A stretch of 64,000 bases of DNA, from NCBI GenBank assembly GCA_003235475.1, contig QJWC01000031.1, positions 1,042 to 65,041 of the forward strand, given 5' to 3'. The position numbers and the translations under genes were made by a program. This document shows positions 1 through 64,000 of the stretch, one piece after another (the stretch's first letter is position 1; the number at the start of each line of letters is the position of its first letter). The DNA is from Acidimicrobiia bacterium (GTDB taxonomy: Bacteria; Actinomycetota; Acidimicrobiia; Spongiisociales; UBA5794). The notes beneath the pieces were generated by a model. It was not told the DNA's origin, ran no database searches, and saw only the letters and a program-made list of their open reading frames with translations.

Positions 1-1256
1 ACCGACACACCGACGGTTCTCGCATCGATCTGGCGGAGGTTGATCTTGCGGTGGCGCGCCTTCGCGAGGGTTTCTTCGGCGTCGGCGACTCGCACCGCGA
101 TCGTGTCGAACCACGTGTCGTTCACGAGTTCGAGCCCGGCTGCCGTCACCGCCTGGGCGAGCATCGACGTTCTCGCATGGACCGCTTCGGCGATTGTGGT
201 GAGTCCATCCGGGCCGTGGTACACCGCGTACATCCCTGCCATGACCGCGAGGAGCACCTGTGCCGTGCAGATGTTCGAGGTCGCCCGATCGCGTCGGATG
301 TGCTGCTCCCTCGTCTGGAGGGTGAGCCGGAGGCCTTGCCGCCCCACGCCATCGACCGAGACGCCCACGAGCCTCCCCGGCATCGATCGGCGGTAGTCAT
401 GGCGCGTCGACATGAACGCGGCATGCGGGCCGCCGAACATCATGGGCACGCCGAACCGCTGGGTGCTTCCGATGGCCACGTCAGCGCCCATCTCGCCCGG
501 TGGGGTGAGCAGCGTGCAGGCGAGGAGATCGGTGGCGACAGCGGCGAGGGCGCCGGCCGCATGGAGTGCATCGATGGTCGGGCGGAGATCCCTGACTCCG
601 CCGGTCGTGCCCGGGTACTGCAGGAGGGCACCGAACACGCTCCCGGGGTCCAGATCGGTCTCGGGGTCGCCAACCACCACGGTGAACCCGAGTGGGGTCG
701 CGCGGGTGTTCACGACCTCGATCGTCTGCGGATGACAACCCTCGTCGACGAAGAACGACATGTTCTCGCTCTTGCCGACACGCTTGAGGAGGGTCATGGC
801 CTCAGCTGCAGCGGTCGCCTCATCGAGCAGCGACGCGTTTGCCAGATCGAGTCCCGTCAGGTCAGAGACGACCGTCTGGTAGTTGAGCAGTGCCTCGAGA
901 CGGCCTTGGGAGATCTCTGGCTGGTAGGGCGTGTACGCCGTGTACCAGCCGGGGTTCTCGAGGATGTTGCGCTGGATGACCCCGGGCGTGACCGTTCCGT
1001 AATAGCCCATCCCGATGAAGGACGTGAAGACCTCGTTCTTCGCTGCTCGTTTGCGCAGCGCGGCGAGCGCTTCGGTCTCGGACAATGGCCCCCCCACATC
1101 GGGCAGCCTGTGGGACCGGATGATCTCCGGCACGGCGGCGTCGATGAGTTCGTCGAGTGAATCGACGCCGATCGCACCGAGCATGGCCTCGACATCCGTG
1201 GACGACGGCCCGATGTGTCGGTCGACGAAGCTGGCAGCGCTTGGGTTCGAGGTCAT
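1..1256 (-). CDS. gcvP: Glycine dehydrogenase (decarboxylating), glycine-cleavage P protein, N-terminal part; the 3' end runs off the left edge of the window
   Basis: Absent from the ORF track because it is open at the window edge. My reverse-strand translation from the ATG at 1256 reads [39 protein letters not shown]...[49 protein letters not shown]...[28 protein letters not shown], the canonical GcvP N-terminus. An AAGGAG RBS lies just upstream. The 51..1160 + ORF is its antisense shadow. Confidence 0.92.
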
Positions 1257-1269
1257 CGGTTGGCTCCTT

Positions 1270-1448
1270 GGGCACGCGTCGTTCCGTGCCCCGTCTGTCG
1301 CACAACCTGAGAGATTCGCCCTACGGCTTTCCCCTTCGGTGAGGGCTACGCCCTGCTTTCCAGAGGTGCCTGTTCCAAGCGGTCCGTTTGCCTGAGAGAT
1401 TCCCGGGGCGGTTGCTCCTTCGGCGCCGATGATCGGCTCTCCCGCAAG
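1270..1448 (-). promoter_or_regulatory. Tandem glycine riboswitch (two aptamers plus expression-platform hairpin) in the gcvP leader
   Basis: The reverse strand reads GGGAGAGCCGATCATCGGCGCCGAAGGAGCAACCGCCCCGGGAATCTCTCAGGCAAACGGACCGC, then a linker, then CTCTGGAAAGCAGGGCGTAGCCCTCACCGAAGGGGAAAGCCGTAGGGCGAATCTCTCAGGTTGTGCGACAG. These carry the GGAGAG/CTCTGGA, CCGAAGGRG and CTCTCAGG cores of the two glycine aptamers. A GGGCACG-N7-CGTGCCC hairpin follows, abutting the AAGGAG RBS. Confidence 0.9.
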
Positions 1449-1486
1449 GCGTCAGCAGCGTCAGAAGCGTACTCGCCCCGTACGCC

Positions 1487-2593
1487 TCACGTGGCACCCT
1501 CCGGCAGCTCGGACGGCGAGCCGTACCGACGCCGGAACACGAAGTACGCAACGGCGCCGGAGGGAATCGGGAGCCAGTACTGGAAGAGCCGGTACGCAAG
1601 CGTCGCAAGCGTCGCCGTCGGACCAGGGATCCCGGCGACGGTCAGCATCGCGACGAGCCCGAACTCCACGAATCCGAGGCCGCCCGGAGTGATCGGGATC
1701 ATGCCGAGGACCGCGGAACCCGCGAAAGCGAGCAGCACGAGGGACGGTCTGGCGTCTGCACCAACCGCGACCAAGGCGACGACGAGGACCATGTAGTCCA
1801 GCATCCAGTTGAGCACTGCTGCGATCAGGGCCTTCTGCCACCGCCGACCGAGTGCTTGGACGACCTCGTTCCTGCGTTGCAAGAACCCGTCCGCCGTCGG
1901 GTTCCAAGGCTTGTGGAACCGCTGTGCAGCCCACCCGACGACTCGCTCGACGAGCCGTCCGACGAACAGCAGGGGCCGGTCGAACTTCACAGCGAGGAAC
2001 ACGGCCGTGAACATCAGGATGAAGAGCGCAGTCCCCGTCAGCGCCACAGGCGCAAGACCCTCAGGAATCGGCGCCGAAACGGCCGCTATGAGGACCGCGA
2101 TGCCGGGCAGAGAGAACAGCACGAGATTGGATATGAACGAGCCGGCCGCGAGCGCGACCGCGGCCTGGCCGGTGGGAACACCCGACACGGAGAGCATCTG
2201 GAAGTAGGTCGCTCCCGCGGCGACGGCGCCGCCGGGCAGCACCTTTGCCATCGCGTTCGAAACGAGCTGGGAGCACGCTGCGACGAAGAGCGAGATGTCG
2301 GGCACGGCGATGTGCGTGAGGAACCACGCGGATACGAACGCGCCCACCATGAGCGCGAACATCAGAATGAACCACCACCAGTCGACCGATGCGAGTTGCG
2401 GCGCCTTGTCGAGCAACGAGACGATGGTCGGGAGGAAGTAGTACAAGACGACCAGCGCGATCCCCATGAAGATGAGGCGCGTGATGATCTTGCGGCGTCG
2501 CGAAGGGCCGTTGAGTCTTTTCGGAGTCACATCGTCAGTCATGCTGGAGTTCCGGGATACAGCGAGCAACGATAACGACCGGCACCGAACCAT
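1487..2593 (-). CDS. Polytopic membrane protein, flippase-like / lysyl-PG-synthase TM-region (UPF0104) family
   Basis: 368-aa ORF with a basic N-terminus (RRRKIITRLIF), about 8 hydrophobic helices, and a C-terminal GMIPITPGGLGFVEFGL motif typical of this family. An alternative ATG start lies at 2542 (MTDDVTPK). Confidence 0.7.
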   Translation of the reverse strand: MVRCRSLSLLAVSRNSSMTDDVTPKRLNGPSRRRKIITRLIFMGIALVVLYYFLPTIVSLLDKAPQLASVDWWWFILMFALMVGAFVSAWFLTHIAVPDISLFVAACSQLVSNAMAKVLPGGAVAAGATYFQMLSVSGVPTGQAAVALAAGSFISNLVLFSLPGIAVLIAAVSAPIPEGLAPVALTGTALFILMFTAVFLAVKFDRPLLFVGRLVERVVGWAAQRFHKPWNPTADGFLQRRNEVVQALGRRWQKALIAAVLNWMLDYMVLVVALVAVGADARPSLVLLAFAGSAVLGMIPITPGGLGFVEFGLVAMLTVAGIPGPTATLATLAYRLFQYWLPIPSGAVAYFVFRRRYGSPSELPEGAT

Positions 2594-2608
2594 CGGGTCC
2601 GATCGTGC

Positions 2609-3901
2609 TCAGACGTCTGCGGCGAGACGTCTCAGGTCATCGAGGTACGGCCAGTAGTCGACCTGGATCGTGTGTCGCGGGCGGTCCTGATATCTGTTGG
2701 CCAGCTCCTCGTGATATTTGGCGATCTCTGCCTTCATTGTCGCCGCGGTGGGAAGCGGGAGCCCGGTGATCAACTTCGCGACCCATTTGCCCTGCGCCTC
2801 GGCGAGCGGCGGCAGCGCGCCGACGGGTTGGATCAGCCCGACGAAGTACAGCCCCGGGGAATCGACCGCGACGACGCGCTTGTAGAGCTCGACCTGGTTC
2901 TCTGTTGTCTCGATGACATCCGGTGCCAGGAACGGATACGAGATCCTGTAGCCGGTGGCGAAGATGACGGTGTCAGCCGGAGCGCTCGACCCGTCGGTGA
3001 ACACGATCTCGCGCTCGGTGCTCCTCGAGATCCCGGGCTTCACAGCAACGTCGCCGTTCTTCACGAGCTGGAGGATGTCCGAGTTCACGGTGGGGTGGTG
3101 TGACAGGATCGGGCCTTCAGGCGTGGGGAACCCGAACGACCGCTGCCTTCCCCTCCCGAGTGTGAGGAGAACTTTGTAGAGCGTTCTCTGAACGCCGAGC
3201 GGAAGCGTCGAGGACCACGGCGTCGACCATTTATCGAGCGGACGGCCGAAAAGGAAGCGCGGGAAGACGTGCGCTCCCGATCGTGTCGAGAGGGTCACCG
3301 ACTTGGCATGCCAGGAGAGGTCGCACGCGATGTCGACGCCCGAGTTGCCGACTCCGACCACGACGACATCCTTCCCGATGAACGGCTGAGGCGTTCGATA
3401 CGCCTGTGAGTGCATCACCGATCCGGCGAAGGGCCCATCGATCTGGGGGATCACCGGCTCCCAGTGGTGGCCGCTCGCCACGACGACCGCTGAATACGCC
3501 TCCTGCCTGACCGAACCCGTTGCAAGCGACTCGACCTCAACCGTCCAGCCGCCCTCGGTGCGCTCGACCGAGATCACCTTGTGCCTGAACGAGATCATCT
3601 CCTCGAGGCCGAATGCCTGTGCGTATCGCTCGAGGTACTCGAGCACTTGCGAATGATGGAGGTACGGGGGAAGGCCACCAGAAACCGGCAAGTCAGCGAA
3701 CGCAAACCGTTCCTTCGACGTGTCGATGTGGAGCGAGGCGTATGCCGGTGACCGACCATTGTCGTTGTCGAATCTCCACAAGCCGCCGATATCGCTCCCG
3801 ATCTCGAAGCAGTCGAAGTCAATACCTTCGTCCGCGAGCGCCTTGATCGCAGCGAGGCCCGATACTCCCGCCCCGATCACGCATACCCGGCCCGATGTCA
3901 T
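2609..3901 (-). CDS. Flavin-containing monooxygenase (class B FMO)
   Basis: CVIGAGVSGLAA (FAD GxGxxG), FAGSVMHSQAY (FMO FxGxxxHxxxY motif), VVVVGVGNSGVD (NADPH GxGxxG), FATGY. Confidence 0.85.
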   Translation of the reverse strand: MTSGRVCVIGAGVSGLAAIKALADEGIDFDCFEIGSDIGGLWRFDNDNGRSPAYASLHIDTSKERFAFADLPVSGGLPPYLHHSQVLEYLERYAQAFGLEEMISFRHKVISVERTEGGWTVEVESLATGSVRQEAYSAVVVASGHHWEPVIPQIDGPFAGSVMHSQAYRTPQPFIGKDVVVVGVGNSGVDIACDLSWHAKSVTLSTRSGAHVFPRFLFGRPLDKWSTPWSSTLPLGVQRTLYKVLLTLGRGRQRSFGFPTPEGPILSHHPTVNSDILQLVKNGDVAVKPGISRSTEREIVFTDGSSAPADTVIFATGYRISYPFLAPDVIETTENQVELYKRVVAVDSPGLYFVGLIQPVGALPPLAEAQGKWVAKLITGLPLPTAATMKAEIAKYHEELANRYQDRPRHTIQVDYWPYLDDLRRLAADV

Positions 3902-3922
3902 GCCCGCATGAAACCACAGGCC

Positions 3923-4987
3923 TCAGGAAATCGACTCGATCCACGCACCGTGCGCCTGCCCCCATCCCAGCGTGCGCCGCTCTCCTCCCGGCCACATCGT
4001 GAGCGCGATCTCAGGACCTCCGTGATTCCATGCCTCGACCTTCGGAACATCGAACCAGGACCTCGCAAGCGGCGCGTTCGCACTCGCCGCCCCACCGGCT
4101 CGTTCGATGGTCCGTTCGATGCGCCGCTGGGTCTCCTCGGGGACGTACTGCCACATGACGGACTGTTGGATCACAGTCATCGTCCCTGAATGGGACAGGT
4201 CGAGCTGCGTCGCGAGCCAGTCGGCCGCGTCCGCGCGGTCGATGTCGACTGGTTCGCGCGCTGCCAGCTCGAGGGCAGCTTCCGTCCTTCCGAAACGCTC
4301 AACCTGGTCAGCCCACACGAACGAGAGCACTCGAAGGCGGGAGGATTCGTCACGGGCATCGATCGGTGCGACGTCGCAGCCGCGACGACCCTCGATTCGC
4401 AGCTTCTCCGTGATGGAGGGTGGATCACCGCGCCACTCGGCTTCGATCCTCACGGGCGAGGACGCGCTCCCCCACGACCACGACCCGAATTCGTATCGGT
4501 ACCGATCGAGATGGAGGTTCAAGCCTGCAGCAGCTCCGATCTCGAGCAACCGGATGCCACCCTTGAACTGTGACGCCGCCGTCCCGAGCGCGAGCAAGAG
4601 CGCTGCCGCCCGCCCGACCTCGTTCGTCTGGGGAGCCACCGAGAGCGAGTCTCTCAGATAACCGCGATGTTCGTGCACGGTGCCGAGAAGGTCGGCGCGC
4701 ATCGTGTCGACCTCCGGCATGCCGCCGACCGACGGGTAGTGGCGTGCGAGGTTCGGTGCCACGCCCATCAGGACCAAACGATGGAGCCCGCCCATCAACC
4801 GGAGGGGCAATGCGGCCTTGACGGGGTCACCAGGGAAGGCATCGACGACGGCGGCCACCGCGCCGCCCTCCTCGATGTCGTCTCTCGCGAAGGCGAGGAG
4901 CTGTGCGTACAACGCCGACCCCATCTGCTCGCACCACCCGCGCTGGCGTTCGAACGAGGCGGCGATGGTCTCGGCGCCGCCGGTCAT
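3923..4987 (-). CDS. DUF2332-like protein of unknown function
   Basis: 354-aa ORF with coding-like G/C third positions. Its ATG shares an ATGA overlap with the stop of the upstream SRAP gene. The sequence (FERQRGWCEQMGSALYAQLL...LPLRLMGGLHRLVL) matches my memory of the DUF2332 family. Confidence 0.6.
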   Translation of the reverse strand: MTGGAETIAASFERQRGWCEQMGSALYAQLLAFARDDIEEGGAVAAVVDAFPGDPVKAALPLRLMGGLHRLVLMGVAPNLARHYPSVGGMPEVDTMRADLLGTVHEHRGYLRDSLSVAPQTNEVGRAAALLLALGTAASQFKGGIRLLEIGAAAGLNLHLDRYRYEFGSWSWGSASSPVRIEAEWRGDPPSITEKLRIEGRRGCDVAPIDARDESSRLRVLSFVWADQVERFGRTEAALELAAREPVDIDRADAADWLATQLDLSHSGTMTVIQQSVMWQYVPEETQRRIERTIERAGGAASANAPLARSWFDVPKVEAWNHGGPEIALTMWPGGERRTLGWGQAHGAWIESIS

Positions 4988-5679
4988 TCGGCGTCGACAG
5001 CCGGGGTCGTGAGCGGCTCGATCAGCTCGGGAACGTTGTTGGCCACCTTGTTGACGAGGGTCGACACCGGATGAAGGGCAAGCGACGCCGACGGGTACGG
5101 GGTGATCAAGCCCGCTACCGCATCCTTATCGCGGTTCTCCCGATCGAGCCAGGCGTCCCACCGATCGGAACGGATGAACACGGGCATCCGGTTGTGGATT
5201 GGTTCCATGATCTCGTTGGGGGTCGTCGTCAGGATCGTGCACGTCACCAGGCGGTCGCCGGTCTCGGGGTCCTTCCAGCTCGACCAGAGCCCGGCGGCCG
5301 GGAGCGGCACTCCGTCAGTGCCGTGGATGTAGTGGGGCAGCTTTCCCTTCTCCCTGCGCTGCCATTCGTAGAAGCCGTCGAGGGGAATCAGGCATCGACG
5401 ACGCTCGAACGAGTCCCTGAACACGGGCTTGGTCGCTGCCGTCTCGACCCTCGCATTGATCGACTTCGCCCCGATCTTGACGTCTTTGGCCCAGAAGGGC
5501 ACCAACCCCCAGCGAAACGACGTGAGCGACCGCTCCCCTTCGTGTTCCGCGACGGCGTACACGGGCTGCGTCGGCGCGACGTTGTAGTTGACGGGCAGCG
5601 TTTCCGTGCGAACGAATTCCGCGCCGAAGTGCTCCGCATAGAACTCGGGCTTCTCGACCTGGACGAACCGACCGCACAT
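4984..5679 (-). CDS. SOS-response-associated peptidase (SRAP/YedK family, abasic-site DNA-protein crosslink enzyme)
   Basis: Start placed at MCGRF (Cys2 nucleophile) rather than at the 5' end of the 345-aa track ORF. Motifs seen: FRWGLVPFWAK, PLDGFYEWQ, IHNRMPVFI. Confidence 0.85.
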   Translation of the reverse strand: MCGRFVQVEKPEFYAEHFGAEFVRTETLPVNYNVAPTQPVYAVAEHEGERSLTSFRWGLVPFWAKDVKIGAKSINARVETAATKPVFRDSFERRRCLIPLDGFYEWQRREKGKLPHYIHGTDGVPLPAAGLWSSWKDPETGDRLVTCTILTTTPNEIMEPIHNRMPVFIRSDRWDAWLDRENRDKDAVAGLITPYPSASLALHPVSTLVNKVANNVPELIEPLTTPAVDAE

Positions 5680-5749
5680 GACCCGGATTGTCCCACGGGT
5701 GTGTGACGCACATGACCATCGCTCCCCTTGATGGTCAAGCCACCTACCG

Positions 5750-6688
5750 TTGTCGCCGATGAAGCCTGAGATGTACGCCATCAGATTCGAAGACGTGTCA
5801 AAGGCGTTTGGCGACGTCCAGGCCCTCGACGCCATCACGTTCGACGCGCCCGCAGGCGCTGTGACGGTGCTTCTGGGCCCGAACGGCGCAGGCAAGACCA
5901 CCACCGTCAGGCTGACGACGGGCGCGGTCGTCCCCAACCACGGCGGGATCCAGGTGCTCGGGCTGAACCCTCTGCACGATGGAGACGAGATCCGGTCACG
6001 CGTCGGCGTCGTCCCGCCCAAGCCAGCCTTCTACGACCAGCTCACGGGGTGGGAGAACCTTCAGTTCGCCGCCACGATCTTCGAATCAGATGAGGCGAGC
6101 GCGAGATCCGCAGCCGAGCGCTTCGGTATCGACCACGCGCTTGGCCAGGAGGTCGGTGGGTATTCGACGGGAATGCGCACCCGCCTGGCGCTTGCCCGAG
6201 CCGTGATCCACGATCCGGAAGTGCTGATGCTCGATGAGCCGACCGCCGGTCTGGATCCCGAGTCCGCCAAGGCCGTCCTCGACCTGATCCGTGAGATGGC
6301 CGGGCGCGGACGCACCATCATGATGTGCACCCACCTGTTGCACGAGGCTGAAGGAATCGCCGATCAGGTCGTCCTCATGGACGAGGGTGTCGTCCGAGCA
6401 CACGGGAGCCCAGCGAGCCTTGCTCGTCAATACATGCCCGACCCGATCGTGATCCTCGACGCCGAGGATCGCGACGCCCTCGAAGCAGTCGCACAGCTCG
6501 ACGGCGTGATGGCCACACGATGGGACGGCGCACTCCATGTCACGATCGACACTGAGGACAGGGTGCCCGACATCGTTGTTGAACTCGTCAAACGGGGCGT
6601 CCGCCTCACACGGGTCGATCCGATCTCGCCGACGCTCGAGGACCTCTACTTCGAGATGCAGCGCGCACACAGGGAGACGCACGCATGA
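5750..6688 (+). CDS. ABC transporter ATP-binding protein (ABC-2 exporter type)
   Basis: Walker A GPNGAGKTT, signature YSTGMRTRL, Walker B VLMLDEPTAGLD, H-loop CTHLL. The start could instead be the ATG at 5759 or 5771. Confidence 0.88.
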   Translation: MSPMKPEMYAIRFEDVSKAFGDVQALDAITFDAPAGAVTVLLGPNGAGKTTTVRLTTGAVVPNHGGIQVLGLNPLHDGDEIRSRVGVVPPKPAFYDQLTGWENLQFAATIFESDEASARSAAERFGIDHALGQEVGGYSTGMRTRLALARAVIHDPEVLMLDEPTAGLDPESAKAVLDLIREMAGRGRTIMMCTHLLHEAEGIADQVVLMDEGVVRAHGSPASLARQYMPDPIVILDAEDRDALEAVAQLDGVMATRWDGALHVTIDTEDRVPDIVVELVKRGVRLTRVDPISPTLEDLYFEMQRAHRETHA

Positions 6689-7509
6689 GATGGCGGATGG
6701 TGAGGGCCGTTGTGTTCGCCGACCTGTACCGGCTTCTGAAGACGAGGGACTACTGGATCCCGCTCATCATCCTCGGAGGGGTCTTCTTCATCGTGTTGCC
6801 CGCGATCCTTCTCGGCTCGATGTCGCTCGTCCGCGAAGGAGGGCTGGCCACCCAGATCGGTGACATCGTCGGAACGCTGCCTGACGCCATCCAGCAGAAC
6901 ATCCAGGGGGAGGCACCAGGCACGCGTGCCTCGTACGCCTTCGCTGTGTACCTCCTCGCGCCGATCGCGATCGTCGTCCCACTGACGATCTCGTCAGCTG
7001 TCGGCGCCAACTCGATCGTCGGCGAGCGCGAGCGGGGCACCGGCGAGTTCCTTGCGCACAGCCCGCTGACGCTCAACGAGATCTACTTCGGCAAGCTGCT
7101 CGCCTCGCTGCTCCCCGGCTACGCGGCGGGCATCGTCGGGTTCGGGCTCTACTCCATCGTCGTCAACGTGATCGTCGGCAGCCAGATCGGCGGGTGGTTC
7201 TTCCCGACGCTCGGCTGGATGGTGCTCGTGCTGTGGGTCGTTCCGCCCTTCATAACGATCGCCCTGGCGCTGATCCTCCGGCTGTCAGCTCGGGTTCGGT
7301 CTGCAGCGTCCGCGCATCAGGCTTCGAGCCTTGTCACGCTCCCGGTGATCCTCCTCAGCTACGGCGTCGCGAGCGGGCTGCTGTTCAGCCCGGTGCTTTC
7401 GGCGGCCATCTCCGGGCTTGTGGCCTGGGTCTTTGCCGCGATGCTGCTCGCCGGCGGGGCAAAAAGCATCAAACGGGAAAGGCTTCTCGGGGTGGCGGCT
7501 GAGGCCTAG
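6685..7509 (+). CDS. ABC-2 type transporter permease
   Basis: ATGA overlap with the preceding ATPase gene. 274 aa with about 6 hydrophobic helices and a large first extracytoplasmic loop. Confidence 0.75.
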   Translation: MRWRMVRAVVFADLYRLLKTRDYWIPLIILGGVFFIVLPAILLGSMSLVREGGLATQIGDIVGTLPDAIQQNIQGEAPGTRASYAFAVYLLAPIAIVVPLTISSAVGANSIVGERERGTGEFLAHSPLTLNEIYFGKLLASLLPGYAAGIVGFGLYSIVVNVIVGSQIGGWFFPTLGWMVLVLWVVPPFITIALALILRLSARVRSAASAHQASSLVTLPVILLSYGVASGLLFSPVLSAAISGLVAWVFAAMLLAGGAKSIKRERLLGVAAEA

Positions 7510-8015
7510 CCACCAGCGCCGAGTGCTCGTTGCATCAGCATCGTGCCGTAGTACGCGCCGTCCTTGAACCCGACCTCTTCGAGCACGCCGACCTCTTCGT
7601 AGCCGAACTTCCTGTGAAGCGCGATGGACCCTTCGTTGGGGAGGGCGATCACCGCTATCGCGGTGTGGAACCCAGCCTCCCGGAGGGCCTCGAGGAGGCT
7701 CTCGTACAGCAACGAGCCGTATCCCTTGCCGAGTTCACCCGGAGCGAGAACGACCGTCGTCTCGACGGATCCGCGGTAGGCAGCCTTGTCCCTCCACGGG
7801 CCCGACCACGACGTCCCGACGATCTCGCCTGCCCGCTCGGCGACGAGTACCGGATAGCCGTCGCGCGTGCGGCTGCGGACCCAGTCGAGCCGCTTCTGGT
7901 CCGTCCACGGCTCGGTGTCGAACGAGACGTGCGAGTCCACGATGTACTCGTTGTAGATGGCGTTGAGTGCGCCCACATCAGCCTCGGTCGCGGCGCGCAC
8001 CCCGACCGATGTCAA
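7506..8015 (-). CDS. GNAT N-acetyltransferase, phosphinothricin-acetyltransferase-like
   Basis: TTG start in a TTGA overlap with the upstream permease stop. VRAATEADVGALNAIYNEYIVDSHVSFDTEPW and the acetyl-CoA loop LGKGYGSLL fit the PAT/MddA-type subfamily. Confidence 0.8.
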   Translation of the reverse strand: MTSVGVRAATEADVGALNAIYNEYIVDSHVSFDTEPWTDQKRLDWVRSRTRDGYPVLVAERAGEIVGTSWSGPWRDKAAYRGSVETTVVLAPGELGKGYGSLLYESLLEALREAGFHTAIAVIALPNEGSIALHRKFGYEEVGVLEEVGFKDGAYYGTMLMQRALGAGG

Positions 8016-8833
8016 TGCTCACCCTTCTTGCGTCTGGAGCGTCGACCGCCCCCGACGGTGGACTCCCACTTGAAGAACCTGATGCCGAGAACGAGACAGA
8101 CCGCTCCCCACAGCGCCATGTAGCCGAGGTGGTCCCACTGCCACGGCGAGCCGGTATAGGTGGGGTTGAACGCGTCTGTGAATGGCACGACGAAGTGTTT
8201 CAGGGGGAAGAGGTTGGCCACAGAGTCCAACCACGCTGGTGAGTCCTCTGAAGGGACGAGGAAGACGCCGGAGATGAACGCGAGGGGGAGAAGCGTCGCG
8301 TTGGTCACCGCCGTTGCCGACTCCCCGGAGCTCACCAACCCGGCGACCAGCAGCCCGATCGATGCAAAGCACGCGACGCCGACGAAGAAAGTGAAGATCG
8401 CGGCGGGGAGCGTGGCCCCGTAGATCTGTATTCCGTAGAACGCGACGCCGACGACCAGCATCAGCACCACCGAGATCACTGCGATCCAGACCGCGCTGAC
8501 GACCTTGCCGCCTAGGTAGATGCCAGCTGGCAGCGGGGTCCCCCTCACTCGCTTCAGAATGCCCTCGTCCCGCTGGTAGGCGGTGACCGACGCGATGTTG
8601 GTGTACGACGCGGACACGGCGGCGAACACCGCCATCGCTGGGCCGAAGTACTGCGCGAGCTTCACGCCGAGCACTGGGATCTCCTCGTTCCCGAACACGA
8701 GCGAGAACACCATGAAGATGAACAGCGGGAACACGAGTGTGAAGAACGCTGCGACCAAGGTCCGGAAGAAGATCTTGTTCTGGTACCTCGTCTGATCGGC
8801 GAGCAGGGCAAAAGTGGATGGACGATCAGCCAT
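8012..8833 (-). CDS. ABC-2 type transporter permease (DrrB-like)
   Basis: 273 aa with six hydrophobic helices. It overlaps the upstream ATPase stop by 8 nt. Confidence 0.8.
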   Translation of the reverse strand: MADRPSTFALLADQTRYQNKIFFRTLVAAFFTLVFPLFIFMVFSLVFGNEEIPVLGVKLAQYFGPAMAVFAAVSASYTNIASVTAYQRDEGILKRVRGTPLPAGIYLGGKVVSAVWIAVISVVLMLVVGVAFYGIQIYGATLPAAIFTFFVGVACFASIGLLVAGLVSSGESATAVTNATLLPLAFISGVFLVPSEDSPAWLDSVANLFPLKHFVVPFTDAFNPTYTGSPWQWDHLGYMALWGAVCLVLGIRFFKWESTVGGGRRSRRKKGEH

Positions 8834-9728
8834 CGGCGCCGTCCTCCGTGAGATGCAGGTACACGTCTTCGAGGCTCGGTCGAGTCACGGTGAGATCTGC
8901 GAGGTCGACACCGTGGTCGAGTGCCCATCCCGTGATCGCATGAAGGGCGCGTGTGGGTTCGCTCGTCCTGACCGTCACGCGGCCGCTCTCGGAGATCTCC
9001 GGTGCGTCAAAGGGGAACCCTTCGAGTGCTGCGCGGTCCGGATGGAAGGACACCACGGTGTCTGCTTGCTCCCGACCGCCGAGGGTTCCAGGAGTTCCCT
9101 CAGCCACGATCACCCCCTCGTTGATCACCGCGATGCGATCCGCGAGGTACTGAGCCTCATCCATGTAGTGCGTCGTCAGGAGAACGGTCTTGCCGAGGGA
9201 TGTGAGGTTCTCCACGATCGCCCACGCCTGACGACGAGCCGATGGATCGAACCCAGTCGTCGGTTCGTCCATGAAGATCAACTCCGGGTCGCCGACGATG
9301 CCGAGCGCGAGCTCCAGCCTTCGTCGTTGGCCTCCCGAAAGCGTCTTGATCCGCGCATGCGCCTTGTCCTCGAGTCCGACGATCTCGATGAGCTCTGCGG
9401 TCGGTCTGCGCCGCGGGTACATCCCGCCATAGATGTCGATGGCCTCGGTCACCGAGAGGGACCCCTCGATCGCCGTCTCCTGGAGGATGATCCCGATGCG
9501 CTCACGGAAATCTCGGTCGCGCGAGGAAGGGTCGTAGCCGAGCACGTCGATGTCACCGCTTGTCGCCTTGCGGTGGCCCTCGAGAATCTCGACGGTCGTC
9601 GACTTCCCGGCGCCGTTCGGCCCGAGCAACGCGAAGACCTCACCGGCTTCAACCTCGAGGTCGATCCCCGCGACGGCGCGCACGTCCCCGTAGTCCTTCA
9701 CGAGGTTGGCGACATTGATCACTCCCAT
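8826..9728 (-). CDS. ABC transporter ATP-binding protein (DrrA-like)
   Basis: GPNGAGKST, LSGGQRRRLELA, LIFMDEPTTGFD, TTHYMDEA. Confidence 0.9.
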   Translation of the reverse strand: MGVINVANLVKDYGDVRAVAGIDLEVEAGEVFALLGPNGAGKSTTVEILEGHRKATSGDIDVLGYDPSSRDRDFRERIGIILQETAIEGSLSVTEAIDIYGGMYPRRRPTAELIEIVGLEDKAHARIKTLSGGQRRRLELALGIVGDPELIFMDEPTTGFDPSARRQAWAIVENLTSLGKTVLLTTHYMDEAQYLADRIAVINEGVIVAEGTPGTLGGREQADTVVSFHPDRAALEGFPFDAPEISESGRVTVRTSEPTRALHAITGWALDHGVDLADLTVTRPSLEDVYLHLTEDGADG

Positions 9729-9765
9729 GGCCCCAGTATCCCGTTCGGTCCCGACTTACGCACAC

Positions 9766-10644
9766 TCATCGCCAACGATGAGGCCGCTCGCGGATGCCCG
9801 TCCAGCCGAGTTCGTCGCACAGTTCGTGGAACGCCTCCCTGTCGACGCCCTTCCACTCAAGGTCCACGAGGGATTGCGGGATCTCAGCGTCGGTGCGGAG
9901 TGTGGCAAGGTCCCGATAGAGCATCGCAGCCTCCATGCCCTCCCGAAGCACCGCGGCAAGTTTCGATGCTCCCCGCACCTTCACCGCCCAGTCATCCTCG
10001 AATGCGGGAATCGACTCGAGGTGCCCGTACTCGGCAAGCAGGGCAGACGAGGATTTCGCACCCCACCCGGCGAGCCCCGGAATCCCGTCCGCGGTGTCGC
10101 CGACGAGGGCCAGGTAGTCGGGGATCGACTCGGGGGCAACGCCGAACTTCTCCCACACGCCCTCAGCGTCGATGAACGCGCCCTTGCGCCTGTCGAACCC
10201 CACGATTTTCGGGTGCCCGTAGAGCTGGCACATGTCCTTGTCCGGTGACATCACGACCACCTGGTCCACTTCAGGGGCATACTTCATCGCTGCCGCTGCG
10301 AGCCCGTCGTCTGCCTCCTGCTCGATCATCGACCACACGGCGACGCCGAGCGTTTCGAGCGCTCGCTCAGCGATCGGGAACTGCGCGTGGAGCTCGGGAG
10401 GTGTCCCCTCTCCTGTCTTGTACCCCTCGAACATGTCGTTCCTGAACGACTCGATGACGGTGTCGAAGGCTGCTCCGACATGGGTCACGCCGTCCTCGGC
10501 GAGCAACGAGAGGGTCGACTGCACCAAGCCGTACGTGGCACCGATCTCCCAACCCTCCGGCGTCGTGCGCGGCGGCGCCCCGAAGTGCGACCTGAACAGT
10601 TCATACGTTCCGTCGAGGAGGTGGACCGTGGTCATTGCCATCAT
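9766..10644 (-). CDS. Stand-alone 5'-3' exonuclease (FEN / Pol I N-terminal domain family)
   Basis: HLLDGTYELFRSHFG, EADDGLAAAA, SPDKDMCQL, and the H3TH motif YLALVGDTADGIPGLAGWGAKSS. Three clustered ATGs lie at 10644, 10641 and 10635, so the exact start is uncertain. The longer track ORF (to 10809) would run into the divergent gene. Confidence 0.8.
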   Translation of the reverse strand: MMAMTTVHLLDGTYELFRSHFGAPPRTTPEGWEIGATYGLVQSTLSLLAEDGVTHVGAAFDTVIESFRNDMFEGYKTGEGTPPELHAQFPIAERALETLGVAVWSMIEQEADDGLAAAAMKYAPEVDQVVVMSPDKDMCQLYGHPKIVGFDRRKGAFIDAEGVWEKFGVAPESIPDYLALVGDTADGIPGLAGWGAKSSSALLAEYGHLESIPAFEDDWAVKVRGASKLAAVLREGMEAAMLYRDLATLRTDAEIPQSLVDLEWKGVDREAFHELCDELGWTGIRERPHRWR

Positions 10645-10723
10645 TCTCGCGCGCTCGACGATTGGAGGGCACACCTGAACACAGATTGGTAGGTTGGCGA
10701 CGCCATTCACAAAAGGAGGACGG

Positions 10724-10987
10724 ATGGGCGACTTCTTGGCCACGGTCATCGGCGCACTCATTGCTGGCGTCATCATCGGGCCGCTCGCAAGGCTGGTGCT
10801 GCCCGGCAAGCAGAACGTGTCGATCGGAATGACGATCGTCCTGGGCGCTGTGGGTGCGTTTGTTGGTGGGATCGTCTACCAAGTCCTGGGCGGCGGCGAC
10901 ACGAGCGGTATCGACTGGATCAAGCTCTTCATCCAGGTTGCGGTCGCAGCCATCGCGGTCGTCATCTACAGCCGAATGAGGGGATAG
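10724..10987 (+). CDS. GlsB/YeaQ/YmgE (transglycosylase-associated) small stress membrane protein
   Basis: MGDFLATVIGALIAGVIIGPLARLVLPGKQN..., with three glycine-rich helices. The ATG at 10724 is preceded by AAAGGAGGA. Confidence 0.8.
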   Translation: MGDFLATVIGALIAGVIIGPLARLVLPGKQNVSIGMTIVLGAVGAFVGGIVYQVLGGGDTSGIDWIKLFIQVAVAAIAVVIYSRMRG

Positions 10988-11002
10988 ACCCCTTCGGGAA
11001 CG

Positions 11003-11039
11003 TGCCCCGTGTCGCGTCCCTCGGGCGCGGCACGGGGTC
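11003..11039 (+). terminator. GC-rich hairpin downstream of the GlsB-family gene
   Basis: CCCCGTGTCGCG (11005-11016) pairs with GCGCGGCACGGGG (11025-11037) around an 8-nt loop, with one mismatch. It lies inside the 5' extension of the 11002 track ORF, which argues for the later MFS start. Confidence 0.5.
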
Positions 11040-11070
11040 GCTTCCGCAAGCCAAACTCGGGAGATACCAC

Positions 11071-12318
11071 GTGAGCGCCGCACGCGAACTCATCGAATCG
11101 CGGTTGAGTCGCGCAACCTTCACCGTGATGATCTCGGCGATGATGGCGGTGACGGCCCTCGCCATCGACATGATGCTCCCTGCCTTCACGGAGATGCGTG
11201 TGTCGTTCGGCCTCGCCCCGGATTCCAATGCTCTCGCACCGGTCGTCACGTTCTTCTTCATCGGTGTCGCCCTCGGAACACCGATCCTCGGCCCGCTCTC
11301 GGACGCGCTCGGACGCAAACCGATCCTCTACATCGGTGGAGTCGTGTACGTGGCCGCGGCAATCGGCGCAGCGCTTGCGCCCTCCCTGCCTCTCCTCTTC
11401 CTCGCTCGGTTCGTCGGCGGTCTCGGGGCGGCCGGACCCCGGGTCGTGGCACTGTCAGTGGTTCGCGACGCCTACGAAGGACAAGCCATGGCTCGCGTCA
11501 TGTCGTTCGTGATGGCAGTCTTCATCCTCGTTCCGGTCGTTGCGCCGAGTGTCGGTTCGCTGTTCGTCGCAATCGGTCCCTGGCAGCTCACCTTCTGGGC
11601 GATCGCGGCGTACGGCGCCGTCGTCACGGTGTGGGCGATACGGCTTCCCGAAACCTTGCACCCGGACCATCGTCTCGCGCTGCAATTCAACAGGCTCGTC
11701 GCCGCCACGCGCATCGTGCTCGGCCACCGCTTCACGATGAGCCTCACCCTCGCCCAGACCGCCGCGTTCGGCTTCTTCGCCTCGCTGATCGCGTCGTCGC
11801 AGCTCTTCATCGAGGACATCTTCGGCCTCGGAGACTGGTTTGCGCTGATCTTCGCTGGACAGGCCGCGATCGTGGGCGTGGGGGTGGCTGTGAACACGCA
11901 GGTGCTCAAGAAGGTTCAGATCCGGTTCGTGCTCAGGGGCGTGTTCGTCGGATACATACTCGGCGGCGTGCTCCTCGTCTTCGTATCCCTTGCTTGGGGT
12001 GGCCGGCCTCCGTTGTGGGCATATCTCGTGGCAACCGTTCCGATCCTCTTCTCACACGCCTTTCTCATGCCGAACCTCAACGCCGCGTCGATGCTCCCGA
12101 TGGGTGCGATCGCAGGGACGGCCGCCGCGGTCATCGGAGCCACATCGATGCTGTTCGGAGCGGTCCTCGGGGCGTTGATCGACCGTGCCTACAACGGGAC
12201 CGTGACGCCGTTCGCCGTCTCCTCACTCGCGTTGGCACTCGTCGGCTTTGCCCTCTTCAAACGCGCTGATCGGATCTGGGACACAGCGATCGACCACCGA
12301 GTCGAAGCGCCGGTATAG
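11071..12318 (+). CDS. MFS transporter (Bcr/CflA drug-resistance-like)
   Basis: 12-TM pattern, with the motif LSDALGRKPIL between TM2 and TM3. GTG at 11071 is preceded by GGGAGA. The track start at 11002 overlaps the hairpin above. Confidence 0.8.
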   Translation: MSAARELIESRLSRATFTVMISAMMAVTALAIDMMLPAFTEMRVSFGLAPDSNALAPVVTFFFIGVALGTPILGPLSDALGRKPILYIGGVVYVAAAIGAALAPSLPLLFLARFVGGLGAAGPRVVALSVVRDAYEGQAMARVMSFVMAVFILVPVVAPSVGSLFVAIGPWQLTFWAIAAYGAVVTVWAIRLPETLHPDHRLALQFNRLVAATRIVLGHRFTMSLTLAQTAAFGFFASLIASSQLFIEDIFGLGDWFALIFAGQAAIVGVGVAVNTQVLKKVQIRFVLRGVFVGYILGGVLLVFVSLAWGGRPPLWAYLVATVPILFSHAFLMPNLNAASMLPMGAIAGTAAAVIGATSMLFGAVLGALIDRAYNGTVTPFAVSSLALALVGFALFKRADRIWDTAIDHRVEAPV

Positions 12319-12336
12319 GTCGGGGTGGTGGCCGCC

Positions 12337-13026
12337 ATGAAACGGATCGGTCTTCTTGGTGGGATGAGCTGGGAGTCGTCGGTCGAGTACGAGCGCATCA
12401 TCAACGAGGAGGTGCGCCGTCGCCTGGGCGGTGCCTCTTCAGCGGACCTCATCATCCGCTCGTACAACTTCGCCGAGATCGAGCAGCTTCAGGAAGAGGG
12501 TCGATGGGAGGCGGCCGGAAGGATCCTCGCTGCGGATGCGGTAACCCTCGAGAGGGCAGGTGCTGAGATCATCCTTCTCTGCACGAACACGATGCACACG
12601 GTCGCCGATGCCATCGAGGATGCCATCGACGTGACGTTCGTCCACATCGCAGATGCCACGGCCGCGGCAATCCATGAACGGGGCCTGTCGACCGTCGGCC
12701 TCCTCGGAACCCGCTACACGATGGAGCAGCCTTTCTATGTCGACCGGATGCGCATGCGCGGCATCGAGACCCTGGTTCCCGGAGAAGCGGACCGTGAGGT
12801 GCTCCACGAGGTGATCTTCGACGAGCTCGTGCGCGGCGTGATCTCACCCACCTCACGGCATGTCCTCGTCGACGTGAGCGACCGCCTCGTCGCACGAGGA
12901 GCGCAAGGGATCATCGCCGGATGCACGGAGATCGAGCTCCTGCTGCGCCCTTCCGATCTCGATGTTCCCTACTTCCAAACGACTGCCCTCCACGCCATCG
13001 CTGCGGTCGACGCATCCCTATCTTGA
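12337..13026 (+). CDS. Aspartate/glutamate racemase family protein
   Basis: KRIGLLGGMSWESS, with the two catalytic-Cys motifs LLCTNTMH and IIAGCTEI. Confidence 0.85.
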   Translation: MKRIGLLGGMSWESSVEYERIINEEVRRRLGGASSADLIIRSYNFAEIEQLQEEGRWEAAGRILAADAVTLERAGAEIILLCTNTMHTVADAIEDAIDVTFVHIADATAAAIHERGLSTVGLLGTRYTMEQPFYVDRMRMRGIETLVPGEADREVLHEVIFDELVRGVISPTSRHVLVDVSDRLVARGAQGIIAGCTEIELLLRPSDLDVPYFQTTALHAIAAVDASLS

Positions 13027-13141
13027 GAAAAAATTCACAAAACCTCTAGACGGCGCCCCTGCTATTGCTTAGACTGAAGGTGAGGAATAAACCGTGCTTG
13101 TGAAAAAAAGCACGAGCACACTCACAGGAAAGGAAAGCACG

Positions 13142-13867
13142 ATGACCAAACGGCTGAAAGCACTCGGGATCGTGATGCTTGTTTTCGGCGTGGTCTTTGC
13201 TGGCGCGGGAATCTACGCATACACGCAGGTTCGTGCCGGAGCGGACTCGCTCCAGGCGTTCAGCACAGCGCAGAACGTGACGCTGTCGTACAACGAGGAC
13301 GGCGTCCTGGTCGACCGTGGCACCACTGAAGGCGCCGAAGCGATCATGACCCTGCTCACCGACGAGTGGGGATACCCGGTCAAGGATTCGGAACTGAATC
13401 CGGATGATCCGCTCGTGAACACCGCATCTGAGTACATGTACCAGATGGCAACGATTGCCTATCACGTCCTCCACGGGACGCAGACCGTCACGCTGACGGA
13501 GGATGCCGAATTCAACGGCGAGCTGTTCCCGGCTGGCGAGTACCAGCTCGAGATCCGCACCGTTGGCGAGCGTGGTGAACTCGGCGGCTACTGGACCGAC
13601 TTCAACCGCTCGCACCCGATCGAGGGTCCCGCGCGGGGACAGGCATGGTCGGGCACCGCTCACGGGTTGATTGGTGAACTCGGCGTCGGCGCCGTCACGG
13701 CATCAACGCTCCAATTGAGCACTGGAATCTCAGCCATGATCTTCGGCGTGGGCCTCACGCTCATCCTGCTCGGAGCAGGACTGATCTGGTCAGCATCCGG
13801 TAAGGAAGAGGACGTTGTCTTCGCCCTTGCCGCACCCGAGCCCTCCAAAGAGCCGGCTGGGGTCTGA
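13142..13867 (+). CDS. Hypothetical bitopic protein (N-terminal and C-terminal TM helix around a roughly 170-aa exported domain)
   Basis: ATG at 13142 follows GGAAAGGAAAG. MTKRLKALGIVMLVFGVVFAGAGIYAY ... ISAMIFGVGLTLILLGAGLIW. I recognise no family. Confidence 0.55.
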   Translation: MTKRLKALGIVMLVFGVVFAGAGIYAYTQVRAGADSLQAFSTAQNVTLSYNEDGVLVDRGTTEGAEAIMTLLTDEWGYPVKDSELNPDDPLVNTASEYMYQMATIAYHVLHGTQTVTLTEDAEFNGELFPAGEYQLEIRTVGERGELGGYWTDFNRSHPIEGPARGQAWSGTAHGLIGELGVGAVTASTLQLSTGISAMIFGVGLTLILLGAGLIWSASGKEEDVVFALAAPEPSKEPAGV

Positions 13868-13888
13868 CGACGAAGTTCAGGCGAGTCA

Positions 13889-13918
13889 GGAGAGGGGACC
13901 CAAAAGGGTCCCCTCTCC
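13889..13918. terminator. Bidirectional hairpin between convergent genes
   Basis: GGAGAGGGGACCC-AAAA-GGGTCCCCTCTCC, a perfect 13-bp stem between the stop at 13867 (+) and the stop at 13999 (-). Confidence 0.6.
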
Positions 13919-13929
13919 TCGTTGTGCGC

Positions 13930-13970
13930 CTGCTCGTTGTCCGGCTGCTCGTTGTCCGGCTGCTCGTCTT
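13930..13970. repeat. 15-bp direct tandem repeat, about 2.7 copies
   Basis: CTGCTCGTTGTCCGG at 13930-13944 and 13945-13959, then a partial CTGCTCGTCTT at 13960-13970. Intergenic. Confidence 0.6.
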
Positions 13971-13998
13971 GCGACGGGGTCGCATCCCGGAAGGACCG

Positions 13999-14943
13999 TC
14001 AGCGCTGCTCGCGTGAGTACGGGATGGCAAGGGCGGCGGGCGCTCCCAGCTTGCGTGCCCGTTCCCCTGATGCAAGGACCAGCATCGCAAGGATTGCAAG
14101 CACGAACGGCAGCATCGCCAAGAGGTTCGAGGGGATGTCGACGCCCTGGGTCTGCAGGTAGAAGTTGAGCTGCCCGGCGGCACCGAAGAGGTAGGCGGCA
14201 AAGAGCGCTCGCCATGGACGCCAGCTCGCGAGGATGACGAGGGCGATTGCGATCCAGCCAGCCTGCCCGATGGGTTCGTCCGTCCAGCTCGGCACGAGTG
14301 CGAGCGAGATGTAGGCGCCACCCAGGCCCGCGAGTGCGCCACCGACCAGCACATGGATGTATCGCACCTTCGCGACATCGATGCCCGCCGACTCGGCGCT
14401 TGGCGGATCTTCGCCGACCGCCCGCAGCGCGAGGCCGGGCTTCGTTCTGAAGATGTAGTAGCTGGTAGCGGCCACGAGGAGCCATGACAGGTACACGAGG
14501 ATGTCGTGGCCGAAGACGAGGGGGCCGATCAGCGGAATGTCCGCCAGTCCCCCCGTGAGGAGAGGTTCGAACGACTTCGGGGCAGGTTCACCGGCAAGCT
14601 GGGTCTCGCCGGCGCGACCGATGAAGGTCGACAGCCCCGTGCCGAAGATGGTGAGTGCGAGGCCGGACACGATCTGGTTCACACGAAGGGTGATGGAGTT
14701 GAACGCGTGGATCGCGGCTGCCGCTGCACCGACGATCAACGACAGAAGCACCCCGAGCCAGAGGCTCTCGACGGTGAACACCGCCCAGAACCCCGCCACG
14801 GCTCCGACGAGCATCATCCCCTGGACGCCGAGGTTCAGGACGCCAGCTCGTTCGGCGAGGATCTCCCCGACGGCGGCGTAGACCACAGGTGTTCCCGCTG
14901 CGATGGCGAGGACCAGGAGGCCGATCTCGGCTGACTCGTTCAC
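13999..14943 (-). CDS. ABC transporter permease, BMP/nucleoside importer (YufQ/NupC-like)
   Basis: 314 aa, polytopic. GTG start in a GTGA overlap with the upstream permease gene. Confidence 0.85.
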   Translation of the reverse strand: MNESAEIGLLVLAIAAGTPVVYAAVGEILAERAGVLNLGVQGMMLVGAVAGFWAVFTVESLWLGVLLSLIVGAAAAAIHAFNSITLRVNQIVSGLALTIFGTGLSTFIGRAGETQLAGEPAPKSFEPLLTGGLADIPLIGPLVFGHDILVYLSWLLVAATSYYIFRTKPGLALRAVGEDPPSAESAGIDVAKVRYIHVLVGGALAGLGGAYISLALVPSWTDEPIGQAGWIAIALVILASWRPWRALFAAYLFGAAGQLNFYLQTQGVDIPSNLLAMLPFVLAILAMLVLASGERARKLGAPAALAIPYSREQR

Positions 14944-16082
14944 GCCGTTGCCCCCTCTGCCTCTGACACTTCTGTCGGAACCGCATCCGGACGTCGGATC
15001 CGATTCCTGATGAGGAACTCACCTGCGACGGCGAAGATCAGGATCGCGCCCTGAAGCATCACAGCGGTGGACGACGGCACACCGATCGACTGGAGCGCGG
15101 GCCCCGAGTTGATGAGCGCGCCGAGCAAGATTGCGACGGGAATCACAACGACGGGGTTGAGACGGGCGAGGGCGGCAACGATGATCCCGGTGAAGCCGAG
15201 ACCGAGCTCGAGGGAGCGAGGATCCATCTTCCCGAGAACGCCGGCGACCATGATCCCCCCGGCGAGCCCGGCTGCCGCCCCAGACATCAGGAACGTGGCG
15301 AAGAAGGTCCGGGACACCTTGACCCCGGCGTACCTCGCTGCGCCCGCGGAGTCGCCCGCGACGCGGTAGCCGAACCCCCACGGGGTGCGGAAGAGCACGA
15401 CCCAGATCAGGATCGCAACGACGACCGCGATGACGAACCCGAGATCGAGGCGGTGGAGGAAGCTTTTGAGGCCGGGGATCAGCTCACCGAACTCCGGAAG
15501 GCGCGCCCTGTCGCTGATCGGGCGGCCCTGCGGGAACTGGGTCGCGTCGGGGTCTCGCCACGGCGAAAAGCTGCCGAACACGAGGTAGTTCATCAAGTTG
15601 ATGGCGATGAAGTTGAGCATCAGCGTCGTGATGATCTCGTTCGTCCCGAGGTACACCCTCGGCGCGGCGGCGATACCTGCCCACAGGGCGCCACCGACCG
15701 CTCCCGCGGAGATGACGAGGACGACCGCGGCAACAGCCGGGACGTTGTCGCCCATCATGATCGCGACGCCGGACGCGAGCACCGCCCCGATCAGCAGCTG
15801 CCCCTCGCCGCCGATGTTCCAGACGAGCATCTTGAAGGCCACGGCTGCAGCGAGCCCCGTGAGGATGAGCGGCGTCGCCGACACGAGCGTCTCGCTGAAC
15901 CCCCGCCACGACCCGAACGCCGTCTTGAGCATCTTCGCGTAGACCTCGATAACGCTGTTGCCGGTGATCGCCAGGAAGATCGCACCGAGCACGAGGGCAG
16001 CCACGACCGAGGCGACGGGAACGGCGAGCTTCACCCAACTGTCTGCGACACCCCGCGGCTCGACGATGAAGCGACGTGTCAC
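14940..16082 (-). CDS. ABC transporter permease, BMP/nucleoside importer (YufP/NupB-like)
   Basis: 380 aa, polytopic. GTG start in a GTGA overlap with the ATPase gene. Confidence 0.85.
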   Translation of the reverse strand: MTRRFIVEPRGVADSWVKLAVPVASVVAALVLGAIFLAITGNSVIEVYAKMLKTAFGSWRGFSETLVSATPLILTGLAAAVAFKMLVWNIGGEGQLLIGAVLASGVAIMMGDNVPAVAAVVLVISAGAVGGALWAGIAAAPRVYLGTNEIITTLMLNFIAINLMNYLVFGSFSPWRDPDATQFPQGRPISDRARLPEFGELIPGLKSFLHRLDLGFVIAVVVAILIWVVLFRTPWGFGYRVAGDSAGAARYAGVKVSRTFFATFLMSGAAAGLAGGIMVAGVLGKMDPRSLELGLGFTGIIVAALARLNPVVVIPVAILLGALINSGPALQSIGVPSSTAVMLQGAILIFAVAGEFLIRNRIRRPDAVPTEVSEAEGATA

Positions 16083-17629
16083 GCGGCGCCTTCCTCGGTA
16101 TGCCCTGCCATGAGGAGGCCGATCTCCTCCGGCGTGGCCTCTTCGGCCGAGAATTCGCCGACAACCTTTCCTTCGTAGAAGACGAGGATCCTGTCGGACA
16201 GCGAGAGGAGCTCGTCGAGATCTTCGGACACGAGCAAGACGCCGATGCCCGCATCACGCTCGGCGAGGATCTGGTTGCGCACCTGTTCGGTCGCACCGAC
16301 GTCGAGGCCCCGCGTGGGCGACCTTGCCATCAGCACGATGTGGTCCTGGGAGACCTCCCTTGCAAACAGCACCTTCTGGAGGTTCCCTCCGGAAAGCAGG
16401 CGGACCGGGAGGCCCGGACGGACACCGCGCACGTCGAAGTCGTCGATGAGCTTGTCGCCGCGGCTCTTGAACACGTCTTGGTCGAGGAGACGGCCCTTGG
16501 CATACGGCGGCTTCCGATACCCTTTCAAAGCAAGGTTTTCTTCGGCCGTGAGCCCGCTGGCGAGCCCCACCCCGAGCCGACTCTGCGGGACGTACGCAAG
16601 TCCTGCGTCGATCCGGTGGGCCACCGTGCGCGACGTGACATCCTTGCCACCGAGCTCGACCGTACCGGCTGTTGGAGCCCGGAGCCCGGCGATCGCATGG
16701 GTCAGCTCCCGCTGGCCGTTGCCAGCTACTCCCGCGATCCCGACGACCTCACCCTGGCGAATGTCGATGGAGACGCCTCGGAGACCTTCGAGGCCACGGT
16801 CGTCGTTCACCGCGAGGTCCCGCACCGAGAGCACGACGGCGCCCCGATCCGCCGAACCCGAGCGCTTCGGGAGGTCGAGGTCGCGCCCGACCATCATGCG
16901 AGCGAGATCCTTCGGGGTCGCATCGACGGTGTCGGCTGAGCCCACGACTCGTCCGTCGCGGAAGACCGTGACCCGGTCGGACACCGCCTTCACCTCGTTG
17001 AGCTTGTGCGACACGAATATCAGGGAACGGCCGTCCTCGGCCATGAGACGCATCGTCCGGAAGAGCGCCTCGCCCTCCTGCGGCGTGAGGACCGCGGTCG
17101 GCTCGTCGAGGATCAGGACGCGGGCTTCGCGGTACAGGAGTTTGAGGATCTCGACGCGCTGCTGCTGCCCGACGGACAGCTGCCACACATACGCGTTGGG
17201 GTCGACCGGGAAGTCGTACCGGTCCCCGAGTTCGTGCGCTTTCGCGACGAGGTCCTTCTCCGAGAGCCTCGTCGGCACGTCGGGGTGACCCAGCGCGAGG
17301 TTCTCGGCGACCGTAAAGTTCATGACGAGCCGGAAGTGCTGGTACACCATCCCGACGCCAGCGGCCAGGGCGTCTTTCGGAGAACCGAACGCCACGGGCT
17401 CGCCGTCGAGCAGGATTTCTCCACTGTCCGGTCGATAGAGGCCTGCGAGGACGGAGCACATCGTTGACTTGCCTGCACCGTTCTCACCGAGGAGGGCGTG
17501 GACCTCGCCGACGCCGAGGTCGAAATCGACGTCGTCGTTCGCCTTGACACCGTAGAAGGACTTGTTGATGCCACGCATCCGAACCGCCGTCTGGGGTGGG
17601 TACGCGGCAGGTCCGGCCATGGGCGTCAC
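16079..17629 (-). CDS. ABC transporter ATP-binding protein with duplicated nucleotide-binding domains
   Basis: First NBD: GENGAGKST, LSVGQQQRVEIL, ILDEPTAVL. Second NBD: LLSGGNLQKV, LMARSPTRGLDV. An alternative ATG lies at 17620. Confidence 0.9.
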   Translation of the reverse strand: MTPMAGPAAYPPQTAVRMRGINKSFYGVKANDDVDFDLGVGEVHALLGENGAGKSTMCSVLAGLYRPDSGEILLDGEPVAFGSPKDALAAGVGMVYQHFRLVMNFTVAENLALGHPDVPTRLSEKDLVAKAHELGDRYDFPVDPNAYVWQLSVGQQQRVEILKLLYREARVLILDEPTAVLTPQEGEALFRTMRLMAEDGRSLIFVSHKLNEVKAVSDRVTVFRDGRVVGSADTVDATPKDLARMMVGRDLDLPKRSGSADRGAVVLSVRDLAVNDDRGLEGLRGVSIDIRQGEVVGIAGVAGNGQRELTHAIAGLRAPTAGTVELGGKDVTSRTVAHRIDAGLAYVPQSRLGVGLASGLTAEENLALKGYRKPPYAKGRLLDQDVFKSRGDKLIDDFDVRGVRPGLPVRLLSGGNLQKVLFAREVSQDHIVLMARSPTRGLDVGATEQVRNQILAERDAGIGVLLVSEDLDELLSLSDRILVFYEGKVVGEFSAEEATPEEIGLLMAGHTEEGAA

Positions 17630-17638
17630 ACTAGAACA

Positions 17639-17671
17639 CGAGGGACCCCTGCGCTGTGCAGGGGTCCCTCG
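17639..17671 (-). terminator. Perfect 14-bp intra-operon hairpin between the binding-protein gene and the ATPase gene
   Basis: CGAGGGACCCCTGC-GCTGT-GCAGGGGTCCCTCG. It lies in the 65-nt gap after the SBP stop at 17695. Confidence 0.55.
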
Positions 17672-17694
17672 TTACCAAACAATGTGTCGCTCGA

Positions 17695-18768
17695 TCAGCC
17701 AGCAGGATCTCCCACAACGCCTTGCACGAAGTAATCCATCGCGAAGATGTCGCCGAGGTCACGCTGGTTTCCGTCCTGGTCCGTCACGGTGGCCGGGAAA
17801 ACGCTGAACTCACCCGAGATGATCTGCGCCTTTCGCTCATCGACGAGCTTGCGCACATCGTCGGGAACCGACGAGCCATACGGGGCGATGTCGACCATGC
17901 CGTCTGCCATGTTTCCGTAGTACTGCTCTGTCGTCCACGTCCCCGCCCGCACGGCCTCCGCCGTCTTCAGGTAGAACGGTCCCCAGTTCCAGACGGGAGC
18001 CGTCAGCCATGCGTCAGGAGCGAACTCCTCCATGTCGGTGTTGTAGCCGGCCCACTTGGCACCCGCCGCTTCGGCGGCGAGGCCCGGAGCGGTGGAGTCC
18101 TGGTGCATCGAGATGACGTCCGCACCCGCGTCGAGGAGCGACTGTGCCGCGTTTCCTTCAACGGGTGGATCGAACCACGTCGACGTCCACACGACCTGCA
18201 CCGTCACGTCGGGATTGACCTCCTGCGCACCAAGCGTGAAGGCGTTGATGCCGCGAAGGACCTCTGGGATCGGAAAGGCTGCGACGTACCCGATGAGGTT
18301 CGTCTCGGTCACCGAACCGGCGACCATGCCTGCGAGGTAGCGGCCCTCCTCGGCAGCACCGAAGTAGGTGCCCATGTTGTCCGCGGTCTTGTAGCCCGTC
18401 GCATGGAGGAACGTGACCTCCGGGTGAGCCGCAGCTGCCTCGAGCATCGGATCCATGTAGCCGAAGGAGGTGCCGAAGATCAGGGTGTTCCCGTCCGCGA
18501 TGAGATCCTCGAACACGCGGAGGCTGTCCGCGCCCTCGGGGATGCTCTCGAGCGTCGTGACGTTGACGTTGTCCATGTTCGCTTCGAGGTACTTCGCGCC
18601 CTGGTCATGAGCCCACGACCAGCCCTTGTCGGACGTTGGTCCGACGTGCACGAAAGCAACCTTGAGTTCCTCGGTGTCGCCCTCTCCGCTGTCATCGCCG
18701 CACGCCGCAGCGACCAGGGAAAGCGCGAGAACCAGAATCGCCAGCGCCTTGAATCTGGTGGCCTTCAT
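17695..18768 (-). CDS. BMP-family (basic membrane lipoprotein, PnrA/Med-like) nucleoside-binding lipoprotein
   Basis: Signal peptide with lipobox LVAAAC. The body (VAFVHVGPTSDKGWSWAHD..., FGTSFGYMDP) is typical of the BMP family. Confidence 0.88.
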   Translation of the reverse strand: MKATRFKALAILVLALSLVAAACGDDSGEGDTEELKVAFVHVGPTSDKGWSWAHDQGAKYLEANMDNVNVTTLESIPEGADSLRVFEDLIADGNTLIFGTSFGYMDPMLEAAAAHPEVTFLHATGYKTADNMGTYFGAAEEGRYLAGMVAGSVTETNLIGYVAAFPIPEVLRGINAFTLGAQEVNPDVTVQVVWTSTWFDPPVEGNAAQSLLDAGADVISMHQDSTAPGLAAEAAGAKWAGYNTDMEEFAPDAWLTAPVWNWGPFYLKTAEAVRAGTWTTEQYYGNMADGMVDIAPYGSSVPDDVRKLVDERKAQIISGEFSVFPATVTDQDGNQRDLGDIFAMDYFVQGVVGDPAG

Positions 18769-18897
18769 TCAGTTTCCTCTCTTGTCCGAGTCCCGATCCC
18801 CGACGTCCGCGCATCCGGGGCACCGTGCGCCACTCTAGATCCTTTCCAGCAGACGGAACTTCGGGGTCGGACCGCTCGGCGGAACTATCGTCGCGGC

Positions 18898-20169
18898 ATG
18901 ACTCGGTGGATCGCAGAACGCGCGTGGCTCGGCGGTGACTCCTTCGTGTCCAACGTCGTGATCGAGACTGACGGCGGCTCCATCGTCGAGATATCGACGG
19001 GGCAGGGCCATGAGGACGCGATCTCGTTGCGTGGCATCGTGCTCCCCGGTCTCGTGTCCGCGCACTCGCACGCGTTTCACCGGATCCTCAGGGGGCGAAC
19101 GCACGGGGAGGGGGGCGATTTCTGGGCCTGGCGAACGCCGATGTACGAGGCGGCGAACGCCCTCACCCCCGAGTCGTACCGGTCGCTGGCCGGCTCAGTG
19201 TTCACGGAGATGCTCGGGGCGGGCATCACCACGGTCGGCGAGTTCCACTACGTGCATCACCGGCCAGACGGAACACCGTACGATGACCCGAACGCGTTCG
19301 CACGAGCGCTGTGCGACGCAGCTACTGCCACGGGCATTCGGCTCACGCTTGTCGACGCAGCGTACCTCGCCTCCGGAGTCGATGGCACTGCTCCGTTGCC
19401 GGAACAGGCGCGATTCTCGGACAGCGCGATCGCAAGTTGGGCGGACCGGGTGCGGGATCTCGCGACGTTCGCGTCACCGACAGTGAGGATCGCAGTGGCC
19501 GCCCACAGCATCCGTGGAGTTCCAAGGGAGGACCTCGCCGCCATCGCAGCGACGGCCGCGGACCTCGAATTGCCGATTCACGTGCACGCGTCTGAGCAGC
19601 CAGCAGAGGTCGAGGACTCGATGCGCGTCCACGGAGCGACACCGATTGCGGTGCTGGAGGCCGAGGCGATGCTCGGCCAGACGACCACCGTCGTCCACGC
19701 AACGCATGCGACGCCCGCCGACATCGACATTCTCGCTGCAACCGGAACCGGTGTGTGCCTCTGCCCGACAACGGAGGCTGACCTGGGCGACGGCATCGGG
19801 CCTGCAATCGAGCTGTCCAGGGCCGGTGTCGCGCTCAGTCTTGGGTCGGATTCGAACGCCGTCATCGACATCCTCCGAGAGGCACAGTCCGTGGAGCTGT
19901 TCGACCGTCTGCGGCTCGGCGCCCGCGGTCTGCACTCGCCCGTTTCCCTCCTTTCCGCCGCGACGACCAACGGCATGGCCGCACTCGGCTGGCCGTCAGG
20001 AGGACTTACTGCGGGTGTACCCGCGGACTTCATCGCGCTCGACACATCACACCCGGACCTGGTCAATGTCGAGCCGACACCGGCGGCTGTGGTGATGGCC
20101 GCGACGCGTGCTGCAGTCTCTGACGTCATAGTCGCCGGGCGCCAGGTCGTCGCGAGGGGCCCTGGCTGA
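18898..20169 (+). CDS. hutF: Formimidoylglutamate deiminase-like amidohydrolase
   Basis: ATG at 18898, internal to the long 17656 track ORF whose 5' part is antisense to the SBP gene. WIAERAWL...LPGLVSAHSHAFHR...FWAWRTPMY...VGEFHYVHH...HVHASEQ...VHATH...SDS follows my recollection of Pseudomonas HutF almost motif for motif. Confidence 0.8.
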   Translation: MTRWIAERAWLGGDSFVSNVVIETDGGSIVEISTGQGHEDAISLRGIVLPGLVSAHSHAFHRILRGRTHGEGGDFWAWRTPMYEAANALTPESYRSLAGSVFTEMLGAGITTVGEFHYVHHRPDGTPYDDPNAFARALCDAATATGIRLTLVDAAYLASGVDGTAPLPEQARFSDSAIASWADRVRDLATFASPTVRIAVAAHSIRGVPREDLAAIAATAADLELPIHVHASEQPAEVEDSMRVHGATPIAVLEAEAMLGQTTTVVHATHATPADIDILAATGTGVCLCPTTEADLGDGIGPAIELSRAGVALSLGSDSNAVIDILREAQSVELFDRLRLGARGLHSPVSLLSAATTNGMAALGWPSGGLTAGVPADFIALDTSHPDLVNVEPTPAAVVMAATRAAVSDVIVAGRQVVARGPG

Positions 20170-20759
20170 TGGCTGTCCGCCCGATTCCCCGGATAGGTGA
20201 CCCTGTTCTCCGCCGTCCGACGGACGACGTCACCGCGGGCCAATTCGCAGATTCGGCGTTCCAACAGCTCGTCGATGACATGATCGAGACGATGCAAGAT
20301 GCGAACGGCGCTGGCATCGCGGCGAACCAGGTCGGTGTGTCGCTCAATGTCTGCGTCATCGGCGTCGACCGGAACGCGCGGTATCCGTACAAACCGCCGA
20401 TACCCCTCACGGTGCTCGCCAACCCCGTCATCAGGCCGCTCGACGAGGAGCGGTGGCTCAACAACGAGGGTTGCCTGAGCGTGCCGATACGAGGCGACCT
20501 GTACCGAAGGATGAACATCGAAGTGTCGGCCCAGGATCGCCACGGAAATCCGTTCACACAGATCTACAGGGGGCTTTCGGCAGGGACCGTCCAACACGAG
20601 GTCGACCACCTCGGCGGACGCCTCATCGTCGATCGGATGAATGATCCGACGTCGATGACCACGTGGGAGAACTTCCAACGACACGGCCTCGAGGCATACC
20701 TCGAACGCATTGCCCCGATCATCGCCCGAACAGAACCGCGGACGGATCACACCGAGTAG
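20169..20759 (+). CDS. def: Peptide deformylase
   Basis: GIAANQVG, EGCLSVP and HEVDHLGG motifs. The ATG shares its A with the TGA of hutF (TGATG). Confidence 0.9.
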   Translation: MAVRPIPRIGDPVLRRPTDDVTAGQFADSAFQQLVDDMIETMQDANGAGIAANQVGVSLNVCVIGVDRNARYPYKPPIPLTVLANPVIRPLDEERWLNNEGCLSVPIRGDLYRRMNIEVSAQDRHGNPFTQIYRGLSAGTVQHEVDHLGGRLIVDRMNDPTSMTTWENFQRHGLEAYLERIAPIIARTEPRTDHTE

Positions 20760-20770
20760 ACGGGAGACGC

Positions 20771-21262
20771 ATGGCACGGCTGGACAACCATACGCTCGAG
20801 GTTTCGGTGGACATCGATGCTCCGATCGAGGCGGTCTGGGAACTCGTTTCCGACATCAACCTCTCCGCTCACTTCCAGAGCGAGTTCATCGGGGCTGAAT
20901 GGGTCGGCGACGTGCGCGGTCCCGGATCGGTTTTCGTGGGTCGCAATGAACGGAAGGGACGCTCCTGGGAGACCACGTGCTACGTCGTCTCCTACGACCC
21001 TCCACACGCGTTCGGGTGGGCTGTCGATGACAAGGACGCGCCGGGGGCAACGTGGACCTTCCGCCTCGACGAGATCGATCACGGCACGCGGCTTCGATAC
21101 GAGCGGGTGATCGGACCGGGCCCGAGCTACCTCAGATATGCCGTCGAGAAGTACCCCGAGCGTGAAGAGGAGATCGTCGCCACCCGCAGCGCCGAGCACG
21201 CAGCGAACATGCAGCTGGTTATCGACGGTGTGAAGCGCCTTGCCGAGGGAACGGCGGACTAG
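20771..21262 (+). CDS. SRPBCC (polyketide cyclase/dehydrase-like) family protein
   Basis: ATG at 20771. LEVSVDIDAPIEAVWELVSDIN..., about 160 aa, the typical START/Bet v1-like length. Confidence 0.7.
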   Translation: MARLDNHTLEVSVDIDAPIEAVWELVSDINLSAHFQSEFIGAEWVGDVRGPGSVFVGRNERKGRSWETTCYVVSYDPPHAFGWAVDDKDAPGATWTFRLDEIDHGTRLRYERVIGPGPSYLRYAVEKYPEREEEIVATRSAEHAANMQLVIDGVKRLAEGTAD

Positions 21263-21669
21263 GAGTCTCCCTCGGACGCCTTCCTGAGCTCGTTGTAGGC
21301 GTGCACCAACGCGCTCACGGCTTGGCCGTGGTTCTCGTCATCCATCTGCCCGGGGATCCCACCACCGGAGAGAATGCTGTGGACGTAGAGCGCGTTGCCG
21401 CGGCCGTACGCGTTGCCATTCCCGTTCCCGCGTTCCATCGCCTTCGAGATGGCTGCGACGGCGCGCTCCCGACCCGTGAGGCCGTGGCCCGCATCGGACG
21501 CATCGGGTTGACCATGCGCAAACGCGGTCTTCTGGGCCTTTGCGAGGCCTTCGAGCGCTGCGTGGGCCGCGCGGTCGAGTCCGGTCGCCCCTTCGTGTGC
21601 ACTGGCCGACGGCGCGACGACGGTGAGCGCGAGCATCCCCGCGGCGATCAGCACTGCAGTCCTTCTCAT
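21259..21669 (-). CDS. Small secreted His- and Gly/Asn-containing hypothetical protein
   Basis: MRRTAVLIAAGMLALTVVAPSASA signal peptide, then HEGATG...ERGNGNGNAYGRGNA. I recognise no family. Confidence 0.5.
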   Translation of the reverse strand: MRRTAVLIAAGMLALTVVAPSASAHEGATGLDRAAHAALEGLAKAQKTAFAHGQPDASDAGHGLTGRERAVAAISKAMERGNGNGNAYGRGNALYVHSILSGGGIPGQMDDENHGQAVSALVHAYNELRKASEGDS

Positions 21670-21710
21670 GCCAACCACCGTAAGTGGTCGAGTTACTGCT
21701 GTCAACGGTG

Positions 21711-22181
21711 TCACGATTCGAACCCTTCGAGCCGATCGCTGTACTCGGGACAGAAGGAGCCAACGGCCTCGCCGAATATCCAGCCCGCAAGGTCGATCAC
21801 CTCCTCGGGTGCATCGTCGACCGAACCGTCGGTGAGCAATCCGAGGTAGTCGGCGAGGACCTCGAACGGTGGCTCGCCCTCCGAAAGGCGCTCGCAGAGC
21901 AACTTTGCGGTGGCAACGAAGACTTCAGGATCCGCTTCGAGCGCATCGGCATACGGCGAATCCTTGAGCAGGACAGCGAGGTCGGAGACGAAGGCAACGA
22001 CGTCGTTCGAAACGCCTTCGACGATCTCGCCGTCAGCCGCCACCGTCGTGGTGGTCTCACCGGGGAGGGTGTCCGATTCGGCAACGGTGGTCGTCGTCGC
22101 ATCGGTCTCGGACGGCGATGTGGTGCACGCGGCAACGAGCACGGAGAGGGCGATGGCAACAGAAATCGAGGACTTGCGCAT
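21711..22181 (-). CDS. Putative lipoprotein
   Basis: MRKSSISVAIALSVLVAAC lipobox, a Thr-rich linker, and two further Cys residues in the acidic body. Confidence 0.55.
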   Translation of the reverse strand: MRKSSISVAIALSVLVAACTTSPSETDATTTTVAESDTLPGETTTTVAADGEIVEGVSNDVVAFVSDLAVLLKDSPYADALEADPEVFVATAKLLCERLSEGEPPFEVLADYLGLLTDGSVDDAPEEVIDLAGWIFGEAVGSFCPEYSDRLEGFES

Positions 22182-22248
22182 CACGCGAGGGTATCGGCGA
22201 TGACGGGTTCCGACTCCCCGGACACGTCTGAATCGGTACGCTTCACCC

Positions 22249-22659
22249 ATGGACGAAATAGACCACATCACGAGAGAGCTCGCCAGGGTTGACGTAGAGC
22301 TCAGGTCGCTGCCCGATGACGCGTTCGAGCAGCGCTACCGCCTGCGCATGGAACAGGACACACTTCGACAGCAGGCTGCACGGTTCGCAGAGGACCTCGA
22401 CAAAGGCAGGTCCGACGAAGACCTGCTCGCAGAACTCTCAGGGCTCCGCACCCAGCTTGCGCTGATCGAACGCCAGAAGATCGATCTCGTCGTCCAGGCG
22501 GGAGGAGGCGCGGAACCGTCCAACATGACCAACCTCGGCGGCGTCGACATCAACCGTCGCATCGTCGAGGCTTCGGGCGCAGGCCGTATCCAAGCCCGCA
22601 TCGGAAGAATCAAAGGAATCCTCACCGACCGCGGCGTCGAGGTCCCCGAGCCGCGCTGA
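22249..22659 (+). CDS. Hypothetical coiled-coil protein
   Basis: 136-aa ORF with coding-like codon bias and heptad-like charged segments (ELRSLPDDAFEQRYRLRMEQDTLRQQAARFAEDL). I recognise no family. Confidence 0.5.
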   Translation: MDEIDHITRELARVDVELRSLPDDAFEQRYRLRMEQDTLRQQAARFAEDLDKGRSDEDLLAELSGLRTQLALIERQKIDLVVQAGGGAEPSNMTNLGGVDINRRIVEASGAGRIQARIGRIKGILTDRGVEVPEPR

Positions 22660-22668
22660 CTGGGTCGG

Positions 22669-23514
22669 TCACGTCACCGCAAAGATCCTGCGTACTCCTG
22701 TAAGGCCGCGCAGCTCGTGTTCGCCGCGGTCGTCGAATGCCACGCCTGCGTCGCCTGCGAGACCGGCCGTTACCGACGAGACGAGGATCTCGCCCCCTTG
22801 GGCAAGGCCAAGCACGCGCGACGCCTCGTGGACGGCGACTCCCCGGATGTCGGTACCTGTCAATTCGATCTCGCCGGTGTGGAGAGCGACCCTGATGCTG
22901 ATCCCGAGGTCGGCGGCTGCACTTCGGAGGGCGATCGCACACCGGACGGCCCTCGCCACTCCATCGAACGTCGCGAGGACTCCGTCCCCGGTGTTCTTGA
23001 CCACGGTGCCGTGGAAGTGCTCGACCGTCTCCCTCGTCCGAATCTCGTGGGTGGTGAGGGTGTCCGCCCAGGTTCGATCGCCGAGGCGCATCGCCGTGCC
23101 TGTCGAGTCGACGATGTCCGTGAACAGGACCGTGGCGAGCACGCGTTCAGAGAAGGTCTCGAGTGGGGCGATCCAACCGCGCGCACCCGTCCACGCAATC
23201 GTCTCGCAAGGTTCGTCGCCGATGACCCACGCGTCGTGACGAGCCGGAATGTCCATCAAGTCGAGGGGTCCAGCCTCGAATTCGGTGCCGTCGTCGAGCA
23301 GGACCCCCATGCGGCCCTTGAGCACCACTCCGATGTGGCGGGTCTCGCACCACTCGGTGCCAACGAGTGGCTTCACATGCTCAGACCACCTCCACCCGGG
23401 CGTCTGGATGTCATGGGATACGGTCATCCCGCCCTTCGTGATCATCTCCGAACGGACCGTATCGATCTCGACCACCTCGTCCGCATCGGCGAAGTTCCGG
23501 ACGTATTGCTCCAT
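22669..23514 (-). CDS. Cupin-domain sensor fused to a class III adenylate/guanylate cyclase
   Basis: Start at MEQYVRNF (ATG 23514); the 5' part of the 439-aa track ORF looks non-coding. The N-terminal roughly 120 aa are cupin-like (GVVLKGRMGVLLDDGTEFEAGPLDLMDIPARHDAWV). The cyclase core shows LFTDIVDSTG, KNTGDGVLATF and HTGEIE. Confidence 0.8.
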   Translation of the reverse strand: MEQYVRNFADADEVVEIDTVRSEMITKGGMTVSHDIQTPGWRWSEHVKPLVGTEWCETRHIGVVLKGRMGVLLDDGTEFEAGPLDLMDIPARHDAWVIGDEPCETIAWTGARGWIAPLETFSERVLATVLFTDIVDSTGTAMRLGDRTWADTLTTHEIRTRETVEHFHGTVVKNTGDGVLATFDGVARAVRCAIALRSAAADLGISIRVALHTGEIELTGTDIRGVAVHEASRVLGLAQGGEILVSSVTAGLAGDAGVAFDDRGEHELRGLTGVRRIFAVT

Positions 23515-23607
23515 GGGGCCTCCCTGATCGAGGGATCGTAGCGACCGTCCCTGCGACCGGCCGAATGGACCGCCGTCTACGCTGGGCCGCCCGACGAAAG
23601 GCGCACC

Positions 23608-24027
23608 GTGGACATCATCGATCGGCACTTTGCGGCGGAGAATGCCCACGACGTGGAAGGCACACTCGCCACCTACACGGACGACATCCTGTGGGACGAC
23701 ATCACGCATCCGGAGTCCCCGTTTCGCGGCAAGGACGAGGTCGGATCGGTGTACAGCACGATCATCGACGCGATCCCTGATGTCCATCTGCGATCCATCA
23801 GACGATTCAGCGGGGAGGACGGGCGGTATGTGGTCGACGAATCGATCATCACCGGCCATGTCCATGGCGAGTGGGCTGGGGTCGTGGGAGGCGGTGCTCC
23901 CGTGGAGATTCGCATTCTGCACGTATTCGAGATTCGGGACGGCTTGATCTGCTTCGAGAACGCGTGGTTCGACGCGGCCGAGGTGCAACGTCAGATCGCC
24001 GCATGGAAGGACGCCGGCGCAGCCTGA
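23608..24027 (+). CDS. SnoaL-like / NTF2-fold (ester cyclase-like) protein
   Basis: GTG start. IDRHFAAENAHDVEGTLATYTDDILWDD...FEIRDGLICFENAWFD is the typical SnoaL pattern. Confidence 0.7.
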   Translation: MDIIDRHFAAENAHDVEGTLATYTDDILWDDITHPESPFRGKDEVGSVYSTIIDAIPDVHLRSIRRFSGEDGRYVVDESIITGHVHGEWAGVVGGGAPVEIRILHVFEIRDGLICFENAWFDAAEVQRQIAAWKDAGAA

Positions 24028-24031
24028 CGTC

Positions 24032-24670
24032 CTAGAGCGAGTTCGTGCGGTTGTCGGAGTCCCTGCCGACGACGAACCACACAGCCTTCACGGGTGTGTC
24101 TCCCTTGTTGTACAGCCGGTGCGGGCGCTCCGAATCGAAGGCGATCGAATCGCCTGGTTCGAGGGTGAAGTCGTTGAAGCCGATCTGGATGCCGAGCGTC
24201 CCGCTGACGATGTAGCCGTATTCCCTTCCATGGTGGCGCATCAGGGATTCGTCCGGGGTCGATGCCCCACCCACCTCGTAGGTCGCGAACAGGAAGTCGA
24301 CACCGTCCTCCGTGACGGCCGAGAGCTCCTCCCACTTGACGCCCGAAGCCAGGTCGATCGACTGCCGGCTACCCGGATTCACCACCGGTGTCGGCGAGGC
24401 AGACTCCACGGCGCGGGGCGACGGTGCGTCGTCAGCCCCCCGCAGAACGCTGTCGAGGGACACGCCGAGTTCGGTGACGATCGCATAGAGCGTCCCGACC
24501 GACGGCTTCGTGCTTCCGCTCTCGAGCTGGGAGATCAGACTCGGCGAGAGGCCGAGGCGACCGGCGAGTTTGCGCTGGCTGAGGCCCGCCCGTTCGCGCT
24601 CCTCGCGCAGACGGTCGCCGATGCCATCAAGTGCGTCCGGCACCGCGTGCGTCTGGGGAGTGTTCGTCAC
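24032..24670 (-). CDS. XRE-family HTH transcriptional regulator with C-terminal cupin domain
   Basis: GTG at 24670 in a GTGA overlap with the SDR stop. The HTH reads IGDRLREERERAGLSQRKLAGRLGLSPSLISQLESG. The cupin reads REYGYIVSGTLGIQIGFNDFTLEPGDSIAFDSERPHRLYN. Confidence 0.8.
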   Translation of the reverse strand: MTNTPQTHAVPDALDGIGDRLREERERAGLSQRKLAGRLGLSPSLISQLESGSTKPSVGTLYAIVTELGVSLDSVLRGADDAPSPRAVESASPTPVVNPGSRQSIDLASGVKWEELSAVTEDGVDFLFATYEVGGASTPDESLMRHHGREYGYIVSGTLGIQIGFNDFTLEPGDSIAFDSERPHRLYNKGDTPVKAVWFVVGRDSDNRTNSL

Positions 24671-25365
24671 ATCAACATCCAGCCGCCGTCGATGTGCAGG
24701 TTCTCGCCGTTCATGGCCGGGTTCTCGAGGAGGAAGGCCGTCGCGCCCACCACGTCGGCCATCGTGGCCAGCCGCTTGGTGGGCGTCCGGGCGATCGTGG
24801 CATCGAGCGCGGCCTGGTTCCCAGCCCAATAGGGGCTGTCACCGACGATGCCCGGATGGAGCGCATTGAACCGGATGGGTGCGAGCTGGATGGCAAGCGT
24901 CCGGATGAGGCTGCTCACGCCGCCGTTCACGGTCGTCACCGTCGTCGAACCCGGGTACGGGCGATCCTTCGCACGACCACCGAAGAGCACCACCGCTGAA
25001 TCGTCCGACATGCGGTCCGTCAGTGCATGCACGACCTTCGTGTACCCCACGAGCTTCATCACTGCGAGCGCGACAGCGTCCTCGATCGTGTAGTCGTGCA
25101 TCGGGTTGTTGTCCCTCGCAATGCCCACGAGCACGAGGTAGGCCACGGGCCCGATATCGCTCAGCGCTTCATCGATTGAATGCGGGTCGCTGAGGTCGAA
25201 TCCGATCCCGGTGACGCCGTCGCCGATCTCTGCGGCGATGGCGGCTGCCCGGTCGGTGTCACGTCCAGTAATGACGACGTGGCGGCCCTGCGAGTGATAG
25301 TGCCGTGCGATCTCGCGCCCGATCCCCCCGGTTCCACCGACGACGACGACACTTCCCTCGGGCAT
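24667..25365 (-). CDS. SDR-family oxidoreductase (atypical)
   Basis: VVVVGGTGGIGREIA Rossmann motif, 232 aa. A clean YxxxK is not obvious to me (GYTKVV). Confidence 0.7.
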   Translation of the reverse strand: MPEGSVVVVGGTGGIGREIARHYHSQGRHVVITGRDTDRAAAIAAEIGDGVTGIGFDLSDPHSIDEALSDIGPVAYLVLVGIARDNNPMHDYTIEDAVALAVMKLVGYTKVVHALTDRMSDDSAVVLFGGRAKDRPYPGSTTVTTVNGGVSSLIRTLAIQLAPIRFNALHPGIVGDSPYWAGNQAALDATIARTPTKRLATMADVVGATAFLLENPAMNGENLHIDGGWMLM

Positions 25366-25451
25366 GCTCGTGCACTCCTTGTTCGGTCAATGTGTCACAC
25401 TATACGATCTGACACGGGTGTGCAGCCATACTGAACAACGCGAGAGGGCGC

Positions 25452-26660
25452 ATGGGCCTCGACCACGACATCGGCATCGTCGGAGCGGGCCTCATCGGGC
25501 TCGCAACGGCCCGAGCGCTGGTCGAGAGCCTTCCCGGACGGTCCATCGTGGTGATGGACAAGGCCGATTCCGTCGCAACACACCAGAGCGCCCACAACAG
25601 CGGGGTCATCCACTCCGGCCTCTACTACCGGCCGGGAACACTCAAGGCTGACCTGTGCGCGTCGGGGCGCACGCTCATGTACGACTTCTGCGAGGAGCGC
25701 GGGATCCCCCACCGTCGCACCGGAAAGCTGGTCATCGCATCGAACGAGCGTGAGATTCCCGCTCTCGACGAGCTCGCACGCAGGGCTACAGCGAACGGAC
25801 TCACCGGGATCGAGCGACTCGGACCTCGAGGCATCACCGAGTACGAGCCGGAGGCCGTGGGACTCGCTGCACTCCACGTGCCTGACGCCGGTGTCGTCGA
25901 TTACCCAACCGTCGCCTCGCACATTGCACTCGAGCTCGAGGCCAGCGGCGTCTCAATCCTTCTCGATGCCGGTGTCACCGACATTCGACACGCTACTGAT
26001 GGCGTATCGGTGCTGGCTGGAGAAAACGCCCTGAAAGTCGCTGTTCTGGTCAATTGTGCCGGGCTCCATTCCGACCGCATTGCATTGCTCTCCGGCCTCG
26101 AACCCGCCGTGCGGATCGTGCCGTTTCGCGGCGAGTACTACCGGCTGAGCGACCAGGCAGAACGCCTTGTGCAGGGCCTTGTCTATCCGGTGCCCGATCC
26201 GAGGTTCCCGTTCCTCGGCGTGCACTTCACCCGTCGTATCGACGGCGCGGTGGAGGTCGGCCCGAACGCTGTGCTCGCCCTCGGTAGGGAGAACTACCGC
26301 GGGACGCCAGTCGATTGGGGCGACGTCCGGGACACCTTCGCATATCGAGGATTTCGGCGCCTCGCCACGGCCCACCTGGCGTCCGGCGTCAAGGAACTCG
26401 TCAACTCGCGGTCACGGCGCATGTACGCGCGGCTCGCCAGGAATCTCGTGCCCGCCGTGCGGACCAAGGATCTCCTCCCCGGCGGGTCCGGCGTGCGAGC
26501 ACAGGCAGTGACCCGCGATGGCAAGCTCGTCGACGACTTCGTCATCCAGAAGACCGACGCGACCATCCAGGTCCTCAACGCACCGTCGCCGGGTGCCACT
26601 GCGAGCCTCGCGATCGGGAGGCACATCGCGGCGCAGGTCGAAACGATCCTCCGCCAGTAA
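25452..26660 (+). CDS. lhgO: L-2-hydroxyglutarate oxidase-like FAD-dependent oxidoreductase
   Basis: IGIVGAGLIGLATA FAD motif and HQSAHNSGVIHSGLYYRPGTLKA, which I associate with LhgO/YgaF-type enzymes; 402 aa. Confidence 0.7.
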   Translation: MGLDHDIGIVGAGLIGLATARALVESLPGRSIVVMDKADSVATHQSAHNSGVIHSGLYYRPGTLKADLCASGRTLMYDFCEERGIPHRRTGKLVIASNEREIPALDELARRATANGLTGIERLGPRGITEYEPEAVGLAALHVPDAGVVDYPTVASHIALELEASGVSILLDAGVTDIRHATDGVSVLAGENALKVAVLVNCAGLHSDRIALLSGLEPAVRIVPFRGEYYRLSDQAERLVQGLVYPVPDPRFPFLGVHFTRRIDGAVEVGPNAVLALGRENYRGTPVDWGDVRDTFAYRGFRRLATAHLASGVKELVNSRSRRMYARLARNLVPAVRTKDLLPGGSGVRAQAVTRDGKLVDDFVIQKTDATIQVLNAPSPGATASLAIGRHIAAQVETILRQ

Positions 26661-26692
26661 TCCTCTCACGAATTGTGTAGTGTCACTGATCA

Positions 26693-27583
26693 GTGACGGG
26701 TCAAAACACTTCAGTCGCAGTGATCGGTGCTGGCCGCATGGGCTCTGCAATGGTGCGGACGCTCCGTCGATGCGGGTTCCCCGTGATCGTGTGGAACCGG
26801 AGCTCGGACCGGGCAGACGCGGTCGCCTCCGCAACGGGCGCATCGGCCGCCTCGGCGATGGCGGACGCAGTAGAAGGCGCAACCGTCGTGATCACCAGCC
26901 TTGCCGACGATCGGGCGGTTGCCGATGTCTACCTCGGCGACAATGGGCTAGCTGCCGCCGTTGGCCCCGATCACGTCGTCATCGAAACGAGCACGGTGGA
27001 GCCTGCCACGCAACAGACGGTGGGCGCCGCGGTCGAAGCGTCTGGCGCAGCATTCCTCGATGCCCCCGTATCCGGAAGCGTTTCAACGGTCGAATCCGGG
27101 ACGCTGACCATCATGGTGGGTGGGGACGAGCAGACGATCGAACGGGTTCGGCCCGTGCTCGACTGCCTCGCGTCACGCGTGATCCACGTCGGAGGCCGGG
27201 GGAAGGGTGCCGCCACGAAGCTGGCCGTGAACGGCCTCGTCCACGGTCTCAACATCGCCCTCGCCGAGTCCCTCGTGCTCGCTGAACGCGCTGGTGTCGA
27301 TCGGTCGACCGCGTACGAGGTCTTCGCCTCGGGGGCCGGTGGCGCACCGTTCGTTCTGTACAAGCGAGGTGCGTACGAGCATCCGGAAGAGACCCCCGTG
27401 GCTTTCAGCCTCGACCTCGTCGCAAAGGACCTCGTCCTCATCACCCGTCTCGGTGAGGAAGTTGGGGCGCCCATGAAGCAAGCTCAAGCCAGCCTTTCGA
27501 TCGTGAACGAAGCGATCGATGCTGGCCTCGGCGACCAGGACATGAGCGCCGTCGCTGTGCACATGCGAAAGGAAGGCAGCTGA
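26693..27583 (+). CDS. NAD(P)-dependent beta-hydroxyacid dehydrogenase (3-hydroxyisobutyrate / tartronate-semialdehyde reductase family)
   Basis: VAVIGAGRMGSAM, DAPVSGS, GKGAATKLAVN (catalytic Lys region). Confidence 0.8.
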   Translation: MTGQNTSVAVIGAGRMGSAMVRTLRRCGFPVIVWNRSSDRADAVASATGASAASAMADAVEGATVVITSLADDRAVADVYLGDNGLAAAVGPDHVVIETSTVEPATQQTVGAAVEASGAAFLDAPVSGSVSTVESGTLTIMVGGDEQTIERVRPVLDCLASRVIHVGGRGKGAATKLAVNGLVHGLNIALAESLVLAERAGVDRSTAYEVFASGAGGAPFVLYKRGAYEHPEETPVAFSLDLVAKDLVLITRLGEEVGAPMKQAQASLSIVNEAIDAGLGDQDMSAVAVHMRKEGS

Positions 27584-28479
27584 TGGCGCACATCGTCAAA
27601 CCGAAGGCCCAGCTTGCCTTCACCGTGCCAACTGAGTTCCACGGTCGTTCGACGGGCTACACGCTCGACCGGATCGTCAACGAGGAGGACGGCGCGGTTC
27701 AGATGGGATTCTGCATCGCCCACCTCGAGCCAGGCGGCTTCGTCGACACGCACGTCCACTCCTATGAGGAGTCGATCTACGTGATGGAGGGAACGCTGAC
27801 GCTCGACACGCCCGAGGAGAGCGTGCTCCTGGTCGAAGGGGACTACGCCCTGATCCCTGTCGGCATGACCCACGCCCTCCGCAACACCTCCGGAGCCATC
27901 GTCGAGTTCGCCGAGATGAAGGCCCCGCTCCCGAGGGCCCGGTTCGGCTATGACACACAGTTTCCTCCCGCGATGACGGTCGGCGCTGCCGCACCGATCG
28001 ACGTACGAGACCCCAGGAACCGCTACTTCGGACACATCGACGCCGCATCGATGGATCCCACCCTCCAGACACAGGACCGGCTCGCGGTGAGCGCGAGCAT
28101 GCGGACGGCCCTCCTCGTCTACAGCGGTATCACCGTGAAGATGATGGTCGACTCCGACCTCGGCGCCGACCTCTCGACGATGTTCATGGTCCAGTACGAA
28201 CAGGGCGGGTACGCCGGCGCCCACGACCATCCCCTCGAAGAGACCTACCTCATCCTCGACGGGCAGGTCGAGGCGAAGTTCGACGGAGAGAGCTTCGTCC
28301 TCGGCCCTGGGGACACGGCATGGGCAGGCGTCGGGTGCGTCCACGAGTTCCGCAACGTCGGCGACGGGTTCGTTCGTTGGCTCGAAACGCAGGCACCCGC
28401 ACCCCCGCCCCGGCATTCGTACCGATTCGCCCGTGACTGGGCCTACCTCGAAAACGCCCTGGCAGAACAACAGCAGTGA
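27583..28479 (+). CDS. Bicupin protein
   Basis: Two cupin modules: GGFVDTHVHSYEESIYVMEGTL...GDYALIPVGMTHALRN and GGYAGAHDHPLEETYLILDGQV...GDTAWAGVGCVHEFRN. The ATG shares its A with the preceding TGA. Confidence 0.75.
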   Translation: MAHIVKPKAQLAFTVPTEFHGRSTGYTLDRIVNEEDGAVQMGFCIAHLEPGGFVDTHVHSYEESIYVMEGTLTLDTPEESVLLVEGDYALIPVGMTHALRNTSGAIVEFAEMKAPLPRARFGYDTQFPPAMTVGAAAPIDVRDPRNRYFGHIDAASMDPTLQTQDRLAVSASMRTALLVYSGITVKMMVDSDLGADLSTMFMVQYEQGGYAGAHDHPLEETYLILDGQVEAKFDGESFVLGPGDTAWAGVGCVHEFRNVGDGFVRWLETQAPAPPPRHSYRFARDWAYLENALAEQQQ

Positions 28480-28501
28480 GAGAACCGACAAGGAGCACCC
28501 C

Positions 28502-29755
28502 ATGGCCGACTTTCCCGTAGCGACAACTCCCAGTCCAGGCGTGATGGGCGTCGATTGGGAAAACCGTGTCGACTTCGAACGCCTCCGCCAGTACCGAATC
28601 GCACGTGTCCGTCAGATGCTCGACGAACACGACCTCGGCGCGGTCCTTCTGTTCGAGACGTCCAACATCCGATACGCGACCGCGACCCAGATCGGGTACT
28701 GGGCGTTCAACAAGGGTGAGCGGTGGGCGCTGGTCACTCGCGAGGGTCGCCCGAAGGTGTGGGACTTCGGTTCAGCGGCCAAGGCGCACCGTCTCCAACT
28801 CCCCCACATGTACGACGCGGAGAACTCCGTCGGCGGCAACACCGGGCTCCAGGGCGCCATCGGCCCTGAGACAGGGCTTCACGCGCGGGCGGTGCGCGAG
28901 ATCAAGGGAGCCCTCGAGGACGCGGGGGTCGCCGACCAGAAATTGGGCGTCGACCTTGCGGAAACCGCAGTCTTCCTCGCCCTGCAGGGTGCGGGCCTCA
29001 ACGTCGTCGACGGCCAGCAGGCGATGATGCGGGCGAGAGAGATCAAGAACCCGGACGAGATCACGCTCCTCACGCAGGCCTGCGCCATGGTCGACGGCGT
29101 GTACCAGCACATCTTCGAGGCGCTGAAGCCCGGCATCCGGGAATCCGATGTCGTCGGCATGGCCCACGCTCGCCTCTTCGAGATGGGCTCGGAGTTCGTC
29201 GAGGCGATCAACTCGATCGCAGGTGAGCGGTGCAGCCCCCACCCGCATGTCTTCAGCGATCGCCTCATCCGGCCGGGCGACCAGGCGTACTTCGACATCA
29301 TCCACGTCTTCAACGGGTATCGAACCTGTTACTACCGGACATTCGCGGTCGGCCGTGCATCGCAGGCACACCACGATGCGTTCAAGAAGTCGAGGGAGTG
29401 GATGGACGCGGCGATCGATCTCGTCAAACCGGGAACCACGACTGACCAGATCGCGCTCGCATGGCCGAAGGCTGAGGAATTCGGCTTCGAGGACGAGATG
29501 GATGCGTTCGGGCTCCAGTTCGGCCACGGCGTGGGCGTCGGCCTGCACGAGCGGCCCATCATCAGCAGGCTGAACTCGCTGGACAACCCGGTGGAGATCG
29601 AGGAGGGCATGGTCTTCGCCCTCGAAACGTATGCGCCTGCGTCCGATGGGCGTTCGGCGGCGCGGATCGAGGAGGAAGTCGTCGTCACCGCCGACGGCTG
29701 CAAGGTGATCACCCTGTTCCCATGTGAGGAGTTGATGGTCGCGAATGCCTACTGA
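28502..29755 (+). CDS. M24-family (creatinase/prolidase fold) hydrolase with creatinase-like N-domain
   Basis: ATG at 28502 after AAGGAG. N-domain: LGAVLLFETSNIRYATA. Pita-bread domain: AYFDIIHVFNGYRTCYYRTF, GHGVGVGLHERP, VFALETY, ARIEEEVVVT. Confidence 0.8.
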   Translation: MADFPVATTPSPGVMGVDWENRVDFERLRQYRIARVRQMLDEHDLGAVLLFETSNIRYATATQIGYWAFNKGERWALVTREGRPKVWDFGSAAKAHRLQLPHMYDAENSVGGNTGLQGAIGPETGLHARAVREIKGALEDAGVADQKLGVDLAETAVFLALQGAGLNVVDGQQAMMRAREIKNPDEITLLTQACAMVDGVYQHIFEALKPGIRESDVVGMAHARLFEMGSEFVEAINSIAGERCSPHPHVFSDRLIRPGDQAYFDIIHVFNGYRTCYYRTFAVGRASQAHHDAFKKSREWMDAAIDLVKPGTTTDQIALAWPKAEEFGFEDEMDAFGLQFGHGVGVGLHERPIISRLNSLDNPVEIEEGMVFALETYAPASDGRSAARIEEEVVVTADGCKVITLFPCEELMVANAY

Positions 29756-30806
29756 TCCCGCGTACGACTACGCGCTGCGCCCGCCGCGGCTTCCGGATCC
29801 CGAGGACCGGTCCCTCGACGACGCGCCGATCGATCAGGAGACGCGCCTCGCGCTGTACCGCAAACTCCAGGAGCTGCGCCAGTGGAGCAAGCGTGCCCAC
29901 GACTTGTTCCTCCAGAACCTCGTGAAGGGTACGACCCACCTCTCGTTGGGCATGGAGGCGATCGCCACGGGATTCGGCATGGCCCTGAAACCGGGCGACT
30001 ACACGTTCGCCACGTACCGCGGTCACGCCCATTCGCTCGCGAGGGGCATGGATCCCGGAAAAGCCCTCGCGGAGCTTCTCGGCCGGGAGAACGGCGTGCT
30101 CGGCGGCAAGGGCGGTTCGATGCACCTGACCGACGTCGAGAAGGGGATGATGGGCTCGTACGCCATCATCGGCGCGCACCTGTGCATCGCAAACGGCGCC
30201 GCATGGTCGGCAAAGATGAGGGGCACGGACCAGGTTGCTGTCGCGTTCTTCGGCGACGGAACCACCAACATCGGAGCGTTCCATGAAGCCCTCAACATGG
30301 CGGTCATCTGGAAGCTGCCGGTCGTGTTCGTGTGCGAGAACAACCTCTACATGGAGTACACGCCGATCGATGCGATCACTGCGGTCCCAAATCCCGCAGC
30401 GGACCGTGCTGGTGCGTACGGCCTGGATCCGATCATCATCGACGGGAATGACCCGGATGCCGTGTACCTCGCCGCCGTCGACGCGCTCGAGCGTGCCAGG
30501 CGGGGCGACGGCCCTTCGCTCATCGAGGCCGTCACCTACAGAACCGGGGGCCACTCGAGGGCAGACCCGGCCAAGTACCGCCCCGAGGCGGAGGTCGAGG
30601 CGTGGAAGGACCGCGACCCCGTTCCCGTGTACCACCAGCGTCTCCTCCGGATCGGTGTTCCCGAGGCTGAGCTCGGTGACATCACCCGTGAGGTGGCCGC
30701 GACGATCGACGCGGCAACGGAATTCGCAAAGGCTGGCGCGCATCCGGGCGAGGAGACGTTGATGACCGAGGTCTGGGCTGACGGAGGTTCGGCATGGCGG
30801 AACTGA
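29745..30806 (+). CDS. Thiamine-diphosphate-dependent 2-oxoacid/acetoin dehydrogenase E1 component, alpha subunit
   Basis: YRGHAHSLARG, and the ThDP motif FFGDGTTNIGAFHEALNMA...VCENNLY. 11-nt overlap with the upstream gene. Confidence 0.88.
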   Translation: MPTDPAYDYALRPPRLPDPEDRSLDDAPIDQETRLALYRKLQELRQWSKRAHDLFLQNLVKGTTHLSLGMEAIATGFGMALKPGDYTFATYRGHAHSLARGMDPGKALAELLGRENGVLGGKGGSMHLTDVEKGMMGSYAIIGAHLCIANGAAWSAKMRGTDQVAVAFFGDGTTNIGAFHEALNMAVIWKLPVVFVCENNLYMEYTPIDAITAVPNPAADRAGAYGLDPIIIDGNDPDAVYLAAVDALERARRGDGPSLIEAVTYRTGGHSRADPAKYRPEAEVEAWKDRDPVPVYHQRLLRIGVPEAELGDITREVAATIDAATEFAKAGAHPGEETLMTEVWADGGSAWRN

Positions 30807-31783
30807 GCTACCGCGATGCGGTCGCCTACGGGATCGCCCAGGAGATGCGCCGCGACCCAGCCCTCGTGATGCTCGGTGAGGACATCGCGGCGGCTGGCGG
30901 CGTTTTCAAGACGACCGTCGGCCTTGTCGAGGAGTTCGGCCCTGATCGCGTCCGCGACACGCCGATCTCAGAGCAGGCGATCCTCGGGGCCGCGATGGGC
31001 GCCGCGATGACGGGCATACCAGTGATCGCCGAGATCATGTTCTCCGACTTCCTCGCCGTGTGCTGGGACATGATCGCCAACGAGATCGCAAAGAGCCGGT
31101 ACATGACCAACGGGCAGGTGAGCTTCCCCCTCGTGATCCGCACGGCGAACGGCGGGGGTGCCCGCTTCGGAGCCCAGCACTCGCAGAGCGTGGAGAACTG
31201 GGCAATGATGATCCCCGGACTCAAGGTGGTCGCCCCATCGACGCCCGAGGACGTCGTCGGCCTCATGGCTGCGTCGATACGCGATCCCGACCCCGTCATC
31301 TTCTTCGAGCACAAGTCGCTCATGGCTGGCAAGGCCGAGGTCCCCGACGGTGAGATCGTCGACGAACTCGGTACAGCCCGAGTCGTCCGAGAGGGTTCCG
31401 ACGTCACCATCGCCGCGTTGGCGCTGATGGTGCCCCGCGCACTCGAAGCAGCTGACCGCCTCGCGGAGAACGGCATCTCAGCCGAGGTCATCGACGTGCG
31501 GTCGCTGGTTCCCCTCGACACGGCGACCCTGCTTTCATCCACGGCGAAGACCGGGAGGTTCTTCACGGTCGAGGAGAACCCGCGCTTGTGCGGATGGGGT
31601 GCAGAGCTCGTGTCGATCATCAGCGAAGAGGCGTTCTGGAACCTCGATGGCCCATGTGTGCGCATCACGACGCCACACATCCCGCTCCCATCCGCGGCCT
31701 CCCTCGAGGACCTCGCCCTTCCGTCCGTCGATCGCATCGTCGAGACCGTGACACGGTCCGTCGATGGTGGAGGAAGCGCATGA
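30794..31783 (+). CDS. 2-oxoacid/acetoin dehydrogenase E1 component, beta subunit
   Basis: LSYRDAVAYGIAQEMRRDPALVMLGEDI...DTPISEQAILGAAMGAAMTG...FPLVIRTANGGGARFGAQHSQS. 13-nt overlap with the alpha gene. Confidence 0.9.
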   Translation: MAELSYRDAVAYGIAQEMRRDPALVMLGEDIAAAGGVFKTTVGLVEEFGPDRVRDTPISEQAILGAAMGAAMTGIPVIAEIMFSDFLAVCWDMIANEIAKSRYMTNGQVSFPLVIRTANGGGARFGAQHSQSVENWAMMIPGLKVVAPSTPEDVVGLMAASIRDPDPVIFFEHKSLMAGKAEVPDGEIVDELGTARVVREGSDVTIAALALMVPRALEAADRLAENGISAEVIDVRSLVPLDTATLLSSTAKTGRFFTVEENPRLCGWGAELVSIISEEAFWNLDGPCVRITTPHIPLPSAASLEDLALPSVDRIVETVTRSVDGGGSA

Positions 31784-33039
31784 CCGACTTCCTGCTGAAG
31801 GGCGCGACCGTTCTCACTCTCGGCGCCCGCACTCAGAACCACGTCGAGGCCGATGTGCTCGTCGAGCGCGGCTCCGTGTCCGAGGTTGGATCCGGGCTCC
31901 GATCCCGCGCCGCCGAGGCCATCGATGCTTCGAACACGATCGTGATGCCCGGTTTCGTCGACAGCCACCGGCGCTGCTGGACCTCCCTCTTCAAGAACGA
32001 GGGGAGTGTGCCGACCGCTGCCACTCCCGGTCCGCAGGACGTCTACGCAGGGACGCTCGCAGCACTCCTCGGCGCTGCCGAGGCGGGAGTCACGACCGTC
32101 GCCGACTGGTACGACGGGCCCCCCGCGCCCGGACACGTCGAGGGCGTGCTCCGCGCGCATGCCGAGGCGGGCATCCGTACCGTCCTGGTGCTCGCGCCCG
32201 CGGAACATGCCGAGTCCGTTTGGCGGAGGGCCGTGCAGCGCCATGGCGTCGCGCCAACGGAGCTCACGACACTCGCCGCGGGCGTCCACTCGGCCGCCGC
32301 GTTGTCTGACGCACGGCGCGCGGCCAACGAGCTCGGCCTCCGTCTCCATGTGAAGGGGACGGCCCGCGATGCCGGAATGTTCGCTGCGGCGAAGGGGGAC
32401 CTCGATCCGGGCGTCACGGTGATCCACGCAGCCGGCCTGGCGGACGATGATCTCGACGCGATCGCGGACTCAGGGGCAGGGGTCGCGCTCACGCCGGTCG
32501 CCGACATGACGACCGGGCCCGGCTCGCCGCCGATGCAGACCTTCCTCGACCGGGACATCCGCCCCGGGCTCGGCGTCGGCCATGAGCTCCAGGGACCCGG
32601 CGACATACTCGCGCAGATCAGGGCTGCGATATCGATACAGCACGCCACCTACTTCGACCTCAAGCTGGCTGGAAAGGGAGGGCTCCCGAACCTTCTCACC
32701 ACGCGCCACGTGATCCGCTACGGAACGAGCGACGGCGCAAACGCGCTCGGACTCGGTGGCACCACAGGGTCCATCGAGGCCGGGAAGCAAGCAGACCTGA
32801 TCATGCTCCGGACCGATACACCGAACCTCTATCCCGTCAACGACCCGATCGGTGCCGTCGTGTGGGGGGTTGACACGTCGAACCTCGACCTGGTTCTCGT
32901 CGGCGGCCGACCAGTAGTGAGGGCCGGTGTGACGCAAGCGGATGTCGCAGAAGTCAGGTCCCTGGTCGCGGAGGCTCGTGCTCGCCTCGGCCTGCCCTCG
33001 CCGATCCTTGCTGGCGCCGCGCCGGGAGGTGCATTGTGA
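31780..33039 (+). CDS. Amidohydrolase-superfamily protein (cytosine-deaminase/TRZ-ATZ-like), apparently catalytically degenerate paralog
   Basis: ATG at 31780 in an ATGA overlap with the E1-beta stop. Clear paralog of the C-terminal domain of the 37113 gene (VMPGFVDSHRRCW versus VMPGFVDTHRHIW). The HxH reads HRR and the strand-8 Asp position reads GVGHE versus SVDVE. Confidence 0.8.
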   Translation: MTDFLLKGATVLTLGARTQNHVEADVLVERGSVSEVGSGLRSRAAEAIDASNTIVMPGFVDSHRRCWTSLFKNEGSVPTAATPGPQDVYAGTLAALLGAAEAGVTTVADWYDGPPAPGHVEGVLRAHAEAGIRTVLVLAPAEHAESVWRRAVQRHGVAPTELTTLAAGVHSAAALSDARRAANELGLRLHVKGTARDAGMFAAAKGDLDPGVTVIHAAGLADDDLDAIADSGAGVALTPVADMTTGPGSPPMQTFLDRDIRPGLGVGHELQGPGDILAQIRAAISIQHATYFDLKLAGKGGLPNLLTTRHVIRYGTSDGANALGLGGTTGSIEAGKQADLIMLRTDTPNLYPVNDPIGAVVWGVDTSNLDLVLVGGRPVVRAGVTQADVAEVRSLVAEARARLGLPSPILAGAAPGGAL

Positions 33040-34085
33040 CAACCCCGCGCCAACAGCCATCGTCGGCCCTCACATCGCTCGTCGTTGGCTCCAGGTTCGT
33101 TCCGGTCTACATCGCACTGGCGCTGCTCGTCGTCGTGGCGTGGATCTGGGCCCCTCAGGCGCTGTCGAGCATCTCGCTGAGAGCCATCGCCCCGTACGGA
33201 GCCGTGCTCGGCATCGCAGCACTCGGCCAGATGATCGTCATCATGATCGGCGGTATCGACCTGAGCGTTCCCGGCACGATGAGCCTCGCCGCGGTGATCA
33301 TGATCGGCGTCGGCCACGGCGCCGACGAGAACATCGGTAAGGCGATGGTGATCGCATTCGCGGCGGCTGCGGTGGTCGGCCTCGCGAACGGCTTGCTCAT
33401 CGGCGGATTGAAGCTCAACCCCCTCATCGTCACCCTCGCAGCCGGATCCATCGTCACCGGAGTCGTGTTCCGGTACGCGGAGAAGATCACCGTCCAGAAC
33501 CCCGTTCCGGAGGGGTTGACCGATTGGGTCGCCAAGAGGTACTTCGGATTAGGTGCGGTCTTCTGGATCGGGATCGCCGTCACGGTGATCGTGAGCGTGA
33601 TTCTCCGGTACACAGTTGCAGGTCGCCGATTCCAGGCAATCGGCGCGAATCCGGTGGCTGCGAACGTCGTCGGCGTCAGGGTGAACTGGTACCAGATCAT
33701 GGCGTACGTGTTCGCGGCGCTCCTATACGCAGCCGCGGCGATCGCCCTCGCAGGCCTCCTGAGGCGACCGGGCGCCTCGGTCGGCAACGAGTACCTGCTC
33801 GCGCCCATCGCGGCCGTCGTGATCGGAGGCGCATCCCTCACGGGCGGACTGGCAAGCCCGTTCTCGACCTTCACGGCGGGCCTCTTCCTCATCGGCCTTC
33901 GCCAGATGATGCTCACGATGGGCCTGCCGACGGCGCTCCAGAACGTGGCGTTCGGGCTCGTCATCATCGCCGGGATGCTCGTGTCCGGCGACCGGATCAC
34001 CAAGGGCGTGGAGCAGCTCCTCCGGGAGCGAAGACGTCCAACCCGAACTGAGGTGGAAGAGATATTGACCCCGATGAACCAATGA
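33036..34085 (+). CDS. ABC transporter permease, CUT2 (ribose/sugar-like) type
   Basis: GTG in a GTGA overlap. 349 aa, polytopic, with the GQMIVIMIGGIDLSVPG motif typical of RbsC/branched-type permeases. Confidence 0.85.
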   Translation: MTTPRQQPSSALTSLVVGSRFVPVYIALALLVVVAWIWAPQALSSISLRAIAPYGAVLGIAALGQMIVIMIGGIDLSVPGTMSLAAVIMIGVGHGADENIGKAMVIAFAAAAVVGLANGLLIGGLKLNPLIVTLAAGSIVTGVVFRYAEKITVQNPVPEGLTDWVAKRYFGLGAVFWIGIAVTVIVSVILRYTVAGRRFQAIGANPVAANVVGVRVNWYQIMAYVFAALLYAAAAIALAGLLRRPGASVGNEYLLAPIAAVVIGGASLTGGLASPFSTFTAGLFLIGLRQMMLTMGLPTALQNVAFGLVIIAGMLVSGDRITKGVEQLLRERRRPTRTEVEEILTPMNQ

Positions 34086-34162
34086 GGCGAGGACAACGCG
34101 CCTCTCAGACTCCGGCACCCCCACCGGGAGCCGACAAGCGAAGGAAGCGGATGGGAGCACCC

Positions 34163-35518
34163 ATGAAACAGATACGACTACTTGCCGTGTTTGCCGTGTT
34201 TGCGCTGATCGTCGCCGCGTGCGGCAGCAGCGACGGCGGAGACACGACAACAACGAGTGGAGACACCACTACGACAACGGCGGCGACGACAACGACCGCG
34301 GGCCCCGGCGGCGATGAGAACCCGCTCGCCATGTATGGCGAGCGTATCGACGCAGACCCGGCGCTCGTCGAGAAGGCACTGGGTCCGGTCGAGCCCTCTG
34401 ACGACGCAAGCTGGAACATCATCCTTGCTGCGATCGCCAGGGCCGATCAGAACCCGGACCAGGCGACGATCGACAAGGCGCTCGAGTGCTTCAACAACCA
34501 GGAGTGCGACACCGGCTCTGGCGGGGCGGGCGTCATGGGGTATGCCGATGGCGGTGGTGATCAGGTCAACGTCTGGCGTGCGGTCAGCCACATGGAGGCG
34601 ATCCTCCAGGCGCTGACGTACTCGGAGATCGGCAAGATCATCTCGACGGCGGCGAACTTCGACCCGGATCCAAGCGTTGCCGCGAACGACATTCGGTTCC
34701 TCATCAACAGCGGCGTCGACTTCATCGTCGGCTACCCGGACGCTGGCATCGCGATCGCCGATGCGATCAAGGAAGCGGACGACGCGGGCATCCCGTACGT
34801 CTCGTTCTCGGCCGGCTATGTCGGTCTGCCTGATCAGGACGGCGCACTCGTCCCCGGAGAGGACTACCTCACCGTGGTCGGTGAGAACCTGTGTGCGCTC
34901 GGCGAGAGCTTCGCTCAGGTCCTGAACGATGGCGTTGGTACCGGTGAGGTCGCGGTTCTCGGTGGCTCATCGGGCAACGCACTGTCACTTGGCTGGCAGC
35001 GGTGCATCTTCCCGGCATTGAGCGAGGGCATCACAGCAGTGAATGCCCCGCCGAACGCCGACACCACCGTGGGCGACACCTTCTGGTATGACCCGCTCAT
35101 TCCTGACGTGTTCCGGGGTCTCTTGACCACGAATCCGGGCATCAAGGGCTGGGCATACGAATACTCGGATGGAATGAACACCGGGCTGAGCGTGTACGAG
35201 GAACTCGGCATCCCAGTCGCGAATCTCACGGTTGCCTTGCGTACCGACGAGCAGACACTGTTCTGTGACTGGGTGGATCGCAACGAACCGACGTACAACA
35301 TCTTCTACTCGGCTGGTGGCAACTTCCAGTCGCGTGTCGCGGTAACAGCGGCGATGTTGGGACTTCAGGAACCGAGCGTGGTGCCGGCCGAGGTCGTCGT
35401 GCCACACGTGATGCGACCGGTGACGGCTGCAGATTGCAATCCGGACCGCGTGAACCCGTACGTCTCGGGAACGTCGCTGGTGCCGGATGCGGTGCTTGCG
35501 CTGATGTTCGCCGGCTGA
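34163..35518 (+). CDS. Substrate-binding lipoprotein (periplasmic-binding-protein type I fold), unusually long
   Basis: MKQIRLLAVFAVFALIVAAC lipobox, then a Thr-rich linker (DTTTTSGDTTTTTAATTTTAG). An alternative ATG lies at 34151. Confidence 0.75.
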   Translation: MKQIRLLAVFAVFALIVAACGSSDGGDTTTTSGDTTTTTAATTTTAGPGGDENPLAMYGERIDADPALVEKALGPVEPSDDASWNIILAAIARADQNPDQATIDKALECFNNQECDTGSGGAGVMGYADGGGDQVNVWRAVSHMEAILQALTYSEIGKIISTAANFDPDPSVAANDIRFLINSGVDFIVGYPDAGIAIADAIKEADDAGIPYVSFSAGYVGLPDQDGALVPGEDYLTVVGENLCALGESFAQVLNDGVGTGEVAVLGGSSGNALSLGWQRCIFPALSEGITAVNAPPNADTTVGDTFWYDPLIPDVFRGLLTTNPGIKGWAYEYSDGMNTGLSVYEELGIPVANLTVALRTDEQTLFCDWVDRNEPTYNIFYSAGGNFQSRVAVTAAMLGLQEPSVVPAEVVVPHVMRPVTAADCNPDRVNPYVSGTSLVPDAVLALMFAG

Positions 35519-35547
35519 TCCGACAAGGGCATCCCGAGGAAGCGTCG

Positions 35548-37116
35548 ATGAAAGAGGAATTGGTTCTCGAGCTGAGCGGCGTATCACGCCAGTTCGGTGC
35601 GGTGCGGGCGTTGACCAACGTCAGCTTCGAATGCCGAGCTGGCGAGATCCACGCTCTCGTCGGCGAGAACGGCTCCGGCAAGTCGACGCTCCTCGGGATC
35701 GCCAGTGGCTTCGTGGACCCCGATCTGGGCACCGTCCGGATCGGGGGCCACAAGCTCCGTACGGACTCCCCTGCCCTGGCGCGCAAGCTCGGCCTTGCGA
35801 TGGCGTATCAGGAGACATCCCTCGTCCTGGCGGAGCCCGTGAAGAACAACCTGTTCCTCGCAACTCCGCCCGAGATGCGCCCGCCCTACTGGCGCCGCAA
35901 GAAGTGGGCACGGAGGCAACTCGCGGAGTTCGACCTCGACCTCGAGCTGTTTCCCGACGCCCCGGCCGGGTTCTTGACGTTCGCAGACCGCCAGCTCTTC
36001 GAGGTGGCCAAGGCGCTGGCGACCAACCCGAAGGTCCTGCTCCTCGACGAACCGACGACGGCGCTCGGGCCCGACGAGGTGGAGGCCCTCCACCGCACGA
36101 TCAAGCAATGTGCCACGCAGGGCATCGGAGTCGTCTACGTGAGCCACCGCCTGCCCGAGGTCCTCGAGATCGCCGATCGCATCACCGTATTGCGCGATGG
36201 CGAGTATCAGGGCACCTTCGATGCCCACAAGACGAGCGAGGAACAGCTCGTCGAACTGATCGTCGGGCGGCCGTTCGATTCTGCATTCCCACATCGAGCC
36301 GCCACCACAACCGAGCCGGAGGACGTCCTGGTCGTAGAGGGTCTCCAGGGTGAGGCGTTCGGGCCCGTTTCGTTCACCTTGCTGTCGGGGGAGGTGGTCG
36401 GCCTTGCTGGCGCTGAGGGCAACGGACAAGCAGCGTTGCTCGACACACTCGCGGGCCGTACACCGCCGAAGGCTGGCCGCGTCGAATGTGTCGGCAAGGA
36501 TCTCGCCCTCATTTCCACGCACGAGGCAGTCGCCGCAGGCATCCAGCTCCTCCCTGGCGATCGGAAACACCAAGCCCTCATGGGGGTCCTCGGCGTGCGT
36601 GTGAATGCCACGATCCAATCACTCAACAAGTTCAGCGTCTCGGGGATCCTGCGGCGACGGTCCGAGCGAAAGGGCGTCCGATCCCTCGTTGAACAGCTCG
36701 AGATCCGCACCCCCTCGCTCGAGCAACCCGTTGAGTTCCTGTCCGGCGGGAACGCCCAGAAGGTCTCCGTATCGCGCACGTTCCTCAGGGAACCTGCGGT
36801 GATCCTTGCTTTCGAACCAACGCAAGGAGTTGACGTCGGCTCACGTTTCGACATCTACAAGGCACTCCGAACCCGCATCGACGAGGGTGCCGCCATGCTC
36901 GTGAAGTCGAGCGATCCGATCGAGCTCGCTGGCCTATGCGACAGGGTGCTCGTGATGTCCCGTGGCCAGATCGTGGAGGAAATCCCCGGGGAGGAGCTGA
37001 CCGAGCTCCGAATCGTGGAATCGATCGTCCGCGGCCCTGGGATGTCAAAGGCGGCCCGGTCGCCCCTCGGCGTGGCGATGCCGACAGCCTCGTCGGCGGA
37101 AGGGACCGAGTCGTGA
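35548..37116 (+). CDS. Sugar-type ABC transporter ATP-binding protein with two nucleotide-binding domains
   Basis: ATG at 35548 after GAGGAAG. GENGSGKSTL, LLLDEPTTAL; second NBD LSGGNAQKV, LAFEPTQGVDV. Confidence 0.9.
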   Translation: MKEELVLELSGVSRQFGAVRALTNVSFECRAGEIHALVGENGSGKSTLLGIASGFVDPDLGTVRIGGHKLRTDSPALARKLGLAMAYQETSLVLAEPVKNNLFLATPPEMRPPYWRRKKWARRQLAEFDLDLELFPDAPAGFLTFADRQLFEVAKALATNPKVLLLDEPTTALGPDEVEALHRTIKQCATQGIGVVYVSHRLPEVLEIADRITVLRDGEYQGTFDAHKTSEEQLVELIVGRPFDSAFPHRAATTTEPEDVLVVEGLQGEAFGPVSFTLLSGEVVGLAGAEGNGQAALLDTLAGRTPPKAGRVECVGKDLALISTHEAVAAGIQLLPGDRKHQALMGVLGVRVNATIQSLNKFSVSGILRRRSERKGVRSLVEQLEIRTPSLEQPVEFLSGGNAQKVSVSRTFLREPAVILAFEPTQGVDVGSRFDIYKALRTRIDEGAAMLVKSSDPIELAGLCDRVLVMSRGQIVEEIPGEELTELRIVESIVRGPGMSKAARSPLGVAMPTASSAEGTES

Positions 37117-39566
37117 CGGCCCGGACCGATGCCGCTCGCATCCTGGCGCGCAAGATCATGCGCAATGCGCGTGACAAGAACAAATGGCGCAAGGTCGTCA
37201 AGTTCAGGCTGTGGATGCCCATTGTCCTCCAGGTCCTTCTGGTTGCGATCGTGCTCGCCTACACCGAGTACCGCTTCCCGGGTTTCATCAGCGCCAACAC
37301 CGAGCAGACGCTTCTGCTGGCACTCCCCCTGATCATCGTCACCGCAGCCCAGACGAACGCCATCCTCGTCGGGTACCTCGACCTGTCCGTTGGGGCCGTG
37401 GTCAGCCTGAGCGTTGTCACTGCGTCCTTCCTCATCGGATCGGACGCCTCAGGATTCGACATCGCGATCGGCATCGTGGCGATCATCGGCGCGGGGCTCG
37501 CGGTCGGTGCCGTGAATGCCGCGCTCATCCGCGGCGTGAAGATCCCCTCGATCGTCGCAACCCTCGCAACGCTCAGCATCGTGAGCGGGATTGCCGCAAC
37601 GATGCGACCCACCGCCCAGGGCGTCATCAACAAGGAGCTCGTGAGCTTCCTGCAGTCCAGCATCGGTCCGATCCCTGTCTTCTTCATCGTCGCACTGGTC
37701 GGGGCAGGCCTCGCGGACGCATGGCTGCACGGCACGGGGAGCGGACTCGAACTGCGTGCGACCGGTTTTGACGAACGGTCAGCGAAGCGGGGAGGCGTAC
37801 GGACGAATTGGGTCCGCGTGAGGGCGCTCCTGCTCTCGGCGGGCCTTGCCGCCGTTGGGGCCTTCTTCGTCATCGCGGCACAGTCATCTGTTGGAAACGC
37901 CCAGATCGGCTCCCCGTACGCGCTGCGGTCGATCACCGCTGCGGTCCTCGGTGGCGCGGCGATCGCGGGTGGACGGGCGACCTTCCTCGGTGGCTCTGTT
38001 GCCTCCGTCCTCCTCGCTCTGATTCTCACCGTCGTCCCCTACCTCGACTGGACCAAGGAAGACGGGGCGATGATCATCGGCATCCTCGTCATCCTTGGCA
38101 TCATCATCTTCCAGCTCGGCGACCTCAAAGAGCTGGCCAAGCGCAACTACAAGCGGGTTCGGCGCCTGATCGTTGGAAGTCGAGTAGAGAAAGCCGCTGA
38201 GATTCCGGACCTGTATGAGCCCGGCATCGACTTCAGCGTTGCGCCGTCCGGCCTGACCCTGATACGAGGCGGAACGGTGCTGAGCGTGGATCCGGCCGTC
38301 GGTGACCACGCCGTCGCCGATGTCCTCATCGACGGGGACACGATCCGCGAGGTGCGCCCGAACATCGAGGCAAACGGCGCACGGGTGATCGACGCCCATG
38401 GCATGATCGTCATGCCCGGGTTCGTCGACACCCACCGGCACATCTGGGAAGGCCTGCTCCGCAACATCGGGACCGATGTCCCTCTCGAAGGGCGCACGAG
38501 CTACATCTCGCACGTGTTGCACAAGCTCGCGCCGGCCTACAGCCCGGAGGATGCGTACGTCGGAAACCTCCTGTCGTGCGTGGGGGCCCTCGACGCGGGT
38601 GTCACGACATTGCTCGACTGGTCCCACATCCAGGGAAGCCCGGCGCACACCGATGCGGTCATCCACGCACTCCAGGATTCCGGCATGAGGGCCGTGTTCG
38701 CCTACGGATTCCCCTGGTGGGGCAAGTGGGAGGAGCGCCAACCGAGTTGGTTCGTCCGCGCCGCGACCGAGTACTTCTCGACCAAGGACCAGATGCTCAC
38801 TCTCGCCCTTGCTGCACCCGGCCCCGAGTTCACTGACTTCGAGGTGACGAGGGACCATTGGAAGCTGGCACGCGAGGCCGATGCACGGATCTCGACGCAT
38901 GTCGGCGTCGGCTCGTACGGACTCGACGCGAAGGTCCAGGAGTTCGGTGAGGCGGGCCTGCTCGGTGACGACACGACCTACATCCACTGCACGACGCTCA
39001 ACGACACGGAGATCCAGATGATCGTCGACTCCGGCGGAACCGTGTCCTTGGCCTCGCCGGTCGAGATGATGATGGGTCACGGCATGCCACCCATCCAGAA
39101 GTTCCTCGATCGGGGGCTGAGCCCCAGTTTGTCCGTCGACGTCGAGACGAACGTTCCGAACGACATGTTCAACCAGATGCGGTCTGCCATGGCGCTGCAG
39201 CACACGCTGGCGGAGCAGGGCGGAAGGGACAAGGTCAGCGCCTCGGATGTGATCGCATGGGCGACGATCGTCGGGGCGAAGGCGAACGGCCTCGACCACA
39301 AGACGGGATCGCTGACGCCCGGAAAGCAGGCGGACCTCGTCATGCTGCGGACCGACCGGATGAACGTGACCCCGCTCAACGATCCTGCGACCGCCGTCGT
39401 CCTCGGAATGGACACGGGGAACGTCGACACCGTGATGGTGGCAGGGCGCATCATGAAGAGCGGCGGCAGAATCACCGGCCTGCGGTGGTCCGCCCTGATG
39501 GAAGCCGCAGCCAATGCTCGCGATCGGGTCCTTGCGAGGTCCGGCTTCAAGCCCCCCAGGATCTAG
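37113..39566 (+). CDS. CUT2-type ABC permease fused in frame to a C-terminal amidohydrolase (cytosine-deaminase/TRZ-ATZ-like) domain
   Basis: GTG at 37113 in a GTGA overlap with the ATPase stop (alternative ATG at 37158). The permease part runs to about 38121 (AQTNAILVGYLDLSVGAV...GAMIIGILVILGIIIFQLG). A charged linker of about 44 aa follows (DLKELAKRNYKRVRRLIVGSRVEKAAEIPDLYEPG...). The amidohydrolase starts at about 38253 (LTLIRGGTVLSVDP...MPGFVDTHRHIW...ISTHVGVG...YIHCTTL...SLSVDVETN). There is no stop codon and no ATG/GTG with an RBS at the junction. Confidence 0.75.
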   Translation: MTARTDAARILARKIMRNARDKNKWRKVVKFRLWMPIVLQVLLVAIVLAYTEYRFPGFISANTEQTLLLALPLIIVTAAQTNAILVGYLDLSVGAVVSLSVVTASFLIGSDASGFDIAIGIVAIIGAGLAVGAVNAALIRGVKIPSIVATLATLSIVSGIAATMRPTAQGVINKELVSFLQSSIGPIPVFFIVALVGAGLADAWLHGTGSGLELRATGFDERSAKRGGVRTNWVRVRALLLSAGLAAVGAFFVIAAQSSVGNAQIGSPYALRSITAAVLGGAAIAGGRATFLGGSVASVLLALILTVVPYLDWTKEDGAMIIGILVILGIIIFQLGDLKELAKRNYKRVRRLIVGSRVEKAAEIPDLYEPGIDFSVAPSGLTLIRGGTVLSVDPAVGDHAVADVLIDGDTIREVRPNIEANGARVIDAHGMIVMPGFVDTHRHIWEGLLRNIGTDVPLEGRTSYISHVLHKLAPAYSPEDAYVGNLLSCVGALDAGVTTLLDWSHIQGSPAHTDAVIHALQDSGMRAVFAYGFPWWGKWEERQPSWFVRAATEYFSTKDQMLTLALAAPGPEFTDFEVTRDHWKLAREADARISTHVGVGSYGLDAKVQEFGEAGLLGDDTTYIHCTTLNDTEIQMIVDSGGTVSLASPVEMMMGHGMPPIQKFLDRGLSPSLSVDVETNVPNDMFNQMRSAMALQHTLAEQGGRDKVSASDVIAWATIVGAKANGLDHKTGSLTPGKQADLVMLRTDRMNVTPLNDPATAVVLGMDTGNVDTVMVAGRIMKSGGRITGLRWSALMEAAANARDRVLARSGFKPPRI

Positions 39567-39622
39567 GGCCACCAGCCGCTGAGTCGTTTGGTACCTTTGT
39601 TTCCAGGGAAGGGAGAGGAAGC

Positions 39623-41728
39623 ATGCTTCGCGCGTGTCCGTCGCAGCGCTGGCTCGGCTCGATCCTGCGGGTCGTGCTGGCAGCGGTCGTCGCGACGCTG
39701 GTCTTCCTCGTCGGCGCTTCACCCGCGGCTGCTGCCGGTCTCAAGTGGGAAGCGGAGATCGTCTTCACGCTCGACACGGACGCGGGCAGGGTGCGCCAGA
39801 CCACCACCTTCGACGTCACCAACACCACGCCCAACACCACCAAGGGCTACGTCACGACCCGGTACTACTACGACGGCGTGGTGCTCACGATTCCCAACGA
39901 GGCGGTCGGTATCACCGTCGAGGGCGACCGGGGCGGTGTCACGTTCGAGGTCGGGGCGCTCGGACCGCCGAGTGACCCCTTCAAGGAGGTGAGCGTCGAC
40001 TTCAACCGCAACCTCTTCTACCGGCAGACACAATCGATCGTGGTCGGTTTCGACCTGGTTGCAGACCTGCCGCGATCGGACTCCGCCGTCCGTGTGAACG
40101 ACGCGTACGCCTCCTTCGGCGTGTACGCCTTCGGTGACCCCGAGTCGACCGTCGTCAAGGTCATCGTGGAGGATCGGTTCGATGTGGAACTCGAGGGTGG
40201 AAACTTCACCTCGTCACGCGCCGACGGGTTGGTCACGTACACGGATGACTCGATCGAGGACCCGCCCAACTACTTCGTGTTCGTCACTGCGCGTGACGAT
40301 GACCGGCTCAAGGTCAACTCGATTGAGATCGAGGACGTGACCGTCACCATCAAGAGCTGGCCGAACGACCGGAGATGGGAGAGGAACGTCACCCGATCCG
40401 TGACCGATGGTTTCAGCGTCCTCCAGCAGCTGACGGGCCTCGACTGGGACCTCGAAGACGACCTCGAGATCATCGAGGCGTTCGAACCGAACCTCGCCGG
40501 GTATGGCGGCTGGTACATCATTGGATCGGACACGATCGAGATCGGCGAGTACGCCAGCTCCCACCTCGTCCTCCACGAGCTGTCGCACGCGTGGTTCACG
40601 TTCGACCTCTTCGGCGAGCGTTGGATCAATGAGGGCTTGGCGGAGGCGTACGCGGAGGAGGCCGTTGCACGGGCGGACCTCGAAGCGCTGTCCGACTACG
40701 AGCGTGCAGACGAGCCCTCGGGTTCCGCCTTGTTCTCGTTCCCCCTCACGGAGTGGGAGGACCTGCTCAAAGGGACCGAAGGCGACGTCCGAAGGGAGGA
40801 GTACGGATACAACACGTCGAGCTGGGTCATCACGACCATCACCGACGAAATCGGATTCGACCAGATGCGCGACGTGCTCGCCGCCGCCGACCAGAACCTC
40901 ACGGCGTATCGGGGTTCCGTCGAACCGGAGACAGTTCCGGCATACGACGGATGGGAGCGCCTCCTCGACCTGGTCGAGGAGCTCGGCGGGTCCGAGACCG
41001 CACGGGAGCTGTTCGAGAAGTACGTCATCACCGACGACGTCGACCTCGACGCGAGATACAACGCGCGAGACGGCTATCACGCACTCCAGGACGCCGCCGG
41101 GGATCACGCCCTCCCGATCTACATCCGGAAGCCGATGTCCGACTGGGAGTTCGACGTGGCCGAGGAGCGCATCGAGGAAGCACACGACGTGATCGATCAC
41201 GCGGCGAAGGTGTCTGAGCAGGCATCCTCGATGGACCTCGCGGCGCCCGACCTGCTCGGGGGCACCTTCAGCACGACCGACAGCGGATTCGATCCGATAC
41301 ACGCCTCCCTCGACACCGCTGACGAAGCTCTCAGGGCGATCGGAGCCGCCGAGGACGATGTCGCTGCAGACCATCCCTTCCTCACCGATATCGGCCTGTG
41401 GGGCGTCGACCTCGACATCACGGTCGATGCGATACGAACGGACTTCGAGGAGGGCGACTTCGACGCCGTGAAGGCCGGAAGGTCAACCCTCGCCGAGCAG
41501 CTCGATGATGCCGCCAACTCCGGGCGGAACCGTGCCTTCCTCGGTGGTGGCGGAATCGCAGCGCTGCTCCTCCTCATTGCGTTCCTGGCCTTCTTCCTGA
41601 ACAAGCGACGCCGCAGGAGGGTCGCGCTTGTGACCGAAGGAACGGCGTCCATCGAGGTGCATCGCGAAGGGGATGCTCCAGACCGTGACGAAGAAGGCGC
41701 GGCCGGCCCGAGCGACGAGTCCACGTAG
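39623..41728 (+). CDS. Exported, C-terminally membrane-anchored gluzincin (M1-like) metallopeptidase
   Basis: ATG at 39623 after GGGAGAGGAAG. Signal peptide LRVVLAAVVATLVFLVGASPAAAA. HELSHAWFTFDLFGERWINEGLAEAY gives HExxH-X18-E with the WxNEG motif. A C-terminal TM helix (IAALLLLIAFLAFFL) is followed by KRRRRR. Confidence 0.75.
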   Translation: MLRACPSQRWLGSILRVVLAAVVATLVFLVGASPAAAAGLKWEAEIVFTLDTDAGRVRQTTTFDVTNTTPNTTKGYVTTRYYYDGVVLTIPNEAVGITVEGDRGGVTFEVGALGPPSDPFKEVSVDFNRNLFYRQTQSIVVGFDLVADLPRSDSAVRVNDAYASFGVYAFGDPESTVVKVIVEDRFDVELEGGNFTSSRADGLVTYTDDSIEDPPNYFVFVTARDDDRLKVNSIEIEDVTVTIKSWPNDRRWERNVTRSVTDGFSVLQQLTGLDWDLEDDLEIIEAFEPNLAGYGGWYIIGSDTIEIGEYASSHLVLHELSHAWFTFDLFGERWINEGLAEAYAEEAVARADLEALSDYERADEPSGSALFSFPLTEWEDLLKGTEGDVRREEYGYNTSSWVITTITDEIGFDQMRDVLAAADQNLTAYRGSVEPETVPAYDGWERLLDLVEELGGSETARELFEKYVITDDVDLDARYNARDGYHALQDAAGDHALPIYIRKPMSDWEFDVAEERIEEAHDVIDHAAKVSEQASSMDLAAPDLLGGTFSTTDSGFDPIHASLDTADEALRAIGAAEDDVAADHPFLTDIGLWGVDLDITVDAIRTDFEEGDFDAVKAGRSTLAEQLDDAANSGRNRAFLGGGGIAALLLLIAFLAFFLNKRRRRRVALVTEGTASIEVHREGDAPDRDEEGAAGPSDEST

Positions 41729-41782
41729 CAGCCAGACATCTGTGGGGTCTGCCTCTGAACCCCTACAATCCCGCCTACGTCA

Positions 41783-41855
41783 GGGCCTGTAGCTCCAATG
41801 GCAGAGCAGCGGACTTTTAATCCGAAGTGTGTGGGTTCGAGTCCCACCGGGCCCA
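41783..41855 (+). tRNA. tRNA-Lys (anticodon UUU)
   Basis: GGGCCTG-TA-GCTC-CAATGGCA-GAGC-A-GCGGA-CTTTTAA-TCCGA-AGTGT-GTGGG-TTCGAGT-CCCAC-CGGGCCC-A. 73-nt cloverleaf folded by hand, with a GTTCGAGTC T-loop and no encoded CCA. TACAAT lies about 12 nt upstream. Confidence 0.9.
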
Positions 41856-41872
41856 CGCATCCAAGGTCGAGT

Positions 41873-43273
41873 TCAGACGAGTTCGAGAAGCGGCTCGTCC
41901 GCGAGGGATCGCAGTCGCTCGAGCCCTTCCTCGGCCACACCCGACAGCCGAGCGAGCGCCCTTCTGACTTCGGTCGAGTCTCGCTGCAACCGGTCGATGC
42001 GAGCGGGATTCAGAGCGCACTTGTTCGACCACTCTGCAATGTCGGGCTCGGCGCCGTAGCGCGCGGCGGCGACTGTTCCGCGGACCTGCATGCTTGCCCA
42101 GTTGCCCGGATTGTCGGGGAGGTTGTTCGGAGGGCACAACCGGTTGCGCTCGACGTCATCCTCTCGGGTCGCTTCCACGTAGCCGGCCAGCGCCGCGCAA
42201 AAGCATGGAAACCCTGCACGGATCGTCTGCACTCGGATCGTATCCGGGGACCAGATCGGCACCAGCGGTGGATATCGCAGTCCAGGGGCCGCACAATGCA
42301 CGATCAGGGAACCGGGCGCGAGCGGGACCGAGCCGTGTTCGAGTTGGATCTCGGTCTTCGTCACTCGGTTGATGTGACCCTTCCGAACCACGTTCTCCAC
42401 GGTTTGCAGGAGCCGAAGCTCCCACTCGCCGAGCGTCGGGGTCTTGGCCATGGTCGGAAGCACGCCGGAGTCGATTCGCAGCATCACCCCTGCGTCCTCC
42501 AGACGAAGGAAGAAGTCGTCCGGCGATCGAGCGGCTGCGGCGGCTGCCATCGTGTCAGCGGCAAGTCCGAGAGCCACCACCGGGTCCGGCTGAACGACAG
42601 CCCGGTTGAGCATCCACGGGTCGCGGGGGCGCACCCACGTGATCCGATCCACATCGACACCGTTGCCGACCAGCCACACGATTGCGTCCGTTGCCGTCTT
42701 TCCCGATCCGACGATCACGAACCGCTCGGGTGCGCCCGCCAGCCGCGCAAGTTCGTTCACGGCGACGACGGGCACCCCCTCGTCCACACCAAACGGCGGA
42801 GGTGTGGTCGCGGGGATGGCTGGCGAGAGGTAGGTGGCGTCGACGAGCCGTCGTCGCACATCGACGCGCACTGTCTCGCCGGACACGAGCGAAGTCACAA
42901 GGTTGGCCTGTCCGTCGCTGTGGTACTCGCTACCGCCGAGGAACGTCACACGGCCCGACGCGATGAACCGGCGGTGGAGGATGTCGTCGTAGTAGGCCTG
43001 GATCTCCGATCGACGCGCCCGCTCGTAGAGACCCGCCTCGGGGCCGTCCTTCTGGATCGATCCGTCACCCAGCACGGTGGACGCGACGCCGTAGAACAGC
43101 GAGGCCTGGTGGAGCTGCACGAACGGGTACGCATCCTCCCAGTGGCCGCCCGGCGCATGACGTCGGTCGACGAGTGTGACGTGCACGTCTGCGTGGTCGA
43201 TGAGCGAGTCGGTGAATGCCATACCCATGGCACCAGCACCCACAACGAGGTAGTCGGTGTCGATCGATCGCAT
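41873..43273 (-). CDS. FAD/NAD(P)-binding oxidoreductase (two-dinucleotide-binding-domain flavoprotein)
   Basis: Start at MRSIDTDYLVVGAGAMGMAF (ATG 43273). A second Rossmann motif, FVIVGSGKTATDA, is present. The specific subfamily is unclear to me. Confidence 0.7.
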   Translation of the reverse strand: MRSIDTDYLVVGAGAMGMAFTDSLIDHADVHVTLVDRRHAPGGHWEDAYPFVQLHQASLFYGVASTVLGDGSIQKDGPEAGLYERARRSEIQAYYDDILHRRFIASGRVTFLGGSEYHSDGQANLVTSLVSGETVRVDVRRRLVDATYLSPAIPATTPPPFGVDEGVPVVAVNELARLAGAPERFVIVGSGKTATDAIVWLVGNGVDVDRITWVRPRDPWMLNRAVVQPDPVVALGLAADTMAAAAAARSPDDFFLRLEDAGVMLRIDSGVLPTMAKTPTLGEWELRLLQTVENVVRKGHINRVTKTEIQLEHGSVPLAPGSLIVHCAAPGLRYPPLVPIWSPDTIRVQTIRAGFPCFCAALAGYVEATREDDVERNRLCPPNNLPDNPGNWASMQVRGTVAAARYGAEPDIAEWSNKCALNPARIDRLQRDSTEVRRALARLSGVAEEGLERLRSLADEPLLELV

Positions 43274-43415
43274 CACACGCACAATAGATGCCTTCCAAGT
43301 GGGTCCTCCTGGTGATCCCCAGTCCGGAGCCACGAGGTAGGGTGTGTCCACTCACTCGACGTGCGCCATGGGTATTGCGGCGCAGTCGGTGACCCGACGA
43401 TGCGAGGTCGCTCCG

Positions 43416-45707
43416 ATGAAAAGTTCCCGTCATTTGACCCTCACGAACTGGGGTGCGTACGAGGTCGAGAGCGACGGCACGGACATCACGGCCGTCCACC
43501 CGTTCGCGAAGGATCCCGATCCGTCCGCCATCGGCCAGTCGATGAAGGCGGTCCGCCGCAGCCGCGTCGACAAGCCATCGATTCGGGAGAGCTGGCTGAA
43601 GCAAGGCCCTGGAGCAAGGAGCGACCAGAGGGGATACGAGCGATTCGTCGAGGTCGAGTGGGACGTCGCCATCGAGCTCCTTGCCGCTGAGATCGATCGC
43701 GTCCGCACCGACTTCGGGAACGAAGCCATCTTCGGCGGGAGCTACGGATGGGCGAGCGCCGGACGCTTCCACCACGCCCTCTCACAGGTCCACCGGTTCC
43801 TGGCCTCGATCGGGGGCTACGTGAGCCAGGTGGACGACTACTCGATCGCCAGCGGCCATGTGATCACGCCGCACATCTTCGGGTTCTCCTTCGACGAGAT
43901 GATGGATGAAGCCCAACCGCATCTCGAGGAGATCGCCGAGAACACGGAGCTCGTCGTCTCGTTCGGTGGGATGCCCCTGAAGAACAGCCAGGTCATGTAC
44001 GGCGGCCAGGGGCAGCACTTGCTCGCGAGCAGGCTGGAAACCTGCCGGGACCGCGGCGTGAGATTCGTGAACTTCTCGCCGCTCGGTGAGGACTTCATCG
44101 ACGCCGTGGAAGCAGAGTGGATCCCCATGTTCCCGAGCACCGACACGGCCGTCATGCTCGGGCTTGCGCACTCGATCCTTGTGGCTGGTGACCACGACGA
44201 GGACTTCCTGACGACGTACTGCACGGGATGGGATCAACTTCGGGCATACCTCCTCGGCGAACCGGACGGTGTCCCAAAGACGGCCGAGTGGGCGGGTGCC
44301 ATCTCGTCTGTTGACCCTCAGCGCATACGATCCCTCGCTGCGGACATGGCCCACCATCGGACGCTTGTCACGGCGAGTTGGTCGATCCAGCGGACGGACC
44401 ACGGCGAACAGACCTATTGGATGGCGTCTGCGCTCGCAGCGATGCTCGGACAGGTGGGGCTCCCCGGAGGCGGTGTCGGCTTCGGGTACGGCGCGGTCGG
44501 CTACACGGGCAACGGCATCGGGTACCACGTCATCCCGCGCCTTGGGCAGGGAAGGAACAACGTCTCGACGTACATCCCGGTGGCACGGATCGCCGACATG
44601 CTCCTCCACGGCGGCAAGGAGTACGACTACAACGGGAAGCGGCTGACCTACCCGGACATCAAGATGGTGTACTGGGCCGGCGGGAATCCCTTCCATCACC
44701 ACCAGGACCTCAACCGCCTCGAGCAGGCGTGGCAGCGACCTGACACGATCGTCGTGCACGAGCCGTTCTGGAATTCACTGGCCCGCCACGCCGACATCGT
44801 CCTCCCCGCGACGACGCCCCTCGAACGGAATGACATCGGCGGAAGCAGCATGGACAACTTCATCTTCTGGATGCCGAAGGTGATCGATCCCGTCGGTGAC
44901 GCCAGGAACGACTACGACATCTTCTCCGATCTCGCTCGACTCCTCGGCGCAGGCGAACGGTTCACCGAGGGTCGCACGTCCGACGAATGGATCGAGCACC
45001 TCTACTCCGAGTTCCACACCCGCCACCCCGAGTACCCGAGCCTCGACGAACTCAGGGATGCTGGCTATTTCGAGATCCCCCGTGAGTGGATTCCGGCGCC
45101 CCCGTCGCGGCTGGCCGCGTACCGGGATGACCCGACCGGGGCAGCTCTCGACACGCCGTCAGGGAGGATCGAACTGTTCTCCGAGACCGTCGCATCGTTC
45201 GGGTACGACGATTGCCCCGGGCATCCGACGTGGATGGAACCGAGGGAGTGGCCCGGCGGTGCCAGCGCCTATTCGCTGTCGCTCGTCTCCAATCAGCCCA
45301 AGACGAGACTGCATTCGCAATGGGATCACGGCGAGACGAGCATCGGCGGCAAGAAGGACGGACGCGAGCGGCTTGGCATGACCCCGGTCGATGCCGCCGC
45401 ACGCGGCATCGACGACGGTGATCTCGTCCGTGTGTTCAACGATCGGGGAGCCTGCATGGCGTCCGTTTCGATCCGCGACGACATTGCCCACGGAGTCGTG
45501 CAGCTGCCGACCGGTGCGTGGTGGGATCCCATCGAGCCGGGCGGCATGTGTCGGAGCGGAAACCCCAACGTGCTCACGCACGACTTCGGGACGTCATCGA
45601 TGGCACAAGGCCCCTCCACCACCTGCCTCGTCGAGGTCGAGAAGTTCGTCGGCGAAGCTCCTGCAGTGAGGGCCCACGAGCTGCCCGAGCTCGTCCCGAA
45701 CACCTGA
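43416..45707 (+). CDS. Cytoplasmic molybdopterin S-/N-oxide reductase (DMSO reductase family, BisC/TorZ-like)
   Basis: ATG at 43416 after GAGG, with no Tat signal. HLTLTNWGAYEVE...IFGGSYGWASAGRFHHA...VMYGGQG...KMVYWAGGNPFHHHQD is the BisC-type pattern. Confidence 0.8.
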   Translation: MKSSRHLTLTNWGAYEVESDGTDITAVHPFAKDPDPSAIGQSMKAVRRSRVDKPSIRESWLKQGPGARSDQRGYERFVEVEWDVAIELLAAEIDRVRTDFGNEAIFGGSYGWASAGRFHHALSQVHRFLASIGGYVSQVDDYSIASGHVITPHIFGFSFDEMMDEAQPHLEEIAENTELVVSFGGMPLKNSQVMYGGQGQHLLASRLETCRDRGVRFVNFSPLGEDFIDAVEAEWIPMFPSTDTAVMLGLAHSILVAGDHDEDFLTTYCTGWDQLRAYLLGEPDGVPKTAEWAGAISSVDPQRIRSLAADMAHHRTLVTASWSIQRTDHGEQTYWMASALAAMLGQVGLPGGGVGFGYGAVGYTGNGIGYHVIPRLGQGRNNVSTYIPVARIADMLLHGGKEYDYNGKRLTYPDIKMVYWAGGNPFHHHQDLNRLEQAWQRPDTIVVHEPFWNSLARHADIVLPATTPLERNDIGGSSMDNFIFWMPKVIDPVGDARNDYDIFSDLARLLGAGERFTEGRTSDEWIEHLYSEFHTRHPEYPSLDELRDAGYFEIPREWIPAPPSRLAAYRDDPTGAALDTPSGRIELFSETVASFGYDDCPGHPTWMEPREWPGGASAYSLSLVSNQPKTRLHSQWDHGETSIGGKKDGRERLGMTPVDAAARGIDDGDLVRVFNDRGACMASVSIRDDIAHGVVQLPTGAWWDPIEPGGMCRSGNPNVLTHDFGTSSMAQGPSTTCLVEVEKFVGEAPAVRAHELPELVPNT

Positions 45708-45730
45708 GTCTCGCGAGCTACGTTCGCGGA

Positions 45731-46675
45731 TCAACGAGCCAGCGAATCGGTGACCGACACGGTCCACTCGGTCATCGCGGTACCGCCATGCCCGTCAGCA
45801 TCCGCGATCAAGAATTCGGTGGCACCGACCGCCTCGGCAAGCTGCAACGGAAAGTCGAGGGGTGAGCTGATGTCCAGTCGTCCGTGTGCGAGGTACGTGG
45901 GGATCCCTCGTATGAGGCCTGCGTTCCTCAGGATGTGGTCGTCGTCGAGGAAGGCTGCATTCGCCCAGTAGTGAGTGACGATGCGGGCGAAGCACAAGCG
46001 AAAGCTCGGATCCTCGTCGCGCAATCCCGGCGCACCGTCGGTCGCGAGCGAGACGTGGGCATCTTCCCATGCGCACCACGCTCGAGCGGCAGGACCGTGG
46101 ACTTCGGGGTCCGGGCTCATCAACAGGCGGTGGTACGCCTCTGCGAGGTTTCCGCTCCGCAGATCCTCCGGAAGATGATCACGGAATACCCGCCATTCCT
46201 CCGGGAACACGCGTCCCACGGTGCGAGTCACCCATTCGACGGCGGAGCTGTTGGTGGATACCACCGATCCGAGAACCAGCTCGGTCACTGCATCGGGATG
46301 CGCCTCCGCGTAGACCAGACCGAGTGTCGTTCCCCATGATCCACCCCACACCAGCCACCTGTCGACGGAGAGATGACGGCGCAGCTTCTCGATGTCGTCG
46401 ACAAGATGCGGCGTGGTGTTGGTCGACAGATCGACAGTGGGTTCACCTGCGTATGGCGTGCTCGCACCGCAGTTGCGCTGATCGAACTGGATGATGCGGT
46501 ATCGAGCCGGGTCGAAGAGCCTTCGGTGCCGGGGGGACGAACCAGAGCCAGGGCCACCATGCAGGAGGATCGCGGGCTTGCCATCGGGGTTTCCGGCCTC
46601 ACTCCAGTGAAGCGTGTGGCCGGCGCCCACGTCGAGGGTGTCGGTACGGAACGGATCTGTGATCTCATGCGCCAT
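45731..46675 (-). CDS. pip: Prolyl aminopeptidase (proline iminopeptidase, alpha/beta hydrolase)
   Basis: LLHGGPGSGSS, RIIQFDQRNCGAS, nucleophile elbow GGSWGTTL. Start at MAHEITDPF (ATG 46675). Confidence 0.85.
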   Translation of the reverse strand: MAHEITDPFRTDTLDVGAGHTLHWSEAGNPDGKPAILLHGGPGSGSSPRHRRLFDPARYRIIQFDQRNCGASTPYAGEPTVDLSTNTTPHLVDDIEKLRRHLSVDRWLVWGGSWGTTLGLVYAEAHPDAVTELVLGSVVSTNSSAVEWVTRTVGRVFPEEWRVFRDHLPEDLRSGNLAEAYHRLLMSPDPEVHGPAARAWCAWEDAHVSLATDGAPGLRDEDPSFRLCFARIVTHYWANAAFLDDDHILRNAGLIRGIPTYLAHGRLDISSPLDFPLQLAEAVGATEFLIADADGHGGTAMTEWTVSVTDSLAR

Positions 46676-46771
46676 GTCTCGATTATTGCCCGCCCGTGAC
46701 ACACAAATCATGTTCGGTATGGGACGCATGGGCGCGTGGGATGTGGTTGGCTAGGACCGACAGGAGGTTTC

Positions 46772-47842
46772 ATGCCGATCACAACGGTTGAGCAGTTGCG
46801 GGACCATCTCGAGCTCGCCATACAGGTCGAACTCTCGACGATCCCCCCATACCTGTACGCGATGTATTCGATCGAGGATCAGCAGTCAGACGCCGTGCTT
46901 CTCATCCGAAGCATCGTTGCTGAGGAGATGCTCCATGCGGCGCTCTGCACGAACGTGCTCCTCGCCGTCGGAGGGACTCCCGACTTCGCGTCGGAGGCGT
47001 ACATCCCGAGATACCCGCTCGACCTGCCGCACCACATCCCGCCCCTGCGGCTCGACCTGGCACCCGCGTCCGAGGATCTGATCCGGAGAGTGCTCATGAG
47101 GATCGAGCAGCCCGAGACGCACGGCGCACCAGATCAGCCGGACCAGTACGAAACGCTCGGTCAGTTCTATCACGCCCTCGAGAACGGGGTGAAGGAACTC
47201 GCGGCCTCAACGGAACTGTTCACGAACCCGCAGCGTTCCGCGCAGATGGGGGACCCGGACTTCTACCGACCCGTCGCGCTCGATGCGGAGGACAGCGGGG
47301 GGCTCGTCCTTGTCGACGACCTCGACTCAGCGGTCGAGGCGTTCGAGATCATCGTTCACCAGGGCGAGGGCTTGAGCGACGAGCGGTGGGCGGACCCATC
47401 CCACCAGGAGCTCACCCACTACTCCAAGCTCGTCCAGATCGCTGACGGCGACTCACCTCTCGGCGCAGTCCGTCCGGTTCGCACGAATCCGACGACCGCA
47501 TCGTTCCCTGAAGACATCCGCATCGTCGCCGACCTCTTCAACGCGGCGTACCGAGGGATGTACCTCACCATGCGAAGGCTCTTCGGCGACGAAGGACTCC
47601 AACGCAAAGCCGTTGGCGTCCTGTACATCCTGATGGTCGACATCATGAGCCCGCTCGCCCACTGGTTGGTGCAGCAGACGCTCGATGACGGCACCGTTGC
47701 GAGTCCCACGTTCGAGATCTACGCCTTCCGGGGCTCCGACAGGCTCAAAGAGATGGAAGAGATGGCACAGAGCGCCGCGGAGATGCACGAGGAACTGTCG
47801 CCGGTGTACGAGACAATCCGCGCCCTCGAGTTCATCCTCTAG
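46772..47842 (+). CDS. Ferritin-like domain protein (VioB N-terminal-like di-iron fold)
   Basis: LRDHLELAIQVELSTIPPYLYAMYSI...IVAEEMLHAALCTNVLLAVGG is the pattern I associate with the Pfam Ferritin-like family. Confidence 0.65.
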   Translation: MPITTVEQLRDHLELAIQVELSTIPPYLYAMYSIEDQQSDAVLLIRSIVAEEMLHAALCTNVLLAVGGTPDFASEAYIPRYPLDLPHHIPPLRLDLAPASEDLIRRVLMRIEQPETHGAPDQPDQYETLGQFYHALENGVKELAASTELFTNPQRSAQMGDPDFYRPVALDAEDSGGLVLVDDLDSAVEAFEIIVHQGEGLSDERWADPSHQELTHYSKLVQIADGDSPLGAVRPVRTNPTTASFPEDIRIVADLFNAAYRGMYLTMRRLFGDEGLQRKAVGVLYILMVDIMSPLAHWLVQQTLDDGTVASPTFEIYAFRGSDRLKEMEEMAQSAAEMHEELSPVYETIRALEFIL

Positions 47843-47898
47843 CCAGCGCAAGTTGCCGATCGGGCGGTGACCCCCCTGCATCGCGCCCCGTGCGATGC

Positions 47899-47983
47899 CG
47901 TCCCCCTTGAAGGGGGGACGTGATACCTCCGAATCGCCCCCTTTCAAGGGGGACGGCAAGCGTCAGCGAGCCAGGGGGATCAC
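47899..47983. repeat. Intergenic palindromic repeat: one extra hairpin plus one full copy of a roughly 50-nt element also present, inverted, at 62649-62698
   Basis: Hairpin CGTCCCCCTTGAAGGGGGGACG at 47899-47920. The core CGCCCCCTTTCAAGGGGGACGGCAAGCGTCAGCGAGCCAGGGGGATCA at 47935-47982 aligns by eye with the reverse complement of 62649-62698 (about 40 of 48 positions). Confidence 0.7.
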
Positions 47984-47987
47984 CTCG

Positions 47988-49976
47988 CTAGAGGGACGGC
48001 GTGCTCCACACGATCTCGGACACATCGACGGGGTCGGTGATGCCCTTCAACTCCTTCGGACCGAGGGCCCGGATCTCGTGGCTGGTCTCGACGCCGTCGA
48101 GCGTGGACGTGCTGATGTGGATGTGGCCCCCGTCTGCCGACGACATGATCCTCGCCGCGATGTGGACCCCTTGCCCCGAGTAGTTCGCGTCCCGCTCGGT
48201 GGCTTCCGACGTGTGGATACCGATGCGCACCTCCGGTGCGAATCCGTGGTCGCGTCGGTGCGTGGCCAACCGCTTCTGGACGACGACAGCCCAGTCGATG
48301 GCGGCATCGGGGTCGGTGAACGCCACGAAATAGCCATCTCCTGTGTGGCTGACGACCTCGCCGCCGGCATCATCGATGGTCTCGTCCATCAGCCGGTCGT
48401 GCCAGCGGATGAGGTCCTCCCACGCCGAGTCCCCGATGAGGCCGATGAGGTCCGTGGACGTGACGATGTCGGTGAAGACGAACGTCCTCGTCACGCGATC
48501 CCCCTTCGAGTCGTGCGGGGACTCACCGAGAAGTTCGCTCAGACGATCGGCATCGCGGTCGGCACCGAGCTTGGCCATAACCGTGCGCGCAGCCCGGTAT
48601 TCCATCGCCGCGCCCTCCGCATCGCCCTGCGCTTCGAGTGCCGCCCCGAGCAGTGCCCGGGCGCGTGCACTCTCGTACGGCATGTCGATGTCCCTCCACT
48701 GGCGCCATGCATCGCTCAACATGGTGACGGCCGCGTCGACGTCGCCCTTGGCGAGATCGATCGCTCCCCGGCACGTTGCCGCGAACGCCGTCCACGATGC
48801 GGCGCCATAGTCATTGGCGACCTCGTCGAGTTCCTTCCACGCCTGCTCTGCCCGCTCGACGTCTCCTGCGGCAAGGGCGATGTCCACCATCGAGGGAAGG
48901 AGTCGTGCGCGCTGCAACCTCGAGGACCTTCCGCTGTCGGCGAGGGGAATCCTGTCGAGGGCGCGTGTCAATGAGCCAAAGGCGCCCTCGACGTCTCCTT
49001 GGTCCATCATGAGGAGGGATCGGCCCGGCTGACCGCTGAGGCCGTATTCGTATGCCTTGTCGAACGCAGCCTGGGCTCCCTTGAGATCGCCCCTCCGGCG
49101 GCGCGACTCACCGATCTCGTACTGGGCGAATCCGATGCCGTCGAAGAGCTGGAACTTCTGAAGCTCGATGCACGCCTGTCGCGCTGCCTTCTCGGCTTCA
49201 GGGAAGTGGCCCTTCAGCCGCTGGAGTTCTGCACGATGGACCTGGCAGACACCCGGATACCCGCCCACGGCCTTCCCGCGCATCCACCGCTCAGCCTCCT
49301 CCGTCCACTCCGACGCTCGCTTGAACTCCCCGAGGTCCCGACACAGCGCGATCGTGTTGCAGTAGACGTCGCCCGTCGAACGCAGATCAGATCGACCGGA
49401 CAGCGCTGTGAGCGTTGCGGCGTCGGCGAGACGCAGGGCCTCCTCCCAATCGCCCTGTTGGCTCTTCGAATATCCGGTGAAGCTCGTGGCAAGCGCCTCG
49501 ATCCCTGCGTCACCTATGCCCACGGCCTTCTCACGTGCCTCGGCAAACAACGAGATCGCGCCTTCCCAGTCGCGCTCTCGCATCGCCATGATGCCTCGGA
49601 ACACGCGGAGCCAGCCGTGCGCGAAGGACTCGGGCTGCCCATCGAGCAGCGCTTCGGTCTTTGCCATCCATCCGCCCGCGACGGCCATCGCCTGCCGACG
49701 AGCTGCGAGATAGGCGAGCTTCGCGGTCACGCGGGCTGCCTCGACTGGGTTGCCCTCGTGCTCGAATGCGGCGGCCGCCTCCTCGAACGCGACGAGCGCG
49801 TCGTCTGCATCGCCAGACCACCATGCCGCCTCACCCCACAGGTCGAGACCGAGCGCGTCGAGCTCCGATGCGTCGTGAGGGCCGTCGAGAAGCTCCCGTG
49901 CCTCGGTCCAATCCGACCGTTCCACTGCGAGACGGGCCAGCTCCAGGATGTCCTGATTCACCATGCGTTCTGCCAT
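47988..49976 (-). CDS. TPR-repeat region with C-terminal class III adenylate/guanylate cyclase domain
   Basis: About 470 aa of TPR-like helical repeats, then FVFTDIVTSTDLIG, SHTGDGYFVAF, IGIHTSEA. Confidence 0.8.
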   Translation of the reverse strand: MAERMVNQDILELARLAVERSDWTEARELLDGPHDASELDALGLDLWGEAAWWSGDADDALVAFEEAAAAFEHEGNPVEAARVTAKLAYLAARRQAMAVAGGWMAKTEALLDGQPESFAHGWLRVFRGIMAMRERDWEGAISLFAEAREKAVGIGDAGIEALATSFTGYSKSQQGDWEEALRLADAATLTALSGRSDLRSTGDVYCNTIALCRDLGEFKRASEWTEEAERWMRGKAVGGYPGVCQVHRAELQRLKGHFPEAEKAARQACIELQKFQLFDGIGFAQYEIGESRRRRGDLKGAQAAFDKAYEYGLSGQPGRSLLMMDQGDVEGAFGSLTRALDRIPLADSGRSSRLQRARLLPSMVDIALAAGDVERAEQAWKELDEVANDYGAASWTAFAATCRGAIDLAKGDVDAAVTMLSDAWRQWRDIDMPYESARARALLGAALEAQGDAEGAAMEYRAARTVMAKLGADRDADRLSELLGESPHDSKGDRVTRTFVFTDIVTSTDLIGLIGDSAWEDLIRWHDRLMDETIDDAGGEVVSHTGDGYFVAFTDPDAAIDWAVVVQKRLATHRRDHGFAPEVRIGIHTSEATERDANYSGQGVHIAARIMSSADGGHIHISTSTLDGVETSHEIRALGPKELKGITDPVDVSEIVWSTPSL

Positions 49977-50027
49977 GTCATCGGCTCCCGAATCTACCGA
50001 CAGGATTCCCGCCCTGTAGCGGACGGC

Positions 50028-53000
50028 CTATTTCTCCGGGTAACCGGGGTGGGCGACGAAGGTGCCGGCGTCGGACTTCACTGGAATGTGCGGCATCGAC
50101 TCCTGTACGCCCTTGAGGATCGTGTACATCACCGCCGCCGGCTCGAGCGAGAGTGCCTCACCGTCCGCTGCTGCGACCGACGCCCCCACCAGCGCCAGAT
50201 CGTGGTCGAGCGTCGCGGTGAACGACGGGGACGCGTACTCGACCTTGCCGTTGAGGGAGATCCGGTGGGTCTCGCCATCGAAGCGTCCCTCCATCACCGA
50301 GCCTTCGAACATCATGAACGCGTTCGAGTGTTGCGCCTCGAAGTCCTCCCGGTCGAGGTACAGCCGCGGCTTGTCCTTGTAGGGCTCACCAGACGTGGGG
50401 CACGCGGTGACGCAGTTGCCGCACTCGTTGCAGAAGTCGGTCAGCACGGCGATCTGGTACTGCTGGCCGGCCGTGAACCGGGAGGTCTCGCCCGCGACCA
50501 CCGCACCGTCGGCGACCGACAGGGATGGCAGGTCGGCCGTCACCGGGGACATCTCGTAGGTCATGAGCGCCATGTTCGGGCACACCCCGACGCACAGGCT
50601 GCAGATCTCATGGCAGTCGAGGCACCGGGAGGCTTCGGCCATCGCCTCCTCGGCCGTGTACGACAGCACGGTCTCGTCGAAACCATCGCGCTGGTCGAGG
50701 GGCGAGAACCGAATGGGAACGCGGTACTCGCGCCGTGAGCGTCGAATCACCATGTTGTGCAGGTCGATGGGACGCTCCTCTTCGGCCGGCTTGACCCTCG
50801 GCGAGTCGTGCTTCGCCATGATCGCTTCCGCAACCCGCTTGCCGTCTGCGGCAGCCTTCACGATCGATGACGGCCCGTCGGCTGCGACGTCGCCGCCTGC
50901 GTACACGCCGGGGATCGACGACTCGTAGGTCGCAGGATCCACCGCGATGTAGCCGCGGTTCGTGAGGTCCGGCACCTCGTCCCCGAAGAAGTCGAGCACC
51001 GAGTGCTGTGAAATGGCGAGGATCAGGGTGTCGAGCTCGAGCTCGAACTCCGAGTCAGGCACGTCGAAGGGGATCTTGCGGCCGGAGTCGTCCCGGTCGC
51101 CGCGGTACTCCGTCCGAGTGCAGATCAGGCCGGCGAGCGTGCCGTCCTCGACGTGGAGGCCGTGTGGCTTGGCGAGCTCGACGATGTGGATGCCCTCTTC
51201 CCTGATCGCGTGGATCTCCTCGGGGTCTGCCGGCATCTGGTCGACCGTGCGCCGGTAGACGAGGTAGACGTCCTCGGCTCCGACCCGCAGGGCCGACCGC
51301 ACACAGTCCATCGCCGTGTCACCCGCACCGATGACACCGACCCGCTTGCCGATCGCCACCGGACGCTCCTCCCGTACGGACCGAAGGAAGCCGATCCCGT
51401 CCATGACGCCGTCCGCGTCCTCGCCCGGCAGGTTCAGCTTCTTGGCGAGCTGGGCACCAACCGCCACGAAGACGTAGTCGAACCCGTCGGCTCGGAGGCC
51501 TTCGAGTGTGAAGTCCTCCCCCGCCTTCTGGCTGTACCGGATCTCCACGCCGAGGTCGTCGAGGACCGCGAGATCCTGGTCGATGTCCTTCTGTGGCAAG
51601 CGATACGAGGGGATCGCGCCGCCCACCATTCCGCCCGCGTAGGGGTGTGCTTCGAAGATCGTCACGGCGAAACCGGCGTGCGCGAGTTCCTGGGCGGCAG
51701 CCAATCCAGCCGGTCCCGCACCGATGATCGCCACGCTGACGCCGGTCGACGGGTTGGTCGTGAAGAGCACCGGCACCTCTTCGTGCTCCATGATGAACCG
51801 CTTCATGTGCCGGATCGCGAGCGGCTGGTCGAAATGCGTTCGGATGCAGGTGTTCTCACATAGGTGATCGCACACTCGCCCGAGGACGGACGGCAGCGGG
51901 TTGTCCTCACGAGCGAGCTCGACTGCTTTGAGGAAGTTGCCCTCGCGGACCGCGTTCATGTACTGCGGGACCTTCTGGTCGACAGGGCATTCGTCGACGC
52001 ACGGCGCTTCGATGCAGTCGAAGAAGTCGAGGGTTCTCGGGGTCTTCGACCGATCCATGCGGAACGAGTGCTTCTGGTAGCGCCAGTCCGTGCGGACATC
52101 CTCGGCGTACTGGCGAAGATTCACGCGGGCGAGCGCGTTCGTCACGAGTCGGGAGATCTCCTTCGAGCGCATCGCATCGAACCCGGCGGCCGCTGACCAG
52201 GAGTCGACGGCATCGAGCAGTCGGCCGTTGCCGTCGTGCGCGCGCAGCGCCGACAGGATGCCTGTGCAGTGCTCCGCCGTGAGGTCGAGGCCGCTCGCTG
52301 TCAACGAGGCGTATCGCAAGAGCACAGGGAACTCCTCGATCGCATCCTGTTGGAGGGCTGTCTTGCACATGAAGTCCGTCGTGTCGACGGCACCGACCTT
52401 GTCGTAGGCGGCCTCGACGTTCTCCATGTACTGGAGCATCCGGAGGTACCCGCCTGACTTCAGCAGGTCCGAGCACACCGTGATGGTCTTCATCCCGCCG
52501 CGCAGGAGGTCGGCGACATTGAAACAGTCGGCTCCCCCGGCGAACGAGAGCATCAGGTCTCCGCGGAACTCCTCCGAGATCCGCGATGCAAGGTTCGTCG
52601 TGACAGCGTGGAGCGCCCTGCCAGACAGGTACATCATCTCGTCCTTGTCGAACTCTGTCCGCCAGTTCTCCACCTCGAGCGTGTTCGTCAGCTTCAGCCC
52701 GAACGTCAGGTTGCGCTCTGCCGCGACCCGGCGCAGGTTGTGGAACATCGGCACAGCGTCGACGTACATCAAGTCGTGCCCGAACGCTTCATCGGGAATC
52801 GGGATGTCGTCGAACCCGAGCCCCTCGTTGATGATCCCCCGAACGCGGTCGGCGCCGAGCAGGGTCGGGTTGCACTTCACGGACGTGTGCAGGCCCCGTT
52901 CCTCCATCAGGTACAGGGAGATCCTCTCGATCTCATCAGGAGGGCAGCCGTGCATCGTGGAGAGCGTGATCGTGTCGGAGAGCTGCCTCGGGATGTCGAT

Positions 53001-53585
53001 GTCGCGGACCTCCGGGTAGTACTCGGCCACGATGTCGATGTACTTCGGCAGGTACTCGCTCGCATCAGCCATCACGTCGAAGTACCACTGCACGTTCGGC
53101 TTCAGCATCCCTTCGAGGTTGTACCCGACGGACATGTTGAAGACCATGCCTGGCCGCTCGCCATGCCAACCGAACTTGTGGTGGAGCGCGTGGATCAGCA
53201 CCCATGCCCTGAGGTACTCGTCGAACGACTGGAAGACCTTGAGTTCCTGGGACCACTCGACGTTGTAGCCCTCGTCCTCGACGTCGATGCACGGCTTGTT
53301 GACGTCGAGCTCGTCGAGCGTCTGGATCGTCTTGAGTTCGATGAGGCGGGCCCCGACGAGCCACGACACGATGATGTTCTGGGCCATCTGCGTGTGGGGT
53401 CCTGCGGCCACCCCGAAGGGTGTGTCCATCTCGACGCCGTACTTCGTGATGCGATACGGATGGTCTGGGCTCGGGACGAAGAAGGCGGAGCGCGGGACGT
53501 TGAAGAGTGAGCCCTTTTCGTCGAGCTCGGTGAAGACCCACTTCGTGAGCTGCTCCATCGAGATCGGGTGGAACCTATCGGACAT
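50028..53585 (-). CDS. ygfK: YgfK-type multidomain Fe-S flavoprotein (DPD-like TIM barrel, GltD-like FAD/NAD(P) domains, ferredoxin clusters)
   Basis: The N-terminus FHPISMEQLTKWVF...FGVAAGPHTQMAQNIIVSWLVGARLIELKTIQ...NKPCIDVEDEGYNVEWSQE...LSTMHGCPPDEIE tracks my recollection of E. coli YgfK. VAIIGAGPAGLAAAQEL and VGVIGAGDTAMDC are the GltD-like motifs. Ferredoxin motifs: CLDCHEICSLCVGVCP and CNECGNCVTACP. Confidence 0.85.
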   Translation of the reverse strand: MSDRFHPISMEQLTKWVFTELDEKGSLFNVPRSAFFVPSPDHPYRITKYGVEMDTPFGVAAGPHTQMAQNIIVSWLVGARLIELKTIQTLDELDVNKPCIDVEDEGYNVEWSQELKVFQSFDEYLRAWVLIHALHHKFGWHGERPGMVFNMSVGYNLEGMLKPNVQWYFDVMADASEYLPKYIDIVAEYYPEVRDIDIPRQLSDTITLSTMHGCPPDEIERISLYLMEERGLHTSVKCNPTLLGADRVRGIINEGLGFDDIPIPDEAFGHDLMYVDAVPMFHNLRRVAAERNLTFGLKLTNTLEVENWRTEFDKDEMMYLSGRALHAVTTNLASRISEEFRGDLMLSFAGGADCFNVADLLRGGMKTITVCSDLLKSGGYLRMLQYMENVEAAYDKVGAVDTTDFMCKTALQQDAIEEFPVLLRYASLTASGLDLTAEHCTGILSALRAHDGNGRLLDAVDSWSAAAGFDAMRSKEISRLVTNALARVNLRQYAEDVRTDWRYQKHSFRMDRSKTPRTLDFFDCIEAPCVDECPVDQKVPQYMNAVREGNFLKAVELAREDNPLPSVLGRVCDHLCENTCIRTHFDQPLAIRHMKRFIMEHEEVPVLFTTNPSTGVSVAIIGAGPAGLAAAQELAHAGFAVTIFEAHPYAGGMVGGAIPSYRLPQKDIDQDLAVLDDLGVEIRYSQKAGEDFTLEGLRADGFDYVFVAVGAQLAKKLNLPGEDADGVMDGIGFLRSVREERPVAIGKRVGVIGAGDTAMDCVRSALRVGAEDVYLVYRRTVDQMPADPEEIHAIREEGIHIVELAKPHGLHVEDGTLAGLICTRTEYRGDRDDSGRKIPFDVPDSEFELELDTLILAISQHSVLDFFGDEVPDLTNRGYIAVDPATYESSIPGVYAGGDVAADGPSSIVKAAADGKRVAEAIMAKHDSPRVKPAEEERPIDLHNMVIRRSRREYRVPIRFSPLDQRDGFDETVLSYTAEEAMAEASRCLDCHEICSLCVGVCPNMALMTYEMSPVTADLPSLSVADGAVVAGETSRFTAGQQYQIAVLTDFCNECGNCVTACPTSGEPYKDKPRLYLDREDFEAQHSNAFMMFEGSVMEGRFDGETHRISLNGKVEYASPSFTATLDHDLALVGASVAAADGEALSLEPAAVMYTILKGVQESMPHIPVKSDAGTFVAHPGYPEK

Positions 53586-53600
53586 CGCCTCTCCCCTCCC

Positions 53601-54623
53601 TCACAGCCTGGCGTGGAGTCGTGCAGCCTGTTCCCTGGCGACCGCCCGGATCTCGTCTGCATCGACCCGTGTCGGCTTGCCGTCCGCGAGGATCGTCTCA
53701 CCGTCGACCTTCACCTCGAGGGGTCGGATGCCGGGCGTGAACGCGATGTGCCATGGATCCATGGGGTCGTATGACCACGTCACCTCGTCGTCTCGGGCTT
53801 CCGGCACGATGTCCCATCCCGTCTCCAGCCATCGCCACGCAGGGTCGGGGCCGACCGTGATGTCGACCGATCGTTGCATCACATAGGCGAGCCTGAAGGA
53901 CTCGAGGACGTTTCCGCCGATGCCGTCGGTTCCGAGGGCGACGGGGTTCGAGAACCGTGCCGGGTTCGCATACCCGACGGCATTGTTCAAGTTGGACATC
54001 GGATTGTGGAGGATCGTGCCCCTCAGCGTGTGGTCCGTCGGCAGGTGGACGCAGTGGCTCAACAGCCAGTCGTCGGTCGTGAGCCCTTCGAGCCTGTTCG
54101 GTGCGTCGATATCCCCGATTCCTTCACACACGTGGATGTGGACGCCGACGCCGAGGTCCGCGGCGAGCCCGGCTGCCGCTTCGAGGGAATCGTCCGAGCA
54201 GGTGAACGCGGCATGGATGCCGACCATCCCGTTGCCGCCTGCCTTGATGAACCGTTCGTTCTCCTCGAGGCCCCGCTTCGCTCCGTCGGCGCCATGCCGA
54301 TCCGTGATCCCGTACGCGACGAGGAGCCGTACGCCGACCTCGGCACACGCCTCGGCGATCACGTCGAGGCTCCCCTCGATCGCATTCGGCGACTCGTGGT
54401 GGTCGACGATGGCGGTGGTTCCGTTCTCGAGCGCTTCGAGGGCGCCGAGGAGGGCGGACGCCCTGATCATGTCGAGGTCGAGCGCCGTGTCGAGCCTCCA
54501 CCAGACCTGTTCGAGGACTTCCTGGAAATTCGAAGCCACCTTCGGGGGCGCCGGCATGCCGCGGGCGAGCGCCGAGTAGAGGTGGTGGTGGGCGCAGACG
54601 AGGCCCGGAGTGGTTGCGGTCAT
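53601..54623 (-). CDS. ssnA: SsnA-like amidohydrolase lacking the usual N-terminal beta-sandwich segment
   Basis: ATGA overlap with the upstream stop. The protein opens directly on the metal motif MTATTPGLVCAHHHLYSALARG, then GIHAAFTC, VHIHVCEG, LSHCVH, GTDG. Confidence 0.7.
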   Translation of the reverse strand: MTATTPGLVCAHHHLYSALARGMPAPPKVASNFQEVLEQVWWRLDTALDLDMIRASALLGALEALENGTTAIVDHHESPNAIEGSLDVIAEACAEVGVRLLVAYGITDRHGADGAKRGLEENERFIKAGGNGMVGIHAAFTCSDDSLEAAAGLAADLGVGVHIHVCEGIGDIDAPNRLEGLTTDDWLLSHCVHLPTDHTLRGTILHNPMSNLNNAVGYANPARFSNPVALGTDGIGGNVLESFRLAYVMQRSVDITVGPDPAWRWLETGWDIVPEARDDEVTWSYDPMDPWHIAFTPGIRPLEVKVDGETILADGKPTRVDADEIRAVAREQAARLHARL

Positions 54624-57232
54624 GCGCCGACCGGCTGGTGAACACTGAACGGGAGCTGGTTTCGGCGGATGCCGTCGACCTCGTAGAACGCGCCCGCAAC
54701 GGCACCGGCGGTCGGCACGAGCCCGATCTCACCCACGCCCTTGACGCCGTACGGAGACCTCGGCTGCGGTGCTTCGACGAGGACCACCTCGATCTCAGGA
54801 ATGTCCTTCGGGCGGAGCACACCCAGGCTCCGCAAGGTCATGTTGGTCGGCATCGCCTGCTCGTCGGTCGGGAACTCCTCGGTGAGGGCGTACCCGAGCC
54901 CCATGTGCACGGCACCCTCGACCTGCCCCTCACAAAGGGTTGGGTTGATCACGCGCCCGACGTCGTTCACAGCGACGACCTTCTCGATTGTGCCGGTCTC
55001 CCGATCGGCGATCACAAGCTGCCCCCCGTATCCGAACGCCGAGTGGATGATCGGGTTCTCGACGCCCTCTTCGAGCGAGTTCGTCCAATCGACGACGTAC
55101 TCACCGACGTAGTCCACGTTCGGCTTTCGGCCGTCTTCGATCGCAATGCGGCATGCGTCCTGCACGGAGCCAGCCCCCATGAGCGTGCCACGGGATCCGG
55201 TGGTCTGTCCTGCACCGAGTTCCCGGCTCGTGTCGACTTTGACGGTGATCTTCTCGGGTGCGACGTCGAGTTCCTCCGCAGCGACCTGCATTGCCACGGT
55301 GTGAACGCCCTGACCCATCTCGGTCCAGCAGTGGCGGACCTCGACGTTGCCATCGTCATCGAAGCGGACGACAGCCTTCGCAATTTCGACGAATCCGTTC
55401 CCGAGCCCCGAGTTCTTGAGGGCGAGGCCGAGACCGACAGCCTTGCCAGCCGCCTTTGCGTCGTCGTAGTAGGGCTTGATGGCGTCGAGGCACTGCCGGA
55501 TCCCGAGGCAGCCGTCGTCCATGACCTGGCCCGGACCCCAGGTATCGCCAGGCTTCACGATGTTACGGTTCCGCATCTCCCAGGTGCTGATGCCGACCTT
55601 GTCGGCGAGGCGGTCGAGCATGCCCTCGGTCGCGAACTGCGCCTGGTTCGCCCCGAAACCTCGGAACGCACCGCACACCGGGTTGTTCGTGCGAACCGCA
55701 ACTGCGGACACGTCGATGTTCGGGACCGTGTACGGCCCGCTCGCGTGGCCGGCGGCACGCTCCAGCACCTTCATCCCGACCGACGCGTACGGCCCCGAGT
55801 CGCCGATCATCCTCGCCTTGTAGGCGACGAGCTTCCCGTTCTCGTCGCAGCCGGCGGTCGCTTCGATCCGAATCGGGTGCCGCTTGGCATGCATGAGAAG
55901 CGACTGCTCGCGCGTCAGGGTGCACTTGACCGGCCGGTTGAGAAGGTGGGCTGCGAGCGCCGCGTGCGCCTGGTTCGACATGTCCTCCTTGCCGCCGAAC
56001 GCACCACCGTTCGAGACGAGTTCGACCGTCACCTTGTCCGTGTCGACGCCGAGAACCGCCGCGATCTGGTCGCGGTCGTCCCACACACCCTGACCACCCG
56101 AGTACACGTGCAGCGCGCCGCCTTCCAGCGGCACGGCGAGCGTCGACTCTGGCTCGAGGAACGCGTGCTCAACCCGCTGGGTGTGGAAGGTCTCGGTCAC
56201 CGTGTGCGCGGCGTCAGCGAGGGCGAAATCGACATCGCCGCGGCTGTAGACGGACTTCGAGAGCACGTTGCCGTCGAGTCCCCACACGGCGTCCTCGTCC
56301 GATGCGAGGGCGACGTCGGGATCCGTGTAGACCTTGAGCTCCTGGTACTCGATGTCGACCAATCCGGCTGCCATACGAGCCACTTCGACGTCGTCGGCGA
56401 CCACGACCGCCATCACGTCCCCGAGGTATGAGGTCCGCTGGCCGGGGCCGATCATGACCGGCCAGTCCTTGTGGATGATGCCGACGCGCTGGTCCCCCGG
56501 AATGTCCTGTTGGGTATACACGGCGACGACGCCGTCGACGTCGAGCGCACGAGACGTGTCGATCGAGAGAACGTCCGCCCTAGCGAAGTCGGCGAGGCGC
56601 AGCCCTGCGTGGAGCATGCCGGGAATGCGGATGTCGTCGACATAGCCGCGGTCGCCGAGGGCCAGCTCCTGGGCTTCGTACTTCTTGCCGCGCTCGCCGA
56701 TCTTCGTGGGCAGGCTCGGGGCCGTGATCTCGACCTCGTCTCGGAGCATGTCGATCGCGTCGAAGATCTTCGTGTACCCAGTGCACCGGCAGAGGTGGGC
56801 GCCGAGGCGGCCGGCGGCGGTCTCGCGCGTCAGGTCCTTGCCCTTCTGGTCGATCAGCGCCTTGGTCCTGACGAGGATCCCGGGGGTGCAGAAGCCGCAC
56901 TGGAGGGCACCGGTCGCCGCAAAGGCATCTGCATATCGGTCGCGCTCCGCGGGATCGAACCCCTCGAGGGTCGTGACCTCCTTGCCGGCGGCTTTCTCCA
57001 TCGACACGAGGCAGCTTTGGATCGGCTTCCCGTCAAGGAGCACCGTGCATGCGCCGCACTGCCCGGAAGGCGCACAGCCGTCCTTCGGGGAGGTGACGTC
57101 GAGCTCTTCGCGCAGCGCGCGCAGGAGGTGGGGGTGGGACGCCGACACCTCGACTGGCGTCCCATTGACCACGAGGCTCGTCATGTCGCTCGTTCCGGGC
57201 GCGGCGGTGGTCGTGGCGTCCATACCTTGCAC
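54620..57232 (-). CDS. xdhD: Fused [2Fe-2S]-molybdopterin hydroxylase (XdhD / aldehyde-oxidoreductase-Mop architecture, xanthine dehydrogenase family)
   Basis: GTG at 57232, 8 nt after GGGAGGGG. Fe-S motifs: CAPSGQCGACTV, CGFCTPG, CRCTGY. Mo domain: GGAFGGKEDM, FRGFGANQ, KGVGEIGLVP. There is no FAD domain. Confidence 0.85.
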   Translation of the reverse strand: MQGMDATTTAAPGTSDMTSLVVNGTPVEVSASHPHLLRALREELDVTSPKDGCAPSGQCGACTVLLDGKPIQSCLVSMEKAAGKEVTTLEGFDPAERDRYADAFAATGALQCGFCTPGILVRTKALIDQKGKDLTRETAAGRLGAHLCRCTGYTKIFDAIDMLRDEVEITAPSLPTKIGERGKKYEAQELALGDRGYVDDIRIPGMLHAGLRLADFARADVLSIDTSRALDVDGVVAVYTQQDIPGDQRVGIIHKDWPVMIGPGQRTSYLGDVMAVVVADDVEVARMAAGLVDIEYQELKVYTDPDVALASDEDAVWGLDGNVLSKSVYSRGDVDFALADAAHTVTETFHTQRVEHAFLEPESTLAVPLEGGALHVYSGGQGVWDDRDQIAAVLGVDTDKVTVELVSNGGAFGGKEDMSNQAHAALAAHLLNRPVKCTLTREQSLLMHAKRHPIRIEATAGCDENGKLVAYKARMIGDSGPYASVGMKVLERAAGHASGPYTVPNIDVSAVAVRTNNPVCGAFRGFGANQAQFATEGMLDRLADKVGISTWEMRNRNIVKPGDTWGPGQVMDDGCLGIRQCLDAIKPYYDDAKAAGKAVGLGLALKNSGLGNGFVEIAKAVVRFDDDGNVEVRHCWTEMGQGVHTVAMQVAAEELDVAPEKITVKVDTSRELGAGQTTGSRGTLMGAGSVQDACRIAIEDGRKPNVDYVGEYVVDWTNSLEEGVENPIIHSAFGYGGQLVIADRETGTIEKVVAVNDVGRVINPTLCEGQVEGAVHMGLGYALTEEFPTDEQAMPTNMTLRSLGVLRPKDIPEIEVVLVEAPQPRSPYGVKGVGEIGLVPTAGAVAGAFYEVDGIRRNQLPFSVHQPVGA

Positions 57233-57273
57233 TCTACAAACCCCTCCCGGGCGTCACGACAGCGATACCTCTC

Positions 57274-58248
57274 CTACATCGTGAGGGCCATGACGGCCTT
57301 CTGCGCATGCAGACGGTTCTCGGCCTGGTCGAACACACGGCTCCAGCGGCCATCGATGACCTCGTCGGCCACCTCGATGTTGCGGTCTGCGGGGAGCGGG
57401 TGCATGTAGATCGCATCCTCGTCCGCCATCTCCATGCGCCTCGCGTCGACGATCCAGTCCTTGTACTGCGCCGAAATCTTCGCTGATTCCTCATGGTCAG
57501 ACGTGGTGAGCATCGAGCCCCATGCCTTGGCGTAGACGACGTCGGCACCGACCATGCCCTCTTCGAAGTCCTCGACGATCTCGAAACTTCCGTGGGCGGC
57601 GCGGGCGTTCTCCTCTGCCTGCGCAACGATCTCCGGCATCAGCTTGAACTCCGGTGGACGGGTCAGGCGCACGTTTGCCCCGTACCGCGTCATCAGCAGG
57701 ATCACGCTTTGGGGGACGCTGATCGGCTTCTGGTAGCTCGCCGCGTACGCGTAGCTCATGTTGATCGTGAGCTTCGACGGGTCGCCCTTCTGCTCGATGA
57801 TCGTGAGCAGGTCGGCGAGCGCCTGGAACGGGTGGTACCAGTCGCACTGCATGTTGAGTACGGGTGTTCGGCTCGCCTCGGCAACCGCGCGGATGTAGTC
57901 GTTGCCGATTCCCCAGTCGACGTTGCGGATGGCGATGCCGTCGTTGTAGCGGCCGAGGATCTCCCCGATCTCCTTCCACGTGTCGCCGTGGCCGATCTGG
58001 GTGGTGGTCGAGTCGAGGAACATCGCATGTCCGCCGAGCTGCGCCATGCCTGCCTCGAAGGACGCACGGGTGCGGGTCGAAGAGAAGAAGAAGAGCATTG
58101 CGAGCACCTTGTCGCGGAGGAGGGCATGGTCCTCACCGAGCGCACGGCGGCGCTTGAGGTCGAGCGCGATGTCGAGGACGGTGTCAAGTTCGTCCTTCGT
58201 CCACTCTTGTGTGGTGATCATGTCCCGTCCGTGCAGATACGTCTGCAT
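57274..58248 (-). CDS. ygeW: YgeW-like carbamoyltransferase (ATCase/OTCase superfamily)
   Basis: FFFSSTRTRASFEAG, HPFQALADL, HPLPADR. The segment SYQKPISVPQSVILLMTRYGANV resembles the SYGKPLSVPQGIIGLMTRFG segment I recall from E. coli YgeW. It is shorter (324 aa) than my recollection of YgeW. Confidence 0.7.
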   Translation of the reverse strand: MQTYLHGRDMITTQEWTKDELDTVLDIALDLKRRRALGEDHALLRDKVLAMLFFFSSTRTRASFEAGMAQLGGHAMFLDSTTTQIGHGDTWKEIGEILGRYNDGIAIRNVDWGIGNDYIRAVAEASRTPVLNMQCDWYHPFQALADLLTIIEQKGDPSKLTINMSYAYAASYQKPISVPQSVILLMTRYGANVRLTRPPEFKLMPEIVAQAEENARAAHGSFEIVEDFEEGMVGADVVYAKAWGSMLTTSDHEESAKISAQYKDWIVDARRMEMADEDAIYMHPLPADRNIEVADEVIDGRWSRVFDQAENRLHAQKAVMALTM

Positions 58249-58261
58249 GCGTGCTCCTTTG

Positions 58262-59026
58262 CTATTCAGGGTTGGGTTTCCGCCTGATCAGGCGGAAACG
58301 GAGAAGGTCGTCCCGGAAGAACGACGTTGCTCTGACAAGTGGCGTGTTGTCCTCGTCGAATCCGATCTCATCGAAGCACACGGCTGCCGTGCCGACCGGG
58401 ACGCCGAGCAACCCCGCGGTGTGCTCGTCGAGCTTGACGGGAACGATCTCGGAGAGGAAGTAACTGAGCCGTCGATCGGAGTGCCGCTCGAGGAACGTGT
58501 AGAGCGGCTCGCTTCCGTCGTAGGTCATGGCCTCGTCGGTGAGCCTGGCAGACGGGATCCGGTTGACCGCGACTGCCACGGGCAGGTCGTCGCCTCTGAA
58601 GACCTTCTCCATCACGACCAGCTTCGTGCCCACTGGGATGTCGAGCTCCTCGGCGATGGCCTTCGTCGCCTTCTCCTCATCGATGCTGATGACATCGACG
58701 GAAGGCTCGTACCCGTGTGCGGTGAGGACGTCCTCGTAGGACCAGATCTCCTCAAGCCGTGACTTGATCTGGAGGCCGTGCTCGTTGATGAACGTGCCCG
58801 AACCCTGCCTGCGGTAGACGACGCCCTCGTTGGCGAGGCGGGACAGCGCGTCCCGAACGGTGGTCCGGCTGACCCCGAGTTCGGCGGAGAGCTCAACCTC
58901 AGGAGGGATCCGCCCGTCCTCGAACTCGCCGTCTGCGATCCGCTGCTTGAGGTGCGCCTTCACCTGTTCGGTGAGTGACGGGCTGCGAGAGATCACGATG
59001 CGGCGGCCTTCCGGTCGGTCGGACAA
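58262..59026 (-). CDS. GntR-family (HutC subfamily, UTRA effector domain) transcriptional regulator
   Basis: The wHTH reads LPPEVELSAELGVSRTTVRDALSRLANEGVVYRRQGSGTFI. The stop lies only 13 nt from the ygeW-like start. The track start is a TTG at 59026 with no RBS. A GTG at 58996 preceded by GGAAGG may be the real start. Confidence 0.85.
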   Translation of the reverse strand: MSDRPEGRRIVISRSPSLTEQVKAHLKQRIADGEFEDGRIPPEVELSAELGVSRTTVRDALSRLANEGVVYRRQGSGTFINEHGLQIKSRLEEIWSYEDVLTAHGYEPSVDVISIDEEKATKAIAEELDIPVGTKLVVMEKVFRGDDLPVAVAVNRIPSARLTDEAMTYDGSEPLYTFLERHSDRRLSYFLSEIVPVKLDEHTAGLLGVPVGTAAVCFDEIGFDEDNTPLVRATSFFRDDLLRFRLIRRKPNPE

Positions 59027-59044
59027 CCAATTTCGCTGGTTGTC
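59022..59044. promoter_or_regulatory. Perfect inverted repeat, candidate GntR operator
   Basis: GACAACCA (59022-59029), ATTTCGC, TGGTTGTC (59037-59044). It lies just downstream of a minus-strand TTGGGC-18-TATGAT promoter-like pair (59079-59050). Confidence 0.4.
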
Positions 59045-59100
59045 GGTTCATCATACCAATTGTGGATGAGAACGCCCAACACGGCAAAACCGCGCTTGCG

Positions 59101-59129
59101 TTGTGTGAACGCGCGACCACCGGCATAAT
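59101..59129 (+). promoter_or_regulatory. Candidate sigma-70-like promoter for the three-subunit hydroxylase operon
   Basis: TTGTGT (59101-59106), 17 nt, CATAAT (59124-59129), about 45 nt before the GTG at 59174. It overlaps a GCGTT-N5-AACGC inverted repeat (59098-59112). Confidence 0.35.
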
Positions 59130-59173
59130 CGGACATGGTGCAGCCAAGGAGCGCCGACGGGAGTTGATCTTCA

Positions 59174-59974
59174 GTGGAATTCGTCGCCGCCAAAGACCTT
59201 GACGAGGCACTCGTAGCGAAGGCGAACCATCCTGACGCCGAGTTCCTCGCAGGCGGCACCGATCTCATGGTGGAGGTCAACCTGGCCCATCACCGGCCGT
59301 CTTCCGCGATCGGCCTTCGCCGCGTCGACGAACTGCGCGAGATGACCGATCTCCGCATCGGGGCAGGCGTGACCTGGGCGACCCTCGAGTCCCATCCCCA
59401 CCGAGCGCTCGCCCAAGCGGCCAGGACCGTGGGGTCTCCCCAGATCCGCGCTGCCGGGACGCTCGGGGGAAACATCGGGACCGCGAGCCCTGCAGGCGAT
59501 GGGCTCCCGTGGATCGCCGCGCTCGACGGCACGATCGAGCTTCGATCGAAAGACAGGGGGACCCGCGTGATGCCATGGAGGGAGTTCTTCGTCGGCGTGA
59601 AGCGCACCGCGATCCTGCCTGACGAAGCCATCGTCGCTGTGCGGATTCCGGAGGACACACCGGCCCGTCAGGAGTTCGCCAAGATCGGCGTGCGTAACGC
59701 GATGGTGATCTCGACCGTCTCCTGCGTCGTCACCCATGGCGACAACGGGACCACGGTGGCCCTCGGCTCCGTTGCCCCGACCCCGATGCGCGCAACGCGG
59801 GCCGAGGAGATGATCAACGCCGAGAAGAACCCGTCCGAAGCGGCGCTCGCAGAGTTCGCCCGCATCGTCTCCGAGGAGGTCCGCCCCATCACCGACCACC
59901 GGTCAACCGAGTCCTACCGACGACACGGCGCAGGAGTGCTCGCACGCCGACTGCTCGAGAGGTGCCTCTCGTGA
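59174..59974 (+). CDS. Molybdenum hydroxylase FAD-binding (medium, CoxM/XdhB-like) subunit
   Basis: LAGGTDLMVEVN, GTLGGNIGTASPAGD, ITDHRSTESYRRH. Confidence 0.88.
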   Translation: MEFVAAKDLDEALVAKANHPDAEFLAGGTDLMVEVNLAHHRPSSAIGLRRVDELREMTDLRIGAGVTWATLESHPHRALAQAARTVGSPQIRAAGTLGGNIGTASPAGDGLPWIAALDGTIELRSKDRGTRVMPWREFFVGVKRTAILPDEAIVAVRIPEDTPARQEFAKIGVRNAMVISTVSCVVTHGDNGTTVALGSVAPTPMRATRAEEMINAEKNPSEAALAEFARIVSEEVRPITDHRSTESYRRHGAGVLARRLLERCLS

Positions 59975-60435
59975 TCGTGTCCCTCACCATCAACGGCGAA
60001 CCGAAAACCGCGACGATCGGCGGGTTCGAGAGTCTGCTGCGCGTCCTGCGCGACGACCTCGGCCTGCTCGGCAGCAAGAACGCGTGCGAGCAGGGCGAAT
60101 GCGGGTCGTGCTCCGTGGTTCTCGACGGGGAGGTCGTGTGTGCCTGCCTCGTGATGGCCGCAGACTGCGAGGGTTCCGACGTCACCACGGTCGAGGCGTA
60201 CGGCACCGGCGACGACCTGCACCCCTTCCAACAGGCCATGCTCGACGAACACGGTGTCCAGTGCGGCTTCTGCACCCCCGGCATCGTCGTGACGGGGATC
60301 CGACTGCTCGAAGAGAACCCAACGCCGACCGAGGACGAGATCCGCGAGGCCCTGTCCGGGAACATCTGCCGATGCACGGGCTACGGCGGGATCCTGAGGG
60401 CGTTCGATCGGCTCGCAAAGGAAGGCACCGAATGA
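59971..60435 (+). CDS. Molybdenum hydroxylase [2Fe-2S] (small, CoxS-like) subunit
   Basis: CEQGECGSCSV, CGFCTPG, CRCTGY. GTG at 59971 lies in a GTGA overlap with the upstream stop. The track start, GTG at 59962, is the alternative. Confidence 0.88.
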   Translation: MIVSLTINGEPKTATIGGFESLLRVLRDDLGLLGSKNACEQGECGSCSVVLDGEVVCACLVMAADCEGSDVTTVEAYGTGDDLHPFQQAMLDEHGVQCGFCTPGIVVTGIRLLEENPTPTEDEIREALSGNICRCTGYGGILRAFDRLAKEGTE

Positions 60436-62651
60436 CGACCCGCACGAAGCCGCGCGTCCGTGGTGGCATCGGCGAGGACGTCGTTCGTCCGGACGGCATC
60501 CCGAAGCTGACCGGCAACTTCGCCTTCGCCTCGGACCTCGTCGCAGACGGGATGCTGTGGGCAGCAACGCTCCGCAGCCCCCACGCCCATGCGGTCATCG
60601 TCAGCCTCGACACCACGCCTGCTCTCGCGATCCCGGGCGTGCGTGCCGTCATCACCCAGGACGACGTGCCAGGGCATCCTCTCTTCGGGCAGGAGAAAGC
60701 CGACCAGCCCGTCCTTTGCGACGGCGTTGCCCGATATTGGGGCGAGCCCGTGGCAGTGGTCGCGGCCGACGATCCGGAGACCGCTCGCCGGGGTGTTGAG
60801 GCGATCGCAATCGAGTGGGAGCCTCTTGCCCCCGTCTCCGACCCCGAGGCGGCCGAGAACTCGGATCACATCTTCAGAAGGATCAACGTGCGCAGGGGAG
60901 ACCTCGGCGCCAAGGGCGAGGTTGTCGTCGAGGGGTACTACGAGATCGGAACCCAGGATCAGGCGCCACTCGGAACGGAGGCCGGGCTTGCGATTCCCGA
61001 TGGCGAGGGCGGCATCGACCTGTGGGTCACGTCACAGTGGGTCCACATCGACCACGGTCAGATCGTTCGCTGCCTCGACCTTCCTGATCACATGGTGCGA
61101 TGCCATCCAGCGGGAATCGGTGGTGCGTTCGGAGCCCGCGAGGACATGTCGATGCACGTCCATATCTCCCTGCTCGCGCTGATCACGAGGCGCCCGATCA
61201 AGATGGTCTACGACAGGTCGGAGTCCTTCGTCGGCCACGTGAAGCGCCACTCGGCGCGTATGTGGTACCGGCACGAGGCGACTCCTGAGGGCCGCCTCGT
61301 CAGGGTGACGGCCAAGGTGATCCTCGACGGCGGTGCGTACATGCACACGAGTGCCGCAGTGACCGGCAACGCCGCCTTCTTCGCCGTGGGCCCCTATGTG
61401 TGCGACAACGTCGAGTTGGACGTGGTGTCCGTCAAGACGAACAACCCGCCTGCTGGCGCGATGCGCGGGTTCGGTGTCGTCCAGACGTGCTTCGGGGCCG
61501 AGTCACAGATGGACCGGCTCGCCCAAGAGCTGGACATGGAGCCCCTCGCCCTCCGAAGGTTGAACGCCCTGGAAGCCGGTCAGCCGTTCTCGACCACCGG
61601 ACAGATCATCGAAGGCGCCTTCCCGACGACGGCCATCATCGATGCGCTCGAGTCATTTCCGCTCCCCCCGCCCCTCGAGTCGGACGACCCGGTGCACCTC
61701 CCTGGCGGGACGGGCCTGACGACACCCCGATCGGCGGTCGTCAGGGGCATCGGTTATGCGCTCAGCGCGAAGAACCTCGCGTTCTCGGAAGGGTTCGACG
61801 ACTACGCAGAGGCACGCGTCGTCCTCACACCGGTGGGCGCCGAGGTCCACACCGCGGCGATGGAGGTCGGCCAGGGTTTGGTCACTCTCCTCCAGCAGAT
61901 CGCCCGAACGGTGCTCGGCACGGGACACGTCGCCGTGGTCTGGGACGACACCTCGCAGATCGGCTCCGCAGGCTCGACCTCCGCAAGCAGGCAGACGCAG
62001 ATGACAGGTGGCGCAGTCCACGCAGCAGCGGTCGCCCTCCGCGACAAGGTGCTCGACGACCACGGTGCGGACGAGCTCAGGGAGGACGGTGCGTACCGTG
62101 ACGGCGAGCGGGTGGCGACCCTCGAAGAGATCTGCGCATCGGGGCCCGTGGACCACTGGATTCGCTTCCGGCATCCCGAGACCGAGGAGCCGGACGAGAA
62201 CGGCCAGGGAAACCTCCACCCCGGCTACGCCCTCGCCGGCCATCGGGCGGTCGTCGACGTCGATCCGGAGCTCGGCCTCGTCCGGGTCGTGCAGATCGAC
62301 ACGGCGCAGGATGTCGGCAAGGTGCTGAATCCCAAGGCGTTGATGGGACAGGTCGAGGGCGGCATCCTGCAAGGTGTCGGCCTCGCAACGATGGAGGAGC
62401 TCGTCATCGACAAGGGAATCATCCGGAATCCCACCTTCACCGACTACCTCCTTCCCACGTCACTCGACGCACCCCACGTCAACGCGGTGTTCATCGAAGA
62501 GGGCGACCACTGGGGACCGTTCGGCGCGAAGGGCGCTGGCGAACCCCCGACGATCAGCTCGACCCCAGCCGTCGCAGCCGCTATCCGGCAGGCGACCGGC
62601 AAGGCGCTCACCAGGGTCCCCATACTCCCCCAGGACATCACAGGCACCTGA
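60432..62651 (+). CDS. Xanthine-dehydrogenase-family molybdopterin-binding (large) subunit
   Basis: ATG at 60432 in an ATGA overlap. GGAFGAREDM, MRGFGVVQ, AKGAGEPPTIS. The 5' part of the 60084 track ORF overlaps the Fe-S gene out of context. Confidence 0.88.
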   Translation: MTTRTKPRVRGGIGEDVVRPDGIPKLTGNFAFASDLVADGMLWAATLRSPHAHAVIVSLDTTPALAIPGVRAVITQDDVPGHPLFGQEKADQPVLCDGVARYWGEPVAVVAADDPETARRGVEAIAIEWEPLAPVSDPEAAENSDHIFRRINVRRGDLGAKGEVVVEGYYEIGTQDQAPLGTEAGLAIPDGEGGIDLWVTSQWVHIDHGQIVRCLDLPDHMVRCHPAGIGGAFGAREDMSMHVHISLLALITRRPIKMVYDRSESFVGHVKRHSARMWYRHEATPEGRLVRVTAKVILDGGAYMHTSAAVTGNAAFFAVGPYVCDNVELDVVSVKTNNPPAGAMRGFGVVQTCFGAESQMDRLAQELDMEPLALRRLNALEAGQPFSTTGQIIEGAFPTTAIIDALESFPLPPPLESDDPVHLPGGTGLTTPRSAVVRGIGYALSAKNLAFSEGFDDYAEARVVLTPVGAEVHTAAMEVGQGLVTLLQQIARTVLGTGHVAVVWDDTSQIGSAGSTSASRQTQMTGGAVHAAAVALRDKVLDDHGADELREDGAYRDGERVATLEEICASGPVDHWIRFRHPETEEPDENGQGNLHPGYALAGHRAVVDVDPELGLVRVVQIDTAQDVGKVLNPKALMGQVEGGILQGVGLATMEELVIDKGIIRNPTFTDYLLPTSLDAPHVNAVFIEEGDHWGPFGAKGAGEPPTISSTPAVAAAIRQATGKALTRVPILPQDITGT

Positions 62652-62698
62652 TCCCCCTGGCTCGCTCCGCTCGCCCGTCCCCCTTGAAAGGGGGACGC
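62649..62698. repeat. Second, inverted copy of the palindrome-containing intergenic element
   Basis: TGATCCCCCTGGCTCGCTCCGCTCGCCCGTCCCCCTTGAAAGGGGGACGC. It starts on the TGA of the large-subunit gene and ends 6 nt before the convergent glycerate-kinase stop. Confidence 0.7.
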
Positions 62699-62703
62699 GA
62701 CCG

Positions 62704-63948
62704 TCACCTCCTGTGGACGAGGATCAAGTCGCCGACGTTCGTTCCCGTCGGGCCGGTGACGACGAGCGAACCCGCTGCATCGTGGAAGGCGTGCGAGTCG
62801 TTGTTGGTCAGCGCAGCCTGCGCGTCCATACCGTTCTTCGCTGCCGTGGCGACGGTCGCGCCGTCAGCGAAAGCCCCTGCGGCATCAGACATGCCGTCGA
62901 TGCCGTCCGTGCCGATCGACAGCAGGGTGAGGTCGTCTCGGCCGTCGAGGGCGATGGCCGCCGCGAGGGCGAGTTCCTGGTTCCGGCCGCCCCGACCGTT
63001 GCCCGTCACCGTCACCGTGGTTTCCCCTGCGTAGACGTGCGACTCGCCTGGCTTGAGTGCTTTGGCGTGGTCGATCACCTGCAGCGCGATCTCGCGCGCC
63101 TCGCCCTCGAGGGTGGTCGATACGACGGTCGCACCGTCCAGTGACGCCGCTGCGGCGTGGGCAGCCATGGTCCCGTCACCGACGACCATGACCGTCTGGC
63201 GGTCGAACACGTCACCGCCCTTCGGCGTTTCCGACGTGTCCTTCGCGAGGTGACGTCGCACCGCCGGGGGCACTGCGACGTCAGCCACGATGCTCCTTGC
63301 GTCTGCAAGCGTCGAGGGGTCAGGCACGGTGGGTCCGGACGCAATGACATCGAGCGGGTTCCCGACCACGTCCGACAGGATCAGGGTCAACAGGGTTGCG
63401 TCCGGTCCGATGGCCTCGGCGAGCCGTCCGCCCTTCACGCCCGAGAGGTGTTTTCGGACCGTGTTCACCTCGTTGATCGTCGCTCCGGACCGAAGCAGGA
63501 CCGAGGTCGTCTGCACGAGGTCGTACAAGGTGAGCCCCGGTGCCGGGACCGTGCACAGCGACGATCCGCCACCCGAGATCAGCACCAACACGAGGTCGCC
63601 GGCGCCACATGTCGAGGCCGTATCGAGGACGCGACGACCCGCCGATTCGCTCGTGGCATCCGGGATCGGGTGCGACGCCACGAGAACGTCGAGGCCCGCA
63701 GCACTCGTGGGCACGGACGACACGACGACACCGGACACTGGTAGATCGCCGCACCACTCCACTGCGGCGGATGCCATGGCGGGTGCAGCCTTGCCGATGG
63801 CGATCACCACGCAGCGCTCGTGGCCGTCGCGGTCGACCGACAGATCGCTCAACGCATTGGTCACCGCGCGGTGCGGGTCGACCGCTTCGATCCCCGCCAT
63901 TGCGGCGGACAGCAACAGGTCGCGCGTGTCCGAGGTCAGGCTTCGCAC
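62704..63948 (-). CDS. Glycerate 2-kinase / hydroxypyruvate-reductase-like protein (MOFRL, TtuD family)
   Basis: GTG start. AVDPHRAVTNAL, VVIAIGKAAPAMA, LISGGGSSL, TDGIDG. Confidence 0.8.
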   Translation of the reverse strand: MRSLTSDTRDLLLSAAMAGIEAVDPHRAVTNALSDLSVDRDGHERCVVIAIGKAAPAMASAAVEWCGDLPVSGVVVSSVPTSAAGLDVLVASHPIPDATSESAGRRVLDTASTCGAGDLVLVLISGGGSSLCTVPAPGLTLYDLVQTTSVLLRSGATINEVNTVRKHLSGVKGGRLAEAIGPDATLLTLILSDVVGNPLDVIASGPTVPDPSTLADARSIVADVAVPPAVRRHLAKDTSETPKGGDVFDRQTVMVVGDGTMAAHAAAASLDGATVVSTTLEGEAREIALQVIDHAKALKPGESHVYAGETTVTVTGNGRGGRNQELALAAAIALDGRDDLTLLSIGTDGIDGMSDAAGAFADGATVATAAKNGMDAQAALTNNDSHAFHDAAGSLVVTGPTGTNVGDLILVHRR

Positions 63949-64000
63949 CAGTCCTTGAACAAGGCGAGCGATTCGGCGATGTCGTCGACGCCGATCCCCG
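63936..64000 (-). CDS. 3' end of an unidentified CDS running in from the right edge
   Basis: My reverse-strand reading gives ...GIGVDDIAESLALFKDWCEA, then TGA at 63938-63936. It overlaps the glycerate-kinase start by 13 nt. Too short to assign. Confidence 0.4.
   Translation of the reverse strand, partial: GIGVDDIAESLALFKDWCEA

Follow-up and report, generated by a model that had tools for sequence, protein, structure and literature searches.

We analyzed a 64-kb window of Acidimicrobiia DNA (the whole stretch of 64,000 nucleotides, to which all positions refer). Eleven genes lie head to tail on the + strand at 25452-39566, one fewer than the twelve of the original prediction; every gene listed there was present, and in Pfam and NCBIfam searches the domain order from LhgO to the permease-amidohydrolase fusion was as described. 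As also predicted, an XRE-cupin regulator and an SDR are divergent from the cluster, both on the - strand. An enzyme module and an uptake module are joined here into one co-directional 14-kb string, and the features are as follows.

24032..24670, -, XRE-family HTH + cupin regulator of PuuR-like architecture (HTH_3, Cupin_2)
24667..25365, -, SDR (short-chain dehydrogenase/reductase), divergent from the cluster (adh_short_C2)
25419..25437, no strand, palindromic operator/promoter-like site 1, TGTGCAGCCATACTGAACA (exact pattern match)
25452..26660, +, LhgO, L-2-hydroxyglutarate oxidase/dehydrogenase, accessory gene (DAO/LhgO; NF008726)
26674..26692, no strand, palindromic operator/promoter-like site 2, TGTGTAGTGTCACTGATCA, abutting the dehydrogenase GTG start
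26693..27583, +, beta-hydroxyacid dehydrogenase (HADH), 3-hydroxyisobutyrate / tartronate-semialdehyde reductase family (NAD_binding_2 + NAD_binding_11)
27583..28479, +, bicupin (two Cupin_2 domains)
28502..29755, +, M24 hydrolase with creatinase/prolidase N-domain (Creatinase_N + Peptidase_M24)
29745..30806, +, ThDP-dependent E1 alpha, PDH/acetoin type (E1_dh)
30794..31783, +, E1 beta (Transket_pyr + Transketolase_C)
31780..33039, +, free PRK08204-like amidohydrolase paralogue, degenerate by its motifs (Amidohydro_1)
33036..34085, +, CUT2-type ABC permease 1 (BPD_transp_2)
34163..35518, +, substrate-binding lipoprotein, very divergent (weak Peripla_BP_4 match)
35548..37116, +, double-NBD ABC ATPase, CUT2 type (two ABC_tran domains)
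37113..39566, +, permease 2 with a C-terminal PRK08204-type metallo-amidohydrolase at about 38220-39566 (BPD_transp_2 + Amidohydro_1)

From the LhgO gene to the fusion gene, the junctions measured +32, -1 (TGATG), +22, -11, -13, -4 (ATGA), -4 (GTGA), +77, +29 and -4 (GTGA) nt. Translational coupling, proposed earlier for the whole string, therefore holds for the six of the ten junctions that are overlaps of 1-13 nt, and not for the four with gaps; the earlier values of 11 nt (between the M24 and E1 alpha genes) and 13 nt were right in size, and both proved to be overlaps. In a relative whose M24 is 90% identical, an independent gene caller placed the junctions in the same way. On the - strand, the regulator gene lies downstream of the SDR gene and overlaps it by 4 nt, and the two are predicted to be co-transcribed. 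Consensus scans of the region returned no promoter, and terminator-like sites were fewer than in shuffled sequence.

The genes of the uptake module encode a CUT2-type ABC importer with a pair of permeases, a double ATPase and a lipoprotein receptor that has diverged strongly. The original assignment to the sugar (CUT2) type thus stands for the permeases and the ATPase, but not for the binding protein, which is barely recognizable as CUT2. The best models for permease 1 were AraH and LsrC, both below cut-off, and the ATPase scored 350-380 bits against the AraG, XylG and RbsA models, none reaching cut-off. The lipoprotein has a signal peptide, a lipobox (LIVAAC), a Thr/Gly-rich linker and six invariant Cys; it scored 46 bits against Peripla_BP_4 and matched no NCBIfam model, and its family profile reached E 2e-5 at best against PDB sequences. 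Permease 2 is fused to a cog0402-like amidohydrolase in all 120 of the 120 best homologues (494 bits against PRK08204, above the cut-off of 391). All metal ligands of the fused domain are invariant, and its closest structures are AtzA, MTA/SAH deaminase and TrzN (E 1e-28 to 1e-20), although the HxxE glutamate of cog0402 deaminases is absent. From the Lys/Arg-rich N-terminus and linker (positive-inside rule), we infer that this domain is cytoplasmic; the structure model of the fusion was poor (pLDDT 53). The free paralogue, whose gene is translationally coupled to that of permease 1 (GTGA, 4-nt overlap), is 35% identical to the fused domain and scored 255 bits, below the PRK08204 cut-off. In this genome it carries HRR for HxH and Gly for the strand-8 Asp, whereas the motifs are intact in other genomes; having lost metal and catalytic residues, it is degenerate here, as the original prediction held.

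The catabolic core is nearly constant, with M24 adjoining a stand-alone PDH/acetoin-type E1 alpha/beta pair and HADH usually present. M24 is the best-conserved protein, being 64-91% identical across 80 genome loci that span several classes, 88-93% identical in >120 metagenomic protein clusters and 60% identical in Phaeobacter plasmids. Among solved structures, DddP is nearest to it along the full length (E 6e-51 by profile, 1.5e-22 by single sequence), and DddP is also its best NCBIfam model (118 bits against a cut-off of 600). However, at the position where a DddP PDB variant has CNEW in place of the wild-type CDEW, which we take to be the catalytic base Asp377, this M24 has His, as in peptidases, and one metal-ligand Asp of DddP is replaced by Cys276. 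E1 alpha matched human PDH E1 alpha (E 6e-53), and E1 beta exceeded the cut-off of PRK09212 (347 against 321 bits). The best model for HADH was 2-hydroxy-3-oxopropionate reductase (170 bits, cut-off 397).

Of the enzymes that join the core in this window, LhgO scored 518 bits against the L-2-hydroxyglutarate oxidase model NF008726 (cut-off 299). The bicupin has two intact 3-His/1-Glu metal motifs (H57/H59/E63/H97 and H214/H216/E220/H254), which are invariant or nearly so across 29-30 orthologues, and a Foldseek search with its structure model (pLDDT 82) found quercetinase YxaG, DUF861/ureidoglycine aminohydrolase and oxalate decarboxylase equally near. The SDR, present in 24 of 81 loci, elsewhere forms part of a bicupin-SDR-HADH block.

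The cluster is conserved in hundreds of uncultured actinobacteria from soil, sediment and water, and M24 carriers are mostly soil and sediment MAGs. Gene order is identical in seven genome loci and the same genes are rearranged in many more, so the arrangement is not due to chance. Across the 81 loci, we counted E1 alpha in 64, E1 beta and HADH in 55 each, and the bicupin, amidohydrolase and ATPase in 32 each. Relative to the enzyme block, the transport block is found upstream, downstream or in inverted orientation in L034, L035, L041, L042, L045, L047, L048, L051 and L055, and LhgO occurs in only 16/81 loci at varying positions relative to M24. Comparison of the 80 genome loci thus showed the uptake and catabolic modules to be separable, and the string is not the one indivisible operon first proposed. 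In the reverse search from the fusion, M24-E1ab was found in every fusion-seeded context examined. A third operon flavour combines a Liv/HAAT-type importer and an Amidohydro_3 protein (300 bits) with the same HADH-M24-E1ab core. Of the neighboring genes, those immediately flanking the cluster were compared, and they had no counterparts in related loci.

A 19-bp palindrome, TGTGYAG-N5-CTRNACA, precedes the first gene of each module. In the 200 nt ahead of the HADH, M24, LhgO and first transport genes, we observed 46 occurrences, compared with 1.7 expected from block shuffles. Site 1, a near-palindrome on both strands, ends 14 nt before the LhgO start, and homologous sites precede LhgO in eight loci; equivalents of site 2 lie at most 45 nt from the called HADH start in 17 other loci (0-12 nt in 11 loci). 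Where the modules are apart (e.g. L045, L048, L065), the palindrome still stands in front of both. This enrichment indicates that the two modules probably form one regulon, and the site directly before the dehydrogenase gene suggests a second regulated start within the predicted operon. The XRE-cupin regulator (64 bits against PuuR, cut-off 211) was found in 28 of 81 loci, each time adjoining one of the modules.

These results bear out the view of an uptake-plus-degradation cluster with its own regulator. We put at about an even chance the explanation that a single two-module Acidimicrobiia regulon imports a polar, nitrogen-containing compound of the amide, amidine or lactam type (perhaps a heterocycle or ureide), hydrolyzes its C-N bonds stepwise and cleaves the product by ThDP chemistry, each enzymatic step being assigned from family membership. 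The compound would be caught outside the cell and imported, and the amidohydrolase on permease 2 would hydrolyze it on its exit from the transporter. Bicupin and SDR would next modify the product, and M24 would cut the remaining C-N bond, leaving a small acid of the 2-oxo or alpha-hydroxy-carbonyl type. E1 alpha/beta might decarboxylate or cleave this acid to an aldehyde, HADH could interconvert the resulting semialdehyde and a hydroxy acid (an SSADH-like aldehyde dehydrogenase is also present in other genomes), and LhgO would convert an L-2-hydroxy-dicarboxylate to 2-oxoglutarate. The XRE-cupin protein presumably sits on the palindromes until the compound or a product releases it. C-N chemistry is indicated by the closest structures and invariant metal ligands of the fused domain, and by the Liv/HAAT-type importer and Amidohydro_3 protein that accompany the same core. 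It is also indicated because M24 keeps the peptidase-type His-Glu motif and its solved relatives (DddP, prolidase, creatinase, ectoine hydrolase) act on small zwitterionic acids. Moreover, some relatives adjoin a flavin reductase, accompanied in Streptomyces by an LLM oxygenase, and others an IorB-like molybdenum hydroxylase or hydantoinase/caprolactamase-type genes. The Rhodococcus ruber skatole cluster likewise contains, next to caprolactamase-like genes, an 'Xaa-Pro peptidase family' gene with no assigned role (bioRxiv 10.1101/2024.12.29.630347). The nitrogen-containing substrate originally suggested is plausible.

An unlikely alternative is a ureide-to-glycerate route built from non-orthologous enzymes, in which an allantoin/allantoate-like ureide would be imported and opened by the amidohydrolases, M24 would free urea as an amidinohydrolase, the bicupin would resemble ureidoglycine aminohydrolase, and E1 alpha/beta, in place of glyoxylate carboligase, would form tartronate semialdehyde from glyoxylate for reduction to glycerate by HADH. 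In NCBIfam, HADH does score best against the two models for tartronate-semialdehyde reductase, at 170 and 164 bits, and the bicupin weakly matches ureidoglycine aminohydrolase models and the GlxB/YlbA structures, but such matches are far under the family cut-offs (170 against 397 bits; 40 against 200-445). The bicupin also carries two full metal sites, whereas ureidoglycine aminohydrolase (Arabidopsis structure) has one. A Haloferax relative stands beside an ALS/Gcl-like ThDP enzyme, an NAD(P) oxidoreductase, a cupin and hydantoinase A/B, as this route would suggest; however, the versions in Phaeobacter and Streptomyces include E2/E3 and SSADH-like genes, which are at odds with carboligation. 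The window further contains a hydantoin/allantoin-type racemase, two xanthine-dehydrogenase-family enzymes, an OTCase-like gene and a glycerate kinase, but the purine-type neighbors lie 10-25 kb from the cluster, and the immediate flanks lack counterparts in related loci.

We consider equally doubtful a route for a nitrogen-free polyol, sugar acid or acyloin, in which SDR-type dehydrogenases would oxidize a vicinal diol to an alpha-hydroxyketone, E1 would cleave it like acetoin dehydrogenase into an acyl unit and an aldehyde, lactonase or isomerase activity would fall to the amidohydrolase-fold proteins, and M24 would have a non-peptidase role. The CUT2-type permeases and ATPase, the missing deaminase glutamate and the LacI and ROK regulators of some variants fit such a route. 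The Phaeobacter and Marinovum clusters also favor it, with ordinary sugar binding proteins, ThuA, acetoin-reductase-like SDRs (TIGR02415, 256 and 204 bits) and a full E1-E2-E3 set plus aldehyde dehydrogenase within the operon. Roseobacter-type variants and some from Acidimicrobiia (L044, L052) lack an amidohydrolase; their transporters are CUT2 systems of the ordinary sugar type, and they also possess ThuA and acetoin-reductase-like SDRs. Against our preferred explanation, these variants suit a nitrogen-free polyol or acyloin equally well. However, the proteins most closely related to the fused domain without exception cut C-N, C-Cl or C-S bonds, and do so on amidines or heteroaromatic rings. 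The same core also occurs with a Liv/HAAT importer and a second amidohydrolase type unrelated to the first, M24 retains peptidase-type catalytic residues, and the operon encodes no kinase, aldolase or dehydratase of the sort expected in a sugar route.

It is highly unlikely that the cluster consists of two units with no relation to each other, a transporter equipped with hydrolases of its own and an independent enzyme operon, which happen to be neighbors here. Although the modules are rearranged between genomes and the M24-E1ab core also occurs with other transporters, M24-E1ab adjoined the fusion in every fusion-seeded context examined. Both modules have the palindrome in front of them even where they are separated, the enzyme block of L038, L039, L042, L046 and L061 includes a third paralogue of the transport module's amidohydrolases, and in the window the last enzyme gene overlaps the first transport-module gene by 4 nt. 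Least probable of all is a DMSP/DMSOP-type system in which M24 would be a DddP-like lyase and acrylate would pass via 3-hydroxypropionate to malonate semialdehyde, since the DddP similarity and a DMSO/TMAO-reductase-family gene 4 kb downstream are set against the score far below the DddP cut-off, the His and Cys276 substitutions, the mainly soil and sediment carriers and the lack of a role for the amidohydrolases.

Within the string, the LhgO, E1 beta and PRK08204 models were the only specific ones reached, and those for ectoine hydrolase, DddP, ureidoglycine aminohydrolase, tartronate-semialdehyde reductase and deaminases were widely missed, in agreement with the original view that the cluster maps to none of the ectoine, creatinine, hydantoin, pyrimidine or purine routes. 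Pfam, NCBIfam, PDB sequences and a literature search likewise yielded no characterized pathway or described cluster matching it. The module is not clearly self-contained, as had been suggested, since we found no E2, lipoyl or E3 gene within the window, whereas the Phaeobacter and Streptomyces relatives carry E2 and an SSADH-like aldehyde dehydrogenase, and Phaeobacter E3 as well. Without such a partner here, the product of E1 alpha/beta could be an aldehyde, an acyl group handed to a housekeeping E2 or a carboligation product. Aldehyde-forming chemistry is supported by the SSADH-like gene, which comes after E1 beta in 16 loci and within the E1-E2-E3 operon of Phaeobacter.

Domain and family searches recovered the domains that the original prediction had listed for the + strand genes at 25452-39566, although the number of genes was 11, not the predicted twelve. 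The genes of this cluster, and the two that precede it on the - strand, are as follows:

24032-24670, - strand, XRE-cupin regulator
24667-25365, - strand, SDR (the two - strand genes overlap by 4 nt)
25452-26660, + strand, LhgO-type FAD oxidase
26693-27583, + strand, beta-hydroxyacid dehydrogenase (HADH)
27583-28479, + strand, bicupin
28502-29755, + strand, M24 protein with a creatinase-type N-domain
29745-30806, + strand, E1 alpha
30794-31783, + strand, E1 beta
31780-33039, + strand, amidohydrolase AH7
33036-34085, + strand, permease
34163-35518, + strand, lipoprotein receptor
35548-37116, + strand, double-NBD ATPase
37113-39566, + strand, permease-amidohydrolase fusion

The ten junctions from LhgO to the fusion measured +32, -1, +22, -11, -13, -4, -4, +77, +29 and -4 nt, and the same overlaps were present in the pipeline gene call of a contig with 90% M24 identity. 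The G+C content was 62-68% all along the window, and its nearest relatives were Acidimicrobiia MAGs. The spacing, together with overlaps of 4-13 nt, favours co-transcription from HADH to the fusion.

We judge it evenly balanced whether the cluster serves the uptake and stepwise breakdown of a nitrogenous amide, amidine or lactam-type compound. In this general scheme, a polar compound would be taken up by the importer and hydrolysed at the cytoplasmic face by the permease-borne amidohydrolase; the product would be modified by the bicupin and the SDR, and a C-N bond would be cut by M24. The resulting 2-oxo or alpha-hydroxy-carbonyl acid would be converted to an aldehyde by E1 alpha/beta, through decarboxylation or cleavage, the semialdehyde would be handled by HADH (elsewhere also by an SSADH-like enzyme), and an L-2-hydroxy-dicarboxylate would be converted to 2-oxoglutarate by LhgO. 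A nitrogenous substrate is proposed because one and the same core has recruited amidohydrolases of two unrelated types, the relatives of the fused domain perform C-N chemistry, M24 retains peptidase-type residues and variants of the cluster have N-heterocycle-type neighbours. Ectoine, creatine, DMSP, allantoin, pantothenate, pterins, aminocyclitols and pyridines were weighed as substrates, and none is claimed.

Only three products passed curated NCBIfam cut-offs, namely LhgO (518 bits versus an equivalog cut-off of 299, over residues 6-393 of 402), E1 beta (347 bits versus 321 for PRK09212, of the PDH subfamily) and the fused amidohydrolase domain (494 bits versus a subfamily cut-off of 391 for PRK08204, a 'hypothetical protein' subfamily, so that passing it names no function). 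By its score, the window LhgO is a true orthologue of LhgO. The remaining products were members of broad families only. E1 alpha was PDH-like (317 bits versus the PDH equivalog cut-off of 394), and the domains of E1 alpha/beta (E1_dh; Transket_pyr and Transketolase_C) indicate that 2-oxoacid/acetoin dehydrogenase subunits are present. The importer has the parts that define a CUT2 system (BPD_transp_2 permeases, a tandem-NBD ATPase and a Peripla_BP_4 receptor, the last weak at 46 bits); the permeases and the ATPase scored under every sugar-specific NCBIfam model, and the receptor matched no NCBIfam model. The receptor, which has a lipobox and a Thr/Gly-rich tether and in which six cysteines are invariant, bears a faint likeness to CUT2 receptors.

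The allantoin-glyoxylate pathway is likewise built from an amidohydrolase, a bicupin, a ThDP enzyme and a beta-hydroxyacid dehydrogenase, but no part of the cluster reaches the cut-offs for ureidoglycine aminohydrolase, glyoxylate carboligase or tartronate semialdehyde reductase, the ThDP enzyme comes from a different superfamily branch, and the bicupin has two metal sites. HADH scored 170 versus 397 and 164 versus 341 against the tartronate semialdehyde reductase models (GlxR/GarR) and is, on these scores, a member of the wider beta-hydroxyacid dehydrogenase family only. The bicupin, in which both 3-His/1-Glu motifs are kept in 29-30 orthologues, reached approximately 40 bits against (S)-ureidoglycine aminohydrolase (cut-offs 200-445) with 50-70 residues covered, and its Foldseek TM-score to that enzyme (~0.64-0.66) was no better than to quercetinase. 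We therefore consider it unlikely that the cluster is a ureide-to-glycerate route. There was also no NCBIfam match of the bicupin to oxalate decarboxylase at E <= 1e-5, and a profile comparison with OxdC (E ~4e-6) covered one cupin only. Since Foldseek ranked several cupin families about equally for the bicupin model (pLDDT 82), namely quercetinase, DUF861/ureidoglycine aminohydrolase, oxalate decarboxylase and gentisate-type dioxygenases, no reaction type was assigned to it.

The architecture of the cluster is conserved and modular, and it is accompanied by a common motif. A metagenomic search with M24 returned at least 8,000 candidates, all with E <= 1e-20, and at least 120 cluster representatives, the best of those matches, had 88-93% identity. 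A scan of one genome per species, seeded with a 6-sequence M24 alignment, yielded 80 loci at 64-91% M24 identity, every one of them a MAG, mainly from Acidimicrobiia but also from Nitriliruptorales, Dehalococcoidia, Nanopelagicales, Dormiibacterota and others. Genes in these loci were called with a codon-usage model and start trimming, a procedure that recovers the genes of the window, and were then clustered. Among the 81 loci including the window, many of which are truncated, M24 was present in 81/81, E1 alpha in 64/81, E1 beta and HADH in 55/81 each, the bicupin, a PRK08204-like amidohydrolase and the CUT2 ATPase in 32/81 each, XRE-cupin in 28/81, the SDR in 24/81, the permease and the receptor in 22/81 each, LhgO in 16/81 and an SSADH-like aldehyde dehydrogenase, absent from the window, in 16/81. 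Mean identity to the window was highest for M24 (83.5%), followed by E1 beta (79%), and lowest for AH7 (52%).

The core also occurs in other versions. In three loci, HADH-M24-E1 alpha/beta is found together with an importer of the Liv/HAAT type and an Amidohydro_3 enzyme of 532 aa. Two further loci (L044 and L052) combine an ordinary CUT2 system with two acetoin-reductase-like SDRs and an SSADH-like dehydrogenase, have no amidohydrolase, and differ in ThuA, which is present in L052 only. The latter arrangement recurs on Phaeobacter and Marinovum plasmids (M24 ~60% identical; Marinovum without ThuA), where a lipoyl protein, an aldehyde dehydrogenase and an E2 core, then LpdA in Phaeobacter, follow E1 alpha/beta; on Tritonibacter plasmids, M24 is likewise 60% identical. 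This amidohydrolase-free, sugar-flavoured version on Roseobacter plasmids speaks against a nitrogenous substrate and lends some weight to a nitrogen-free acyloin or polyol route, which nonetheless has to face the amidohydrolases recruited to the core elsewhere, and which we consider as improbable as the ureide route.

Homologues of the Phaeobacter lipoyl protein, E2 core and LpdA, and SSADH, were absent from the 64-kb window; among the loci, the lipoyl protein had no homologue, E2-core matches were confined to L062, L069 and L072, and LpdA had a weak match in L005. A housekeeping E2 elsewhere in the genome may be the partner of E1. A Streptomyces plasmid carries LacI, a receptor, HADH, M24, SSADH, VOC, a fused E1 alpha-beta, E2, a flavin reductase and an LLM oxygenase. 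Two loci (L072 and L077) have a GntR regulator, VOC, E2 and an IorB-like molybdenum subunit as extras, and in L079 only molybdenum subunits and an aldehyde dehydrogenase lie beside M24. The M24 homologue of Haloferax volcanii pHV4 (34% identity) is surrounded by an ALS-like ThDP enzyme, an oxidoreductase, a cupin and hydantoinase A/B, and the Rhodococcus opacus and Paenarthrobacter plasmid contexts are rich in mobile elements. The closest long contig (L001) lacks LhgO and has a formiminotransferase-cyclodeaminase gene (4995-6674) immediately upstream of the regulator, a single case. The gene heading the M24 operon of Phaeobacter gallaeciensis pGal_E78 (L082, 9341-11032) is annotated as an 'extracellular solute-binding protein'; read by eye, its sequence appears to have an N-terminal winged-helix DNA-binding region, in which case it would be no transport component but a transcription factor whose sensor domain resembles a binding protein.

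Gene order was identical to that of the window in seven loci. In other loci, the block from AH7 through the permease, receptor and ATPase to the fusion lies upstream or downstream of the enzyme genes or is inverted, and because the transport block is rearranged in this manner, we distinguish two modules, one for uptake and one for catabolism. Their independent arrangement could be taken for a chance juxtaposition, which we regard as highly improbable: every long contig examined from the fusion side has M24-E1 alpha/beta alongside.

Two 19-bp near-palindromes were found in the window:

25419-25437, divergent region, TGTGCAGCCATACTGAACA
26674-26692, LhgO-HADH gap, TGTGTAGTGTCACTGATCA

We scanned all loci for TGTNYAG-N5-CTRNACA (score >= 10 of 12) and found that 46 of 85 sites lay within 200 nt upstream of the first gene of a module (HADH 20, M24 13, LhgO 8 and AH7 5), whereas ten block shuffles gave 1.7 such sites on average and never more than 4. 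In many loci, the palindrome ends 0-3 nt ahead of the HADH start codon. Because it contains TAGTGT, the palindrome may double as an operator and as the -10 element of a leaderless transcript. Its distribution supports the view that both modules are controlled together, presumably by the putative XRE-cupin regulator. The promoter/operator-like site that is conserved ahead of HADH speaks for a further start beyond LhgO and thus points to a second regulated start inside what had been predicted to be one operon. A consensus scan of 23900-42000, which is uninformative for a high-GC actinobacterium, gave no promoter-like sites, and the equally uninformative terminator scan of the same interval gave fewer sites than shuffles; an Rfam scan of 22000-42000 (E <= 1) gave no riboswitch and tRNA-Lys only. 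In a minimal variant without E1 (L016, L020, L021 and L022), which consists of XRE-cupin, SDR, LhgO, in some cases HADH, M24, a metallo-beta-lactamase-fold protein and a secreted 358-aa protein that appears beta-propeller-like, the palindrome occurs before LhgO and before M24.

The nearest solved structure to M24 was DddP over the full length (E 1.5e-22; family profile 6e-51), followed by prolidases, creatinase and DoeA, with which M24 shares the two-domain creatinase/prolidase fold. M24 nevertheless scored far below the NCBIfam cut-offs for DddP (118 bits versus an equivalog cut-off of 600), ectoine hydrolase DoeA (79 bits versus 613 and 56 bits versus 575) and PepQ. In alignment with 4rzy/4s01, M24 has His (GLHE) at the position of wild-type CDEW and variant CNEW in DddP, which we take to be the catalytic base Asp (Asp377 of the Ruegeria enzyme). 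M24 keeps the His, Glu and Glu metal ligands, and a nearly invariant Cys276 replaces the second metal-ligand Asp of DddP. Because of this peptidase-type His-Glu and the Cys at a ligand position, along with the score under the cut-off, M24 was rejected as a DMSP lyase, and a DMSP-type lyase as the basis of the cluster is scarcely credible despite the structural proximity of DddP. M24 here is partnered with a ThDP E1, whereas none of the known M24B enzymes is.

The fused amidohydrolase domain is, like the cog0402 enzymes (AtzA, TrzN, MTA/SAH deaminase and 8-oxoguanine deaminase), a TIM-barrel metal hydrolase, but it is membrane-anchored. Its relatives were AtzA, MTA/SAH deaminase and TrzN; its metal motifs (DTHRHIW, THVGVG, YIHCTT and LSVDVET) were invariant in 12 orthologues, and the HxH, His, His, Asp ligand set of cog0402 enzymes was complete. 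The Glu of the cog0402 deaminase HxxE motif was not found in the fused domain (HVGV versus HIHE in 4f0r and HLAE in 3hpa), its position being occupied by Gly/Val, and this absence counts against a nitrogenous substrate. AH7 is 35% identical to the fused domain and fails PRK08204 (255 bits versus 391). In the window it has HRR for HxH and Gly for the strand-8 Asp; since its counterparts in other genomes retain both, AH7 is, as judged from these residues, a variably decaying paralogue. A third, well-conserved PRK08204-type paralogue (DxHRHTW, HIAMG, YIHSCY and LSIDVVT) was present in L024, L038, L039, L042, L046 and L061, and lies between E1 beta and the bicupin in all of these except L024, so that the enzyme module can carry its own copy.

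The fused architecture was found in 120/120 of the best homologues of the fusion protein. In three loci (L009, L012 and L013), the permease and the amidohydrolase were called as two adjacent ORFs (~354-390 aa and 429-522 aa), which may be either true split genes or MAG frameshifts. The fusion has eleven Lys/Arg in its first 30 residues and nine in the 45 residues past the last membrane helix, which by the positive-inside rule would place the enzyme domain in the cytoplasm; its structure prediction with 31 homologues (pLDDT 53) was left out of the fold search. Less probable than the general scheme is a reading of the importer as an import-and-hydrolyse machine, in which the catalytic domain and its often inactive paralogue would form a heterodimer docked under the pore and convert the substrate on release, as a hydrolytic counterpart of group translocation that feeds an undescribed M24 plus E1 pathway for a common environmental nitrogen compound. 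If so, a hydrolase fused to an ABC-importer permease would represent an unusual coupling of transport and chemistry. We know of no described importer with a permease-hydrolase fusion and a paralogous pseudo-enzyme coupled to the other permease, and no description of an importer with an enzyme-bearing permease was found in the literature.

Elsewhere, the window contained the following features:

11002-13026, MFS transporter and Asp/Glu/hydantoin racemase
13999-18768, - strand, second CUT2-like ABC system with a Bmp/PnrA nucleoside-type receptor
22669-23988, - strand, adenylate/guanylate-cyclase-domain protein, flanking the region
39623-41856 region, 701-aa protein that has a signal/anchor at its N-terminus, a membrane helix at its C-terminus and a HELSH zinc-protease-like motif
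41783-41856, tRNA-Lys(TTT), after the 701-aa protein
41873-43273, - strand, FAD-binding protein, divergent from the next gene
43434-45707, BisC/TorA-family S-/N-oxide reductase (narrowly missing the subfamily cut-off of 1018 with 900 bits)
47988-49976, - strand, adenylate/guanylate-cyclase-domain protein with TPR repeats, flanking the region
50028-53558, - strand, 1176-aa Fe-S flavoprotein with dihydropyrimidine-dehydrogenase domain II
53601-54623, - strand, 340-aa amidohydrolase
54620-57223, - strand, XdhD-like molybdenum enzyme with a 2Fe-2S domain
57274-58248, - strand, OTCase-like gene
58262-58963, - strand, GntR/UTRA regulator
59174-59974, FAD subunit of a second xanthine-dehydrogenase/CO-dehydrogenase-family enzyme
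59962-60435, 2Fe-2S subunit of the same enzyme
60432-62651, molybdenum subunit of the same enzyme
62704-63900, - strand, DUF4147/MOFRL glycerate-kinase-type gene

The five - strand genes at 50028-58963 form a block similar to the ygeW-ygfK region of E. coli, which we take to be linked to anaerobic purine/urate breakdown; this block and the second xanthine-dehydrogenase-family enzyme, which with the glycerate-kinase-type gene spans 59174-63900, make the window rich in N-heterocycle genes. The 701-aa protein starts 56 nt past the fusion gene, had no Pfam or NCBIfam match and had no counterpart in the related loci.

The cluster is of an ordinary kind, regulated ABC uptake plus catabolism, in an undescribed variant. 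The expectation that it would map to no obvious known pathway was borne out, in that most family cut-offs were missed and no matching characterised cluster was found described; likewise, the literature offered no precedent for the pairing of M24 with a stand-alone E1. M24-E1 alpha/beta thus represents an enzyme partnership without a described function, which recurs in Actinomycetota, Roseobacter plasmids, and Chloroflexota and Dormiibacterota MAGs. Soils, sediments and waters harbour abundant Acidimicrobiia, almost none of them cultured; the cluster is among their best-conserved accessory loci, and the compound degraded is probably a common one with a turnover so far tied to no gene. Cultured, genetically tractable Phaeobacter strains have a version of the core, which makes it experimentally approachable.

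Among known systems, E. coli csiD-lhgO-gabDTP converts glutarate to 2-oxoglutarate; LhgO is also in the cluster and GabD-like aldehyde dehydrogenases are in related loci, whereas the cluster is without CsiD and GabT and its LhgO is optional. The pyridine pyr cluster of Arthrobacter is an N-heterocycle ring-opening route. Such N-heterocycle/lactam ring-opening routes (pyr, skt) have a hydrolase, SDR and semialdehyde dehydrogenase logic in common with the cluster, which differs in containing no oxygenase save possibly the bicupin. Our literature search for the M24-E1 cluster found no description of it, and its sole lead was SktH, likened to M24 by family description. SktH is a protein of the Xaa-Pro-peptidase family with no role assigned to it, and its gene in the Rhodococcus ruber skatole (skt) cluster has an SDR, a flavin reductase and caprolactamase-like genes as neighbours (bioRxiv 10.1101/2024.12.29.630347). 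Acetoin and pyruvate dehydrogenases have a heterotetramer-type E1 alpha/beta, as here, PDH E1 being the closest, but E2, the lipoyl carrier and E3 are missing from the window and the Acidimicrobiia loci, and an aldehyde dehydrogenase is embedded in relatives of the cluster. CUT2 importers (ribose, arabinose, xylose and AI-2) likewise combine two BPD_transp_2 permeases with a fused double ATPase and a lipoprotein receptor whose core is Peripla_BP_4; in contrast to these, the receptor here is 451 aa and barely alignable with known CUT2 receptors, one permease bears an enzyme domain of 450 aa, and a paralogue of that domain is coupled to the other permease.

What the first reader, a model, noticed from the sequence alone, without database searches (positions are those of the whole stretch)
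37113..39566. ABC importer permease fused in frame to a cytoplasmic amidohydrolase: a possible transport-coupled catabolic enzyme
Seen in sequence: one uninterrupted 817-codon frame.
- About 335 aa form a CUT2/RbsC-type polytopic permease.
- A charged linker of about 44 aa follows (DLKELAKRNYKRVRRLIVGSRVEKAAEIPDLYEPGIDFSVAPSG).
- A complete amidohydrolase domain of about 437 aa follows, with an intact metal/catalytic set (DTHRHIW, STHVG, YIHCT, SVDVE).
- No stop codon and no ATG/GTG with an RBS lies at the junction.

Established knowledge: RbsC-type permeases end in the cytoplasm, so the enzyme domain would sit at the inner mouth of the transporter. I do not know of a described ABC permease-amidohydrolase fusion.

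Inference: the imported substrate is deaminated or hydrolysed as it emerges. This would give trapping or channelling, analogous in logic to group translocation.
Basis: partly seen in the sequence, partly recalled or inferred. Interest (0 to 1): 0.72.

Follow-up and report, generated by a model that had tools for sequence, protein, structure and literature searches.

The report
ABC importer permease fused to amidohydrolase
One membrane subunit of a sugar-type ABC uptake system in soil Acidimicrobiia carries a complete metal-dependent hydrolase on its cytoplasmic tail; the fusion is real and conserved in at least 80 species, but nothing yet shows that it does more than keep the enzyme beside the transporter.

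Summary
Window 37113-39566 (+) is one uninterrupted 817-codon gene. It encodes a 10-helix BPD_transp_2 (CUT2/RbsC-type) permease, a 43-residue linker and a full amidohydrolase domain (NCBIfam NF006056).

It is not an assembly artefact. All 80 species-representative Acidimicrobiia genomes that I fetched keep both parts in one frame with no stop, and the linker has no indels. Selection is purifying: dN/dS is 0.16 for the membrane domain, 0.10 and 0.37 for the two linker halves, and 0.11 for the enzyme.

The topology puts the enzyme in the cytoplasm. There are 10 helices, and K+R count 28 on predicted inside loops against 2 outside.

The fusion closes a conserved operon: amidohydrolase paralog, permease 1, lipoprotein binding protein, tandem ATPase, fusion. 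More distant homologous systems keep the amidohydrolase as a separate gene, and one of them fuses the ATPase to permease 2 instead.

The functional link between transporter and enzyme is therefore well supported. Channelling or "group translocation" is not tested. It is weakened by a low-confidence linker in the model and by the expectation that the ATPase covers the inner face of the permeases.

The enzyme keeps its HxH/His/His/Asp metal ligands but lacks the HxxE glutamate of characterised cog0402 deaminases. The substrate is unknown.

Verdict: a new variant of known kinds, of moderate interest.

The parts
37113..39566 (+). Fusion gene of 817 codons plus TAG stop: permease 2 of the ABC importer with a C-terminal amidohydrolase
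   Evidence: An identical protein (P0001) and more than 120 protein clusters at 71-100% identity share the same two Pfam domains. The frame is intact in 80 of 80 genomes.
37113..37211 (+). N-terminal cytoplasmic tail, aa 1-33, with 12 K/R
   Evidence: positive-inside count; helical in the models.
37212..38123 (+). Membrane domain, aa 34-337: 10 TM helices, with a cytoplasmic coupling-loop region at aa 208-230 between TM6 and TM7
   Evidence: Pfam BPD_transp_2; hydropathy; AlphaFold helices; fold matches to type II importer membrane domains PsaC, BhuU, HmuU, BtuC and FhuB; dN/dS 0.16.
38124..38186 (+). Proximal linker, aa 338-358 (LKELAKRNYKRVRRLIVGSRV): a basic helix that continues TM10. G336, D337 and R344 are shared with permease 1.
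   Evidence: no indels in 81 sequences; dN/dS 0.10.
38187..38252 (+). Distal linker, aa 359-380 (EKAAEIPDLYEPGIDFSVAPSG): non-helical, fixed in length, less conserved
   Evidence: conservation 0.66, gap fraction 0; dN/dS 0.37; coil in the models.
38253..39563 (+). Amidohydrolase domain, aa 381-817. Metal ligands: H441/H443 (38433-38441), H596 (38898-38900), H625 (38985-38987), D676 (39138-39140). V599 stands where cog0402 deaminases have the catalytic Glu.
   Evidence: Pfam; NF006056 at 494 bits against a cut-off of 391; PDB sequence matches; fold matches AtzA, TrzN and MTA/SAH deaminase, TM 0.81-0.87 on the target; residue counts; dN/dS 0.11.
35545..37116 (+). Tandem-domain ABC ATPase (RbsA/AraG-like). 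Its stop overlaps the fusion start. The start codon is chosen at MKEELV.
   Evidence: 75-87% identical and adjacent in all loci.
34082..35518 (+). Substrate-binding lipoprotein: a divergent Peripla_BP_4/CUT2 type with the lipobox IVAAC and a Thr-rich tether
   Evidence: 45.9 bits against 35.1; best PDB match 4ru1, a CUT2 binding protein, E 7e-4; synteny.
33036..34085 (+). Permease 1 (BPD_transp_2, 349 aa), the presumed partner of the fusion's membrane domain
   Evidence: 26% identical to permease 2; synteny.
31780..33039 (+). AH1, a free-standing paralog of the fused amidohydrolase (38% identity). In this genome it has HRR instead of HxH and GVGHE instead of SVDVE.
   Evidence: (NF006056 at 254 bits, below cut-off); always directly upstream of permease 1.
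27583..31783 (+). Co-conserved catabolic genes: bicupin (27583-28479), M24 DddP/creatinase-like hydrolase (28433-29755), thiamine-dependent E1 alpha (29745-30806) and E1 beta (30794-31783)
   Evidence: They are linked to the transporter in most loci, either upstream or downstream.
24032..27583 (.). Probable further members of the cluster: HTH_3-cupin (PuuR-like) regulator 24032-24829 (-), SDR 24667-25365 (-), L-2-hydroxyglutarate oxidase 25452-26660 (+), HIBADH-like dehydrogenase 26693-27583 (+)
   Evidence: The regulator, SDR, HIBADH and bicupin recur next to free-standing homologs of the amidohydrolase in L084 and L085.

Best explanation
The gene encodes one real polypeptide of about 87 kDa.

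Its N-terminal 10-helix domain is one of the two membrane subunits of a binding-protein-dependent CUT2-type ABC importer. The other components are permease 1, a tandem ATPase and a lipoprotein binding protein.

Its C-terminal domain is a cytoplasmic, metal-dependent amidohydrolase of the uncharacterised NF006056 (PRK08204) subfamily. The domain hangs from TM10 on a conserved linker of fixed length, 43 residues.

The importer takes up a still unknown polar, nitrogen-containing solute. The tethered enzyme hydrolyses a C-N bond of that solute, or of an early intermediate, close to where it enters the cell. The products then feed the co-encoded enzymes: AH1, the M24 hydrolase, the bicupin, the dehydrogenases and E1 alpha/beta.

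The fusion gives co-localisation and a fixed 1:1 ratio of enzyme to transporter. This amounts to metabolic trapping by proximity. It is not shown to be true channelling or obligatory coupling.

Shown: the architecture, its conservation, purifying selection, the predicted cytoplasmic location, and the genomic link between this enzyme subfamily and CUT2 importers.

Inferred: enzyme activity, that the enzyme acts on the imported compound, and any kinetic advantage.
For: - Architecture.
- Recurrence: more than 120 protein clusters at 71-100% identity all carry both domains. In the species-representative genomes, 372 stretches encode a relative; the best 80, which include complete long-read chromosomes, are all full length and all in frame with no stop.
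- At 50% clustering only one full-length fusion cluster appears among the best 150 representatives, so the listed fusions form one clade.
- Selection: the linker has no indels. dN/dS is 0.16 (membrane domain), 0.10 and 0.37 (linker halves) and 0.11 (enzyme).
- Metal ligands are conserved.
- Cytoplasmic C-terminus: 10 helices. Four helices follow the conserved basic loop at aa 208-230. K+R count 28 inside against 2 outside, with 9 K/R in the linker. The fold resembles the 10-TM type II importer subunits.
- Functional link: the order AH1, permease 1, binding protein, ATPase, fusion is kept in every locus with enough flank.
- Free-standing homologs of the enzyme lie next to CUT2 components and the same regulator and enzyme set.
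Against: - There is no experimental data of any kind, and the substrate is unknown. The binding protein's best PDB match has E 7e-4, and the permease scores far below every equivalog cut-off.
- The HxxE glutamate of characterised relatives is absent, so the chemistry may differ, or activity may depend on other residues.
- The model shows no confident contact between the domains.
- Homologous pathways manage with a separate enzyme.
- In a related operon a different pair of neighbouring genes is fused (ATPase plus permease 2). Fusions in these overlapping-gene operons may therefore arise easily, without a special mechanistic meaning.
- Seven of the eight free-standing homologs inspected, chosen for their long N-terminal extensions, carry Tat-like signal peptides. 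The subfamily is therefore not tied to the cytoplasm.
Confidence: 0.6

Rival explanations
1. Neutral "Rosetta-stone" fusion. Two neighbouring genes of one operon became joined by loss of a stop, and the join was kept because it does no harm. The enzyme works exactly as the free enzyme does in related systems, with no gain from being tethered.
For: - The genes of this operon overlap by 4 nt, and a related operon has fused a different pair, ATPase plus permease 2.
- Homologous systems have a separate enzyme.
- The fusion is confined to one clade at 69% identity or more.
- The model shows no confident docking.
Against: - No intact split form was seen in 80 of 80 diverged species genomes.
- The linker has no length variation, and its proximal half is as constrained as the enzyme itself.
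- Part of that constraint may only reflect the C-terminal helix that permease 1 also has.
Confidence: 0.25
2. Regulatory or gating domain. The amidohydrolase fold senses the cytoplasmic substrate or product and controls the transporter. This would resemble the trans-inhibition domains of MetNI or ModBC, or would make transport depend on catalytic turnover.
For: - There is one enzyme domain per transporter.
- The proximal linker helix is conserved and continues TM10.
- The missing HxxE glutamate could point to binding rather than catalysis.
Against: - All five metal ligands and long stretches around them are at least 90% conserved, and dN/dS is 0.11. This matches a working enzyme.
- Free-standing family members have the same H-V/I-G-V-G motif, so loss of the Glu is a trait of the family and not a consequence of the fusion.
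- Known trans-inhibition domains sit on the ATPase subunit, not on the permease (established knowledge).
Confidence: 0.08
3. The enzyme domain lies outside the cell, anchored by the permease, and converts an external precursor into the compound that is transported. This would parallel binding domains fused to permeases in Gram-positive bacteria.
For: - Seven of the eight free-standing homologs inspected (those with long N-terminal extensions) have Tat-like signal peptides, so part of the subfamily works outside the cytoplasm.
- Acidimicrobiia are taken to be single-membrane cells (background knowledge, not tested here) and would have to anchor exported enzymes.
Against: - An even number (10) of helices with a strongly basic N-terminus, and 9 K/R in the 43 residues after TM10 (K+R 28 against 2).
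- Four helices follow the coupling loop, which must face the ATPase.
- The fold resembles 10-TM importer subunits whose termini are both cytoplasmic (plus established knowledge for BtuC).
- Homologs that are exported use Tat, which implies folding in the cytoplasm. A C-terminal domain behind ten helices has no such route.
Confidence: 0.04
4. Assembly or sequencing artefact that removed a stop between two genes.
For: A few database proteins look split, namely P0122, P0123, P0129 and P0162.
Against: - Those proteins contain stretches that look frameshifted, so they appear to be the erroneous ones.
- The frame is intact in 80 of 80 genomes from short-read and long-read assemblies of many samples.
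- An identical protein is held by two sources, NCBI and JGI/IMG.
Confidence: 0.01

Closest known systems
CUT2-family ABC importers (TC 3.A.1.2), such as RbsABC, AraFGH, LsrACDB and YtfQRT-YjfF
   Same: - A BPD_transp_2 permease with about 10 helices.
- Two different permease genes.
- A single ATPase with two ABC domains.
- A Peripla_BP_4-type binding protein.
- The same kind of operon.
   Different: - No characterised member carries an enzyme on a permease, as far as I know, and the paper library gave nothing.
- Scores against AraH, LsrC, YjfF and RbsC are 51-79 bits against cut-offs of 363-398.
- The binding protein is very divergent, so the substrate need not be a sugar.
cog0402-type amidohydrolases: atrazine chlorohydrolase AtzA (4v1x), triazine hydrolase TrzN (3ls9), MTA/SAH deaminase (4f0r), isocytosine and 8-oxoguanine deaminases
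   Same: - The same fold, a (beta/alpha)8 barrel with a beta-sandwich. TM-score is 0.81-0.87 on the target.
- Sequence E-values of 3e-28 to 1e-19 for the AtzA, MTA/SAH-deaminase and TrzN group.
- The HxH, His, His and Asp metal ligands.
   Different: - Only 19-25% identity.
- The HxxE catalytic glutamate is replaced by valine.
- The domain belongs to NCBIfam NF006056, which NCBI names "hypothetical protein".
- It is fused to a membrane protein.
Free-standing NF006056-type amidohydrolases in homologous gene clusters (P0125 in L081, P0128 in L084, P0131 in L085)
   Same: - 44-55% identical over the whole domain.
- The same H-V/I-G-V-G motif in P0125, P0128 and P0144.
- The same neighbours: the HTH-cupin regulator, SDR, HIBADH, bicupin and CUT2 transporter genes.
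   Different: - They are separate genes.
- Some carry Tat-like signal peptides.
- In L085 the ATPase is fused to permease 2 instead.
Other natural transporter-enzyme fusions and couplings, from my own knowledge and not tested here: SulP anion transporters fused to carbonic anhydrase, the phosphotransferase system (group translocation), ABC exporters with an N-terminal C39 peptidase, and binding domains fused to ABC importer permeases (OpuA, GlnPQ)
   Same: The logic is the same: a catalytic or accessory domain is put on a transporter subunit so that transport and the next step happen at the same place.
   Different: - These are different transporter classes and different enzymes.
- In the phosphotransferase system the chemistry is obligatorily coupled to translocation, for which there is no evidence here.
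- The C39 peptidase acts before export.
- Fused binding domains lie outside the cell and are not enzymes.

Membership tests
CUT2-type ABC importer permease (Pfam BPD_transp_2; RbsC/AraH-like) | Match to the BPD_transp_2 profile above the gathering score | tested here: met
   59.7 bits against 26.8, aa 64-328, covering profile positions 3-267 of 269.
CUT2-type ABC importer permease (Pfam BPD_transp_2; RbsC/AraH-like) | About 10 transmembrane helices with both termini in the cytoplasm | tested here: met
   This is a prediction only. Both AlphaFold models show 10 helices; hydropathy agrees; K+R count 28 inside against 2 outside; the best fold matches are 10-TM type II importer subunits. No experimental topology exists.
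CUT2-type ABC importer permease (Pfam BPD_transp_2; RbsC/AraH-like) | Encoded with a tandem-domain ATPase, a second permease and a Peripla_BP_4-type binding protein | tested here: met
   The ATPase scores 380 bits against AraG, which is below the equivalog cut-off. The order is conserved in the orthologous loci.
CUT2-type ABC importer permease (Pfam BPD_transp_2; RbsC/AraH-like) | Equivalence to a characterised permease (AraH, LsrC, YjfF, RbsC) | tested here: not met
   79, 77, 68 and 51 bits against cut-offs of 378, 388, 363 and 398. It belongs to the broad family but not to any characterised transporter.
CUT2-type ABC importer permease (Pfam BPD_transp_2; RbsC/AraH-like) | ATP-driven uptake of a defined substrate | not testable with these tools
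   This needs transport assays. The ligand of the binding protein is unknown.
Amidohydrolase superfamily, cog0402 group, NCBIfam NF006056 (PRK08204) subfamily | Full-length match to Amidohydro_1 and to NF006056 above their cut-offs | tested here: met
   Amidohydro_1 at 133 bits against 25, covering profile positions 1-344 of 345. NF006056 at 494 bits against 391.
Amidohydrolase superfamily, cog0402 group, NCBIfam NF006056 (PRK08204) subfamily | Metal ligands: HxH after strand 1, His after strand 5, His after strand 6, Asp after strand 8 | tested here: met
   H441, H443, H596, H625 and D676 are unchanged in all 12 fused domains compared and lie in columns at least 90% conserved in alignment A1. 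The assignment to strands is by alignment to 4f0r.
Amidohydrolase superfamily, cog0402 group, NCBIfam NF006056 (PRK08204) subfamily | The HxxE glutamate that acts as proton shuttle in characterised cog0402 deaminases and dechlorinases | tested here: not met
   V599 aligns with the Glu of H-I-H-E in 4f0r. V599 is unchanged in the fused domains compared and in the free homologs P0125, P0128 and P0144. It should therefore not be filed as a deaminase of the characterised type.
Amidohydrolase superfamily, cog0402 group, NCBIfam NF006056 (PRK08204) subfamily | The fold: a (beta/alpha)8 barrel with an N/C-terminal beta-sandwich | tested here: met
   Foldseek: AtzA, TrzN, 4f0r and 3hpa, TM 0.81-0.87 on the target, E 5e-24 to 3e-20. 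Most 10-residue blocks of the domain have mean pLDDT 70-96; several surface stretches are lower (48-69).
Amidohydrolase superfamily, cog0402 group, NCBIfam NF006056 (PRK08204) subfamily | Hydrolytic activity on a defined substrate | not testable with these tools
   No member of NF006056 is characterised as far as I could find. A search for "PRK08204" found no paper.
Group translocation or channelling systems (chemistry obligatorily coupled to transport) | The substrate is modified during or immediately upon translocation and does not mix with the cytoplasmic pool | not testable with these tools
   This needs isotope-dilution or transient-time experiments. The model gives no confident contact between the domains.

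The most novel reading that the evidence does not exclude
The tethered amidohydrolase is an integral working part of the transporter. It docks next to the ATPase, possibly paired with the co-encoded paralog AH1 in place of the usual homodimer. In this reading either it receives the substrate directly from the inward-facing permease, or its catalytic state gates the ATPase cycle. That would be an ABC-importer form of group translocation.
Probability: 0.1. Interest if true: 0.8.

Novelty: new variant of a known kind. Interest (0 to 1): 0.5.

Why it matters
Whether uptake systems and the first catabolic enzyme form physical units ("transport metabolons") is an old question, and it is hard to test with loosely associated proteins.

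Here nature supplies a covalent case that has stayed stable in evolution, in an ABC importer:
- The stoichiometry is fixed.
- The linker has a conserved length.
- Homologous split systems exist as natural controls.

If the fused and split forms differ in uptake kinetics or in leakage of intermediates, that would measure directly what proximity buys.

The fusion also links an uncharacterised amidohydrolase subfamily (NF006056) to a transporter and a conserved set of about ten catabolic genes. These occur in abundant, uncultured soil and freshwater Acidimicrobiia, so the cluster is a handle for finding the subfamily's substrate.

If the fusion turns out to be neutral, it remains a useful "Rosetta-stone" annotation clue and nothing more.

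Tried and rejected
- **Artefact.** Rejected. The frame is intact in 80 of 80 genomes. The proteins that looked split appear to be frameshifted reads of the same gene.
- **Split orthologs.** None seen above about 55% identity. At 50% clustering the only full-length fusion representative among the best 150 is P0121, and the other full-length hits are free amidohydrolases.
- **PDB by sequence for the permease.** No match with the single sequence. The profile of alignment A2 gave only a chance hit to a designed protein, E 0.47.
- **Fold search with the full-length model.** The enzyme domain dominated. A permease-only model was needed to see the weak similarity to type II importer subunits.
- **Substrate.** The PDB and family searches with the binding protein, the M24 hydrolase, the bicupin, the dehydrogenases and the oxidase gave no coherent known pathway. 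I considered purine/allantoin, creatinine, ectoine and DMSP catabolism. None fits the full gene set, so I leave the substrate open.
- **AH1 as a conserved pseudo-enzyme partner.** Rejected as a general statement. AH1 has lost ligands in this genome and four relatives, but 50 of 56 orthologs keep HxH.
- **Literature.** Six searches found no description of this fusion or of PRK08204/NF006056. The library is incomplete, so this is only absence of evidence.
- **Docking of the enzyme domain on the transporter.** Could not be assessed. The tool returns no inter-domain error map and does not model complexes.

Full report
**1. The observation**

The window has an open frame at 36936..39566 on the + strand. 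Translation from the GTG at 37113 gives 817 codons and a TAG stop, with no interruption. The GTG overlaps the TGA of the upstream gene (GTGA) and follows a GGAAGGGA stretch.

Pfam finds two domains:
- BPD_transp_2 at aa 64-328 (E 3e-16, above the gathering score).
- A complete Amidohydro_1 at aa 432-780 (E 2e-38, profile positions 1-344 of 345).

The linker codons 337-380 hold no ATG, GTG or TTG.

- Characterised enzymes of this group have an HxxE motif after strand 5. In the alignment to the MTA/SAH deaminase 4f0r, the glutamate falls on V599 (H596-V-G-V). The valine is unchanged in the fused domains compared and is also present in the free-standing homologs P0125, P0128 and P0144.
- Just past the linker there is an in-frame GTG at 38277 (V389) with GAGG 7 nt upstream. 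It lies inside the conserved fold and comes from the Arg-Gly-Gly codons, so I regard it as incidental.

**2. The fusion is real and conserved**

A search of 5.8 billion proteins returned an identical protein and more than 120 clusters of 803-823 aa at 71-100% identity. All cover 98-100% of the query and all carry both Pfam domains. They come from NCBI, JGI, ENA and Logan assemblies, and where named they are labelled Acidimicrobiia.

A scan of one genome per species found 372 stretches that encode a relative. The best 80 are full length and 69-83% identical. All are Acidimicrobiia or Actinomycetota MAGs from soil, groundwater and sediment. They include complete long-read chromosomes OY970227.1, OY969934.1 and OY970200.1.

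In all 80, the permease and amidohydrolase parts are in the same frame with no stop between them.

In the library clustered at 50% identity, the only full-length fusion among the best 150 representatives is one cluster, P0121 at 71%. The remaining hits are either fragments or free-standing amidohydrolases of 420-540 aa, the closest at 55% identity. Four of the short proteins were inspected (P0122, P0123, P0129, P0162), and all four contain stretches that look frameshifted.

As far as these lists show, the fusion therefore arose once, in one clade, and has not been seen to come apart since.

**3. Selection**

In an alignment of 81 sequences the linker (aa 338-380) has no indel. Its conservation is 0.83 over aa 341-360 and 0.66 over aa 361-380, against about 0.8 for the membrane domain and 0.9 for the enzyme.

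Nei-Gojobori estimates over 720 pairs at 80-95% identity give the following dN/dS values:

| Region | dN/dS |
|---|---|
| Membrane domain | 0.16 |
| Linker aa 338-358 | 0.10 |
| Linker aa 359-380 | 0.37 |
| Enzyme domain | 0.11 |

The proximal linker is a basic helix that continues TM10 in both AlphaFold models. Its start (G336, D337, R344) is shared with permease 1. Part of its constraint therefore belongs to the permease family and not to the fusion.

**4. Which side of the membrane**

Hydropathy and both models give ten helices.

The conserved basic loop at aa 208-230, between helices 6 and 7, is in the position of the loop that contacts the ATPase. It is followed by four helices, so the C-terminus is on the same side as that loop.

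Lysine plus arginine count 28 in the loops predicted inside and 2 outside. The linker alone has 9.

The permease-only model (pLDDT 76.7, pTM 0.75) finds as its best PDB matches the membrane subunits of type II ABC importers: PsaC, BhuU, HmuU, BtuC and FhuB. TM-scores are 0.44-0.57, probability is about 1, and E-values run from 3e-3 to 0.14. The match is weak but consistent. These subunits have ten helices with both ends in the cytoplasm (established knowledge for BtuC).

No solved structure of the BPD_transp_2 family was found by sequence.

One observation argues for caution. Of eight free-standing homologs inspected because of their long N-terminal extensions, seven carry Tat-like signal peptides. 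Part of this subfamily therefore works outside the cytoplasm.

**5. The surroundings**

The fusion is the last gene of a run of translationally coupled genes on the + strand:

| Coordinates | Gene |
|---|---|
| 31780-33039 | Paralogous amidohydrolase AH1 |
| 33036-34085 | Permease 1 |
| 34082-35518 | Lipoprotein binding protein of a divergent Peripla_BP_4 type |
| about 35545-37116 | Tandem ABC ATPase |
| 37113-39566 | The fusion |

Upstream lie E1 beta and alpha of a thiamine-dependent dehydrogenase, an M24 hydrolase closest to DddP, creatinase and ectoine hydrolase, a bicupin, a HIBADH-like dehydrogenase and an L-2-hydroxyglutarate oxidase. A divergent HTH-cupin regulator and an SDR are on the other strand.

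The order AH1, permease 1, binding protein, ATPase, fusion is kept in every fetched locus with enough flank. The M24, E1 and bicupin genes are linked to it, either upstream or downstream.

**6. Split relatives**

- The closest free-standing enzyme, P0125 (55%), lies two genes from a Peripla_BP_4 binding protein and a tandem ABC ATPase.
- P0131 (44%) lies beside a homologous regulator (45%), permease 1 (38%), a binding protein, and an 831-aa protein in which the ATPase (46%) is fused to permease 2 (37.5%).
- P0128 (48%) lies with homologs of the HIBADH (46%), bicupin (47%), SDR (56%) and regulator (47%).

The pathway and its link to a CUT2 importer are therefore older than the fusion. The pathway does not need the fusion. 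Neighbouring genes of this operon type have fused in more than one way.

**7. The enzyme**

The domain matches NCBIfam NF006056 (PRK08204, named "hypothetical protein") at 494 bits against a cut-off of 391. The nearest solved structures are atrazine chlorohydrolase AtzA, MTA/SAH deaminases, triazine hydrolase TrzN and isocytosine/8-oxoguanine deaminases. Identity is 19-25%, and the TM-score on the target is 0.81-0.87.

The metal ligands are conserved. The missing glutamate means that the name "deaminase" cannot simply be carried over. I found no paper on this subfamily.

**8. How it most likely works**

The binding protein delivers an unknown polar nitrogen compound to a heterodimer formed by permease 1 and the membrane domain of the fusion. 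The tandem ATPase drives uptake. The tethered enzyme hydrolyses a C-N bond of the incoming compound, or of an early intermediate, near the membrane. The co-encoded enzymes carry on from there.

What the fusion certainly provides is co-localisation and one enzyme per transporter.

Whether it provides more is open:
- The full-length model has no confident arrangement of the two domains. The linker has pLDDT below 50 and pTM is 0.57.
- In known ABC importers the ATPase dimer covers the inner face of the membrane domains (established knowledge). The enzyme is therefore more likely to sit beside the exit than at it.
- Relatives with a separate enzyme exist.

I put 0.6 on proximity-assisted catabolism, 0.25 on a neutral fusion, 0.08 on a regulatory role, 0.04 on an outside location and 0.01 on an artefact.

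**9. Comparison and novelty**

Both parts belong to known families. The membership tests show that the permease is a CUT2-type family member without being any characterised transporter. The enzyme is a member of NF006056 but fails one defining feature of the characterised cog0402 deaminases.

I know of no described ABC importer permease fused to a catabolic enzyme, and six searches of the paper library found none. The protein is already in public databases as "amidohydrolase family protein" or under a double COG name.

The nearest analogies come from my own knowledge: SulP-carbonic anhydrase fusions, the phosphotransferase system, peptidase-containing ABC exporters, and binding domains fused to permeases.

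I rate it a new variant of known kinds, with interest 0.5. The architecture is solid and unusual, and it makes the transport-metabolon question testable. The attractive mechanism is so far only an inference.

Noticed in passing
window 31780-33039 (+): AH1, the free-standing paralog of the fused amidohydrolase, has lost metal ligands in this genome: VDSHRRCW instead of HxH, and GVGHE instead of SVDVE. In 50 of 56 orthologs HxH is intact. AH1 also evolves much faster than the fused domain (44-67% against 74-87% identity to the window). It may be turning into a non-catalytic partner in this lineage.
   Followed up: partly
L085 1391-3886 (-), record JAXDJA010000323.1: In a homologous but unfused system, the tandem ABC ATPase and permease 2 form one 831-aa protein (ABC_tran x2 plus BPD_transp_2). 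The amidohydrolase there is a separate, divergently transcribed gene. The same operon type has therefore fused a different pair of neighbours.
   Followed up: partly
proteins P0128, P0130, P0135, P0144, P0165, P0171, P0173 (free-standing homologs): Seven of the eight free-standing homologs inspected, chosen for their N-terminal extensions of 40-70 residues, carry twin-arginine (Tat)-like signal peptides. Part of the NF006056 amidohydrolase subfamily appears to be exported.
   Followed up: partly
window 38266-38279 (+): There is an in-frame GTG (V389) with GAGG 7 nt upstream, 8 residues inside the amidohydrolase fold. In principle it could give a free, slightly truncated enzyme by internal initiation. 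It is more likely a by-product of the Arg-Gly-Gly codons.
   Followed up: no
window 25452-26660 (+): This gene is an equivalog-level match to L-2-hydroxyglutarate oxidase (518 bits against a cut-off of 299). It stands at the head of the same-strand gene run that ends with the fusion. Its relation to the pathway is unclear.
   Followed up: no
window 39624-41728 (+): Directly downstream of the fusion lies a membrane-anchored protein of about 700 aa. It has a gluzincin-like HELSH...WINEGLAEAY motif, an N-terminal hydrophobic segment and a C-terminal hydrophobic anchor. It has no Pfam match at E 0.001.
   Followed up: no
window 41783-41856 (+): A tRNA-Lys (anticodon TTT) gene. The long ORF listed at 41798..43315 (+) starts inside it and is probably spurious, because it lies opposite the FAD/NAD-binding gene at 41873-43351 (-).
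   Followed up: no
L059 10001-13425: The match to the fusion spans 3.4 kb instead of 2.45 kb, and the upstream transporter genes are broken into pieces. This suggests an insertion or an assembly problem upstream of or within the N-terminal part in that genome. The frame from permease to amidohydrolase is still intact there.
   Followed up: no
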